A stretch of DNA of 64,000 nt from Haplodiscus bocki (GCA_965655095.1 OZ296650.1:122512001-122576000), one strand, 5' to 3'. Shown: positions 1 through 64,000, counted from the first letter of the stretch. The notes: generated from the sequence alone by a model not told the origin. Program-made: numbers and translations.

Positions 1-2891
1 GTGCGAAAAAAATCAAATGGCACTTAATGCCTAACGAGTATCTCCCAAATGTGTCAAAAAGGTCGTTTTTTCACGGTTTTCATTAAATGAATAGAGCCTC
101 TGATGACGCAACAAAGTGCAAGTTCAAACGATTTGCTGCATTTATGGCTGAAATGTTAATTTGGATGTAAAAAATGGCTAAACCTAGCTGTTTAATCGCT
201 TAAACTTTAAAGTACGAAAGGTAAGATTTTGGACAATCGAAAGATTCTTCCAACCTCATGACTCCGTGACTAATTATTCTGGATTGGTGACAATGAAATT
301 GATTTGAATGGCAAAAGAGCAAAAGTTTGGGAAATAACGCGCAATTAGCCATTTTCTAAATATCTGAATGAAACCACTTCTTCGGAAAATGCCTTAAATT
401 TTTTTTGAAATTTCCATACCACTTTTTTTTATAGTTTTTAAAGCATATATAGCTGAAAAACGTATTTCGAAAGCAAAACAGTGAAAAACGAGAAAAATCA
501 CAAAACTAGGAAGTTTGGCTCACTTTAGAAACACTGAAAAAGCCAAAATTCAGATTAAAGTAGCAATATTGCCACCAAAAAATTCAAAGTTGACATTGTT
601 AACAAGGCGCCTTGAGGTGTTCGAACATCAAAGCGAAAAATCGAAGCGTAAGAATTAGGTTATTTTTTCAACCAATTTCGAGCTGTCAGTAAAACTGCTC
701 TAGATACCATCAATAAAAACTTCAACAAGAAGCACTGAGCACTTAACTTCGTGATACCGTTGAAAAAACTGAACACTCTGGAAAAAACGAAAACCGGTAG
801 TTTCGATAACTTTGCGTACACCAAAAAAAAACAAATTACGTAAATTTTCCGTGAAACCCTGCTTACGCAAAAACACAAGCTATTAGTGACATTCACAAAT
901 TACCTTAAATATTACTGTTGGTATGTGGATTACAAACACGACAATTTTTATGGATGATGGAATACGATTGAAGTTTACAGCAAAACTTGTATGGTAGTGT
1001 ATTTGGGCAAACCACCAACGGTACGTCAGCGAATCATAAAGGCAGTCAGCCAAACTATTTCACTATTTTACAATTTTGAAAAAGTCAATAGGTGTACCTA
1101 TGATACCGACCACCTACGGGCTCGATATCAAAAAGATATGAGAAGGTAAGTGAGTGAAAAGTTCGAAAAAATAAGGCAAAACTATCCACTTTTGTAAAAA
1201 AGAAAAACTGAGTTCTTTTCGGCACAATTACCTATGATTTTACACTTATGTTATCAACAATTTTTGCCCTTTGCAGCAAGAGCGCACAACATCGAGCAAA
1301 AATTGTGAACATGTATTAATTTGAAATAATATGCACAAAAATGTTAGGATAGGCAAAAAACTGGGCAAAATCAGAATAACAGCAATTTATGCCTAGTTTT
1401 TAGCCAACCAACTTCTAGTAGAAGCAAAGTTGACATGAAAGACAAAAGCGTGAAAATTCACCCAAAGTCGCGGAATTAGTCATTTTTGGGGTAAATTAAT
1501 ACATTGAAAACACTTTTTTAACAAAATTTGCCCAAATTCATAAAAATTTAACGTTTCGGATTGATATGTGCCGAATGCCTGGTTGATAAGCTGATTCGCA
1601 AGGCAAAAGAGCGAAAATTTCAAAAAACAGCAATCTTATTTAACTATTTTCGTACACCAAAAGCAAACTTGTTTTACTCGCGTTTTTTTTCAAAACCTTT
1701 TCCATTTTTTAAAAAGAATAGTTTATTTCAAAGGGGATTTTCCTATTTTCAGCCGGGGTGGTCGATTTTCAAGAGCATATTCACTGGTGAACAGGAAAAA
1801 AATCAAAATTAATTTGATTTGCTCGCTTTCACCGTTACTATGATGGTTCATATGGTCACTCCTGTAATCCCAAGCAGCTTTGCTAAATTTTGAGAAATTG
1901 TGAAAAAAATCCCAAATGTCGCACCAAAATCCTCATGTTGGGCGAAATTGCAAAATGTCCGGCAACAAAGCGTAAAAAAATTGAGTAACACTATAAATAC
2001 GTCGCAAAATTAAAATTTTCCGCCCAACGATAAGGGCCTTACTAACTTGGCTCGCTCGCCCTTAAAAAAGCTAGAAATAATCGGGTTTCAATACACATTC
2101 TTCCTTTCAGTCAGAATGTGTAAAAGAGGCGAAGTAGAACTTCGCAACACAAAGACTTGTCAGTTCAGATCGCGAATCCCCAAAGCCATTCGAATCCATG
2201 ATCGGAGATGACTGACACTTTCAGAAATAAACCACCAGCTGAGTGCAAGTCCAAAAAAATGCATGTTTTGGACAGGATAAAATAAAGCATAAGCCGGTTT
2301 CGATACACTCTTCCTTTCAATCAGAGTGTGGAAAACGTGACGCCTAAAATATGAGTGAACTTTCGATAGCACAAAAAGATGTACATTCCCTTCTGAGGTT
2401 CACTTTCTTACACGGTGGCACTTCTAAATTAGCAATTGGATTTTGATGTTCCAGTTTTCCATATACCGCGGACAAAGCTGTAGAATCAGCGCAAAACTGA
2501 CTCTTGCACATTTTGGAAGTTCATCAAAATAGCTTAGCTTTCAAATCTTCATTCACTAAACAGGGACTCGAGGCTAAGTGCGGCTTTCCTTGCCGATAGA
2601 ACAAGACTTCCAGAGCACGAAGATAGGAAAATTGTGAAGCTATTGTGTTCCACTTTCAGACTGTTTCGAGACCTATATATAACTCCCAGCAGCTATCGGC
2701 TTAATTTCAAGCTCACGTATTTCAAATCCATTCTTCTAACTTTCATCATTTTAGATTTCAAAAGCGGATAATTTTGAACAATGAAATGAAATATTGGATA
2801 ATTAAATCGAATTTTTCTTCAGGTATTAATTACTATGATTCATTATTTAAATTCAGTCGCTAATAGTAATTAACAGGAAAAATCAACTAAC

Positions 2892-3047
2892 ATTTGATTG
2901 ACGAGGAGTCGTTTGATGACACTTCAATATTAGGAAAAGTCATGGCGTTATGATTGGTAACGATGAGACAGGGACTCCCAAGTCGTTTAATATTGTGTAC
3001 CATTGTATAGCATCGCGAATTATTGACATCATTGGCAATTATGCATC
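2892..3047 (-). CDS. NSUN2: NSUN2/Trm4 tRNA (cytosine-5)-methyltransferase, exon 3 (not in ORF track)
   Basis: Minus-strand translation (G)CIIANDVNNSRCYTMVHNIKRLGSPCLIVTNHNAMTFPNIEVSSNDSSSIK matches the NSUN2 segment GxVIANDxDxxRCYxLVHQxKRLxSPCxxVxNH. Acceptor is ttttaag|ga and donor is t|gttagt. Phase 1 joins exon 2 (G+GA=Gly). Confidence 0.92.
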
Positions 3048-3397
3048 CTTAAAACAAATTTATTCTTCAACTAATGGAGTTAAATTGTTTTGTTTTCTGA
3101 TACTTACATTCGAGCCCGCATAAGCAGACCGGCTTTTCATTCAAAAATGTCGGAGACGGCCCACGTTAATATCGGCCGAGTGTGCAAAAATTTGGCTGCA
3201 TCGTCTCACAAAGCCAAATATTTCGTGTGAAATTTGCTTGGTCACTCGCCTTTCATGAAGAAATGTAGATACTTCTTGGAATCCAGGGTTGGCATTTTGT
3301 ATGTTAAATTAATAAAAAACAAACTTACTGTAATTTAACGAAAAAAAACCTGTTATTTATGCAAGAAATTTTGCAATGAAAGTTTTGTGCAATGAAA

Positions 3398-4941
3398 TCA
3401 CAACAAAGAATTGAATTGTCTGAAGAGAAACGCCAATTTCCCGGCCCTTTCCACTCCCAGTTGTGATCTCAGCTTTCCATATGTAAATCCGAGGGTTGAC
3501 AAACATCGCTCTAGCCCGGATGACGATGGGCATGCTCCAACCAATGATGATGCCAGTAAAAACAATTCCTTATCGAATCCCATCTTTTCACCAGCAATTC
3601 AACAGGCACGGGGAGACGTTATTGTAATTATCAGCAGAAAAGAAAGGAGAGTACGGAGCCATCTTCGCCAGGTATTTCGAGACCTCTTGGGCCACATCAT
3701 TCTTACATTCGTTGATGTACTCCATGGCCTTGCATAATTTCAGCATGACTCAGGTTAGAACCGCGGCATCGGTGATCCAGTAAGTCGGCTGCATAGAATA
3801 TCGGTTGTAAACTAGACCTAGTAGCAATTTTCGCAAATACTCCTCCGGGCACACGCTACGGAACTGAAACCATATGTCCATCACGTCCCAAAGATACACG
3901 CCGTCACTCTGCAACTTATTCAAGGCGATGCAAACGGGCTTCAATATTTTCAGAAGATCTTGCACACTTCTTTTTAATTGAATTTGTTCCGTATATCTGT
4001 ACAGGGTGTCTTGCGGTCCTAGTGTTTTCTCGGAAATCAGCGAGATATTTGAGCAATGGGTTGTGAAGTACTCCAAGGAATCCGGTAGAGAATTCCACCG
4101 AGTGTCGACGGGTAGCGAAGGTCTCGGCAATTTGAGCTCGACAGAATCAGCCTGGTGGTTTCTTAGATGTCTCAGAATAGAGGTAACCCTTTGAAGTACC
4201 ACTAGCATCTTTAGCCACCAAATTCATTGCAAGCGCTTGACAACCATCAGCGTGGAGCAAGGGCTCAGAAAGATACTGACACATGCGACTCATGTTGCTG
4301 GCATTGTCTGTAACAACTGAAGTTACTCTTACTCCCTATTCTTCACATTTCTTCGCCTCCGTGTTCACTACATTAATAAATACTCCGAAGGGTGTGATTC
4401 ACCAATAGTGTCAATAGTATTCGTCAAAAATACTCCCGCCTCTGTTGTAAAAGATTTTCCAATGACAGGATCATTAGTAATAGTTGACCATTCATCTGAT
4501 GCTACGGTAGTAAGGCAGTTTCCGAGATTTTTCTTAACCTCTTCTTTGTCTTGCTCGTACAGCTCATTTAGTATTGGTCCAGCTGATTTTTTTCCGATTT
4601 GGAATTCGTACCTCTGATCTCAAGAATCGAATCATTTTCTCAAATTCCTTTTTTCCACCTGTAGGAATGCTGAATTAGACGCAATAAAAAATCTTCCAAT
4701 TTGCAATTCACTTTCATGATCCTTCTCTGAATATTTTACGTCCAGCGTTGTTTGTTTCAATTTTTTCGGCGGTAAAAATTCTGGGTCAGTAGAATTTGCA
4801 GTGACCCACGACTTCCAGTGCCTAGCCATTTATTCAGGATTTGCAACAACTGTATCGCCACATGCGTCTTATTCAACTCGGATGGCACCATCGATCTTTA
4901 CCTCCTTAAAAAGGATCCACACATCTCTTCCGTCTGCCCAT
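3398..4941 (-). pseudogene. hAT-superfamily transposase, frameshifted
   Basis: Fragments across frames: ATG at 4941 (MGRRKR...), SDEWSTITNDPVIG (DGW-like), SVVTDNASNM, CQALAMNL (CxxH-like), VDTRWNS, and a C-terminal dimerisation motif PSSSGLERCLSTLG...KLRSQL...KL. Confidence 0.88.
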
Positions 4942-4989
4942 AACGCCACAACAACTCCCCTCTGAAATTGAACATGTATTGTTAGTCGA

Positions 4990-5253
4990 CCGACAGCGTT
5001 AGGTAAACATACTTGCATTTCTGAGAAAAATACTAGTGATGTTCAATATTGTTAGAAATGATAAATAACCTTGTAAGTTAAATTGTATGTTTGATAACAA
5101 TGTTAAATAACATTGTTAAATAACGGCCGACAGCGTTAGGTAAACATTCTTGCATTTCTGAGAAAAATGCTAGTGGATGTGTTAACTATTGTTAGAAATG
5201 ACAAATAACCTTGTAAGTTAAATTGTATGTTTGATAACAATATTAAATAACAT
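4990..5253. repeat. Two-copy direct repeat, period ~137 bp, upstream of the hAT transposase start
   Basis: ccgacagcgttaggtaaacat...ttaaataacat occurs at 4990-5113 and again at 5127-5253. Confidence 0.9.
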
Positions 5254-6110
5254 GCAAACTCTGGTGGAATCTGCAAGAAAACAAGCCCGGAAAGCTCAAG
5301 GTGTCGCCAGCGAATCAGGTCGCTTAAATTGAAAGCGCAAAAAAAATCAAAAATGACGCCATTTCCGAGTAAGTGCTAGCAGCGTGAGCGAAGAATGAAG
5401 TCTCGATTATCTAATTGGACGACTCTGATCACAATGCTTTCACACGAAGCTTATATTTGTCAGAAATATAGTACTGATTTTGATTAAGTCAACTCCAGAG
5501 CAAAAGCTGAGCAACTTCGGAGCTTATTTTCTTACAGCACAATGATTTTACGAGGAAACACATTTTCATAAGCTTTGAAATCAGACCATGGTTGAAAAGT
5601 TATGACTACTCCGACTTTGTCCATTCTGACACAATTTTAGGTTTTTCTAGAAAAACTCGTAAACCACAAAAAAGGCCGGAAACACTCAGAAACACTTTTA
5701 TAGCTTATAATTTCTCCCAAAACCTTTCACTTCCACAAATTTCTGCAATAATGAAAATTTCAGAAGCTTACTCTACTCAGCTGAAGTGAAATTTTTATAC
5801 ATTCAACCGTAATAAGGTTGATCATCATCAGAGTTCAATTTCAGGAAATTGTCACGCCCAAACATTTTAGTAGAAGTTGAAAACTGCAATAGAGTGTGTA
5901 CTGAGTCTTTATACGTTTCTCGAGGGTTAGGAATTTGAAATTTTACAACCGGGATAAAAAGATATTCCAACCTTGCAAGAATGAGTTTTCAAAAAAAAAG
6001 AAAATCTGGGTCAAAATTGCTGAACATGGCTTTGGAGAAATTGTTAACATTCACTTGGGTGCATTAACCCTAAATGAATGAGAGTAAGAAATAAGAAAGC
6101 CCTTTTTCTT

Positions 6111-6628
6111 TTGCGCCATATTCTTTAGAAGATGGAAAGCAAAATATTCCTCTCAAATACGTGCGTTTTTTACCCGATATTTGCCAATTGAGCTCGCGTT
6201 GGATACGATGTTGGCTCGCGTGAAAATTTTTTGCTAAGATTGCCACGAAGGACAAAACAAGCCACAAATGCTAACATTGCAGAGGTTGCCAATATTGCCG
6301 AGGCTGAAAAAGTAATCTTCTCAAAACGTTCAAACTTTGGTTCATTGTTGGAAAAATAGGTTGGTTTTTCGGAGAAAAACTTGAATTTTACCCAAAATCG
6401 CTAAAGGTGGCAAATTCGCTATAGAATGCGTACCATTCTTTTATTCCTTAAAAATATCTTCCACCTTATTTATGAGGTGTTTTTGGCAAAAAATCTGAAA
6501 CTTTTGCACGTTGAAAAACTAGAAACTATGATGAAGGTGTTTTTTCGTGAAAAAAAACGTTTTCATCTTTTCAAAAGCATTGTTTACAAAAACGGCGCAA
6601 AATATGCCGTTGGCAGCCGGCCGTCTTT
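6111..6628 (+). mobile_element. Helentron/Helitron2-like non-autonomous element (HINE-like) nested in the piggyBac
   Basis: Homologous to 52130-52649. Left end ttgcgccatatt, right end aatatgccgttggcagccggccgtctttt. Internal ~9-bp tgccaagat-type repeats and T-rich flanks. Confidence 0.65.
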
Positions 6629-7460
6629 TTGGAATTGCAAATACGTATCATTTACAATTTCTACAGTTCATGCGACGCCAACATGAGCTGCCGACTGCAT
6701 GGTTTTCATTCTTAATTTCTATTGGTTGACGAAGCCCTCAGATAAAATTTGCTCAAATAAAACCTCTTTAAAATTCTGACGACATCTTTTTAGGACCCCT
6801 TTGAGAACTACTCGGTTGAATTTAAGTGTGAATAAATCCAATTTCGGCAAGAATTAGCCTAAAGTTACAAATCTCAGCACACTGAAACCACAAAATCGTT
6901 CGATTCAGCTGGTGATACGATAACATCTAGTGAATAACTGGTTCCAGATCGTACTTTTAGGCAAAGAAGCGATTGGTTCAAAATTGCACTGAGTAACTTT
7001 ACACTAATTTTTTTTGGGAAAAGTTACAAACTTATATTTTAACACTGTTCATCATTTGTACGCAACAGATTAAATGTATGAGGAATTTGAATGCACTGTT
7101 TTCTGGTCAACTGGAGAACGATATGTTAATTTATTGACAGAAACTGTAAGCACTGTGATGTGAAGCATACAGCAGTGCAGACATGACCCAAACAGGAGAG
7201 GCTAGGTACAGAAAAATTCCGACTTCCCGACCTAAGAAGTCGCATGGGACGACGGGACATAAAAAGTGGTTGATTTGAAGCACCTCTTGCCAATGAATTC
7301 AAACTATTTAAATCAAGATCTAAGTTGGTTGGCAAATGATTCTTGCCATGCCATCGTTGAAAAAAGCAGCTACCCCATGGCATATATAGCAACAACTGTG
7401 CAAAAAAGTTAACAGACAAGGTTTTACGGACATGACCGGAAGAGTGGGCTGAAGACAGCA

Positions 7461-8950
7461 GTGAAAATGAGTGGAGATAGCACAGTTGAAGAAAGTGATC
7501 AGGATCTTCCTCCATCCTTAAAACAGCAAGACACAAGTTTGTCTGAACTATCGGGTTCTTGGAGGAGTCTCAGGTCCGAGAGAAACCAAGCGGCTACATT
7601 CTTCGAAGCATATCATGGAGACCCCCTAGTGCGCAGTCCTTCGGAGTACTTCAGAGAATACTTCGATTCTCTTTCGGAATCTTCATAAAACAATTTCTTA
7701 CAGACTGAGCAGAAATATCAACCCCTCCTTCAATGTCTGTCAAGGGACTTGAAAAATACATTGGAATAACAAATTTCATGATGTTGGTCAAAAAATGCAT
7801 CGCGAAAAATTTGAAAGCATTAGAGCCAGTCTGCACGCCGAAGATGAGAAATACAGCGGGCGGACCAAAAAGTTTCAGCTTATTGTATATCGCTTCAATG
7901 AAGTTTTTGGGCAATTATAGACGGAAGAAAACATTTCCATAGACGAACAAATAATTGCTCCTCAAGGTACCAAATCTAGCCTCAGACAGTACAATCCGAA
8001 AAAAAACGAAATGTGGGTGGAAAATTTTGGCTCTTTCGGGGCGCTCTGGACTGATCCATGCCATTGAATTTTATGGACAAGCTGTGGACATACCACATGG
8101 AGAGGAAAAGTCAAGTCATATACCACGAAAGAGAAACTTGAAATTGTATTTTGACAATTATTTCAATTCTCCAGCGGTTCAAATAGCCCTAGGATTGAAA
8201 CAAAAATGGACCACAGGGACACAGTATATAAACCGAGCACCAGCTTTAAATATTGATAACAGCCCCAAGCCACAGTGAGGTACATAGATGAGCAAAGTTC
8301 AGAAAAAGCAAAAAATTACTTTGTTCGCAACCCGGTGGTGGGATAACGAACCAGTTATAATACTCAGTACAGTCGTGTCCTCTGACCCAAAAGCGGCTGT
8401 GAAGCGATTCGACAAGGCCTCTCAAAAGTATCGAAGCATTGAAGCACCAGTTTGCATTTGCGTCTTTGACAAACATATGGGCTACGTCGACGAAATTAAC
8501 TCGTACTCTGGGAGATTTAAAGTTACAACCCATTGGCCAGCCAGAGTACACAAGGAAATTTTCTCAACATTATTGCCACGGACTGTTGGATTCAGTATAA
8601 GCAAGACTAAGGGATAAATCATGTTTCGAAAGAGCCGGTTTTCGTAGTACAATTCCAAGGCACGTTTAGCAGAAAGTTTGTGCTTGACAGACGTGGCTAT
8701 GGTTCATAGCAGGCGCTCCAACATGGAACAAAGCATTTAAAAGCGCAAATGCCCCAGTCCGTGACCATACACACCTGATGACTTACGTCTAGACGATGTC
8801 GGCCATTGGCCTGTGAGTGTCGGAAATTTAAAACGAGGCGGAATTTGTCGTATACCGGGTTGCAAGATCAAACCAGTAACTAAATGAAGCAAATGCAATG
8901 TTTCTGTGCATCACAGCTAAGGACTGCTTTTTGACGTTTCACATCGTCAA
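7461..8950 (+). pseudogene. piggyBac transposase (PGBD2/3-like), fragmented
   Basis: Motifs SIDEQII, RQYNPKK..CGWKILALSGRSGLIH, LYFDNYFNS, WWDNEPVIILST and KHMGYVD, plus a C-terminal RLDDVGHWP...PGCK...CNV Cys-rich remnant. Many stops and frameshifts. Confidence 0.88.
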
Positions 8951-10711
8951 AAATCCGTAAAAAAAACAAGAAAAAATCTACTTTTGTACTTTGTTTGTGA
9001 CCGAAGAGTACGGTTTCGCACTCTTCAGTAACTAGGTAGCGTTCCGTACCTGAATTGAATGCACCCAATGAGTACAAATTTAGAGTTGTAATACACGCAC
9101 ATCGAAATCGAATTGAAACTTTTTGCTTCGGATTGTTTTTTCCCAAATTTCCAAATCAAAATTTATATATAGGGTGTCCCAAAATAATAAAATGAAAGCT
9201 TCTCGTCCATTTAGGGTTAAGTTATCTGTCAACCTAGCCGCTAAACATCTTCAAAAGTGCAAAATTCACTCGAAATGATGAAACTTGAGGGTATCAAACT
9301 TTTGGCGTTCTTGTCCCATTTCGAAGAAATGAAAGCTTTTGACAGCTTACCAAAAACCTAAAAAACTTGGTTCCTAATACTTTCTTGAGAACATTCCAGT
9401 TTTGGGCATCAAAAACTTCAATTTTTGCTCAGTTCACCTAATTGAAATCTGTACTGTACAACAATGATTTTAATCAACAGAGCTCCTGCGCAAAAGAGCG
9501 TATTCGAAACGCCAAACATCAAGGTAATAAGTTTACACAAAAAAAATAGGTGCATGCAAAGTTTCATAGACCTTTGATAATGTTAAGAACGTTTATATGT
9601 AATTAAAAACGGACAGATGTGCGAACAGTTTGAGACCCCTCTTTTTAGGCCTTTTCCGACACTTTTCCACATTTTGCATGTTTTCAGGGATTAAATCTAT
9701 TTGTTTTCTGGATTTTCCGGGTTGGTTAGTTTTGCCAGCATTCCCCCAAGGGCATGGAATTTTTAATGAAATATATTTCCGTTTTAGAAAATTGACGTTT
9801 TTCAGATGCCGAAAAAAATTGATTTACATGTATTAAGATGGGGTTTAGCGATTTCACTTCCCTCTAGGAGTGAACATTTTGATTGATTTTTCAACACTCG
9901 TAAAAACGTCAGATTCATAGCTAGAAAATTGTATCTGGAAGTTTTTCTTAACCTTTTGTGGATTGCTGAGAAACTGTCAGAAACCGGGGGTCAGTCCAGT
10001 CAAATCGCGGTATCAGCGTAACTACAGAGTGAATAAACTTGCGCCACAAGGAGCATTCTTTACGTAAATGCGTAAAAACGTAAATTACGTAATATTTTGG
10101 TTTTGAGAATTAACTTTAAGCAACGAACAACCTAAAAACCTAAGTTCAAATCGATATTGCACAGCGCCAGTAGGAGTTCGATTATCGCCAGATTCTTTTA
10201 TGAAGACTACGGCAAAAGCATAGGTATTGAAGAGCTTAACACAAAGCTGTTAATCAAATGGAACCACATTTGGATTGGCTAACTGGATCGAAAGAAAGAC
10301 TATGTGCAAGCGTCGACAAGAATTCATTGATACTAGAAAGAGCATAGAGGCGACGCTGTAGCTCCCAAACACACGCCGACCAGAGGAAAAATGCGGAAAA
10401 CAAGACGACAATTAATGTGACAAATAAGAATATTTGAACCTACGTACTTTGAATCTGAGCTCGCTCAGACTACCACACAAATACCTGATATCTATTAATA
10501 AACAGTGATGCTCAACCTAGCTTGAAGAAGCGAGTGAAAGTTGGTGTATAACAAGAGGTGCAGCAGCGCTGCAATATTTTCTGTCAACAGTGGGTCTGAA
10601 ATGGTTCAAAAGTGAAGTTGCTGAAAATATCAAGAAGAAAATCAACCTAAGATGAGAGGAGGCTCGCTCTTAACTAAAAAGTACAGTATCAGACAAGAAC
10701 TCGCGTTCTCA

Positions 10712-10915
10712 AAAGTGACTTCTAAGTATCCAGAGGGACATTTTGAGGAAAAATCACTTTTTTTTGAAAATTATTTTCGGAATTTGAGCCAAAAAATTTC
10801 GACAGGGTTGCCAAAACTACATTCTGCGTGTCCACAGAAACATTTCGGGAAAAAATTGAAAAAAAAAATATTTTTCGTATTGTGAGCTACAACTTTTGGC
10901 TGGTGTCCAAAACTG
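10712..10915. repeat. Degenerate ~90-bp satellite-like unit; related sequence at ~44670-44790
   Basis: Recurring ttcta(a/c)gt(a/g)tcca...catttt...ttttcggaatttgagc...aaaact motif. Confidence 0.45.
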
Positions 10916-11199
10916 TTTTTATCGATCCCACATTTCAAAAATGTAACAATTAGACATACTTAGTTCAGCTTGCCACCATAACAATAGCAAAAAAGACGGC
11001 GGGGAATTTGAAAACCCCGGACACTTTGATGTCTATGAAACCGTATTAAAAGCCTTCTGACGTAAATGGAAAGTCGCAGCGCATCAACTACTCCGAGATT
11101 GTGTAGAACTTCGTCTGATATGAGTTGCTGAACCTTTTCTTTTAACAATCGGAAGATGAACAGAAAAAAATCACTCGGGTCGTATTCTTAAAAGAGCCA

Positions 11200-11520
11200 A
11201 CTAAAAATCAATAATATATATTTCATCTCAATCTATTTGGTCGACGAAACTAATTTTCACGCAATCAAAATGAGCATATTCGAAACACCTTGCTGCAAAA
11301 TTCAGCGGACATTTCCTCATTTGAAGGGGAAAAATTATTTCCATTATTTGGATACGCCACTCACCATAGGAAAATTTATAAATTGTTCAAATCAACCATC
11401 GGAGTATCAAGCCTTTTTGAGAAGCCTTTTGGAAAAACGGCATGAAATGCAAAAAGTAGCGATCGACTAAGGTCTAGATGAACAAGAGAGAACGAGAACC
11501 ACTAATCGAGAAAAACTATT
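11200..11520 (+). pseudogene. Possible Ty3/Gypsy RT-connection remnant
   Basis: HAIKMS...IGKFIN...LRSLLEK loosely resembles the AIxxM...KFIxN...LRxLLxK pattern of Gypsy pol. Very degenerate. Confidence 0.3.
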
Positions 11521-11799
11521 TTCAAAATCCAAAACGGTCTACAAAGGAATGTCTGGCATTTTGAACAATTTTTTTACCAACAAGTATTTCAAATAAAATT
11601 AAAACACCCAACTTCTTCTAACTTGAAGTACAGCCGTGCTAGACATAATCAGCTTTTGATTACGTAACCCCTCAAACAAAATCGAAGTGTTCGTTTAAGA
11701 GAAGACCTCGGAAGTCAGCTGAACTCCCAGCAAACAGTAAGTTCTGGAAGTTTGACACCATTCTCGAAGGAAAATTACGCAGACTCTTATCAACACTTT

Positions 11800-12700
11800 C
11801 GGGTCATTTGTGTCCCGTATTCTAATGTTCGGCTTCCCAGAAAATCCAAAATTCTAATGACAGTACTTCTTGTTTCTTTTGTAAATCGGGCACAGTTATT
11901 AGGAGGTCATTCAATGACCTGGATGCTGCCATACCAGTAGACTCCATCTGCAGTGCAATTGTCTTTAATTTTACGAGTTTATGCTGGTCGCGTATTTCTT
12001 CAACAATTCAATCTTCCTTACGACAAAGCATCAAATCAATTAGAGAAGGTATTCTACAGAAATGCTTTAGCGCAAAATATCTTTCCAATAACCAGCAGAT
12101 ATCTGCTGCAATCTGCATAGATTTCAGCTTCCCAAAGAATTGATTTATTTTTTATTTCGCAAATGGCAGGTTAATGTGGTTTCAACCATTCCATATCAAC
12201 AATTAGGCGATGTGGCTGGCAACCGATCAGAAGCGATTCACTCAGGCCTGCAACGGCCTCATTGGTTTCGCAATTGTCAGCTGTCACAGCCAAAACGTTC
12301 CCAACCCTTCTTTCCTGTTGAGCACTATTTCCAACACATTGAACTGTTCGCTAGCTGATAGAGAAGCCTCATGAACAATGGTGGGAAAGGTAAAAGAAGA
12401 GTTTCATAATGGGTGTCATTAGAACGATTACAATCTCCGAGTGAGTAGAGCTTGATGTCAAGCAGTGCAATATTACAGCCAAATGATTTGCAAGCGCTTT
12501 GATAGTTTTCATTTCAACTTTGACAACTGGTATATGCATATAACTTTCCGAAAAACGACTAATGTTTTTCAAGCTCCACATTAGTTCTTGTATAATTGCT
12601 TTCCTTGAACGAAAAAAGCAATTCAGAGTAGTCCCAATCAAGTCAGTCATGTACGAGTTCACTTTTTTTGCACTGCATAAAACTTAGAGCAGCCTGATTC
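11800..12700 (-). pseudogene. Second hAT-type transposase relic (different subfamily)
   Basis: Across frames: VEMKTIKALANHLAVILHCLTSSSTH (the DGWT..STH region), LAVTADNCETNEAVAGL...IGCQPHRL (DN and GCxxH motifs), ERYFALKHF and TIALQ. Confidence 0.65.
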
Positions 12701-12789
12701 GACCTCGTACTTTTTGCATAATTATGCTAGGTTAGATTTGACGTCACTGCTGCCGAATCCAAGCAGTATAAAACAGTACACCAGATCAA

Positions 12790-13564
12790 AAAGGAAAAAA
12801 CAGGTATTGCAGAAGTTGGAAATCAGTGCCCCAACAACTGAGCTTGACGAAAGTTAACAATACATTGTCTCGCTCCGAAAAACGAGCATTAAGCTGGCAC
12901 CCTGCCTTGCCCTTGAAGCGATACGGCTTCCACCTCGCTAAGTCGGAATTTCGCGACGGTCTCGCGCTGAGGTACGGTTGTGACCCAAAAAACACACTCT
13001 CCTAATTTCCCCGTGGAGAAGCTTCCACAATTACACATTTCCTGCATTGTGAAAATGAAGACTACACCCACATGCGACAGGACGAGGTATAGTTCCAAAA
13101 ATTAACAGAAACGTTTGGCAAGACGTCGAAGTACTGCCAAACTCCAGGTATAAGAAAGGGAATCATTCGATCACAAATCAACATCTACTAAAGATGAAGC
13201 TCGAATCGAATTCCAACCAAGCATCCTCTGGGAGTCCAGCTCTATCAGAACGTAGTTTGACGTCAAAATCTTCGTTCCACTCTCAAAGTCGTGCCCGAAT
13301 GCATACAAGTTTCATGAATCACTGAAAAAGCCGAAATATGAACAAAGAATACTAGATATGGAGAATAGCACCTTGAATCCGCCATTAATGGCAGGCCACT
13401 CTCTATCCAAGATTACATCTGGGGTTGCACAAAAAATCAGCGACAAATGCCAAGATAGCTACTCCGATGCTGAAGGCAACAACCGGACGAAAATTAATCT
13501 TGCTCTTTTACACCGTTCAATACTTTGTATAAGGGTGCCACTCGGTTCGACGACGGAATCTTGA
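12790..13564 (+). mobile_element. 5'-truncated CRE-clade non-LTR retrotransposon (zinc knuckle and restriction-like endonuclease region)
   Basis: LSWHPALPLKRYGFHLAKSEFRDGLALRYG, DEARIE, FDVKIF, YKFHESLKKPKYEQRILDME and INLALLHRSILCIRV match the C-terminal consensus of CRE-type RLE elements. Confidence 0.8.
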
Positions 13565-15134
13565 AAGATCATGAATTTCCTCTGTACCTGAGGAGGAAAG
13601 GTCGTCATATTTCATGTGGACGAGCCTTCAATGGTGATATTTTTTATTTTCAAATAATCGATGTAGTTGAATATGCAAAACGAAGACCTAACTTATAAAC
13701 CCCACATCCACTTGCTGATGTTTTAGATCACCTGGGACCGGTATTGACACTCAAGGAGGCTCTGCGGCTTGCACGGTAGTGACGTCTGTTCCTCGAAATG
13801 CCCATAACTGATCACAGGCTAATTAATGTTTCCACGCATGAAAACGCATCAGTACCACGTACGAAAACGCATCAGTACGAAGGGTCCTCTCAGAAAGAGA
13901 GGAAGAGTTTAATAGTTCAAATTCATCTAACTACTGTTCAATTTAAGACGAACAAAATTGGTTATATAAAAAAATCAAGATTAACTAAACTCATTAAATT
14001 TCAAAATAAAATCATGGTTTGAGGGCTCCAGGCGGAAAGAATTTCAACAACTTATTTTCTCAGATGCTTCTTTACGTCTGAGTGTTTCATTTCTCCAAAG
14101 ATTCGCTCAGTGAAAGGAAGCTATTAAGCACGTGCGTGGGTCTCTTGCTTTGATCTAGTTTAGTATCACATTTGCTGATAATATCATCTATTACTGTGTA
14201 ACTGAGGATATCGCCCAGTTTCTCTGCTCTCCTTTAGATTCTGTCAATCATATTTAATACTGTCTTGCTTGCTGTTTCCCAACCTGGTAGTGCACACTCG
14301 ATTCTATTAACGACCAGGGTCCTGTATACTGATCTTAGATATCTTTCTCAGGCAATCCCACCCCTTTCAGACGGCGTAGACGACAGACATTGCAGGCCAT
14401 TTTCTGGTATGACTTTTTAATGTGTCTGCTAAAAGTAAGTTTTGAGTCAAAAACTTCGCCCGGTAATTTAAGTTCATTGACCTGTTAAAGCGTCTGATTT
14501 TCAAACAGGAGAGGATCGTTTTTTAGTTCGATTGCGTACAAAAACTTTCAATTTTTATTCATTCAGAACACTGTGGCTATGTTCCAATCACTTCTTTCTA
14601 TGGTCTACCGCATTAGTCAAGCTATGTCCTTTTCGTGCTCCCATAACAACGGTTGTTGAATCATGAGCGTATTTTGTCATCAGACATCCAACGATTCCTA
14701 TGAAGATAAGTGCCGACCGATGTTGAACAGGGGTGCGGCACTTACAATGTCTTGAGGGAATACTTGGTTAATGCATGCCCAGTTGATACTTCAAGTCCTT
14801 TCACACTTGTAAAAATTGCTCTTTCAGATAGAAATTCTCTTTATTAATTGATAAGGTATGGGTTGGAAGGCGGTTGTAATTTAATAATATGCCCAACTAT
14901 TATAGAGTATTGCACTCTGGCGACTGTCGAACGCTTTACTCAAGTCAATCGATAGGAGACGCACAAACTCGGCATTATCTCTAACAAACTCAGTCAGAGC
15001 GGTAGTGCTTGACGCAGAGGTTCGAAATCCATGTTGGTTTCGGGGCATCCATTTGTTGTATGTTGGAATCCAAAATTTCCGCGTTATCATCAGTTCCAGG
15101 AATGAAACAATGACAGCGGTTACGGAAAATGGTT

Positions 15135-15497
15135 GATGATCACATGGCGATTCTGGTTTTGCAACCTTTGGAATGGAAGTTATCCTCGCTACTTTCATTT
15201 GTTCAGGTATTTTGCTTTCCTCACGGGAAGAGTGGATGAGTTTCATTATCCATTGGGTAGCTTCATAGCTTCCCCTGAACGAAGAATAGAAAAATATGGT
15301 GAGAATGAAAAGACCGTCCACGGGACCTGATGGCATTCTTTTTTAAGTTTGGCGAGAGAATGCCCACACACTTGCAAAACGAGTAATAAAACTCATCCAC
15401 TCTTCCCGTGAGGAAAGCAAAATACCTGAACAAATGAAAGTAGCGAGGATAACTTCCTTTCCAAAGGTTGCAAAACCAGAATCGCCATGTGATCATC
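15135..15497. repeat. Inverted repeat: 114-bp arms (15135-15248, 15384-15497) with a 135-bp spacer
   Basis: The arms are near-identical reverse complements. ORFs 15133+ and 15263- give almost the same peptide. Confidence 0.93.
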
Positions 15498-15723
15498 GTG
15501 TTTAATTTCCGCCACTAATTTTTTGTTCGTGGTTGATTTCTCGAGATATTTTTGTTGATTTCACTCTGGATGCATCGATGGAGCTCGATATTAACTTTGT
15601 TCCATCACTTGAGTCGATATTTCCGTTGCAGCGGGGTTTTGAAATTTGAGTCATGCAATAGGGGAATTATTGGATAATTTGGCAATTTCCTTGGACAAAT
15701 TTCATCCAATAAAGTTACTATTT

Positions 15724-16269
15724 TTCGCCGTATATGTATTATACAAGAAAAAATATTCATTCAGCAGGGTGGTTTTTTTTCAGACCAAAATTGCCAACTC
15801 TTTTTATTCAAAAATAAATGACAGCAGTAGAGTTAGGAAGGCAACAAGGTTGTCAAGCAGTAGGTACCTACCCCCCCCCCCCTCTTATCCATAAATTTTT
15901 TCGATACTAGAACTTTTGTGAAACACAGAAGGGTTCCCCTACGAAGTTTTTCGGTTCTGTGAGGCAAAACAATTTTGACAGAAAATCTTGATACCCGCCC
16001 CCTCTCTTATCCCTAACATTTTTCGGTACCAGAAATTTTCAGAAACACAGAAGTGTTGCTCGACGAAATTTTTTGGCATTGTGAGACAAAAATTTTTCAA
16101 CGGAAAATCTTGATACCCTTTTGCATGAAGTACAGAAATCAGTGGTCGAATTGATGCTTGTAAAAACTCTTTGAAAACTAATATCAAAACAGTTTTGTTT
16201 TTACCTGTTTGCAAAATCAAAATATTTATAGTTGGGCTAAAAATATGCCGGTGCTAGCCCGCCGTCTTG
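15724..16269 (+). mobile_element. Helentron-like (HINE) insertion carrying a ~125-bp tandem repeat
   Basis: Left end tttcgccgtatat, right end aaatatgccggtgctagcccgccgtcttgtt. Removing it restores the LINE frame FVECLKIVTLLDEICPRK at a T-run with no TSD. Contains two copies of cccctcttatcc...gaaacacagaag...aaaatcttgatacc. Confidence 0.75.
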
Positions 16270-17807
16270 TTAGACATTCCACAAAATAGGATATGCCACA
16301 TTTGGATCATCAAAGAAGTGAAATGATTTTACTGCATCCAATTTCAGGTCGAATTTCTATATAGTACGGCGAGTATCGCGGTATTCCATTTTGCTCCGAA
16401 TGGTTATCTGGTTGCTCGGTGTGTACGTAACACCAAGATGATCAGACTCCAGATAAGTATTGATTGTTATTGCTTCATACACATAACACTTGTTCGTGAA
16501 AATTTTGTCGAGCGCCTATCTTTTCTTGTAGATTGTGATTCTATCGCGTAAAGATCTGTCGCTGTCAGCAGAAGATTTTCCTCAAAACTACCAAAATCAC
16601 CTCCGCTAATGATGGTGCACAACGGATGTCTACTACAACACTCGCCAATTATTTCTGTCAGGTGGGTGCTCAACAAGAATTTCATCTCGGTTTGTTTGTG
16701 GAAGGTAGCAGACACGACCAGCAATAGATTTCCGTTCAGCTTGCTGAAATCTGACCCAACTTTCTTGGCAGATATCGGTAAGTAGCTCACTTCCGGGTTC
16801 GTAGCTTTCGCACTTCAATTTTTTCCGCGAAAATATACAAGTACCTCCTACTCTTGATGTTTCAGTTTCCAGAAAGTTGTTCTGATCACTCCGAAACAGG
16901 TCATACGAGTCAATTGCAATTGATTCAGCAGTTACTCTGCAAGTCAACCAACTCTCCGTAACGAGGCCCAATTGTGCTTTCCGTAAGGTAGAGTCTAAGG
17001 TCAGTCTTGAGGTTGTATCATTCTGTTTCTTGAGTGACCTGGCATTGAGAACAATTGTTGCAATATTTAATGATAGTCAAATTGTAAGCGGTTTGCCTTC
17101 AATGACCAGTGTCAAATTTTTTGTTCTGGAATTTTTAATTTGATCTAGAAAAAAGCGATCAAGAAATGAGATATGACCACCCTATTCTTTCTTCAGTATT
17201 TTAACACAGGGGTATTTCAAAATGTCATTTGCCACGAGAGTTACATACTTTAAGACATACAGATTCAACGTCTGAAGACGAAGAAGCCCTAGCAGAACCA
17301 TTCAACCATTTTCTCAGGCACCAGTTACACCAATTCTCGGCCACCCACCAATAAATTGATAGGCAATTGAGGAAACAACCAATCGATAATTGCTAATTAT
17401 TATTGCAATTAATTGGTATTCAATTATTTACTGGGGCAGGAAGCAACAAAAAGCTACTGACACTTTCCCATACTAAGGAAAAAAACTCAGATCAGTGCAG
17501 AAGGAGCATACATGTCACGCGCTCACTGCGTAAGAGTCTAAAACACTCCATCTTTGTGACAATCAAATTGCCTAGATAAGTGTGTACTGTTAGTTTCTGT
17601 CAATGGATGCTTTTCAGTATGGTTTGTGATCATGATAGAATATTTTACTTTCTGATGATGACATTTTGTGTCGAAAACGTTTAAAGCAGCATTGGCGTAA
17701 AATCTTTCCACTAATGAAAACCAATTAATTTGACACATAACCAATGGGAATTGCTTTAAAACCTTTATCATTTATTAATAGTACAGAATTAAAAAGTGAT
17801 GTATTAC

Positions 17808-18016
17808 CAGGAGGGCTGGATGTGTTTTTATGCAATAGTTCAATGAGTTGGCTCGTCTTGGAGCCCGGGCTTGCACACATATCAAGGACAACATGTTCAG
17901 GTTTCACATCCAGTAAAAGAGGAGGAATTTGGCTCACTAGTTCTTGTCGCACCAAATTACCGCAATCAGCTTCTGACAGAAGAAACAAGTGATAATCTTT
18001 CAAAACTTCGTTACTC
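17808..18016 (-). CDS. NSUN2: NSUN2/Trm4 exon 2 (SAM-binding motif I)
   Basis: RSNEVLKDYHLFLLSEADCGNLVRQELVSQIPPLLLDVKPEHVVLDMCASPGSKTSQLIELLH. Acceptor tttcag|g, donor g|gtaat. Confidence 0.95.
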
Positions 18017-18599
18017 CTGAAATAGGGGAACAAGGCGAAATTATGAAGAAAAATCAAACAAATGCTCATATCGATAACACAATTTACCAAGTACAAGATT
18101 TATTTAACGGAGATTCAATGGAGATCAAATATCCAGAAATATATTTTGTTTATATTTCGCTGTGATATGCTCCACGCAAGGATATTCAAAGACGCTATTC
18201 ATTGAAAATTAACTGCAATAACGTCTGCAAAAATTGATTATATTTATTTTCAATTCAGGAAAATGGTGAAATGAATTCTGCGCACCTCAAACGTTGTTGA
18301 ACATCTATTCTGAGGTACAATGTACTATTTTTCATGCATCTCAAATTTCGTATGTTGTCGTTGAATACCAATAAAATGGGGAATATGATAAAAACAACGA
18401 AGTGTTTGATTTTGAAATATTTTTCCTTCGGATCGAACATTTTAAAATTATTTTTTTCACTGAAAATAAAGTATATTTATATGCCAAGAAAAGTATTAAA
18501 TAGTATTTTTGAACACCCCTAGTTCCAAAGACAAATCGTCATATTATCAGAAAAACCCCAATTGAAAACAAGCGCACAATTGATTCACAATATTCCCAC

Positions 18600-18943
18600 C
18601 TTATTTCAGCTCTGCTGATGTTATGCTGGAAGGACGCTTGCCCAGGATACCACGAAACAGGAAAAGGTTTGGGGAATGTGTCCGGTGACTTATTCACAAA
18701 ATCTGACATCATTCTAGAGACAAGTACGCGAATCTTTTCTTTGTCTCCAACAAATCTGTAAGCGAGAGGCAACTGTTGGCGCAAAATTTCGATGAAGCGG
18801 TTCCAATCTGAATCTTTAACGATTTTCTGACTTTTATAATATTTGACGAAATAACTGTTGTCCTTAACAACTTCTTCCCAAGATTCATTATTTTTGCTGC
18901 TGGCGCTCTTGATCGACGTTCGTTTCTGTTTCATTCGAGAGAT
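18600..18943 (-). CDS. NSUN2: NSUN2/Trm4 exon 1 (first ATG at 18934)
   Basis: EEVVKDNSYFVKYYKSQKIV...WNRFIEILRQQLPLAYRF...WYP...SRAEIR matches the NSUN2 N-terminus. Donor ag|gtggga (phase 2) is compatible with exon 2. A tttttttag acceptor lies 9 nt upstream of the ATG. Confidence 0.92.
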
Positions 18944-19092
18944 CTAAAAAAATGTTGAGTCCAATGCCATCATATGACCTTCTGAATAAAGATATTATCA
19001 TCATGTCCACTCAAAAGCTGGGCAAAAATGGAAATGTGCCAGCGTCTCTTGGAAAATTTGCACTAAAACACTCTTTTAAAAGGACATCTCTG

Positions 19093-19106
19093 GTGTCCAT
19101 GGCAAC
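19093..19106. promoter_or_regulatory. X-box (RFX) like palindrome GTGTCCATGGCAAC
   Basis: 12/14 match to GTTGCCATGGCAAC, about 160 bp upstream of the NSUN2 ATG in a locally more GC-rich stretch. Confidence 0.45.
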
Positions 19107-19833
19107 CTGCGTCCGTTGGGGACGCTACGGAACTCAACCGCAGCCGGGCCTGAATTCCCTATGACTCATAAAAATGCGCCAGTCTGTCAACCACAATTAA
19201 CTCCAGCGTTTTCTGCTCTCCTTCATAGTGCTCATCTCCTAATGGTGAAATCGTGGAAAATGTGAGAAGTTGCCCAATGTCTACATCGGGATCTTGCGAT
19301 TAAATTGGCAACAGTTCCAATCCTTATGAGGCAAAATCATTCAAATGAATGAGCTGGAGGCTCTAGTTGTGGCGGTATTGCGCTGCCGGTCAATGCTGTA
19401 GATTTCGCGATTGAAAGACGAGTGTTAATTATTTGATATAGAAAATTTTCTTTGACAGAAGCAGCACTCGAATTTCCGGGAATAAAGATTGCACAATTGA
19501 CTAATTTGACTTATTTACAAGTTAAAATAAGTTATACACTACATACTGGTGTAACATTTTGATTAATTTATGCTTTTCACAAAAAACCACGGATAATTTA
19601 TCCTGGGTGATGCAATTAAAGTAAAACTTTATCTCTTTTGGAAAAATTGCAATGGAACATGGGTGAAAGTTTCAAAAATGCACTGTCTTTATTTGGAATT
19701 TTATTGATTGGATTCGTATGATGAAAGATTTAAAATGGTACTATAATTGGCAAAAACCACTTAATTTCGTCCTATTGGACAAGATCATTTTTGATGCACT
19801 TTGAACCAACGCAAAAAAGCATGGTTCGGAAAC

Positions 19834-20222
19834 GACATCTAGTTCCAATTATAAGCAGCCTGTGTTTTAACGAGGGGCTCGTTGCTTAAAATTTTGTGTT
19901 ATTGGAACCTCAGAATTCCTTATCAGTTGCTTAATTTTCAATTTTTTCGGGAGCTCCTTTGCACAACTGTCTCAAAACTATTAAAAAGTCAACCAGTGGA
20001 GTCGTGGAGTAATTGGCGAACGCGTTACTTAACGAGAAATGTGTAATTAGAGTTCAATTCTCTTGGCGATGAACCAATCACGTGGCGACTGTAAAGGAAA
20101 TGTAAATATTTAGACGACCAACTTTTTATGAGCCTAGCCTTCGCTTTGAAATTGCTTACGTTTTTTGGAAATTTGAGGCTAAGTTGTTTATAAGCGGTTC
20201 CTCATAGTGGGAACGGGGTGTA
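19834..20222. mobile_element. Possible MITE with degenerate TIRs and an internal tRNA-like A/B box segment
   Basis: gacatctagttccaattataagcagcc matches the reverse complement of the right end (tacaccccgttcccactatgaggaacc) at 18/27. A-box-like tggagtaattgg at 20005 and B-box-like gagttcaattc at 20050. Confidence 0.4.
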
Positions 20223-23200
20223 TTAGAATTTACCCACATTTCTGTACTGGAGAACACAAAACCCAAAAACGACATTCGGTAGCATGTTTATCCTTTAGGG
20301 TGCAGAACGTTCGTGAAAACACACAAAAAAATACATCTAAATTGGGCAGCTTCACGACCAACTAAAAACTTTTTCATGAACAGTCGAACAAAGATTTCTT
20401 GCATTCTGCAAAAAAAAATTCTTTTAATTTCCGTGATCGCCTCGATTTTGGCTCTATCTGAAATGATTGTGATCCGGAACATTCGTTTGATACTACTTTC
20501 GTGGGAAATCAAACCACTTTACTTTTTATCTTCAGTGACCTAAAATAAATATATTCGATCTGAAAATACTTCACAACCAAACAAACCCAAAAATTGATAC
20601 CTGCGATGAAAGCAATGAAGCTGGCAGTGTGAGCCATCCTATTTTCCGTTTCCATCAGTCGAGGATCAGGATCAATTTGGGAACGATCGTCAGGTTCCTG
20701 GATTTTGCTGGTGGTACCCAGGATTGTTCACGGGAGTTTTTCCGATTCTCCCAAAATATGTCGGTTCAGAAAAAACTCGTCAAGTTTCGAAGGCGCACCT
20801 GAAATTTTACGTTCGGTTCGACTAAAATCCTGAGGAATTTTTTGGGCCTCTGGTCCTCCTTTTCCTCAGCAACCGGTATATTTTATCCCTCATCCTGAAA
20901 ACATTTGTGTCCCATGAGTTCTCAGCTCTGGGGTGTCCTTAATGGCTTCCGCAGTTCACCTGAGCTCAATTCTGTTTCTCCATGCCGCAGAATGCTCCGT
21001 TTCTGCTCCGTTTTCGAAATGAGCAGCTCTGAAGACTAAATTTTGTTTTATGCTTTTCAGTACCAGCAAAGGGGGATTTATAAAGAATACAGAAAAGATT
21101 ATCTGCATTTCTGAAACAGCTGTTGCGCTCTTCAGTACTTTCGCAGCAGCAGCTGACCTAAACCTCAAAAAAATTGATTTGTGCCTACGCCTGTCCAAGG
21201 GTTCTCTGAATTAACCACCTAAACAGCAGAGAAGAACAAAATTGTGACATAGGTAGCTCTGAAAAGAAGTCAAGATTTTTAAAAGTTGAGATTTTACAAG
21301 TTTCCAGTTTCTTGTTTGAACAGTCAACACCTGGCCAATAGTCCCAAGTTCGATTAAGTTCTACCGTCAGCGCTCGACCTGGGATAAACGAAAAAAAAAT
21401 CCAATTCATAAGATCTGAATTCTCGCGCCTAATACGATGTCTAATTAAATAGAACATATAACAAACAAAAACTTTCGAAGTTTTAGAGTGATATTGCTTG
21501 AACAACAGTTCGATTGTTGGCTGCCAAAATCCGAAAAAAAAATTGCGTGGGGTCAAAAGACATCATGTGCAATAAAGCGCACGCCATTTGATAAAAACCA
21601 GTAATTTCTGAAGTAAAACTAACTAAACACTGAAGCTATGAAAAAAAGTTTTAAACTAGGTGTTAAAAGGGAAATTTGGCATCCGAACGAGCACATGGGG
21701 TGCGAAAAAAAAACGATTTGCGTGGATGAGGCGTAAACAATGATGTGGAAGTGTTGATTGGGGTACGACACAGGAAATCGTGCCACAAAGTTCATAGTTT
21801 GCTGTTTAAAGAAAACTTTAGAAGCACCAACGATGTCGTTGAAGCTCTGAAAAGTGAAGAATTCATCCGACGGATGGAAAGAAAGACCGGAACTCATCAA
21901 AATATTAGCAAGAGACCCAATTCTCGAAACAGAGCCGTTTCGTCTTTTTTCCGATTTAACGTCCCGGAATCGAAACAAGTGTTGGTCAATCTAAGAACAA
22001 CAATATTTAGCACCAGTGCCCACAGAATTGTTCAAAACACAAAAAATGACCCCGAAATTAGGCAGACTGACGATCACTAAAGGTGCAGAAGGAAAACTAA
22101 TTTTTTCGAAAGTTTTCAGCTGCTGAAAGAGCTAAAACTCATCGTGCTGAATTTTCTAAATGCAACGCTTCCGATTCCTTTATACAGTGAACAATCACAC
22201 AATCAAGACCGCTTTACTAATTTCGAAAAATTTCGAAGGTTTGGTGTTACCGGAGTCGCTGGCGCCAACCTTGGCGGCATTTATTTCATCTCGGAAGTAC
22301 TCAATGAAAACTAGCGCCAGCTTCAATGCGTGGCCTCCTCGAAGCCCACCTGACGCCGTGATTGATGCTGAATGGACGATGTCATCAGCTCCATTGAAAA
22401 TGTTGTTAACTCGGGCTGTCTCGTACTCCTGCCAGCGAACTGACTCGTCGACCAGCTACACTAAATATCCAACTTCCAAAACGTGTTCTTCATCCTATGC
22501 AGACTGTGGTCGCATATTCTTCTTCAGTAGACGTTTTTTTGCCATTTGTTGCCGATCTACTGATTGTATTTTTCAGCCAATTTATATATCTTTCGGATGT
22601 CCACATACTTTACCGAATTCAGTATCAACGGTTCAGCTACAAAAACTCGTCCCAAAAGATAAAATTTCAGTGTCGCTGCATCTACATCTATGGCATCGTC
22701 AATTGCAAGCAACTTTGTCTGGATTTCAAAGTTTGCCCAAACAGTTGTTTTGCGTCATCAACAGTGGCAATGTTTGACGTCGAAATCCAAAAATAACATC
22801 TATCCAAGGGTATGAACTTCACTTCATCCTAAGTTGCACATTTTCTCAAAACTTCGCCACCTGTTCAACAACAGTTGTTTCATCCCACTGTTGTGCAATT
22901 TTGAGCCTAATTGTTTTGAATAAGGTGCAAGTTCTCATATGCAAAGAAACCGAAAGGATGAAAAAGTGTTGACACAAATGAAATCACAGATCGGAGAGAG
23001 AACTTGTTGGGCAAATCGTGGACAGCGCCTCAACAAACGTCGAGTGCATACTTCGTCATATTCCAGTGAATGACGTGGGGTGCTGAATTTTTAGTCTCTG
23101 CTCATCATTACAGTCTCTGAAACAGTAAATAGGCTGTAGCCACTATGAACATACCGAGAATCGCCACTCTTTCAGCAAGAATTGTTTCCAAATTATCTCA

Positions 23201-25859
23201 GCAAAGTGTTTGGCTTCCGAGGTCAGTTCAGTGCACGGTTGGACGCTCAATCTTCCTTGAGCACAGGGTAAGAATTTCCGCTGCTAAAGTCGTAATCAAC
23301 CGTTTTTCTCCGAGCTACGGCTTCTCAAAGTCCCGTTGATTTCCCCAGGGTAGCCAGGCCGTGCAAATTTAAAAAATCTCACTGCAGTATTTCTTGCCTC
23401 CTTTGGCTCAAAACACTCCTTTGTTTTAATTGTAGTCTTTTCATTTCACTCCCGACAGATAGGTTCTTCAGGTTGACTCAAAATTGGATCATTTTGATTG
23501 GTGCGTTGGTAACACATTCCTTCCACACAAAACTCAAAATCGTGGTCTGTAGTTCCAGAATCAGAAATTTGATGAAAAAATACTTTTTCAAACAGGCTCA
23601 CACTTCTCTAAATTTCGACAGCTCTGTCTACCACGATAAGCATTTTTGCTAACGCTTGATGTGTTTTTAGTACCTGAAAGAATTCATGTTTTTGAGCTTC
23701 ATTTTGAGGTACCACAATATCTGAGCGCTTGCTCAGGTGGCAAGTAAATGTGTGTCTTTTGAAAATTTCAGTGCCGCATTATATCCGTTTCCCGTCACAA
23801 ATTGTTGAATGCTAATTTCAACAGTATAAATTGTTTCAAAATTTTCACAGGAACCGTTACTTGCAAAATACTCCAATTATTCTTAATGGGTTTTCTCCAG
23901 AGGAAACAGCCTTTCCTTAGTTTCCTTCTTTTTGTCAATTGACTTCCGAGGATTTAATTCCAAATGCTCAAAAGGTCCATCAGTTGTTTCCAGTTTCAAT
24001 TGTTCATCAGTTTGAGCTATTTCTTGTCGAAATTCTTCCACATCCCACTTACGGTTTTTTCGTGACCTGTACACTCCGCTGAATTCGCAATGCTCCACTA
24101 ACAGCAGCTTCAAGATCGTTTGAGACCACCAAATAAAAGAACCCCAATCAAAATTGTCATCACTGTATCTGTTTTGCAGCTTTGTGTTCAGGTTCCACGT
24201 AAGAAGCAACTTTATTAAAACTGGCTGTCGTTGCACATCCAAAAAGTTGAAAAAAACACTAACCATTCGTTTCAATTCCCTAAATTCGATTTGACTTTGA
24301 ACAAAGTCATCCATGTCATGAACCATCTCCTGAAGGCACAAGACACCTGCTTCCGTAGTCCCCCGTACGGAACATCATCTTTTCTTACCCACTCTAGGTC
24401 TCTAGTGTCCTTTTCACTTCCGAAACACATCATTCGTCAATCAGCCTCTGTCCGTTCTTAAAAAATGTTCGCTAATCGTCAACCTATTATTCCGAAGAGA
24501 ATGCAGTACCAAATGCAATATCTCAATGAAAAAACAACCCCGGTATTTGCTTCCTGCAGAGGGTTCACTTGAATTCACTTCAGGTCAGTTGCTGCAGTTG
24601 CGCGTTCAACCAGCTAAAGAAATATGCTAAGATTGATTATTTCGAATCAATTCCAACTTGGTCCATTTTAGATTTACTAGCAAAAGAAGATTCATTTCAA
24701 TACCAAAGCAAACGCTCCCCTCAGTCAATTTTTCTATATAGCTCGAACCGCAATCCCCAAGGCATGCTGAAGCCTCCAAATCTTCGTTCCTACAGCCTCA
24801 AAAAACTACCAATCCCTTATCAGTTTAACTAGTTGAAATAACCAGATAGGCGGACCAAAACTAACGGCCGAAGGAACTCTCAAAAACTTGATTCAAATTT
24901 ATGCTGGTCCCTGTCTTTCTATGTTTTCCAGGATTAAAAAACACAACCGAAATAGCAAATCCAATGATCTTTGAACGGAACTCAAGTCAAATTTTTTTTA
25001 AAATTCAGAATTTGCAAATTCTCAGTTTCTTCTCTGAAGCAATAATACCGCGATAATCATCCAAACTCCAATTCACATCTATTTTTGGCCACCGACTTTG
25101 GAAAACCGAACTTTATGTTTCAAGTCCCAGCCACTTGAATTCTAACGTCCTTTATAATCAGTCCAATTGTCTAATTGAATGTTTTTTTTCAGATACTAAA
25201 CAATTAACACCTATCGAAGTTCAAAGTTTTACTGCGTGAGTGGCATGACAGAAAGAAGAAAAGTCAAACATGTAGCTGAGGCGAGTTAAGATAGGATATA
25301 CACACTCGATTATTGGTTTGGACCACCAGTCATGTTTGAAGTTAGGCTTTATTTCAGATGTACCTTAGGAGAGGGCATGGCTTCGCGTGTGAACTAAGTT
25401 ACTAGCAAAATTGGCACAATGTGTTAAAAGAGACGGTCCGAGTCAATGTTTTCAGATAACTAATACTTTAAAAAAGAGCCGAGTCAGAGGTTTGTCCAAA
25501 ACAACAGCCGTATACATCATTGCTGAGGTTTTGAGTTGAAGAGCCAAACCAATGTCAAAACATGGGTTTTTTTAACGATGAGATTTTGTCCAGTTTCCCA
25601 CTGCCACGTCCGGCTATTTCATGACGTACGCAGATATTTCATAGCCAATATGGATTCTTAATGACAGAAGTAGTAGTCTTTTGGCGTAGGCAGACCCTTT
25701 AGGAGAAAAATGGATAGCCAATGCGACTGAGAATATTGCTTTAAATTGGTGCTATGTAAAAAGATTGATTCAGTTTTTACTTGAAACGATTTGCGATTAC
25801 GAAACTGGAAGAAAGTGTTGTTTGGCCTGCGGGTTTCTAATAATGGAGAAGAAACTGCT

Positions 25860-26245
25860 ATTCGCAATATACTGTAAATGAAGGCATATTAAGATCGTGA
25901 ACTCCAATCAGTTCTTGTTGTCAGAACAGTAAAGGATGAACAGCGGAAAGTATCGTAAAAAGATCGCAACTACTTCGATGGCACTGTAGTGGTAATGGAT
26001 CCGTCTGGTTGTAGTGCAGATTGAACAAACTGTAAAATTTGAGTCCGAGTAACTCTGCAAGAAAAAACTTTTGATCAGCCTCTGCAAATATTATTGAATG
26101 CTCGCCCTGCATAATGCAAGTTTTTGTACTTGTAATGGCAAAAAAATCCTTTGGAACGTAATCTGAAAGCAATGAACAAAAATATTCTTACTTGAGTAGA
26201 GTAGAGAAAATCGGTTGACTTGATGCTGTGGAGTGTTTTTAGCCC
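25860..26245 (-). pseudogene. Adenain-like cysteine protease (Maverick PRO)
   Basis: SDYVP..FAI...MQGEHSI..A...FLAELLG...PLQCHRSSC keeps the His, Gln and Cys positions of the GxHW...DSLG...Q...CG consensus. Confidence 0.8.
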
Positions 26246-27560
26246 TGTGGTCGATTTTTTCAAACAAAGTTAACTTTGTCAACTGCAAAACTAAACACAC
26301 GTTGTCCCAATGCAATGAGTTCAGCAATATGATCTAGAAGAACCGTAATGTGTATCTCCAGTTTCAGTGGCTCCCAGTTTTTTATGGAGGCATTTTTTTA
26401 CTAAAATCTTGCATGAAATTAAATCAAAGACTAGTGCAAAAAGCTCTTGGAAAATTTCAATGATAACTTAGGAGAAATCATCCTGAAAGTTCATTGCTTC
26501 AATGTGATAAGTTACAAGCAGGAATCATCAGCAGCATCAAAACCTAGCATTGGTTCCCCTTCTCTAAATTTTCCACATTGTCTGAGATCGAATCTTTAAT
26601 CCCGGAAAAGTTTTCCAATAGTACGTTCCGTTGAATGCCAATTTATTCTTATTGCAATAGCAGTTCGACAAACTGAGGCACTGCTGAAATTTTCTTTCGA
26701 ATTAACTGATTTTGTCTGGCTTGAATGATTGAAACTTTTGCTAGACTCTGAAATTAGTTGTATTCAACAGGAGTGAAAGAAAGCACGTTTAGTTTTTCGA
26801 AGTGATACTCATCTTTGAGAACATTTCGACGTTTTTAAGACGAACCATCATCAAATCTAAGACACACGTTGGGCTGGCCGTTAATCATGGAAAAACTAGG
26901 TCTGGGTTTGATTGTTCGTTGTTTGATTCCCATATTTGAATAGAGAATTACAGAAATGGAGAAAAAGTTAACTCCCAGTATAGGATATAACCTGTAGCCA
27001 TCGGGTCTACAAAGAAAAAAATTTGTCCGCGTAAAAAAACGGTACCGGCTGTTCTCATCGGCAGAATCTTTTTGATCATTGAACTTGCCGGGTAGGTCTC
27101 CGTTACACTCGAGAACGTCTCTGTCTAATATGTTTGAAGTGTAAGTTATGTGGGCAAAGATGCGCAACGGTTTGTAAGTTTGCTAATTGTTGTTGTACGC
27201 CTGAACATTGGACAAAACTGATGGCAAAAAGTTGTTAGCAGAAGTAGAAAAAGGAATGGGAGTTTTTCTCTACAAGTCGTATATCACTGCGGCTTCTTTT
27301 GTTCAAATTTTATGCTGTGTTTTAACGTACTTGATTCTGTTAATTTCTCATTGACTCTTGAACTTTTTCTGTTCCAGAGAGAAGGAAAATTGTCTCAGAT
27401 TAACATGAAAGCTCCGATGCGTTTGATTTTCAAAATGGTTCCACTTTTCATCAAGTGAGGTAGTTAGATGTGTTTTTTGCGTGTGGAATGAAAAAATTAT
27501 GTTAAGTAATGGGGTTTTTTGACCAGACATATCCTTAAATCATCAAAAGGGCTGATACCG
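26245..27560 (-). pseudogene. Major capsid protein (double jelly-roll, Maverick MCP/hexon)
   Basis: Fragments HLTTSLDE..FENQTHR..VNLRQ, FFTR...RPDGYRLY.ILGVNFFS..LYSNM...RPSFSMI, RTAIAI, AMNFQDD and ALVFDL match Maverick MCP consensus, including the C-terminal xFDLT region. Confidence 0.82.
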
Positions 27561-27599
27561 GATTTTTGGTCAAAATGATCAACAAGATTTAATTGTAAA

Positions 27600-27918
27600 A
27601 CAGCTCAATACGCGACGGACTCTACGATAAACTTTGCCTGAATATTTTCTTTTCTTGCTACCACTTACCGGCCGTTTTTTGTTGGTTTGCCTTCCCACTG
27701 ACTTGGCGGCCGTCTTAATTTCTTTTACCAGTCTCAACCTCCGCCATTTTTTGTACGGCAAACTGTAACGAAGAAACACCGAAACATTTTGCTGCTGGGA
27801 TAACGTTTTGTGAGTCTGGGTAGAACTGCGGTCTTCCAAAAAACTTGGGCATGTGCACCAACTTCCCTTCCATTCTATCAACTATCTGCAAAAACTCCAA
27901 ATGTCTTGAAGCAACCAT
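27600..27918 (-). pseudogene. Basic core/pVII-pX-like small protein
   Basis: MVASR..., VIPAAKCFG..LQFAV..MAEV..G and IKTAAKSVGRQT..GSKKRK. Basic and amphipathic, located between the minor and major capsid genes. Confidence 0.6.
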
Positions 27919-27949
27919 ATTCTGGCGTCCCGTTTGACGGATTTTATTG

Positions 27950-28745
27950 TTGGAAGCTATCCTAAACACCAAAACAAGATGAATGAAAGCAACAGATACA
28001 AAGTGTTTTTTGTGAGTGCTCGTGTTTCTCAACTCTATGCTATCGAATTTTACAAAAATTTTGGGCATCGATTTGATTTGTAGGTTACTAAGCGTTTGCT
28101 AGTTCCATTAGTGTCAGCATAAAATTTTGTCTGAGTTTTAGCTTTGAAATACAAAAAAGCAACGCAGCAAATGAGCGTTTCTGTCGCCAAGAAATCAATA
28201 CTCGAAAAATTCGGCGTTTATCATCATCGAATGTAGGAAGACAAAATCGTAATCGAAATCTCGTTTGTGATTAGGTTTTCCAATGAACGTCACTCCAAAC
28301 TCGGTGAAAACATTGTCTGCAAAAAAATCTGACTTTCGTACAACCGAATGGAAAACCTCATCCAACACTTGCATGTTGTACCTCAACATTTGGCCGACCT
28401 CGAGGCAGTTTACCTGAGATGCAATCTATGGTGTGACTGTGATCCGTTCGAATAACCGTTTTCATGACTTCCAAAAAATCAAAAAATGGATGGGTAGACA
28501 TTGACTTACAGACAAAAAACGTTTGACGCGTTGCCATGTTTTGTATCAAAAAACTTGACATTCCCGTCTCGAAATTTCCGACTGACTGATTTGTGGAAAC
28601 TAGAATTTTAAAGGCAACTGAAACCTTCCATAGCCCCTCCCGTTTCGGTTGCTCCGGCAAAAAGATTAAAAGAGAGACAAAATTATTGTCTGGCAAGAAT
28701 TTTGCTGATGTCTGGAAGACAAAATCTATATGAAACAGGTTTTGT
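27950..28745 (-). pseudogene. Minor capsid protein (penton, single jelly-roll)
   Basis: N-terminal SAKFLPDNNFVSLLIFLPEQPKREGLWKVSV resembles S..LFPDNTLSSFTNFLP..L.LEG.WEVA. C-terminal FDSIELRNTS..KHFVSV..HLVLVFR. Confidence 0.8.
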
Positions 28746-28749
28746 TGAA

Positions 28750-29595
28750 GGACTGTGATAATTTCTTTTATAGTTTTTGAAAAGTGTGTTCTCATCCTCC
28801 CAACTCCATAATGTGTTCGTTGGTGGTTTTCCGGAAGCAATCACAACATGTTCAGATACTTTGTGTGTGAATTGTGGCATGTAATTATACCTGAAGAAAA
28901 AGCTATATTTGAAGTTTCAAAGGTAGTTTTACGTTATCATAGTCGTTTGTTGTACAGAATGGAAAAAATGTCGGAAACTTTTGGCATTCTGTAGTAACAA
29001 GTTTATCGAAATTGTTCTTCTAGAAATTTGGACTGTAACTAGTTGAGACTATTTGTAATTATACTTGTACAATTAGACTTTCGGACGCGGTAAATAATTC
29101 TCAAAGATTGTATTGTACGTTCGGCAAGTCCAGCCTAACTCCCACTGATGGTAAAAAAGTTTGTTTTCAATAAGTTTTGAAAAAAAAGTTTCTCTGATTC
29201 CCAAGCCCCTTTTGTACCACGGCCATCCCTTAATTAATCAGCGCTATTGTTTCACAATCAAAAGTAAAAAAAATCAAACAGTTTCTTTAGTAGAACTTAG
29301 GTTTCCAATCCGCTGGCATCTAAACTTCTACCAAACAAGTTTTGATAGACTAGATAAAAGTTTACACCGTTATTTTAATTTGCCATTGTATTAAGGTATG
29401 CCAAAATGCAATTTTTTATCTCTCGCATTTACGTGCGGCTAAAGTAATTACTGTTTAGGAAGTCGTTGAATGGATATTTAACCTCATCTTTAATACTTGT
29501 CGACCCCTGGCGTTCACCAAAACGTGCACAAAACCATTGCCAGCACCACCTTGTGTATGAAGTTCTTGCAGCACCAGATTTTCATATTTCAAAAG
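28750..29595 (-). pseudogene. Retroviral-type (c-int) integrase with C-terminal domain
   Basis: Fragments LHTQGGAG, a WYKRG/DKG region, AERTIQSL, and PQFTHKV..VVIASGKPPTNT..EDE, which resembles the GY.P.FT.EVF.I....PPTY...DE tail of Maverick integrases. Confidence 0.75.
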
Positions 29596-29599
29596 GGAC

Positions 29600-30320
29600 A
29601 CAAACTTCTCTCCTTTTGGAATTGTCACTTTGCTTCAGAACCAGAAATGGAGATATATCAGCATTGTCAAGTAAGTAACGTAAATTTCAGAAATTTCTGC
29701 GGTTCAACGAGCCAGTTTTTGAGCAAAGGTTGACAGTGAAACTTTAGTTTCGATACCAAAAAAATTTATTGACTGTCAGATTGAAAGTACAAGGACAAGG
29801 ACAGTTTCTGAAACCTAAAATGTCAGTTTTGCTAGAAAACAATGTTTTTTTTTGCCTTTTCAGCGAACCAATTTGGTACCTGGATTTTTGTTGAGCTTGA
29901 TTTTATGATATTTCTGTATCGAAAATGATTGCTTAGTTAAGTTTTTGTTGTACAAAACAGCAGGGAAAATAGCAAATTGCTCAAGATCAAGACAAATGAT
30001 AAACAACAGCAGGAGTAACCAGCGCGAAGCTTTTATAGGAAGTCAAAAGGCCATTCTTTTGCTCATTTTAGAGACAATAACTGGGCTTTCTATTGAAACT
30101 TTGCCACGTGGCGTGTTTCTATGCTTTGCAGCTTTCCCCTTGGCAGATTCTTTAAGGACTCACATAGAAACCAGAAAAACACATTTAGACACGACGCGAG
30201 TGAACAACTTTAAACATTCTGGCAAAACTTTTGTAACAGTGGGAGATATAGACAATTTGTGTGTTCATCCTTCGAAGACTTTAAAAGCATTACTTTTCGA
30301 GGACAAAAAATTTGGCAGAC
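29600..30320 (-). pseudogene. Two conserved Maverick ORFs of unknown function between ATPase and integrase
   Basis: Degenerate coding-like sequence (VSMCESLKNLPRG-type and LDNADISPFLVL..K fragments) at the position of the uncharacterised Maverick genes. Confidence 0.4.
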
Positions 30321-30895
30321 GTAATGCATTGTTTCTGTAGTAACGTTGTTCTTTGTCTGTTTATGGAAATACTACAGTCAAAAATGGACATAGGAAAAAC
30401 ACTTTGCGTCTCCAGCAGATCAGTTGCTTTGGTGCGATACATTACAGTCTATGTAGCATAGTGACTTGCGTGAGAAGGGAAAAAAATATCTAATTTGTAC
30501 CTCATCGTCGCAATCTAAATTGCTTGGCGGGGGCAAGATGCAATTGATGTCTTCAGTACTTAGTCTGCAATGTCCTCCAGCGGTAGTTATTACAAATAAA
30601 GCTATTGTATTGAAGGTCTCCTGAAAAGGTTCGTCAAAGTTTGGAAAGTAAATGTACAGTTGTATTCCAAAAAATCAAAGGTTTCAAGGTTTAGGCCTTG
30701 AAAAACTACGAACTTTGCAATTTTTTTGCGTAGCATCGTACAGTGGCAGTGAGTGTTGGAATAAAAAGTGACCATTCTCAAACTTTGCTTCCATTCCAAT
30801 GTTTCGCTATTTGCAAACAAAAAGCCATTTTGACAACTCAGACACTCCCACCGATTAAAAAAGTCACGATTTTTTGTAGAACTCACCTTGTTCAC
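30320..30895 (-). pseudogene. A32/FtsK-like packaging ATPase
   Basis: MNKVSSTKNRDFF... N-terminus with an eroded Walker A, TTAGGH (AGRH-like), FSHASH..D and a C-terminal TDKEQRY remnant. Position fits Maverick gene order. Confidence 0.65.
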
Positions 30896-31329
30896 AGTAT
30901 TTGCGGGAATAGAGTGTATACAGCGGCACTACACAGAACTTCCACTCAAAATCTTTGTTCAACTCAAGTTTTCGAAAAAACACCTCAGCAAAATCTACAC
31001 AAACTTTTCAACTATTTGCCAAAGGTTTGGGACAATAGTCAATCAATCATCTGGAGCACGTTAGTCACAAACAGACTACAATTTTGTTTCTTGATTGTTG
31101 TTGTTCAAGCCAACTTTGCCTAAAATGGAAATATCTCCTTTCTCAGTTAAGTAGCATAAATGTTCAGTTTCCCAATACAAATACTTGAAAAAAACAATCA
31201 CTTTCAAAATGGCAAAACGTAGCTACAGACAATATATTTGGAAAATCAAAATAAACATTAAGTGCTACCCAGTCCAGTTACCAAACTTTTCTGCTTCGCG
31301 CTTGGCAAAGTGGAGTGTAGTATTTCATT

Positions 31330-31690
31330 GGATTGGGTAACTGGAGCAATTCAAAGGTTCCTCAACTGCTTTAGAATCTACAAAGTCATGAAGTTTGGGC
31401 AACAAGGACCACCCAAAATTTCAACGGCTTCATCGATTAAAGTGCTAAGAATCTTAAACCTTGCTGTTTTTTTGTGAAGTATTAAGGCTTTTGCTCCAGG
31501 AAGAGTGCTTCAGTGCGAAGTATATTTCATACTCCCAGAGCTCAACGCATTGCCCAGCAAATTTCTTTTTCAACAAAGGTCTGCTTCACGTGCTTGAACA
31601 TTTTGGAAGACAAAATCAGTCTTCTTCAACCTTCCCTTCCACTAAAACTCATCATGCCTTCTTCATACTTTTATCTCCAAGGTTAAAATA
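31330..31690 (-). pseudogene. Possible DEDD-like exonuclease / conserved Maverick ORF
   Basis: Fragments VLVEGKV..F.LPK, KQTF and ILSTLIDEAVEILGGPCCP resemble the IKEL...F.PP...NLE..GCP family. Confidence 0.4.
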
Positions 31691-32604
31691 TAAAACAAAG
31701 TGGGAGTACCGCTTCAAAAATTGACAGGAATGAGGAAGGAAGGTCGTAAAAGTTTGCGATAAAAACAAGAGAGTAGTGCAGGCACCTCACCAAGCAATCA
31801 ATAGTTTCGCCCCTCGTCCAGTCTTGTGACAGTAGCCAATTCTCTTTGTAGTATGTGATCGTACTGCTCCAGCAGCATACAGTAGTTTTGTGCAAAGCCA
31901 AAATAAATTGGCGCTGCAAGAAAGAAACACACCAAGGAAAGATTCCACGATATACAAAAACTTGTTTTCAGTCAGTTAAAAAGTTTCCATTGCTTCAACA
32001 GTAAAATGCACTCAGAAAAAAATCTTTGCGAACATTAATGCTTTCAAGTGACAAATTCAGTCTTCAAGAGGATTGCAAAATAATCACTTGACAGAAAACA
32101 TCTCTTCTCGATGAATTTTGCCTTTCTACGAAATGTTGTTTCATCCAGTAAGTTGGACCGTACGACAAAAAACGTCAAAGCAGCTGAAGAAATGAACTCA
32201 CACAGCTACGAACATTTGAATGAAATTATGTCAATTTTAGATCAACTTCTTTATTTTTAAGGCAAAATTACTTCAGTAACGCTAAAGGACAATGTTCAAC
32301 TTGTCAGCGTCAATCAATATTTCGCCCAGTACTTGCTAATGTTCATTCAACACTAAACTTATCTTTGGGATCAAGGTTGTCCTCCTTTGGAGTTGTTGCA
32401 TGTCAAGCAAGGGCGGCCAAAAGAACCTAAGAGAAGTTTTCGCAGTTCTTACCCTAACAATTGGAAGTCCCAAAATTGATTCTTGCTTGAAAATTACCTT
32501 TTTATATCGACCATTGTTCCAACTCGTCCTGAATTGCATACTAGCAGAACTGATATAGAGCGTATTGTTGCACTTGCCGTCACAAGATATTACCAATAGA
32601 AAGA

Positions 32605-33200
32605 TTAGCCAAATTTTTTGTAAACAAAACTCATAACATCGATTACATAGAAGAATTCATCAATTGTATGACTCACAGTGACAATTTTTTCCACCTTTTT
32701 CTGTATTTTTCGGAGAACTTTTTGGAAGTGAGCATATAAACTCTCTCGCGTTTCCTTTTTGTACTTCACCAAAGTCACGCATGTGTTCCCGTTGGGATCG
32801 TCGATCACTTATAAAGAGTTCGAGTTGTTCCTCATTTTCCGTGAAGAATGTTTTTTGCAAAACTAGGAAATATGTGTTGCTCCAACTTTCTCCTGCAACG
32901 GCCAGCTGTGTCCTCAGTTGAATGAATTGATTGTTCTCTAATTCTTGCCTTGTAAATTTCTGATGAGGGGCAAATAAGTCTGTGGCCATCTTTTTGAAAA
33001 CTTTGAAAGAAACATCCACATAGTTGGGGCAATTCTGAACCAAGAAATCCGTCCAACTCTATCCTGACTCTTTTCAAACATCCATAAAGTTGGTGTAAGT
33101 TAGCTTGTCAAAGTAGGCAGAAGTGTTATAAGCGATGTGTTCTGATCGCTGAGACAGCACATTGGTGGCTGAGAGAAGTGAACTTTTCGAGGAACAAAGA
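32605..33200 (-). pseudogene. Putative PC4/PUR-like ssDNA-binding protein with two repeats
   Basis: NYVDVSFKVFKK...QKFTRQELENNQFIQLRTQL and TCVTLVKYK..SLYAHF..RK..EK..TVSHTIDEFFYVIDVM: each is beta-strands followed by a helix. Confidence 0.45.
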
Positions 33201-33839
33201 TTTCGAAATGTTTGTGGTGCTACAAATTTTTCCCATCCTACTTTTCTGAAAAATTTATTTAGCCATTGTCACGTCATATTTTTGTAGCGGAATTTTTTTC
33301 TCCTTCGGTCATTGGCACAACAGATTTCCGAAAATGGATAAGAGTTCTTTTTCTGGACAACTTGTTCAAAAACGAAAAAATTAATGTTTCTCAGATTCGT
33401 TTAATCAGAAAACAACTCCTTGACCACATAGTTCCTGTTATGCTGCATGCAATTCCCAGCTTTCGCTCAAATTTCTCGGAAAATGTTCTTTTCAATTTTG
33501 CCACATGCAAAAAACACATTGTGAGTGAGCAGTGCAGCATCGTCCACCACGACGACAAGACGTTCTTTCCCACCAATTGCAGATATCTTTTCATAGTTCG
33601 AAGAGCCAATGAAGTGAAGCAACAGAATTTGGACGCAATCTAATTCATCTACCAGAACGCGGACTGCCTCTATGCACACTTCATGTCTCAGTTGAAAGTC
33701 AAAAATGTTGCTGAGAGCAGACGAGCGTATGTTAGTGTCCAGAGTACAATGTATTTCACCCAAACAAACAAAGCCGTGGACTGAATGCTCAGCATAGCAA
33801 AAAAAACCTCGAGCAGGAAACTGCAAAAACCACGTGTTT

Positions 33840-34493
33840 AAATCACTCTCAGGCGTTAAATCATTGCAAACTGTTGGACCAGTGTTTGGAAATTGAGCAA
33901 AACTAGTTCCAGTGACAAAAAATTCAACTGATTTTGAAAAACGCTGGGAATCTTTTCCTAGATGCTTATGGTGGTTCGACAAGCGTTTTAATTGGTTTAG
34001 AAAAATCTATAAAAAAATTCATCTGTTTCAGTCCACGAGCAAACAAAGTTCTCTTTTGGTAGTGCAAAATCGATTGCCAATGTAGCCAGCTAGAATGCAA
34101 TTAACATACAAAAAGCAATAAAGAAGAGAAAACCACCCCACCAACGAATAAATCACCACTTGCCGCACTCCTGAGGAAAAACGTTTACCTACACTCTTTC
34201 TATAGATCTGCTAACGAGACTGGGGTGAATATCGTCTCGCCCTCAGTTCAAGTAACGCCTAGACCCTGTTTACCCATCAATGTCTTTCAGTTGATCTTAT
34301 TTTTCTTGTTGCCCCCCCAAATTGGTGATCGCTATGCATGAATTTACTAAAATTATAAGCACTTCGTTGATTTGAGAGTGATGTAATTCGAAACTTCATG
34401 TTAACTTACAAAAAGTTTTTCTCCGGATACTTTTGTCTAGAGTCGCTTTGAGAAGTCTCTCGTCAAAACGGATTTTAGTCCAGATTGATAAGG
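33840..34493 (+). repeat. Segment A, duplicated at 37727-38380
   Basis: 654-bp direct repeat, offset 3887 bp, about 4 differences counted by eye. Confidence 0.95.
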
Positions 34494-36893
34494 GCACTCT
34501 GCAAATTGGATTGATAAGGGCACTCTGTAAAGGGGACTTTACAAATTTCGTCATTTTTTGATCCTAAACATCTATTTTCACGTTTTGACATGACATTCTA
34601 ATCAAAAGTTTGCAACCAAAAAAAAGTTTAGATTCCTTTTTCTCCATAAAGAGGTAAACTTTTGCATTTTTTGTACATTTGGAAAAAACATGATTGTGTT
34701 AGAGCTCTATTTGAGGAAATTGAATTTTAAATCCAAAGTTTTACTTTTTGTTAGTCTCTGGATCAAAGTTTTTACAACGTTTCAGATTTTGCAATTGAAA
34801 ACTTTGTACTTTTTTGTTTTATATTCGAACCTGTTTCCACCACATTTGGAGTTCAAACTTTTCTTTCTCTAACACCGTGATCAATTTCAGGTAACAACTT
34901 CATCCTTGAAAAAGAAACAGAATTTGTCGATCAAACAGTATTTTCTGTACTTCCTTTCTTTTCGGAATTTCTGTTTGCTGTGTTGTCTCATATTACCTCT
35001 GCATGAACTTGTTTTATGCAATAACTAGCTGCCACTGGTGGGTGTAAAAAAAGATACGAGAGTTGTTTTCGTCTCACTTTCCGGATAGTTTGTTTAAATG
35101 ATTATAATTAACGGAAAAGTTTCAAAAAATGGTAATAAAAAACACAAACATCATAAAAAACATACCTACAGACAAACTCCTCTACAGAAATGTTGGCACA
35201 TTTCAACTCTATTGCCAGGAAAGCAATATCTAAGCGAACCGAAAAACCTATTGACTGATCCGATGACTGGGTTTAATTATGAAGTTTTTTCAATATCTTG
35301 CTCGTAGGCAATCAGAACAAGGATTCTTTCCACTGGAACCATGGCAAACTCATAGAAGGTCGAAGTGAAAATTGGTTTCTCCTGGCACAACCGAAAAATT
35401 CTCTGCAAGTTCAAGTCATTATTTTCCGAGTGAAATTCAATGCCTTGCAGATCAAACAACTTTTACCCGCTTGTGTTCATCTCCTGTCCTCCTACTCTTG
35501 AAACAACTTCGATCCGCAACTGAACAGTACCTTATTCGTTGGGAGTTACTAGAAGTCGCGCTGGATGATTGCCATAAACGTTTCGTCTCTGCGTTTGTAG
35601 CGATCTCCATGCAACGGTTTTTTTTCGCAAGCTGATTGCGATGTTTTGGACAGCACTTTCGACTTTCAGAATCACTGAACTTGGAAAAACGTCGAAAATC
35701 CGTCTTGATACTGTCTTTGAGGACCGCCAAAACCATAATTTTCTTACTCTAGAATACGTTTAGAAAAAACGAGACCAGAAGCAATAATTGGTTGAATGTT
35801 GAAACAGGATTGAACACTCTTTTATTCCAAACTGTGGGTTAATTTCAATCTTCTGTGGTACCAGATGAATTGTGGCCATTTTTTGAGGAAGTTTTGAAAA
35901 TACTGGGTTCAGTTTTTACAGATCGTCGACTGGACTTGTGTTTGTTGGTGAAAAAGTTCCCGCTCCACCAAAGGCGCAAATTGTTTCTTCTCGTTTCTTT
36001 TATAAAAGCACAAGACAGTGAGTGTTAAACTTTTGTTTTCCATAGCCTAAACTTGAACTGAAAATAAAAGTCGTGAAGAGCACACATTTTTGGTTGACCC
36101 GATAGTTTTTCCGGTTTTTGGAACCTTCTCCACATTTTTGGTAGGTGGCGTGTCTCTTTTTGGTAGCGTTTTCTTATATTGAAGTTTGTGAGGGCACTGT
36201 TTCAATACATGTCCATCCTTCACAAAAAAGCACAAGAAAAAGCTTGTTGTTTAATCTAACAGAAATATTTCAGCGTTGTTCGTAGCGTCGACGTCGTAAA
36301 TCTTTTCCCTCAATCCACACCTGTAGAGACTGGAGAAGCTATTTTTGTACAAACTGGATTTTTTGTGACGATTCAATTTACCAATTTCTGTAAGAACCGG
36401 ATGATCACCGTAAAGCTCGAGTTTTTCGGTACAAGAGGCAGAATTTGGACTTGTTCGAAACTACAGGATAGACGTTCTTGTGTCTCTGCATATTCTTTAA
36501 GGTTTTTCCGACGGTGAACAAGTTAATCATCGTTTTCTACTCGTAAGTTTAGAAAAATGTTATCCGAAAGAATCCAATTTAAACGTTTTGATATGTCGAC
36601 TCCTTCTTGGGGAATAAAAAACATTGTTTTGTCTTTAAGTTGCAAGAATGAAGCAATTAACTTGCAAAATTACTTTATGTAGAACCGTTGTTTCGTCAAT
36701 TTTTTCAGTGGTGAGGCTGTGAAAAAATGCAAAGCGTGTTGTTAGAAAAGTTTTCTACGCTATCTCAATAGACATCTTTCCTAATTGAAAAAAGTTTGGA
36801 CGAGCCAGAACTTAGCCTTTCATTCACATTTACTGTTTCTTTATATAGCAATTAATATAAAATCAGAGACTCGTTGGTACAGTAATAAACACG

Positions 36894-37724
36894 TAAAACA
36901 CTCTTTCCTAATCATCAGTTTTTAGTGGCAAAGCTTTTCTTCTTCACAATCAAATCTTAACATCTCTCGCTTGACAGATTATTTTGAAACTGTTGTTCAG
37001 TGTGTAAAAACGTTTACCAAATTAATTAGGTTGGTTAAATTGCTGTGTGGCAAGAGCTTGCGTCAATAGTTTTAAGAGTATGTGATCGTAAGATTTTAAC
37101 TACTAAAGTAGGTGTTCAGTTCCTACTCAAGAATAATAATTTTTCTCCGCAGGTCACTCTGATTGCCAGTTGGGACAAAATTAGGCTCGATAATAGTGAA
37201 CAAAATAATTGTCTCACAAAAGTTGTCCCTATTAGGGGATTTTTTTGTATTTGAGTGATTTCCTCAGGCATTATCTCTCTTTATGAGACGTAGTTCAATC
37301 TACTTGGAAAATAACTTCAGATAACCTATCTTTACCAGGAGAATTGCCCCAACAGAACGGTTTTCTGAGAGATTCTGTCGGCTCAGGAGTGGAACAATGT
37401 CCACTTGAATGACTTTCGGAGATGAAATTTTTTATGGAGAATTGTCTATAACTATTGACCGAGAACAACTTCACGTTGTTTGTGTTAAAATCTCAATTGC
37501 ACATCATTGTTGGAGTAAAATGGAATGTATTTCGCTTTCTGAGATGCCAATATGATTCACAGCTTTTTTTCCCTTAGAACCTTACATTCAACGGTTTTTC
37601 TTTTAAAAGTCTTTCCCTATGTGGTTTCAGATGGAACGAATATTTTGTTGTATTGGCGATAAAAAATAAAAAATTGTTCGTAAAAGAATTCACACAATAA
37701 ACTGAATCCAACAAATGAAATGGA
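36894..37724 (+). repeat. Segment B, duplicated at 38419-39249
   Basis: 831-bp direct repeat, offset 1525 bp (ORFs 37045 and 38570 are near-identical), roughly 19 differences counted by eye. Confidence 0.95.
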
Positions 37725-39182
37725 TGAAATCACTCTCAGGCGTTAAATCATTGCAAACTGTTGGATCAGTGTTTGGAAATTGAGCAAAACTAGTTCCAGT
37801 GACAAAAAATTCAACTGATTTTGAAAAACGCTGGGAATCTTTTCCTAGATGCTTATGGTGGTTCGACAAGCGTTTTAATTGGTTTAGAAAAATCTATAAA
37901 AAAATTCATCTGTTTCAGTCCACGAGCAAACAAAGTTCTCTTTTGGTAGTGCAAAATCGATTGCCAATGTAGCCAGCTAGAATGCAATTAACATACAAAA
38001 AGCAATAAAGAAGAGAAAACCACCCCACCAACGAATAAATCACCACTTGCCGCACTCCTGAGGAAAAACGTTTACCTACACTCTTTCTATAGATCTGCTA
38101 ACGAGACTGGGGTGAATATCGTCTCGCCCTCAGTTCAAGTAACGCCTAGACCCTGTTTACCCATCAATGTCTTTCAGTTGATCTTATTTTTCTTGTTGCC
38201 CCCCCAAATTGGTGATCGCTATGCATGAATTTACTAAAATTATAAGCACTTCGTTGATTTGAGAGTGATGTAATTCGAACCTTCATGTTAACTTACAAAA
38301 AGTTTTTCTCCGGATAGTTTTGTCTAGAGTCGCTTTGAGAAGTCTCTCATCAAAACGGATTTTAGTCCAGATTGATAAGGACTAAAATAAAACACTCTTT
38401 AAGGATAAAAAAAAAGGATAAAACACTCTTTCCTAATCATCAGTTTTTAGTGGCAACGCTTTTCTTCTTCACAATCAAACCTTAACATCTCTCGCTTGAC
38501 AGATTATTTTGAAACTGTTATTCAGTGTGTAAAAACGTTTACCAAATTAATTAGGTTGGTTATATTGCTGTGTGGCAAGAGCTTGCGTCAATAGTTTTAA
38601 GAGTATGTGATCGTAAGATTTTAACTACCAAAGTAGGTGTTCAGTTCCTACTCAAGAATAATAATTTTTCTCCGCAGGTCACTCTGGTTGCCAGCTGTGA
38701 CAAAATTAAGCTCGATAATAGTGAACAAAATAATTGTCTCACAAAAGTTGTCCCTATTAGGGGTTTTTTTTGTATTTGAGTGATTTTCTCAGGCATTATC
38801 TCTCTTTATGAGACGTAGTTCAATCTACTTGGAAAATAACTTCAGATAACCTATCTTTACAAGGAGAATTGCCCCAACAGAACGGTTTTCTGAGAGATTC
38901 TGTCGGCTCAGGAGTGGAACAATGTCCACTTGAATGACTTTCGGAGATGAAATGTTTTATGGAGAATTGTCTATAACTATTGACCGAGAACATCTTCACG
39001 TTGTTTGTGTTAAAATCTCAATTGCCCATCATTGTTGGAGTAAAATGGAATGTATTTCGTTTTCTGAGATGCCAATATGATTCACAGCTTTTTTTCCCTT
39101 AGAACCTTACATTCAACGGTTTTTCTTTTAAGAGTCTTTCCCTATGTGGTTTCAGATGGAATGAATATTTTGTTGTATTGGC

Positions 39183-39620
39183 GATAGAAAATAAAAAATT
39201 GTTCGTAAAAGAATTCACACAATAAACTGAATCCAACAAATGAAATGGAATAACTTAACGTAGTTTAAGCTGAAGTTTGACTTGTCTATCATCAATGGTT
39301 CTTTTTTCGGGGATGCTTACTTCCTGAGTTGCAACTCTGATTGACTGTTCCTTTTACGTTCATGTAAAACAGTCTTTCGTTTTATGGTACAATAATGCAG
39401 GGATTTACTATTGTACCATAAAACCAAAAACTGTTTCACATGAACGTAAAAGGAACAGTCAATCAGAATTGCAACTCAGGAAGTGAGCATCCCCGAAAAA
39501 AGAACCAAGGATGATAGACAAGTCAAACTTCAGCATTAACTACGTTAAGTTATTCCATTTCACTTGTTGGATTCAACTTATTGTGTGAAATTTTTTACGA
39601 ACAATTTTTTATCTTTTATC
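39183..39620. repeat. Long fold-back palindrome (~210-bp arms, 14-nt loop at 39395-39408)
   Basis: ...aaacagtctttcgttttatggtacaata-atgcagggatttac-tattgtaccataaaaccaaaaactgttt...; pairing continues outward with scattered mismatches. Confidence 0.95.
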
Positions 39621-39879
39621 TTTTGTTTTATGATCAACTGAATCAGTCTTCCTTTCATAGATTTTCCGTAAAGGGTACATTGTAATGAGTACCACTAGCT
39701 ACTAAAACTTCGCCACATTTCCTAAAGTTGCGCCAACCTTCATCTTTACTTCAGACTGTTCTGGTATATTACTATCCAAGAAAATCCTTACCCACTCCGG
39801 AGAGAAAAAAATACTTGTGATATTTATATCTCCCGAGCTCTGAGAAACCGTATTATACAGCAGCAAAAGTTACACTCCG

Positions 39880-42870
39880 TCGCAAACCTTTACTGTAATA
39901 ATTAACCCTACTTTTCAACAAAGTCACAAGTTGACTTGAATTATCACTTTGCCAAGAAGCATGCTGAAGCAACCTCTAGAGCAATCCACAAAGCTAAAAA
40001 TAGAGGGAAGTAGCTTTCCGGTCTAATTTCACTAGAGGTAAGGAACACTACCTAAAATGTTGAGAATTTCTGTCTCAATGGAGAGCTGGAAGCCTGTAAT
40101 TTCTTTCTCACATGTTTTGAGACGGAAAATGGAGGAAACAGAAACTTCAATCTGGAAAGATTACACTGGAAGCAAACTTTCCGTCGGAAGATTTAAATCT
40201 TGGTTTTGAAAGCATCAACTGTGTACCTCAGCTGATCGCAGAGTTCACATTAGGACTGATACTTTTTGAAAACGTGAGCTGTTGTCCTGACAACACAAAC
40301 GAAAACAGAATACAGTTGGAGCGATCTAGTTCTTTAGTTACGTAAAGAAAATCTGACGAAAATCATGAATCTGCCAAGGAACATCAACTTCACTGACGCG
40401 TGCAAATGCTAACCAGCCGACACAGAATTAAATTTTTGCAAGCCCACTAATGTGACACTTAATGGTACTTTACTGAGAACTGTTCCCTTTGGGACTAAAA
40501 ACGCAGTACTGCCAGAGCCACGATTGAAAAAGTCCTTCTGTCACTTATTCAGAAACGACAAAAGCACCTCAAAGCCTGTAAACGATACTTCATGTCTTTT
40601 GTCAGCTCTAGTACTGTTTTTGCATGGAAATAAGGGAACCGAGGTGGAACCTTTTAAAAATGTAAATCTTTTTTCTGCAATAGATTAGTGGAGCTAACCC
40701 GCGAGCTTGCAAGAGGCCTTCTCGAAAGATAATGCAACAGTTAAAGACATTTTACTAGTAAACTTTTCCTGTTCAGACCAGGCATTGTGGACGGGGCATT
40801 GATTGGTGGGCTTGCGAGGAAAAGTTTAGAAGCTTTCTACTGCTGTACAACTGTTACGTTATAATGGTCGTCATTACAAAATCCCGAGTGTTAACATGCT
40901 ACTTGAATCTCACTGATGTCGCTCAAAAGATCAATTTATCATAACATCTGCAAACTTGGAACGAAAAGACGACATGTCATGGGAATATTAAACACATTCT
41001 GCAAAAGAACCTGAATCAACTACGGGAAACATCGTCTGATGGACTGGATTTTTTGGGGATTCTCTCCACGGACAATCAAAAGCTCTTCAGGAAGCAGATA
41101 AAAATAGACCACGACTCAATTTGTGGGAAAGAAGACGGCTTTTTTGATACCAATATCACCACTTGGATCGGTGATCATTATCTGAAGCAAATCCTGCAAC
41201 CTGAGAGGAGTCCCATTTTTTTTGGTGCATCTCCAATCTGATGGACTGGGTTGAATCATTTATCTATGCTTTTCCTTAGTTAGGTACACAAGGTGAAAAT
41301 CAAATGCAATTGGTTTTTTTTTGGAAATTGAAACCATTGTGGAAGTAACATCGAATCATTTTTTCTCCATTCTTGACCAACGTTGTCTCAAAGACCAATT
41401 CATGGTTTTTGGACACAAGTGGATCGCACAAGATAACCAAGGTGCATAAACGGAGCTCTTACAAGTGCAGAAGAATCAACTTATTGATTTAAAGCATCTT
41501 TCGGAAAGCTTTCGTTTCAAGTTTTTTGTCTTTTCTCATTTTGATAAAAAAACTATATCTTGTCACTATAAGTACAGGACAAACAGATTGTAACAAAGGT
41601 GATCAAGAAGGCAAATCACTTTTTCTCGTTAAAGTTTGTAGGTATTGAATTGCTAGTTACATTGAATCCTTTCTGAGACACAACGAGCCCTGATTCATTT
41701 TTAACAGCCTTCCTCCATAGGGATGGTTTGATGATCCAGAAACGCTCCACAAAACACAAATGCTTCCTAGGGAAGTAATTTTGAAACAGACTGCCCGTCA
41801 ATATCGCCATTGAAATATAGGCTGCAGAATTCCGAAGCTCCTTAGACGGAGGCATGACAACCAACGAACCACTACCCAAGTTGAAATTGAGTCAGTCGAC
41901 TCCAACTGGACAAGAAGGTTACCAGTACTTTTCAATGGTTTCGGAACAAGAGAACATGTACACCTGTAAAGACTTCATATAGTCATATAACAAAAAAAAT
42001 TCCAAGCCAACGTGGGAAACTATGCAAAAGTGGCCCATTTTTTAAAAAAATGAAGAATTGACATTTGAAAGTCTGGATGCATTCTGTGGAATGTGACAAA
42101 AAAATTTCCTTCACAATTCTACAATCGCAAAAATTTATCCATTTGGAGGAAGTGACAAACAAGCGTTGAAAACAGCATGTGAAAACAAAGTTAGTGGTCG
42201 CTGCATTGCTCTCACGAAGTAAATTGTTTCAAACAAGATCGTTAGTTGCGACTCATTAAACAAATGCAAACCTACTGTTCAAAATGATGCTAGTCAAGAT
42301 TTTCCAAACTCTATGTGTCAAACGGTAGACTATATACAAGGTGAAATCTCGAGCCTAAATGGCAATTTTGAACGACCGCCCCCTCCCCCTCAAAAAAACA
42401 GGAACTTTAAAATTTGATATTGTTTCACTTTCAGAGAGTCAGATCACAAGGAGTCAGATCACAGGTTTTAATGGAGAGATTCTACACAACCGGCACGGAA
42501 AGAAAGGGTGGTGTTTTTAGCGCCGAAGGTTTTTTCGTTCTGTATGTTTGTGTTTGAGACTGTGTGTTAATAAAATCTCATTTGTTCTGATCAGGAAACA
42601 TGTCTTTCCTTCTTTGTCAGGACCTTCAATGAGGCCTAAAAAAGAGCTGGACCTACCACGGAAACAATCAATGGAAAAAAAGGCTAAAGCGGCGTTGAGA
42701 TTTACAAATGTCATTGCTGGAAATTGTACTAGACGAACAATATTGTTCAGCAGCATCTCCACGAAGCCCTGTTTCGCAAAAAAGCTCCCAGAGAAAAACG
42801 ATTTCCGAAAAAAAATCGAAAATAGGAGACTTTTGGTCATGTACAAAGTGATAAAGGGAAGCAACAGGAT
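39880..42870 (+). pseudogene. Protein-primed family B DNA polymerase (pPolB), C-terminally truncated
   Basis: FSTKSQVDLNYHFAKKH (half C2H2 finger), VPFGTKNAVLPEP...NDTSCLLSAL, YN...PTWETMQK, VSGRCIALTK, motif A NDASQDFPNSMCQ at ~42283, and PSLS...KKELD. Motifs B and C are not seen after ~42870. Confidence 0.82.
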
Positions 42871-43319
42871 CAGTTAGGATTCAGACGCAATGAACAAAAA
42901 ATTTGTGGATAGTCCTCTTCAGGTAACAGGTTGTCGAAAAAAACCCTGTTGAAAAACTTGAACCTTACACTGTTGGGGAAAACGTCCAAAACACCCAGAA
43001 ATACAAAACTTATCCCTCTCCTTGGCGTCAGGGCATCACAGATCGAAGAGTTGCGGCAGAACCATTTTTGAAGTTATTCTGCTGGTTTTGGTTCGTGATG
43101 AACTGGTTAGCAAAATTTGGAAAAAAAACATCAAAAATTCATATTTACAACACGGAGGCGAAGCCACACTTCGCAACATTTGTATCAAATGAACACTAAT
43201 GAGCCAATCGAATATTGAAAATTCCTCTTCCAAGCCGCCACGGTACTAGGAAAACTAAAACTTATTGTTTAAAAAGAAGTAAATTAAAGTCAGCTGATTC
43301 GTATATATAACCATACAAA

Positions 43320-44288
43320 CTAGTGTAACAAGTACGAGCGGCCACAGCCGTTAGTTCCCTTTATATTTGAAACACTTGTGGATGCTGGTACAATAGCCCC
43401 GTTAACAAATTTTTCCAACTGCTGGAGAACACTTGAACAAAATGTAGCAGTTATGCGAGAGCGCATGAACGAAAACTAGTTAATATGAGGATATATGCAC
43501 AAATGCAAGTTTTGAACGAATCTAAAAAAAACGAAGACTGTGAGATAACACTTGCCTGCGCAAAGGTACAGAACTACTTTGACAATAACTTTTTTCGGCT
43601 TTCTTGAAAAATGAAGACAAATAAAAAATTCGAAAAACATTTTTTGAATAAGAGCGCAAATTCCTAACAGGTAAGAAAAGGCAGAGTCATTGAGAAAAAA
43701 AGTGTCGAGAAATTTTGAACTCTGTTGAAATTACTTTCTTTCCGCTGTCATAAAAACAAAGATTAGATACTAGTTCAGGTTATTTTCGGAAAACGATTGT
43801 AAAAGGAATCAAACTCGCTCCCGATGCGCTACGAAACCACAGTGTCATATGTGTTGGACCATCCAGTGAAAATCTTTTTTAATTGTCAAATTTTTACACA
43901 TAATCAGAAATGTGCTTCGCAACACTTGCGCCGACGGAAAATTAGTGAACATATCATATCGACTAAGCATATTTGATTTTTGAAGAAAACACAGTACTAC
44001 GGAAACTTCTACTGACAAAAGTACAGAAACTCAGTTAGCTCTTATACGTTTAATTACAAGTAAGCAACGCTATAATCTTTCGCTTCATACTTTAAAAACA
44101 CTCATCCTCAAGCGGTTACGGCAGTCAAGTAGAGCATGCGACTGCCACCCGGACGGTCCCACATTCAAACCCTGAGCACTCTTTTTTCTTTGCTTGGTTA
44201 AATCTAGTCACAGGTGGCAATTTTCAACTAATCTGAAAAAAACTTATAACGTGTTATAACACTTGCTTTCGCAAGTGTCCTTATAATT
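43320..44288. mobile_element. Helitron/Helentron-like non-autonomous element, tentative
   Basis: On the minus strand a cggc-tgtg-gccg hairpin lies ~15 nt before CTAG|T (43320-43323). A perfect 8-bp hairpin acacttgc-tttc-gcaagtgt is at 44259-44278. Confidence 0.4.
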
Positions 44289-45029
44289 GTTTTCAGGCAA
44301 TTTTTTTCGCCTTTTTCAGACTTTTAGGGAATTGAAACCAAAGTCGGAGTACTTGATTATGTCGCAGAGTTTCAAAATTGAAAACGAAACTTAGGGAAAA
44401 TTTTTTCAAAATTCGAGAGTACTCCTTGTTACATAAAAAGGACATTTCTTGAAAGAAGGCAATAAAAACGGCAAATACGTTTATGGCAATCTGAAATTAA
44501 TTGGTTCTATACTGGGACCTTTGTTGTCCAAACCTTGCTCCTTGCGAATAAACACTGCACAAAAAGAAGTCAGGTAGGACGTCAAAAACCTGAAGCAGGA
44601 AGGAAGTTAATTTATTGAAAAAAATACCACAGAATTGACAAAGGAGCTAAATATTTTCTTTTTTTTTGTCAAAACTCCATTCTACGTATCCAGGGCATTC
44701 TTTTGAGCCATTTCCCCCCAATTTTCGAATGTTCTGCTTTTTTCGGTCTCCGAGTGAATTGTATTCTAAGTGTCCGGAGGCACGTCTTGAGCAGAAGTTT
44801 CACAGTTGATGCAACCAGAATTGGCAAATCACCGGAAAAAAGTCTATATAACGAATGATTTTCCTTTTGTAATATTTTACAAGAAATGAAACTTGGACAA
44901 TTCGATTAAAACATCGAAGATGTGCTTGACGGTTTTAGAAACACTACACAACCTTTCAATCAAAACGTCGTTCGACTATGTCAAATTGAGGCAAGTACCT
45001 GTCACAGTTTGTAATTTGATTTCAATCTT

Positions 45030-45230
45030 GCCTTTTCAGTTTACGCCACTTTGCTACCCAATGTTCACTATGTTAGCACAGTAAGAAAACGCGAGAATGA
45101 ACAAGAGCCTGACACAGTCTGATTCAAAAAATAGATTGTCAACCATGTCTTTTCAATTTACGCAATTTTGCTTCCCAATGTTTAAGAAAGTTTCACAGTA
45201 AACAATGCGAAAATGAACAAGTAACTGCAA
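45030..45230. repeat. Degenerate two-copy direct repeat (~120-bp period)
   Basis: cttttca(g/a)tttacgc..tttgct.cccaatgtt...cacagtaa...gcga.aatgaacaag occurs twice. Confidence 0.7.
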
Positions 45231-46922
45231 AAGAGTCCGTTTTTGACCGTTTACACACTAGATGACTAGGCTTTCTTATGCTGTCAAAAAAACGCAAGTT
45301 TTGGACAGGATAAAAACACTACGCATAAGCCGGTTCTTACACACATTTTCCCTTTCAGTCAGAATGTGTATAAACATAGCCTTCAAAGATGCGTTAATTT
45401 AGCTGTCAAGATTAGGTGCCAAGGGATTAGCATAGTCAAAGTTTACTTCACAGGCTGGTAGTTTTGGAAAAAAAAACGAGGAAATATCATGCAAAGAACG
45501 TTGACAAATACTCAGAAATTTGAATGACTGAGCGCCCATTCGAAAATAAACTGAATTATTTTGGTCAAACTCGAGCGTGAATTCAATAATTTCGCCGGCA
45601 TCGAAAGTGAATTGGATTACTTAGCTTCCTCCGAAAATGAAGGAAAATAAATGCAGATCTACAGTCACTAACAGATTAGTAGAAATAAATGAAATTCTCA
45701 TCCGAAAGGCTGTAATAAAAAAGCGTACAAACTATCTACTCGGTCCAAACTGCAGTATTCGTTTGCTGGGTTGTTCGCTGTCACATTTCTGTCAGATGTG
45801 AGCATAGAAAAAAGGAAAGCAAAATCAAACCTCAAGCATTCGCTGAATGCCTTAAAAACTATGTTTTAATCACTGAAAATGGAAATGAAGCAAAAACAAA
45901 TGGAATGGCGAAAAACGTCAATGATCACACTTCCATCAATGAAAACTCACAGTTTTTGCATGCCTCGCGGGTCTAAATGGATTTCTTGCACCCAACTGAA
46001 GCGCTTCTACCGATTCGAAGCCAAGATAATCATACTTGACCCAAACTCGATCTTTGAAAACAGTGATGTCTTGCTATCCATGCAATAAAACTCAAAATCG
46101 CATCACTCGAAAAATGTAGACACACAGTCGGCACCGTTTTCCAGCTTTGAATCTTTTTGGAAACTTTTTGTTCCAATATTTTCATTATACCTGAACTTTT
46201 TCCCCAAAATTTTTAGAATTCGAAGGTTTTGGGACAGATTCAAAGCTACAAAATTGTATCTGAAAGGTTTTCTGTATTATTTTTTGTTACCGAAGTTTTT
46301 GAGAACAACTTCAAATTCGTACAAAAAGTTCAAAATCAGGGTAGTCATAACTTTTCGAATGTTAAATCACGTTCAAAACATCACTTAAAAAATCTCGAAT
46401 TTTTTTCCCTTTTACTGTTCTGAAGAGTTATTGCACTGAGACGAAATGGGCTCCTAACTTGCTTAATATTTACTCAGTTCGCTTGACTAAAATCACTTCT
46501 GTAGTCAGGAAATAACTGCAACATTGTGAGTATATATATATATATTTCCGGCCAGTTTTCGCACCTGAATCAATTCCGATTAACCCTCGCTTTGCTAAAA
46601 AACATAAGTCATTCTCCAAGATCCACTGAGTAAAGTAGTGTTCGAAAACTTGCCGCCGATAACTCTCGGCCGTAAATTAGCCAATACAAATTTGGCTGAC
46701 AATTAAAACTTTTATTAGTTTTCTCATATATTAGAAGGGTGCAGAAGAAGTTTTGAAAGTCAGATTACACTGACATATTTCGGCTGAAAATATATCCGAG
46801 TTGCAAAAAAATCTGAATTTTACCTTTTGAAAATCCAAAAACCCCAATTTAATGAATGTAAATACTAAATTATAAACTCCAAAACATCATTTTCTCATTT
46901 TAATACTTTATAGAAAACAAAC

Positions 46923-47040
46923 TACCCAATTTTTTCGATTACAAGTCGCCCTCGAATATAAACTGTCCCCGATTAGTAACCGCGCCAAATTATTAAGGTT
47001 TTTGATACAAGCCGCGGCTTGTAATCGATGAAGTGCGGTA
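46923..47040. mobile_element. Small Tc1/pogo-like MITE with TA ends
   Basis: tacccaattttttcgattacaagtcgc versus the reverse complement of the right end, taccgcacttcatcgattacaagccgc. Internal palindrome tacaagccgcggcttgta. Confidence 0.6.
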
Positions 47041-50000
47041 TATCCGTTGCTTCAAGAGATTCTGGGGTACCTTTTTGAGTACATAGTACCCAAAAAGTCT
47101 TAAAACGGTGAAAATCGGGGCAAAAACGATACTTTATTCAAAATTGTTCAAGAATGCCATTTTCTAATCCGGCAGCAATGCCCGTAAAAAGTTCCAACAA
47201 AAAATATTGTAACCTAGACGAAAATGCAAGAAAATATTCTTCATAAAAATTTCTCCAACAACCAGCGTGCTTTAAGAAATTGATCTCTGAAAATACTTAG
47301 GGGCGATTTCATTTTAAAACTATTATAATTCATCTTCTCTGTATCATCTCGTAAGACTTGCGTACTAAACGAAACCACCTTTGGAAATTAAATTATTTGG
47401 ATTAAATTTACAATTTCGAACACGATATATACATTATTATACAAGTATTATAAGTCCTCTGGAGGCAGAATAAGTGAAATCTCACGGGACAGCAGTGGGA
47501 CAACGTACTGTTCGAAGTTTCAGTTTTTGCCCGACATGCTAGCTTGCTCTTTCTGCATAAAGTAGACCTCCATGTAGTTTGTGATTTCTGAATTGGCTCT
47601 GCCGAAGTACAGTCTCTGATCTTGTTTCTCTAACTTCACCTGAAAAACAACAAAAGCCCACTTTGAACTACCAATAACAATTTCAGACCCCCAGAAAAGT
47701 AGACTAATGTCAGCCGTATTAACTTTAACAAGACTATCATAACAGTTAGTGCTACTCGACAGCCTTTTTCATTGCACCCCCCCGTCCCAAGTAAATTTTT
47801 GCAAATCAACAAACAAAAATTACATAAAAGGTCTTGAAGGTTTTTAATTGAAAACCATTCGCCATCACAATACGACGATACCAGCTGCCGGTTCAGTTGG
47901 CGAATTGAGCACTTTTGACAAACTTTTGACTGTTTGTGAAACCCAGAAGTATTTAATATGACTTGAGATAGAAGCATTGCTCGATTTTAATTTGGACTGA
48001 ATAGTTTGCTGAAAATATTTAAGTTGAATTTTTTCTTGACTTCTGAAAGCCTGGAGTAATTAAACCGTGATTTAACAGCGCTCAAACCATTACGTTAAAT
48101 TTCTACATACTCCCATATTTGATATTATACGAGAGACCCACTGCTTTCGCTACGTTCAGCCACTACCAAAACCAAATATCAAGTTCTCTAAAAGAGTTTG
48201 CATGGAGGCTTTACATGTTTGTAGTAGGCGCTTCCATTTAAGAACAAGCCGAGAAAGCACAGAGTCGGCGCTGCTCGTGAGACCCAAAATATTCCTACTT
48301 TTGGTTTTTGAAAGTTTAGTATTTTCGGAACCAAATAGTGAACAAAAAAGGGGTTCCACCATATTGTCTCAATGTCAAAACTTTTACCAGCTGGACTCTT
48401 CGGAATGCTTTTTTACCGACTGGCAAACTCATTTATTCAATAGTACAAAAAAATAGTATACGCCTGATCGAAATTAAAAACGAGGGTATGACGAAAAATT
48501 ATCTTTTTGTGAGAAACGTTTGGTGTTTCGATTAAAAAACAAGACTCCCAGAAAACTTTAATTTTGAGTTTTTTCCCGAAGAAATTGTGGTTTGCAAACG
48601 GGAGGAGTCGCGAAAAAATTTTGGTTCATGACTTTTCGGAAATTTAGCTCGTATATCTGAAGAGGTGCGAAAAAGCAAAAAAAATCCCAGTTTTCTCGTA
48701 GCATCCTCACCTATGGGCAATTTTCTAATAAGTGAATCAAATCCAAGTGAGTCCCCTGTCAAACGGAAAAAACATTCGGCCTTTTTAAATGAAAATAAAC
48801 GTCAAACATGAAGTGCCGCACAATTACTGTGCAGCTTTTATCAGAGCAGATTCGACGAGAAAAAATCGGTGTTTTGTGCAAAGTTCCAAATGAAAATTGG
48901 TCGAACAAGAAAACCCTAAACCCCAACCAACCAGCACAGGAAAAGTCTTTTAAAACATCAAAGGGTCCCCTATTGTTTAGAAAAATTGTGATATTCCCTA
49001 TAGTTACGCTCAGTTTAGTTTTGAAAAACTCACCCTACCAGTATGTTCACACTTACACGCGCTGTTGCATTCCCCTGTTCAGCGTTTTGTACTTTACCTC
49101 CCAACTTTGTGAAAAATTTTATATGATGCACGTGAATTTTTATTAGCATTAATGTATGTTTGCAGCAGAAACATTTCACAGAATTGATCCATTGAATATA
49201 TTAAAATCTTAACGCAAGACATATCTAAAAATTCAAAAAAAAACATTTTACGCAGCATATAAAAATGTCAACCCACCGTTCTCATTCTCACGGTAATCAA
49301 AGCTTAGTTAGATTTAGTACTTATAATCTGGTTCGGAAAAAATGAATCAACACTTTCAATTGAATACGTGTTCGCTTTTTCGAGCATTATTAATCTTAGA
49401 CTAGCCAAAAATGGCCAGAGTCGGCGCCTCTCTAAGGCTCAAAATACTCGTAGGGGAGCACTTAATGTGTTGAATAGTTTTGGTCATTCCAAGAAACGTC
49501 TATATAGTAAAGGGAAGGTAATAAATCCCTAGATTTTCTACCAACATTGTCGCAGCATTTCCGGGCGGATAGTTGAGAGTGGATTCGAGTTAAATCACAT
49601 TATTTGTAACAATGAAGTGTCTAAAGTTTAATCATTTTGTCGAGGTAGGCTTATAATGGAATTTGGCGGACATATGCAGGAGCAAAAAAACCATGCACCG
49701 TAATTTGACACAATTGCAAAATATCCGAGTGACGGTAATCGCAGGATGACTGGGGGTGGGGGGGGGGGGGGTTCTTCAAGAAAAATGATAAGGCGTTATA
49801 ACGAAAGCTTGTGTGCTGGCCTCCCGAAAATTTTCCCCAAACGTATTGCAAATGTGGTATCGCGATAACCTTCGGCTTGCTTTCTGAAAAATTTCCGGTA
49901 CATGCAAAGTAGGGTATTACGCATATTAGTTAGGTTAGGTTGTTACCATATATTAGGTGAGTCGGTTCGAAGTGAGAACCCACTGTAAAATTCGGCCTCT

Positions 50001-50199
50001 TTATCCATTTGAAGTCCTATACTTCGCGCTATCGACTTTCTGAGAAAGAGTAGTTCTTGGTTTTGAGATCATTCTCCTCCTGTAAGCAATTTTCGTTTTA
50101 TTCTCATTCAAATTGTGTTTGGTTCCATTCAATTTTGGTTAATCCGTTGGGAGCCATGGTCGAATACCGCTCCGCTGAACCGTTCAAAAAGCCATTAAA

Positions 50200-52125
50200 A
50201 GCTGTGTCATCAGGAAAAAGTCATTATACAGTTTAGTAGCAGGTTGCGCAACTCATTTATGAATCCTGGAACAGCAAGAGGCCTTGGAACAAACACTTGA
50301 AGACCTCCGCGAGTATTTGTCTCAAGTTTGGAGAGCTCATTTCTTCAGCTCATATATTGTTTCTGAAGATGAGAAGATATAGAAAGTTAAATAATTTTTT
50401 TTTCAAAAAAATGTGATCAACTGTATCCAACCAAATCCAAAAACGTAGCATGATAAAAACATTTTAGGATTACTAATTTGTTCCTTCAAATTTCAACCAT
50501 AGTTGCAATTCGTTCGACAGTTTTTTTTTCACAAAATTCGAATTCCGTGCTCGCTAGTAATTCAAACTTTTCGAATGAATTGACGATGCGCTAGGCTATC
50601 ACTTTCTCCAAATCTTTCGCTATGACTGAAACTAATGACATTGGTCCATAATTCGTGACATCTGTTCTACCATCCATTTTCATGCATGGAACTACTTTCG
50701 CAACCTTTAATCATTGAGGCATTTCGATATTGCCAGAGTAGTTTCGTTGAAAATAGGTGTCAGATAACGTGAAATGAGTTGAAGTTTTTGAGAAGCGGAT
50801 TTGGAAATCCAAAAGAAATCAGAATCTTTTGAATTTCAGAAGTGTTGGACGTTCGTTGTGCAGTTATCATTAATTAGCACGTTTTCTCACAATATCTCGA
50901 GTTTTCATTATAGCTGCTTTTCGTCCATATCGTTGTTGAAGGCTCAGCTGGATGGCCTATTTTAACAAAGAAAGAGTTGAACTCATTCACTGGTGGTTAG
51001 CTATCACTAATCTCCGTTAGTTCATTCACTCGTCGTCTGAACACCTTTAGAGTCTTCAAAACGCCTTTGAATTTAATGAGTAATTCTGCTCAAATTTTTT
51101 TCCGCAAAATAATCTTTCAATTTGCGAGACAGCTACCGTAGGAATAGTTTTGGTTCCCTGCTTTGGGTTCTTTCAAAAACCGTTTCCCTACTCTTACCTC
51201 GATAAAAGCAGCATCTTCCATATGATTTGTTATCCATTGGATTTTTGGACTCTTTCGTATTTGCCATTTTAAGGCATTATGTAATCCAAGTTTTCGTCAA
51301 TGGTTTCATATAAAAGCAAAAAGGCTATAATTAGTGGGTCTGAAATTAACTGCGTTTTATTTCTTTCAAGTTTGATATATCACTGATAGTCGAAAAGTAC
51401 ATTTTTCCCTTTTCAGTCGAGAGCATTTATTTCTAAGTTTGGTAGAGCTTTGATCAATTTCAGGTTGAAGAGGTAGTTTTAGTTTTAATGTATTATGATC
51501 AGTTATGGTTTTCTGGAACACATCAATTTCGGAAGGGACACATGCGAAAAAACAAATCCATGCAGCTTTTGGACTGATTTTTTTATCGGGTTCGTTTATA
51601 TTCAATGTGGAGGTTAAGATACACAGATAAATTTAACAGAAAGACTAATTGACTGCGTAAAGCTCATAAACGGTTGCGCTGCTTCAGTTTTCCATTGTAT
51701 CTATATTAAAGTCGCCACATAAAATGGATTGTCGTTTTATCAACCCATATGCTGTTTTTGCGATCAATTAATTCTTCAGTGAATTGTTCGAAGCCCATTT
51801 TTGGTCCGCTATAAGCTGCTGAGAAAAGTAATTGTGTCTTATTTTGAAGTTCCAGGTTAACTGATAAATTCTGCAGATCACTTAGGCTTGCTTTTTTATT
51901 AACTTTGAACTTAATTCCATGGCGAGTTGTTGTAACCAAACCTCCACATTTCGTTTTTCTGTTACACACAACGAAGTTCTGATAGTTTTCTAATTGCAAT
52001 AGCCCGAGTGGGGTATTTTCATTGCACGAACTTTCGGTCAGTACAATAGCTATACATTGTCTTGGATGAGAAACATACTTTGAGCTCATACAAATTCGTG
52101 GGTGCCGACCTTCTAGGTGCGTTTT
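50200..52125 (-). mobile_element. Old LINE ORF2 relic (endonuclease and RT N-terminus; RT core deleted)
   Basis: IVLTES, NRKTKCGGL, CGDFN, ITDH, LKVAKVVP, NYGPMSL...LEKVI and C-terminal ATKLYN. Confidence 0.75.
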
Positions 52126-52129
52126 TATT

Positions 52130-52649
52130 TTCCGCATATTCTTTAGAATATGAGAGCAAAATCTTCCTCTCAAATAGGTGCGTTTTTTTACCCGATGTTT
52201 GCCAATTGAGCTCGCGCTAAAAACGATGTCGGCTCGCGTTTCTGAACGTGAAAATTTTTTGCCAAGATGGCCAAAAAGGCCAAAATTGCCACAATTGTTA
52301 CAATTGCCAAGATTACCAAGATTGCCGCGACTGAAATAGTAAGATTTCTCAAAACATTCAAAACTTGGGTCTTTTTTGAAAAAATTGATTTTTCGAAAAA
52401 AACTTGAATTTTATTCAAAATCGCTAAAGCTGGCAAATTTGCTGTAGAATGCGTATCGAATGGTTTTATTTCTTAAAAATGTGTTCCGCTCTATTTATGA
52501 GGTTTTTGGCAAAAAATCAGAAAACCTTGAACCTTGGCAAAATTAGAAAATATGATGAAGTGTTTTTTCGAGAAAAAAAGCGTTTTCATCTTTACTTTTA
52601 CCAAAATGGGAAGGAGCAAAATATTTAGGTGGTAGCTGGCCGTCTTATT
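52130..52649 (+). mobile_element. Helentron-like (HINE) element; further copies at ~56887-57396 and ~61635-62145
   Basis: Left end ttttccgcatatt pairs with subterminal aatatgccgg (copies 2 and 3), followed by a gccgg-tagtag-ccggc hairpin and cgtcttatt. Internal 9-bp repeats. Confidence 0.7.
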
Positions 52650-52777
52650 ACTTATTTGATTTGATTGGATGCCTTGAGTGACGGGAGTCGTCACTCTGAG
52701 CATTAAACGGAGAGTCCTCTAACATCGACAGCTGCAATTTTTTCACGAAAAAAAAATCGAAAATTAAAAAACAATCT

Positions 52778-55700
52778 ATAATAATAATAATGAAGTATTT
52801 TATCAGGAGTCAAATACATTTGGTACTATTATTTTCAAACACTTTATAAAGCGAACTCAACTCCCAAAAAGACCTCCCAAAAGCACGAAGGCTTTTCAAG
52901 GAGAGACCTTTGAACTCAAATGAGGTTTAGAGTTTAATTTTTTTTGAGTTGTGAGGCAGAGGTTCGGTGGTTTCTGCAACGATGATATGATCAGGATTCA
53001 AAAAATTAAGTCAACCAGTTCACCGTTACCGAACATATACAAATCTGCGATTTTGTGTTGGAAATTTCGCAATGTCTCATCTTTCTCCCTTACTTCATGA
53101 TCGCTAGGGAAGAATCCCCATTTTCTCAAAGTAATAATCAAACTGATGGCGCGGAAATCCAGTGCATCATTGTTTGCAGCATGGTTCTAGAAATTTTTTC
53201 CTGTTTCTTGTATCTTTCTGCTGGGACCCTATATCAAGGATCTCAAAATTGTTACGTATTTGAGATAAGGAATATTTAAGAAGCTCGTGCAAATTTTGCA
53301 GTCTTCAAATTTTCCTAGGACACTAGATCCATATGACAGCCGGAATGCTATGCGGACCAACTTTTTCTGAACAACAAAAATCAGTTGAAGCATTGCTTTT
53401 CACCCAAGGCCATACAAAGTACGCCATATTGGACAATCGGGGACACATACGCCCTGATGTAAGCAAGTAAGCGAGATGTGTTCAAAGTTTCCCTAAGTCT
53501 GTAGACAATACCGCATTGTTCCGAAAGCTTCTCGACAACTCTTCCAAAACGTATATCAAAATTCAGCTTTTTATCGAAATAAATTCAAATACTTGTAACT
53601 CACGCAAGCAGCAATGGTTTGTTCATCAAGTTCAATATTTCCAAAAACCTTTGCTCGCTTCTCAAAAACTACAAATTTGGATTTCCTACAATTCAAGTCG
53701 ACCTTATTTAGGGCTAACCAAATTTGTAAATAATTCAGATCTCCAGTCTCCGAAGGTGAATTTCATTCAAGAACTGTGTCATCCGCAAATAGTACCAATG
53801 AACCTATGATGTTTGCATTTGATCCAATGTCGTTCATGTACACAAGAAATAGAAACTGTCCGAGAATTGACCCTTGAGGGACAAGTCGTTTAACGAGTTG
53901 AAGGTTGGAATTTTCAGAATTCACATTCACAAGCTGTTTCCTCTCTGTTAAATAGCTAGCCATCAGTGCATATACGTTTCCACGGACACCCAAGCTATGC
54001 AATTTTTGGAGTAAAATTTCATGATCTACAGTATCGAAAGCTTTGCGAAAATCCAGAAACACGCCCATCGAGTTTGTTTCGGTGGCCCAACTTGATTGTA
54101 TCGTTTTCCACAGCAACGTAACAGCTTCAACAGTATCTTTCTTTTTTCTAAATCCAAATTGATTTTCTGTGAGTAATGAAAACTTCTCAAGATATCTTAT
54201 TAAGCGTTTCTGAATAACTTTCTCGAAGATTTTTGATAAAGTTCCCAAGATGAAGATAGGTCTATAGTTGTTGGGTGAACCCTTTTTACCTTCTTTATGA
54301 ATCGGAATGACTTTAGCTATTGTCATTATTCTCGGGAAAATGCCTTCAGAAATAAATTTGTTTACGCCGATACACAAACATTTGCGAATAATTTCAGCTG
54401 ACCGCTTGAAAATTTTCATGTCAGTACCATCGAAACCGATGGACCTTTTGTTTTTTAATTCTTTGATTATTGTACAAACCTCTTCATCAGTGACATACGA
54501 AAAGTACATTGACTGGGTCTGTTTATTGTCTGACGCAATGCAATAATCCGAAACCGGAGAAACTCTGGGCTCACAAGCATTCAAAAAAATTTAATGAAAG
54601 CGTTTGCTGTTAAGTCTCCAGTTAATTTGGTATCAGAAACTTCTCCCTTCATTTTCCTAACATAATTGAGAAACTCCCAGGGATTTTTATGATAATTTTG
54701 TTTTTTACATCTCTACGCTTAGCCAATTTAATTACCATATTGATTTCGTTTCTTTTGTTTTTGTAATTTATATGTGCTCTTTCTGATTGAGTTAAGCCAA
54801 AGCTGGAAAAGTTTTATGTGTCTTTTGATACGATTTGTCAAGCACGTTTTCCGGGAAGAGAACTTTCTGAGATCTTGGCAAGGAAAACATTTATCCATTA
54901 CTCTTTTTATGACTTCAGCAACCTTCGTGATGTATGCTTCTCCGGACTGACCAGTCTCTTCAATTTTTCCCAATGTGTGTGCTAAGTAAGACGAAAAATT
55001 TTCGCTACAATCTCTGTTCTCAAGTTTTTTCAAGCATCGAAAACGGTATATGCATCCCATAGCTTCGTAATCAAGATCCAATTTTATATGCAAGCTGTAA
55101 TGATCAGAAAATGTTGTTTCATCAATTGTAGACTTTAGCGGTAGTACATTGCCAAAAACGGCATCTATACAAGAGCTAGAAGTTTCAGTTTCTCGGGTTG
55201 CTTCTCTCAAACTGATTAGACTTAAACAATTTGCAACCATCATGTTGTCTAATTTCTTCCGAAAGACTAGCTCGTCTAGCAAAAGATCAATGTTGAAGTC
55301 ACCGGCTACCAATTGCGGTAAATCTCCATTTCTCTCAAGCACTTCTTCAATGTGATTTAGATAGTTGTTTTTGTTTCGCGAAGGTTGACAGTAGAAGCAA
55401 GATACAATGATTTTGCTTTTTTTATTTGCTACTTTCACCGAGACGGACTCAAAGTCTTCATCTGTGTGTACTAATTCAGCTTGCAGGCACTCTGATACAT
55501 ATATCGCTACTCCACCACTTCGTTGCTCACTCCTAAGGCTTGTGAACGGTTGTTGCTAACCTTCAAGGCAATGAAGATTCCCATGGTCGTTGTTTTTCAA
55601 CCAAGTTTCTGTTAAAGCTATGATCGACGGCCTTCTTCCCTCCATCAAAATTTCCAACCTAAGTTTGCAGAAACCGATCTGATATTATTATAGAACAAGG

Positions 55701-56700
55701 TTGTTCCCTCTACCTCACAATTAGTTTTCGAAAGTTTACCGTAAGAGGATGCCAGTTGTGCTTTTTTTAGTATTAGTGTTTGTTATGAACGACGAGAATG
55801 ACTATGTTGCATTGTTAGATATATTTCTTTCGAGAACTGGCATTCACCTATTTACAGTTCTGAGGCGATGGTCGAAGATTCGGTCTTCTGGATTCCGGAC
55901 TATCATTTTGCATTTCATGATCGGAAATCTCTTCTCCACAGCTTTACTTTCAGTAGCCAGGTGCATTGTGTGATATTGTTTGGTACCTACAACCCTTTGG
56001 GTACCCATTGCCAATCTGCTTTTCTTTTTTTGCACGGCAATACTGATATTGTCATCAATCGTTTTAGGACTATTGACATCAATGCTTTACCGGATGCCAT
56101 TATTTTCAATCAATAATTGAACTTGACAATTTTGAGTTCGGGCTACCAGGTTTTCGTCATTTGCGTAGACTTGTAGATCTTTATCTTTCGATGGAAGCCT
56201 TTCTTTGATAAACATTTGCCTGCCGTTCATTTTGTTAATGACTCCCCACAACATATTTTTTGTACTGTAGATTTCATTTTTTTCATGAAAACAAACAAAT
56301 TTTTTAATAATCGCTGGCGGTGTGTTCCTTCGACCTCTTCCCAAAACGTGACAAGCTGTGAAATTTCCAGGATTAGTAAGAAAATTCATGCACTCACTCA
56401 GGAAACGAGTTATGAAAGTTGGCAAAAAATCCTTACCATCCCAGGGAAGATTTTCGAATATTAAACAATCTATAGAAGAATACCGTTCTTGGAGAGTCAT
56501 TCGTTGTTACAGGGCGCATAATTCGTTTTTCAAGGTAATATTTTCCTGAGACTTCTTGTTGTTCTCCGATAAAAGAAACTCAATAAGTTGTTTAGTTCAT
56601 GAATCTTTTACTCCAGATAATGTTTGTTCAATGTTGAAATTTGCCATTCTTTCACTGCACAATGTCAAAACGGACGTTCAAAAACAACCAACTGTTCACT
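52778..56700 (-). mobile_element. Full-length L2/CR1-group LINE, copy 1 (ORF1 + EN/RT ORF2, (ATT)n tail), inactivated
   Basis: ORF1 from ATG 56647: coiled-coil then QERYS..LIFENLP..HVLG..IIKKF..IKERLP, with two premature stops. ORF2: IALTETWL, GGVAIYV, AGDFNIDL, FSDH, NQFGFR, FLDFRKAFDTVDH, PQGSILG, FADDT. 3' (ATT)4 tail at 52778-52791. Confidence 0.92.
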
Positions 56701-57526
56701 AAGCTGTCATCGGTGGTTCTCAAGGAAAACAGGATATCTCAGGTCTCCACTTTTATTCCCATAGAGTTGACTTGATTGGTCGTTTCACATTTCTACCGTT
56801 GGTTGCTAACGTGTGCTGGACCATTCAAGCCAACGGTCATGTTCGGCGGGAAAAACATCCACATCACTCCCTTGCATGTTTTTGTACTTTAAAATATGAA
56901 AGCAAAATCTTCCTCTCAAATAGGTGCGTTTTTTTACCCGATGTTTGCCAATTGAGCTCGCGCTAAAAACGATGTCGGCTCGCGTTTCTGAACGTGAAAA
57001 TTTTTTGCCAAGATGGCCAAAAAGGCCAAAATTGCCACAATTGTTACAATTGCCAAGATTACCAAGATTGCCGCGACTGAAATAGTAAGATTTCTCAAAA
57101 CATTCAAAACTTGGGTCTTTTTTGAAAAAATTGATTTTTCGAAAAAAACTTGAATTTTATTCAAAATCGCTAAAGCTGGCAAATTTGCTGTAGAATGCGT
57201 ATCGAATGGTTTTATTTCTTAAAAATGTGTTCCGCTCTATTTATGAGGTTTTTTGGCAAAAAATCAGAAAACCTTGAACCTTGGCAAAATTAGAAAATAT
57301 GATGAAGTGTTTTTTCGAGAAAAAAAGCGTTTTCATCTTTACCTTTACCAAAATGGGAAGGGGCAAAATATGCCGGTAGTAGCCGGCCGTCTTATTACTT
57401 ATTTGATTTGATTGGATGCCTTGAGTGACGGTAAGTCGTCACTCTGAGCATTAAACGGAGAGTCCTCTAACATCGACAGCTGCAATTTTTTCACGAAAAA
57501 AAAAATCGAAAATTAAAAAACAATCT

Positions 57527-60500
57527 ATAATAATAATAATGAAGTATTTTATCAGGAGTCAAATACATTTGGTACTATCATTTTCAAACACTTTATAAAG
57601 CGAACTCAACTCCCAAAAAGACCTCCCAAAAGCACGAAGGCTTTTCAAGGAGAGACCTTTGAACTCAAATGAGGTTTAGAGTTTAATTTTTTTTGAGTTG
57701 TGAGGCAGAGGTTCGGTGGTTTCCGCAACGATGATATGATCAGGATTCAAAAAACTAAGTCAACCAGTTCACCGTTACCGGAAATATACAAATCTGCGAT
57801 TTTGTGTCGGAAATTTCGCAATTTCTCATCTTTCATCTCACTTACTTCATGATCGCTAGGGAATAATCCCCATTTTCTCAAAGTAATAACCAAACTGATG
57901 GCGCGGAAATCCAGTGCATCATTGTTTGCAGCATGGTTCTAGATGTTTTTTTTCCTGTTTCTTGTATCTTTCTGCTGGGACCCTATATCAAGGATCTCAA
58001 AATTGTTACGTATTTGAGATAAGGAACATTTAAGAAGCTCGTGCATATTTTGCAGTCTTTAAATTTTCCTAGGACACTAGATCCATATGACAGCCGGAAT
58101 GCTATGCGGACCAACTTTTTCTGAACAACAAAAATCAGTTGAAGCATTGTTTTTCACCCAAGGCCATACAAAGTACGCCTTATTGGACAATCGGGGACAC
58201 ATACGCCCTGATGTAAGCAAGTAAGCGAGATGTGTTCAATGTTTCCCTAAGTCTGTAGACAATACCGCATTGTTCCGAAAGCTTGACAACTCTTCCAAAA
58301 CGTATATCAAAATTCAGCTTTTTATCGAAATAAATTCAAATACTTGTAACTCACGCAAGCAGCAATGGTTTGTTCATCAAGTTCAATATTTCCATAAACC
58401 TTTGCTCGCTTCTCAAAAATTACAAATTTGGATTTCGTACAATTCAAGTCGACCTTATTTAGGGCTAACCAAATTTGTAAATAATTCAGATCTCCGAAGG
58501 TGAATTTTCTATAAGAACTGTGTCATCCGCATATAGTAACAATTTACCTATGATGTTTGCATTTGATCCAATGTCGTTCATGTACACAAGAAATAGAAGC
58601 GGTCCGAGAATTGACCCTTGAGGGACACCTCGTTTAACGAGTTGAAGGTTGGAATTTTCAGAATTCACATTCACAAACTGTTTCCTCTCCGTTAAATAGC
58701 TAGCCATCAGTGCATATACGTTTCCACGGACACCCAAGCTATGCAATTTTTGGAGTAAAATTTCATGATCTACAGTATCGAAAGCTTTGCGAAAATCCAG
58801 AAAAACGCCCATCGAGTTTGTTTTAGTGGCCCAACTTGATTGTATCGTTTTCCACAGCAACGTAGCAGCTTGAACAGTATCTTTCTTTTTTCTAAATCCA
58901 AATTGATTTTCTGTGAGTAATTAAAACTTCTCAAGATATCTTATTAAGCGTTTCTGAATAACTTTCTCGAAGATTTTTGATAAATTTCCCAAGATGAAGA
59001 TAGGTCTATAGTTGTTGGGTGAACCCTTTTTACCTTCTTTATGAATCGGAATGACTTTAGCTATTGTCATTATTCCCGGGAAAATGCCTTCAGAAATACA
59101 TTTGTTTAAACCGATACACAAACATTTGCGAATAATTTCAGCTGACCGCTTGAAAATTTTCGCGTCAGTACCATCGAAACCGATGGACCTTTTGTTTTTT
59201 AATTCTTTGATTATTGTACAAACCACTTCATCAGTGACATACGAAAAGTACATTGACTGGGTCTGTTTACTGTCTGACGCAATGCAATAATCCGAAACCG
59301 GAGAAACTCTGGGCTCACAAGCATTCAAAAAAAATTTATTGAAAGCATTTGCTGTTAAGTCTCCAGTTAATTTGGTATCAGAAACTTCTCCCTTCACTTT
59401 CCTAACATAATTGAAAAACTCCCAGGGATTTTTATGATCAAATTTGTTTTTTACATCTCTACGCTTAGCCAATTTAATTACCATATTGATTTCGTTTCTT
59501 TTGTTTTTGTAATTTAAATGTGGTCTTTCTGATTGAGTTAGGCCAAAGCTGGAAAAGTTTTATGTGTCTTTTGATACGATTTGTCAAGCACGTTTTCCGG
59601 GAAGAGAACTTTCTGAGATCTTGGCAAGGAAAACATTTATCCGTTACTCTTTTTATGACTTCAGCAACCTTCGTGATGTATGCTTTTCCGGACTGACCAG
59701 TCTCTTCAATTTTTCCCAATGTGTGTGCTAAGTAAAACGAAAAATTTTCGCTACAATCTCTGTTCTCAAGTTTTTTCAAGCATCGAAAACGGTATATGCA
59801 TCCCATAGCTTCGTAATCAAGATCCAATTTTATATGCAAGCTGTAATGATCAGAAAATGTTGTTTCATCAATTGTAGACTTTAGCGGTAGTACATTGCCA
59901 AAAACGGCATCTATACAAGAGCTAGAAGTTTCAGTTTCTCGGGTTGCTTCTCTCAAACTGATTAGACTTAAACAATTTGCAACCATCATGTTGTCTAATT
60001 TCTTCCGAAAGACTAGCTCGTCTAGCAAAAGATCAATGTTGAAGTCACCGGCTACCAATTGCGGTAAATCTCCATTTCTCTCAAGCACTTCTTCAATGTG
60101 ATTTAGATAGTTGTTTTTGTTTCGCGAAGGTTGACAGTAGAAGCAAGATACAATGATTTTGCTTTTTTTATTTGCTACTTTCACCGAGACGGACTCAAAG
60201 TCTTCATCTGTGTGTACTAATTCAGCTTGCAGGCACTCTGATACATATATCGCTACTCCACCACTTCGTTGCTCACTCCTAAGGCTTGTGAACGGTTGTT
60301 GCTAACCTTCAAGGCAATGAAGATTCCCATGGTCGTTGTTTTTCAACCAAGTTTCTGTTAAAGCTATGATCGACGGCCTTCTTCCCTCCATCAAAATTTC
60401 CAACCTAAGTTTGCAGAAACCGATCTGATATTATTATAGAACAAGGTTGTTCCCTCTACCTCACAATTAGTTTTCGAAAGTTTACCGTAAGAGGATGCCA

Positions 60501-61448
60501 GTTGTGCTTTTTTTTAGTATTAGTGTTTGTTATGAACGACGAGAATGACTATGTTGCATTGTTAGATATATTTCTTTCGAGAACTGGCATTCACCTATTT
60601 ACAGTTCTGAGGCGATGGTCGAAGATTCGGTCTTCTGGATTCCGGACTATCATTTTGCATTTCATGATCGGAAATCTCATTCTCCACAGCTTTACTTTCA
60701 GTAGCCAGGTGCATTGTGTGATATTGTTTGGTACCTACAACCCTTTGGGTACCCATTGCCAATCTGCTTTTCTTTTTTTGCACGGCAATACTGATATTGT
60801 CATCAATCGTTTTAGGACTATTGACATCAATGCTTTACCGGATGCCATTATTTTCAATCAATAATTGAACTTGACAATTTTGAGTTCGGGCTACCAGGTT
60901 TTCGTCATTTGCGTAGACTTGTAGATCTTTATCTTTCGATGGAAGCCTTTCTTTGATAAACATTTGCCTGCCGTTCATTTTGTTAATGACTCCCCACAAC
61001 ATATTTTTTGTACTGTAGATTTCATTTTTTTCATGAAAACAAACAAATTTTTTAATAATCGCTGGCGGTGTGTTCCTTCGACCTCTTCCCAAAACGTGAC
61101 AAGCTGTGAAATTTCCAGGATTAGTAAGAAAATTCATGCACTCACTCAGGAAACGAGTTATGAAAGTTGGCAAAAAATCCTTACCATCCCAGGGAAGATT
61201 TTCGAATATTAAACAATCTATAGAAGAATACCGTTCTTGGAGAGTCATTCGTTGTTACAGGGCGCATAATTCGTTTTTCAAGGTAATATTTTCCTGAGAC
61301 TTCTTGTTGTTCTCCGATAAAAGAAACTCAATAAGTTGTTTAGTTCATGAATCTTTTACTCCAGATAATGTTTGTTCAATGTTGAAATTTGCCATTCTTT
61401 CACTGCACAATGTCAAAACGGACGTTCAAAAACAACCAACTGTTCACT
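57527..61448 (-). mobile_element. Same LINE, copy 2
   Basis: Same organisation, ORF1 ATG at 61395. RT has GVPQGSILGPLLF and YADDT but a TAA stop after LEKF. Confidence 0.92.
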
Positions 61449-62274
61449 AAGCTGTCATCGGTGGTTCTCAAGGAAAACAGGATATCTCAGGTCTCCACTT
61501 TTATTCCCATAGAGTTGACTTGATTGGTCGTTTCACATTTCTACCGTTGGTTGCTAACGTGTGCTGGACCATTCAAGCCAACGGTCATGTTCGGCGGCAA
61601 AAACATCCACATCACTCCCTTGCATGTTTTTGTACTTTAAAATATGAAAGCAAAATCTTCCTCTCAAATAGGTGCGTTTTTTTACCCGATGTTTGCCAAT
61701 TGAGCTCGCGCTAAAAACGATGTCGGCTCGCGTTTCTGAACGTGAAAATTTTTTGCCAAGATGGCCAAAAAGGCCAAAATTGCCACAATTGTTACAATTG
61801 CCAAGATTACCAAGATTGCCGCGACTGAAATAGTAAGATTTCTCAAAACATTCAACATTTGGGTCTTTTTTGAAAAAATTGATTTTTCGAAAAAAAACTT
61901 GAAATTTATTCAAAATCGCTAAAGCTGGCAAATTTGCTGTAGAATGCGTATCGAATGGTTTTATTTCTTAAAAATGTGTTCCGCTCTATTTATGAGGTTT
62001 TTTGGCAAAAAATCAGAAAACCTTGAACCTTGGCAAAATTAGAAAATATGATGAAGTGTTTTTTCGAGAAAAAAAGCGTTTTCATCTTTACCTTTACCAA
62101 AATGGGAAGGGGCAAAATATGCCGGTAGTAGCCGGCCGTCTTATTACTTATTTGATTTGATTGGATGCCTTGAGTGACGGTAAGTCGTCACTCTGAGCAT
62201 TAAACGGAGAGTCCTCTAACATCGACAGCTGCAATTTTTTCACGAAAAAAAAATCGAAAATTAAAAAACAATCT

Positions 62275-64000
62275 ATAATAATAATAATGAAGTATTTTAT
62301 CAGGAGTCAAATACATTTGGTACTATCATTTTCAAACACTTTATAAAGCGAACTCAACTCCCAAAAAGACCTCCCAAAAGCACGAAGGCTTTTCAAGGAG
62401 AGACCTTTGAACTCAAATGAGGTTTAGAGTTTAATTTTTTTTGAGTTGTGAGGCAGAGGTTCGGTGGTTTCCGCAACGATGATATGATCAGGATTCAAAA
62501 AACTAAGTCAACCAGTTCACCGTTACCGGAAATATACAAATCTGCGATTTTGTGTCGGAAATTTCGCAATTTCTAATCTTTCATCTCACTTACTTCATGA
62601 TCGCTAGGGAATAATCCCCATTTTCTCAAAGTAATAACCAAACTGATGGCGCGGAAATCCAGTGCATCATTGTTTGCAGCATGGTTCTAGATGTTTTTTT
62701 TCCTGTTTCTTGTATCTTTCTGCTGGGACCCTATATCAAGGATCTCAAAATTGTTACGTATTTGAGATAAGGAACATTTAAGAAGCTCGTGCATATTTTG
62801 CAGTCTTTAAATTTTCCTAGGACACTAGATCCATATGACAGCCGGAATGCTATGCGGACCAACTTTTTCTGAACAACAAAAATCAGTTGAAGCATTGTTT
62901 TTCACCCAAGGCCATACAAAGTACGCCTTATTGGACAATCGGGGACACATACGCCCTGATGTAAGCAAGTAAGCGAGATGTGTTCAATGTTTCCCTAAGT
63001 CTGTAGACAATACCGCATTGTTCCGAAAGCTTGACAACTCTTCCAAAACGTATATCAAAATTCAGCTTTTTATCGAAATAAATTCAAATACTTGTAACTC
63101 ACGCAAGCAGCAATGGTTTGTTCATCAAGTTCAATATTTCCATAAACCTTTGCTCGCTTCTCAAAAATTACAAATTTGGATTTCGTACAATTCAAGTCGA
63201 CCTTATTTAGGGCTAACCAAATTTGTAAATAATTCAGATCTCCGAAGGTGAATTTTCTATAAGAACTGTGTCATCCGCATATAGTAACAATTTACCTATG
63301 ATGTTTGCATTTGATCCAATGTCGTTCATGTACACAAGAAATAGAAGCGGTCCGAGAATTGACCCTTGAGGGACACCTCGTTTAACGAGTTGAAGGTTGA
63401 AATTTTCAGAATTCACATTCACAAACTGTTTCCTCTCCGTTAAATAGCTAGCCATCAGTGCATATACGTTTCCACGGACACCCAAGCTATGCAATTTTTG
63501 GAGTAAAATTTCATGATCTACAGTATCGAAAGCTTTGCGAAAATCCAGAAAAACGCCCATCGAGTTTGTTTTAGTGGCCCAACTTGATTGTATCGTTTTC
63601 CACAGCAACGTAGCAGCTTGAACAGTATCTTTCTTTTTTCTAAATCCAAATTGATTTTCTGTGAGTAATTAAAACTTCTCAAGATATCTTATTAAGCGTT
63701 TCTGAATAACTTTCTCGAAGATTTTTGATAAATTTCCCAAGATGAAGATAGGTCTATAGTTGTTGGGTGAACCCTTTTTACCTTCATGAATCGGAATGAC
63801 TTTAGCTATTGTCATTATTCCCGGGAAAATGCCTTCAGAAATACATTTGTTTAAACCGATACACAAACATTTGCGAATAATTTCAGCTGACCGCTTGAAA
63901 ATTTTCGCGTCAGTACCATCGAAACCGATGGACCTTTTGTTTTTTAATTCTTTGATTATTGTACAAACCACTTCATCAGTGACATACGAAAAGTACATTG
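62275..64000 (-). mobile_element. Same LINE, copy 3 (cut by window edge)
   Basis: Nearly identical to copy 2, sharing the LEKF-stop, with a 3-bp deletion (HKEG to HEG). Confidence 0.92.

Follow-up and report, generated by a model that had tools for sequence, protein, structure and literature searches.

A dead Maverick copy beside BEL/Pao remnants in Haplodiscus bocki and the high-copy 18-kb family to which it very probably belongs

Features of the locus

The window, a 64,000-nucleotide stretch of the Haplodiscus bocki genome (GCA_965655095.1 OZ296650.1:122512001-122576000), holds remnants of two mobile elements (Table 1). Searching it with proteins of younger sister copies of about 18 kb recovered 16 of their 17 genes in collinear order; as a null, the search was repeated on the window reversed, where the best E was 0.18. 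The locus had been read initially as a decayed adintovirus-like Maverick, and sister hallmark proteins do match where that reading had placed them and on the same strands. The Maverick spans about 25.2-42.85 kb, not 21.6-42.9 kb. The window very probably holds a dead, right-truncated copy of a high-copy 18-kb family. Its target, in the distant past, was likely the LTR of a BEL/Pao element older than itself, and decay followed. Within Table 1 the sister-protein matches themselves cover 28018-28750 for mCP, 28764-29703 for INT and 30049-30949 for ATPase.

Table 1. Features of the window, with the similarity by which each was located (sister, younger copy of the same element; E values of genes are from matches to sister proteins)
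Feature	Position	Strand	Evidence
BEL/Pao 3' LTR remnant	21150..21957	-	60-69% to 1.25-kb LTRs of sister BEL/Pao elements
BEL/Pao integrase C-terminus with DUF5641	22213..22798	-	DUF5641 E 0.0097 in window
BEL/Pao RT piece	22864..23165	-	pol remnant
BEL/Pao internal remnant, likely gag/protease	23434..23881	-	63% over 451 bp to sister locus L072
BEL/Pao 5' LTR	24852..25242	-	62-66% to sister LTRs; homology ends at Maverick start
Decayed left terminal inverted repeat (TIR) of Maverick	25240..25870	.	terminus approximate; weak signal
PRO, adenain-like protease (broken)	25876..26199	-	49% to sister, E 2e-23
Likely major capsid protein, MCP (broken)	26254..27560	-	39% to 451-aa sister ORF, E 2e-47
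Small basic, likely core protein (broken; putative role)	27592..27918	-	E 6e-5
Likely minor capsid protein, mCP (broken)	27949..28750	-	E 6e-25
rve integrase, INT (broken)	28761..29703	-	E 9e-25
Conserved ORF of about 134-147 aa (broken)	29585..30018	-	E 1e-9
A32-like packaging ATPase (broken)	30049..30992	-	E 9e-9
Gene A, likely DEDD-type 3'-5' nuclease-like (broken)	31259..31566	-	E 2e-8
Gene B, PLA2-like motifs by eye (broken)	31717..32123	-	E 3e-9
Gene C (broken)	32168..32542	-	two sisters match, E 0.002 and 6e-5
Gene D, predicted Pur-alpha/PC4-like type I domain (broken)	32614..33184	-	E 6e-13
Gene E (broken)	33344..33956	+	E 2e-23
Central non-coding region	33960..35300	.	~31-bp repeat arrays there in sisters
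Gene F, acidic C-terminal half (broken)	35298..35804	-	E 1e-19
Remnant of Cys-rich gene G	35955..36095	-	E 0.006
Gene I (broken)	36290..36844	-	E 3e-5; 58-69% DNA matches to sisters
Recent local duplication	37727..39249	+	window self-comparison
212-bp inverted repeat, I-pPolB intergenic region	39183..39620	.	arms 92% complementary
pPolB with N-terminal C2H2 fingers and VSR domain (broken)	39735..42852	+	E 3e-76

The left flank

The initial annotation had counted 21.6-25.8 kb as Maverick accessory sequence. This did not hold: on sequence evidence, 21.15-25.24 kb is a decayed BEL/Pao LTR retrotransposon separate from the Maverick, and 25.24-25.87 kb is a weak remnant of the Maverick's left TIR. 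The pol remnants (22213-23165) are internally deleted, and the corresponding sister ORFs, which carry DUF5641, Peptidase_A17, RVT_1 and DUF1759, are 34-54% identical to them. The segment at 23434-23881 is likely the gag/protease region, judging by its position; sister locus L072, which it resembles, also matches the RT piece, collinearly. The 5' LTR and the other LTR of the window are 61% identical over 352 bp (score 16, against a shuffled maximum of 8). The sister elements have the layout of BEL/Pao LTR retrotransposons (LTRs of the form TG...CA, DUF1759, RT, Peptidase_A17, rve and DUF5641), whereas the element in the window is internally deleted and decayed.

State of the Maverick copy

All 16 genes detected in the window carry stops (2.3 per 100 codons in the Maverick copy), 11 of the 16 have frame changes, and the longest ORFs in Maverick frames are at most 160 aa. 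JC distances between window and sister at codon positions 1, 2 and 3 are 0.53, 0.44 and 0.86, a ratio of 1.8; for two long-ORF sisters the ratio is 3.4-4.2. When the window's own frames over 21.5-32.3 kb were scanned against Pfam, no hallmark family came up, only DUF5641 and a chance DUF7318 match. By itself the fossil is ordinary, one of thousands.

The element is not complete: pPolB in the window ends near codon 1072 of 1460, so that the final ~390 codons are gone, and the right TIR and target site duplication (TSD) are absent; neither the pPolB tail, the right TIR nor the rest of the LTR was found in the window, in the 20 kb to its right or in the 10 kb to its left. The proposed search for TIRs and a 6-bp TSD was answered by the sisters, with TIRs in five of six and 6-bp TSDs in four of six, but in the window it gave only the weak left remnant. 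This has local scores of 20-26 against all six sister left ends (shuffled maxima 16-19) and short matches to sisters at E 1e-5 to 1e-4.

The virion module and integrase form one minus-strand block diverging from pPolB on the plus strand, as had been proposed, and the sister matches bear this out. A full hallmark set had also been claimed. Sister proteins match for every member, but no profile confirmed the capsid identity of MCP and mCP, and pPolB is incomplete. Profile searches had been expected to recover MCP, PRO and pPolB, and were run with sister proteins. Sister PRO reaches Peptidase_C5 in Pfam at E 0.014, has the His/Asp/Gln/Cys motifs and found no match in a PDB profile search. The 451-aa sister ORF and its window counterpart are the likely MCP, a name given from size and position; MCP from intact sisters had no Pfam, PHROG, NCBIfam or PDB profile match when a double jelly-roll was sought, and an IMG/VR scan using MCP gave no pattern match. 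For sister mCP, where a single jelly-roll was sought, the best profile match is weak, a PHROG minor head protein (E 0.02). Sister INT matches PF00665 (E 2.3e-9). The sister ATPase has a Walker A motif and matches Pox_A32 at E 1.1e-4, with 22.1 bits slightly below the 22.8 cut-off.

Sister pPolB, a 1446-aa ORF, has polymerase motifs A, B and C at 886, 1190 and 1290 and a VSR domain (Vsr TIGR00632, E 8e-4). It has no PF03175 match, whereas that of a neighbouring second family does (E 7.8e-9). The window pPolB is 27-33% identical to it and is without motifs B and C.

Sister copies and genome share

The sisters are 17.9-18.3 kb long, within the 15-20 kb typical of Maverick/Polinton elements, and end about 0.6-0.9 kb past PRO. 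Their TIRs measure 600-780 bp, are 95-99.7% identical and start AGTAGTAG, beginning with AG as in Maverick/Polinton elements. Between sisters dN/dS is 0.02-0.08 for MCP (two sister pairs), 0.02-0.36 over MCP, mCP, PRO and ATPase, and 0.04-0.46 for the accessory genes A-I (two sister pairs), which shows purifying selection on the virion genes and on all nine accessory genes, values to be read knowing that in the first pair gene F and POL include nested partial copies and the 134-aa ORF has a dS of 0, and that in the second pair the POL dS is saturated.

Sampling (not full annotation) of 80 evenly spaced 10-kb stretches on contigs C1-C12 put the family's share of the genome at a mean of 8.4% (3.6-13.9%), with matches in 12 of the 80; a further family adds about 3% by the same sampling. 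All 150 MCP candidates that were scored, out of 5584 first-look candidates, matched.

An initiator-like motif, CATTT, lies before 12 of the 17 gene starts, against 4.5 in shuffles, although it was picked after inspection and some 5-mer reaches 12/17 in 20 of 1000 shuffles. Poxvirus-type late starts were rejected (0 of 17 starts; TAAATG 15 times, 19.2 in shuffles).

The accessory block

Coding-like sequence at 31-39 kb had been attributed to non-canonical genes. The stretch is a genuine accessory block of nine genes, 7.1 kb between ATPase and pPolB, under purifying selection in the sisters. It is coding and shared with sisters, and eight of the nine genes were detected in the window in sister order (H was not detected), but 1.5 kb of it is a local duplication. 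Of the regions expected to recur in sister copies, this one does; the left 4 kb, an unrelated retrotransposon, does not. In the duplication, 37727-38380 copies 33840-34493 at 99.4% and 38419-39249 copies 36894-37724 at 97.7%. Both arms of the inverted repeat at 39183-39620 have 19-bp matches to the sister intergenic region, and no high-identity copy of it was found elsewhere. Within the central non-coding region, 34608-34845 has short 71-78% matches to the sister repeat arrays.

Pfam, PHROGs, NCBIfam and PDB profile searches with sister accessory proteins gave nothing significant; among them, genes A and B had no match in Pfam or PDB. Gene A has a D-x-E motif and reaches 0.94-0.96 in the Atlas to arthropod-rich clusters without names and 0.86 to a 3'-5' exoribonuclease cluster, and is likely a DEDD-type nuclease. 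The gene B alignment has GxG and His-Asp motifs, spotted by eye, which resemble the parvovirus-type PLA2 pattern (GxG calcium loop, His-Asp dyad). Genes G and H are paralogs, 34% identical in sisters. Gene E had no Atlas match reaching 0.9, and its predicted model has a pLDDT of 34; an HUH-like His motif seen in it by eye found no support and was set aside. Searching for homologs gave 2494 proteins with E, 3501 with D and 3351 with B; among the matches listed (120 each) all were nameless ENA proteins of 74-96% identity, a depth that does not reach distant relatives, and none of up to 40 members examined in each of 10 clusters was named.

Gene D

Gene D is predicted to adopt a Pur-alpha/PC4 fold and resembles adintovirus MOSUB. 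The model of the sister protein (pLDDT 73.5) aligns with Pur-alpha over 144 residues (Z 13.2, rmsd 3.3, 11-14% identity), has a Foldseek E of 3.7e-5 and, from model and fold searches together, the topology beta4-alpha-linker-beta4-alpha; the comparison with MOSUB gave E 0.011. Similarity between D and I is weak (107 columns, 23% identity, P 0.28), as is that found by a half-domain profile (best E 0.022, one I copy only), and a match between D and C was discarded because it arises from read-through tails. A search of representative proteins gave 1226 matches, none named, and a metagenome scan gave two short contigs. The literature searched, with most subscription papers outside the search, contained no description of a Pur-alpha fold in Mavericks or of the gene content of the 18-kb family.

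The idea that the lineage carries undescribed gene families survives in part: the fold predicted for D matches that of the named adintovirus gene MOSUB, the look-alikes of A are arthropod clusters, and adintoviruses have known gene kinds, PLA2-like and Cys-rich, upstream of PolB; C, E, F and I are unassigned.

Alternative explanations

Could the whole of 21.6-42.9 kb be a single Maverick of exceptional size, 12 kb of it taken up by accessory genes not described before? The reality of the 31-39 kb block speaks for this, as does an ORF at 23886-24374 without a match in Pfam or among the loci compared, but the sisters end shortly past PRO, 21.15-25.24 kb contains a pair of LTR remnants and parts of a BEL/Pao pol (DUF5641/RT), and 1.5 of the 8 kb is the local duplication, so that we regard it as very improbable. 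Scarcely credible is a domesticated copy, or a distinct diverged lineage under selection: third positions are still more diverged than first and second, but stops in 16 of 16 genes, frame changes in 11, ORFs of 160 aa or less and a pPolB without motifs B and C contradict it for the proteins. How the two elements came together is less clear-cut. That the Maverick inserted into the BEL/Pao LTR and interrupted it is likely, since in two sisters homology to the LTR runs out at 25239-25242, the point at which the TIR should start, judging by its internal repeat at 25286. The elements might instead be merely adjacent through a later deletion, or their order reversed or unrelated. Past the Maverick, the other ~870 bp of this LTR were not found; decay is about 0.35 per site for the Maverick (a rough figure) and 0.27 for the LTRs, which leaves the order of events unset, and Maverick decay not below that of the LTRs argues against strict nesting, which predicts a lower value. 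Nesting cannot be proved by a TSD, since the right end is missing. We doubt these alternatives to nesting, but give them some weight.

As to the family, it might be a purely intracellular, self-copying transposon whose virion-like genes are kept for other reasons or hitch-hike and form no particles. Thousands of copies fit amplification within the germline, and profile and PDB searches gave no confirmation of the capsid fold. Against this stand the dN/dS values of MCP, mCP, PRO and ATPase, which imply that selection on each was needed during the spread. The likely capsid gene is strongly constrained, and this suggests a particle stage on the way to new insertions. We think an intracellular life unlikely.

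Proposed life cycle and significance

A cycle with a particle stage might run as follows. The rve integrase would insert the linear genome with a 6-bp TSD; host RNA polymerase II would likely transcribe the genes, most of which have the CATTT motif before their starts; replication would fall to pPolB, which would begin at the TIRs and proceed by protein-primed strand displacement; gene D, with its predicted fold, might coat the displaced single strand or aid transcription; and the ATPase would load the DNA into a capsid that PRO matures.

A broader reading, which we put forward tentatively and with more doubt than belief, is that one capsid-encoding Maverick lineage has long been re-invading the germline, leaving copies that range from near-identical to neutral fossils and make up ~8% of the genome (copies in the thousands, a share that equals or exceeds the highest on record for an animal), that it kept its nine-gene block throughout, and that several orphan genes in it, C, D, F and I, are an array of single-strand binders with the Pur/PC4 fold, serving as the missing single-strand binding protein (SSB) of Maverick replication. 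The family is of interest as an integrating DNA virus lineage that, by estimate, accounts for about one twelfth of an animal genome in a continuous age series of copies. Such a series allows selection to be measured gene by gene, invasion waves to be dated and the question to be asked whether animal Mavericks form particles. Gene D is a testable candidate for an SSB, which strand-displacement replication should need.

Comparison with known systems

In the accessible text of Starrett et al. (PMC8502044), Beta adintoviruses are defined with a PolB outside pfam03175, and the pPolB of the 18-kb family likewise lies outside it. As described there, Beta adintoviruses and Mavericks-Polintons have PolB, rve integrase, adenain, packaging ATPase, virion module and ITRs in common with the family, and MOSUB, MAEL, PLA2-like and a Cys-rich 'Oncoid' upstream of PolB are named adintovirus gene kinds. 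Unlike the adintoviruses in that text, the family has the 7.1-kb nine-gene block and a copy number in the thousands; G and H contain no LxCxE motif, and no GasderminX was recognised.

The portion available of Jeong et al. (10.1101/2023.08.22.554363) places VSR-containing pPolB2 Polintons in molluscs and a marine nematode. A VSR endonuclease domain inside pPolB is common to these and the 18-kb family, a likeness by domain and not by tree, whereas the N-terminal C2H2 fingers are a feature of the 18-kb family pPolB unlike the Polintons in that portion. Gene D and Pur-alpha repeats I-II (PDB 3k44, 8cht; PMC7549692, in its accessible part) both have two beta4-alpha repeats per chain; unlike Pur-alpha (PDB 3k44, 8cht), D is encoded by a viral gene and its binding of ssDNA or RNA is a prediction.

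In the accessible parts of the reports concerned, polintovirus expansions make up 7.8% of the genome of the coral Cladopsammia gracilis (PMC11131425) and Mavericks 4.5% in Praesagittifera naikaiensis (PMC6451197). The 18-kb family by itself, at its sampled estimate of 8.4%, is similar to the former.

Sister copies and gene order

An ORF scan of the Maverick region of the window revealed no long ORFs, and among stop-read frames from 21.5-32.3 kb Pfam recognised no hallmark family. Searches within the same genome were more informative: DNA from each of four sub-regions gave at least 40 matches (62-83% identity), and a protein search with 26835-27179 (minus strand) gave 5584 candidates, of which all 150 that were scored matched, many as frames of 467-468 codons. 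Six of these sister loci were compared, four picked for long MCP frames and two for matching the window at several places. Sister proteins align to it with order and strand kept (PRO, MCP, core, mCP, INT, a 134-aa ORF, ATPase and accessory genes A-I); pPolB follows on the opposite strand in sisters and window alike. Sixteen of the 17 sister genes were found; gene H was not detected by this search, and the weakest matches were to genes G (E 0.006) and C (E 0.002). The reversed window, searched in the same way, gave a best E of 0.18. The initial annotation was right that remnants of hallmark genes, the two capsid genes as probable ones, can be read despite decay, and that the virion module and integrase form one block diverging from pPolB.

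Four of the six sisters are 17.9-18.3 kb elements with terminal inverted repeats (TIRs) of 600-780 bp, 95-99.7% identical and beginning AGTAGTAG, flanked by 6-bp target site duplications (TSDs). In another, no clear TSD accompanies the TIRs, and the last lies inside a larger inverted repeat. In Pfam, sister INT matches rve (E 2e-9), ATPase matches Pox_A32 (E 1e-4) and PRO, which has His, Asp, Gln and Cys motifs, matches Peptidase_C5 (E 0.014). The pPolB has motifs A, B and C, C2H2 fingers and a VSR domain, and no PF03175 match. Profile searches, proposed as a check, recovered PRO weakly, and pPolB was recognised by its motifs, but no library searched (Pfam, PHROG, NCBIfam, PDB) recognised MCP or mCP; the ORFs that we take to be these were named from size and position.

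Decay of the window copy

The window copy is an ordinary dead one. It has 40% amino-acid identity to long-ORF sisters over 2752 codons, with 2.3 stops per 100 codons. Its JC distances at codon positions 1, 2 and 3 are 0.53, 0.44 and 0.86, a third-to-first/second ratio of 1.8 versus 3.4-4.2 for two long-ORF sisters. Separating lineage divergence from position-blind decay puts the change since insertion at an estimated 0.35 substitutions per site or so, a figure made rough by the alignment filter. The pPolB stops near codon 1072 of 1460, upstream of motifs B (1190) and C (1290), and searches of the window and its flanks (20 kb right, 10 kb left) found neither its tail nor the right TIR. The anticipated TIRs and TSDs exist in sisters, but the window copy has only a weak left-TIR remnant.

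A retrotransposon to the left

The left 4 kb or so had been read as coding-like Maverick sequence; it is instead a decayed BEL/Pao retrotransposon. Window 22.2-22.8 kb matches DUF5641 (Pfam) and ORFs at other loci that carry Peptidase_A17, RVT_1, DUF1759 and DUF5641 between 1.25-kb LTRs. The two window LTR remnants are 61% identical over 352 bp (score 16; shuffled maximum 8), a divergence of 0.27 per LTR. Window 23.9-24.8 kb had no match among the loci compared; it is counted with the retrotransposon on account of its position alone. Since LTR homology ends at 25239-25242, coinciding with the predicted TIR start, the Maverick likely inserted into the LTR, though loss of the element's right end keeps this short of proof. 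Elsewhere (L027-L030), a BEL/Pao piece forms a 1.7-kb tandem array.

Features in the window
Feature	Position	Strand	Basis or remark
Non-LTR RT-like ORF fragment	14881-15497		Overlaps 114-bp inverted repeat
Exons of host RsmB/NSUN-type RNA methyltransferase gene	17728-19200	-	PF01189, E 2e-6
BEL/Pao LTR remnant	21150-21957		Homology to sister LTRs
Segment with downstream copy	21212-22697		90% identical, about 140 kb away on same contig (L022/L064), beside RT-like ORF
BEL/Pao LTR remnant	24852-25242		Homology to sister LTRs
Left-TIR remnant, weak	about 25.24-25.87 kb		Comparison with sister left ends
Two high-copy repeats immediately right of truncated pPolB	43140-43570, 43910-44280		3225 first-look candidates, 70-78% identity
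Tandem array with RT-like remnant	52141-64000, and locus L166:1-3035		About 3.1 copies of a 4.75-kb unit, with 95-100% identity

The accessory block

The claim of non-canonical genes at 31-39 kb holds in part. Nine accessory genes are conserved in sisters, and purifying selection acts on every one in each of the two sister pairs examined (dN/dS 0.04-0.46; MCP 0.02 and 0.08, mCP 0.10 and 0.07). The ATPase-to-pPolB span is 8.8 kb in the window and 7.1 kb in sisters; a recent duplication, with segments of 654 bp (99.4%) and 831 bp (97.7%), and a 212-bp inverted repeat make up the extra length, and sequence lost around gene H offsets it in part. Among genes of one sister pair dS ranges from 0.18 to 1.6, which suggests recombination between lineages. 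At sister locus L057 (6430-7000), two facing arrays of ~31-bp repeats lie in the element's non-coding centre between convergent genes E and F, and L150 holds about five partial Maverick segments in tandem, covering genes A-D.

The sister gene D protein is modelled as two beta4-alpha repeats (pLDDT 73.5) that resemble Pur-alpha repeats I-II (Z 13.2, rmsd 3.3, 144 residues; structure search E 3.7e-5). A viral library also gave a match to the MOSUB gene from an insect adintovirus (E 0.011), presumably a PC4/Sub1 homolog. A D-x-E motif is present in gene A, which in the Atlas matches arthropod-rich unnamed clusters (0.94-0.96) and an exoribonuclease cluster (0.86); PLA2-like motifs in gene B were recognised by eye only. 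Genes G and H, upstream of pPolB, are Cys-rich paralogs lacking the LxCxE motif, and gene I showed no significant similarity to gene D in sequence or profile comparison. In the adintovirus supplement (PMC8502044), the MOSUB label stands beside MAEL.

Motifs near starts and a proposed life cycle

CATTT, a motif chosen post hoc, is found no more than 70 bases from 12 of the 17 starts (background 12%). Dinucleotide shuffles gave 4.5 starts and none of 1000 reached 12, which some 5-mer did in 20 of 1000. We take CATTT to resemble a polymerase II initiator. Poxvirus late-type starts were absent among the 17; a second, neighbouring family differs, with 17 TAAATG in 6.4 kb. The element would be inserted by its integrase, transcribed by host polymerase II, replicated by protein priming with the gene D product as putative single-strand binder, and packaged into particles.

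Abundance and relationships

In 80 evenly spaced 10-kb stretches of the twelve contigs C1-C12, the family matches 12, seven of them over half their length, and makes up a mean 8.4% of the DNA (bootstrap 3.6-13.9%). In this 1.5-Gb genome that comes to some 100 Mb by order of magnitude, the length of several thousand elements. The second Maverick family, which is A+T-rich, abounds in TAAATG motifs and has a polymerase of PF03175 type, adjoins sister copies (L047:1-6430, L050:1-3050, L053:1-2000); its partial references, which may include other repeats, match 13 of the 80 stretches (3.0% of DNA). Loci L135, L090 and L146 hold more diverged Maverick lineages (ATPase 34-41%, MCP 35% identical), and the first two retain a gene B homolog near ATPase.

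Judged by sequence, the family is of the Maverick/Beta-adintovirus kind. It stands out by its genomic share and by four conserved accessory genes of no assigned family, C, E, F and I. Lacking a PF03175 match, the pPolB agrees with the definition of the Beta class in PMC8502044; by domain content it also resembles the pPolB2 group that likewise bears a VSR domain, as outlined in 10.1101/2023.08.22.554363. For abundance, two papers give 7.8% for polintoviruses in one coral genome (PMC11131425) and 4.5% for Mavericks in one acoel genome (PMC6451197).
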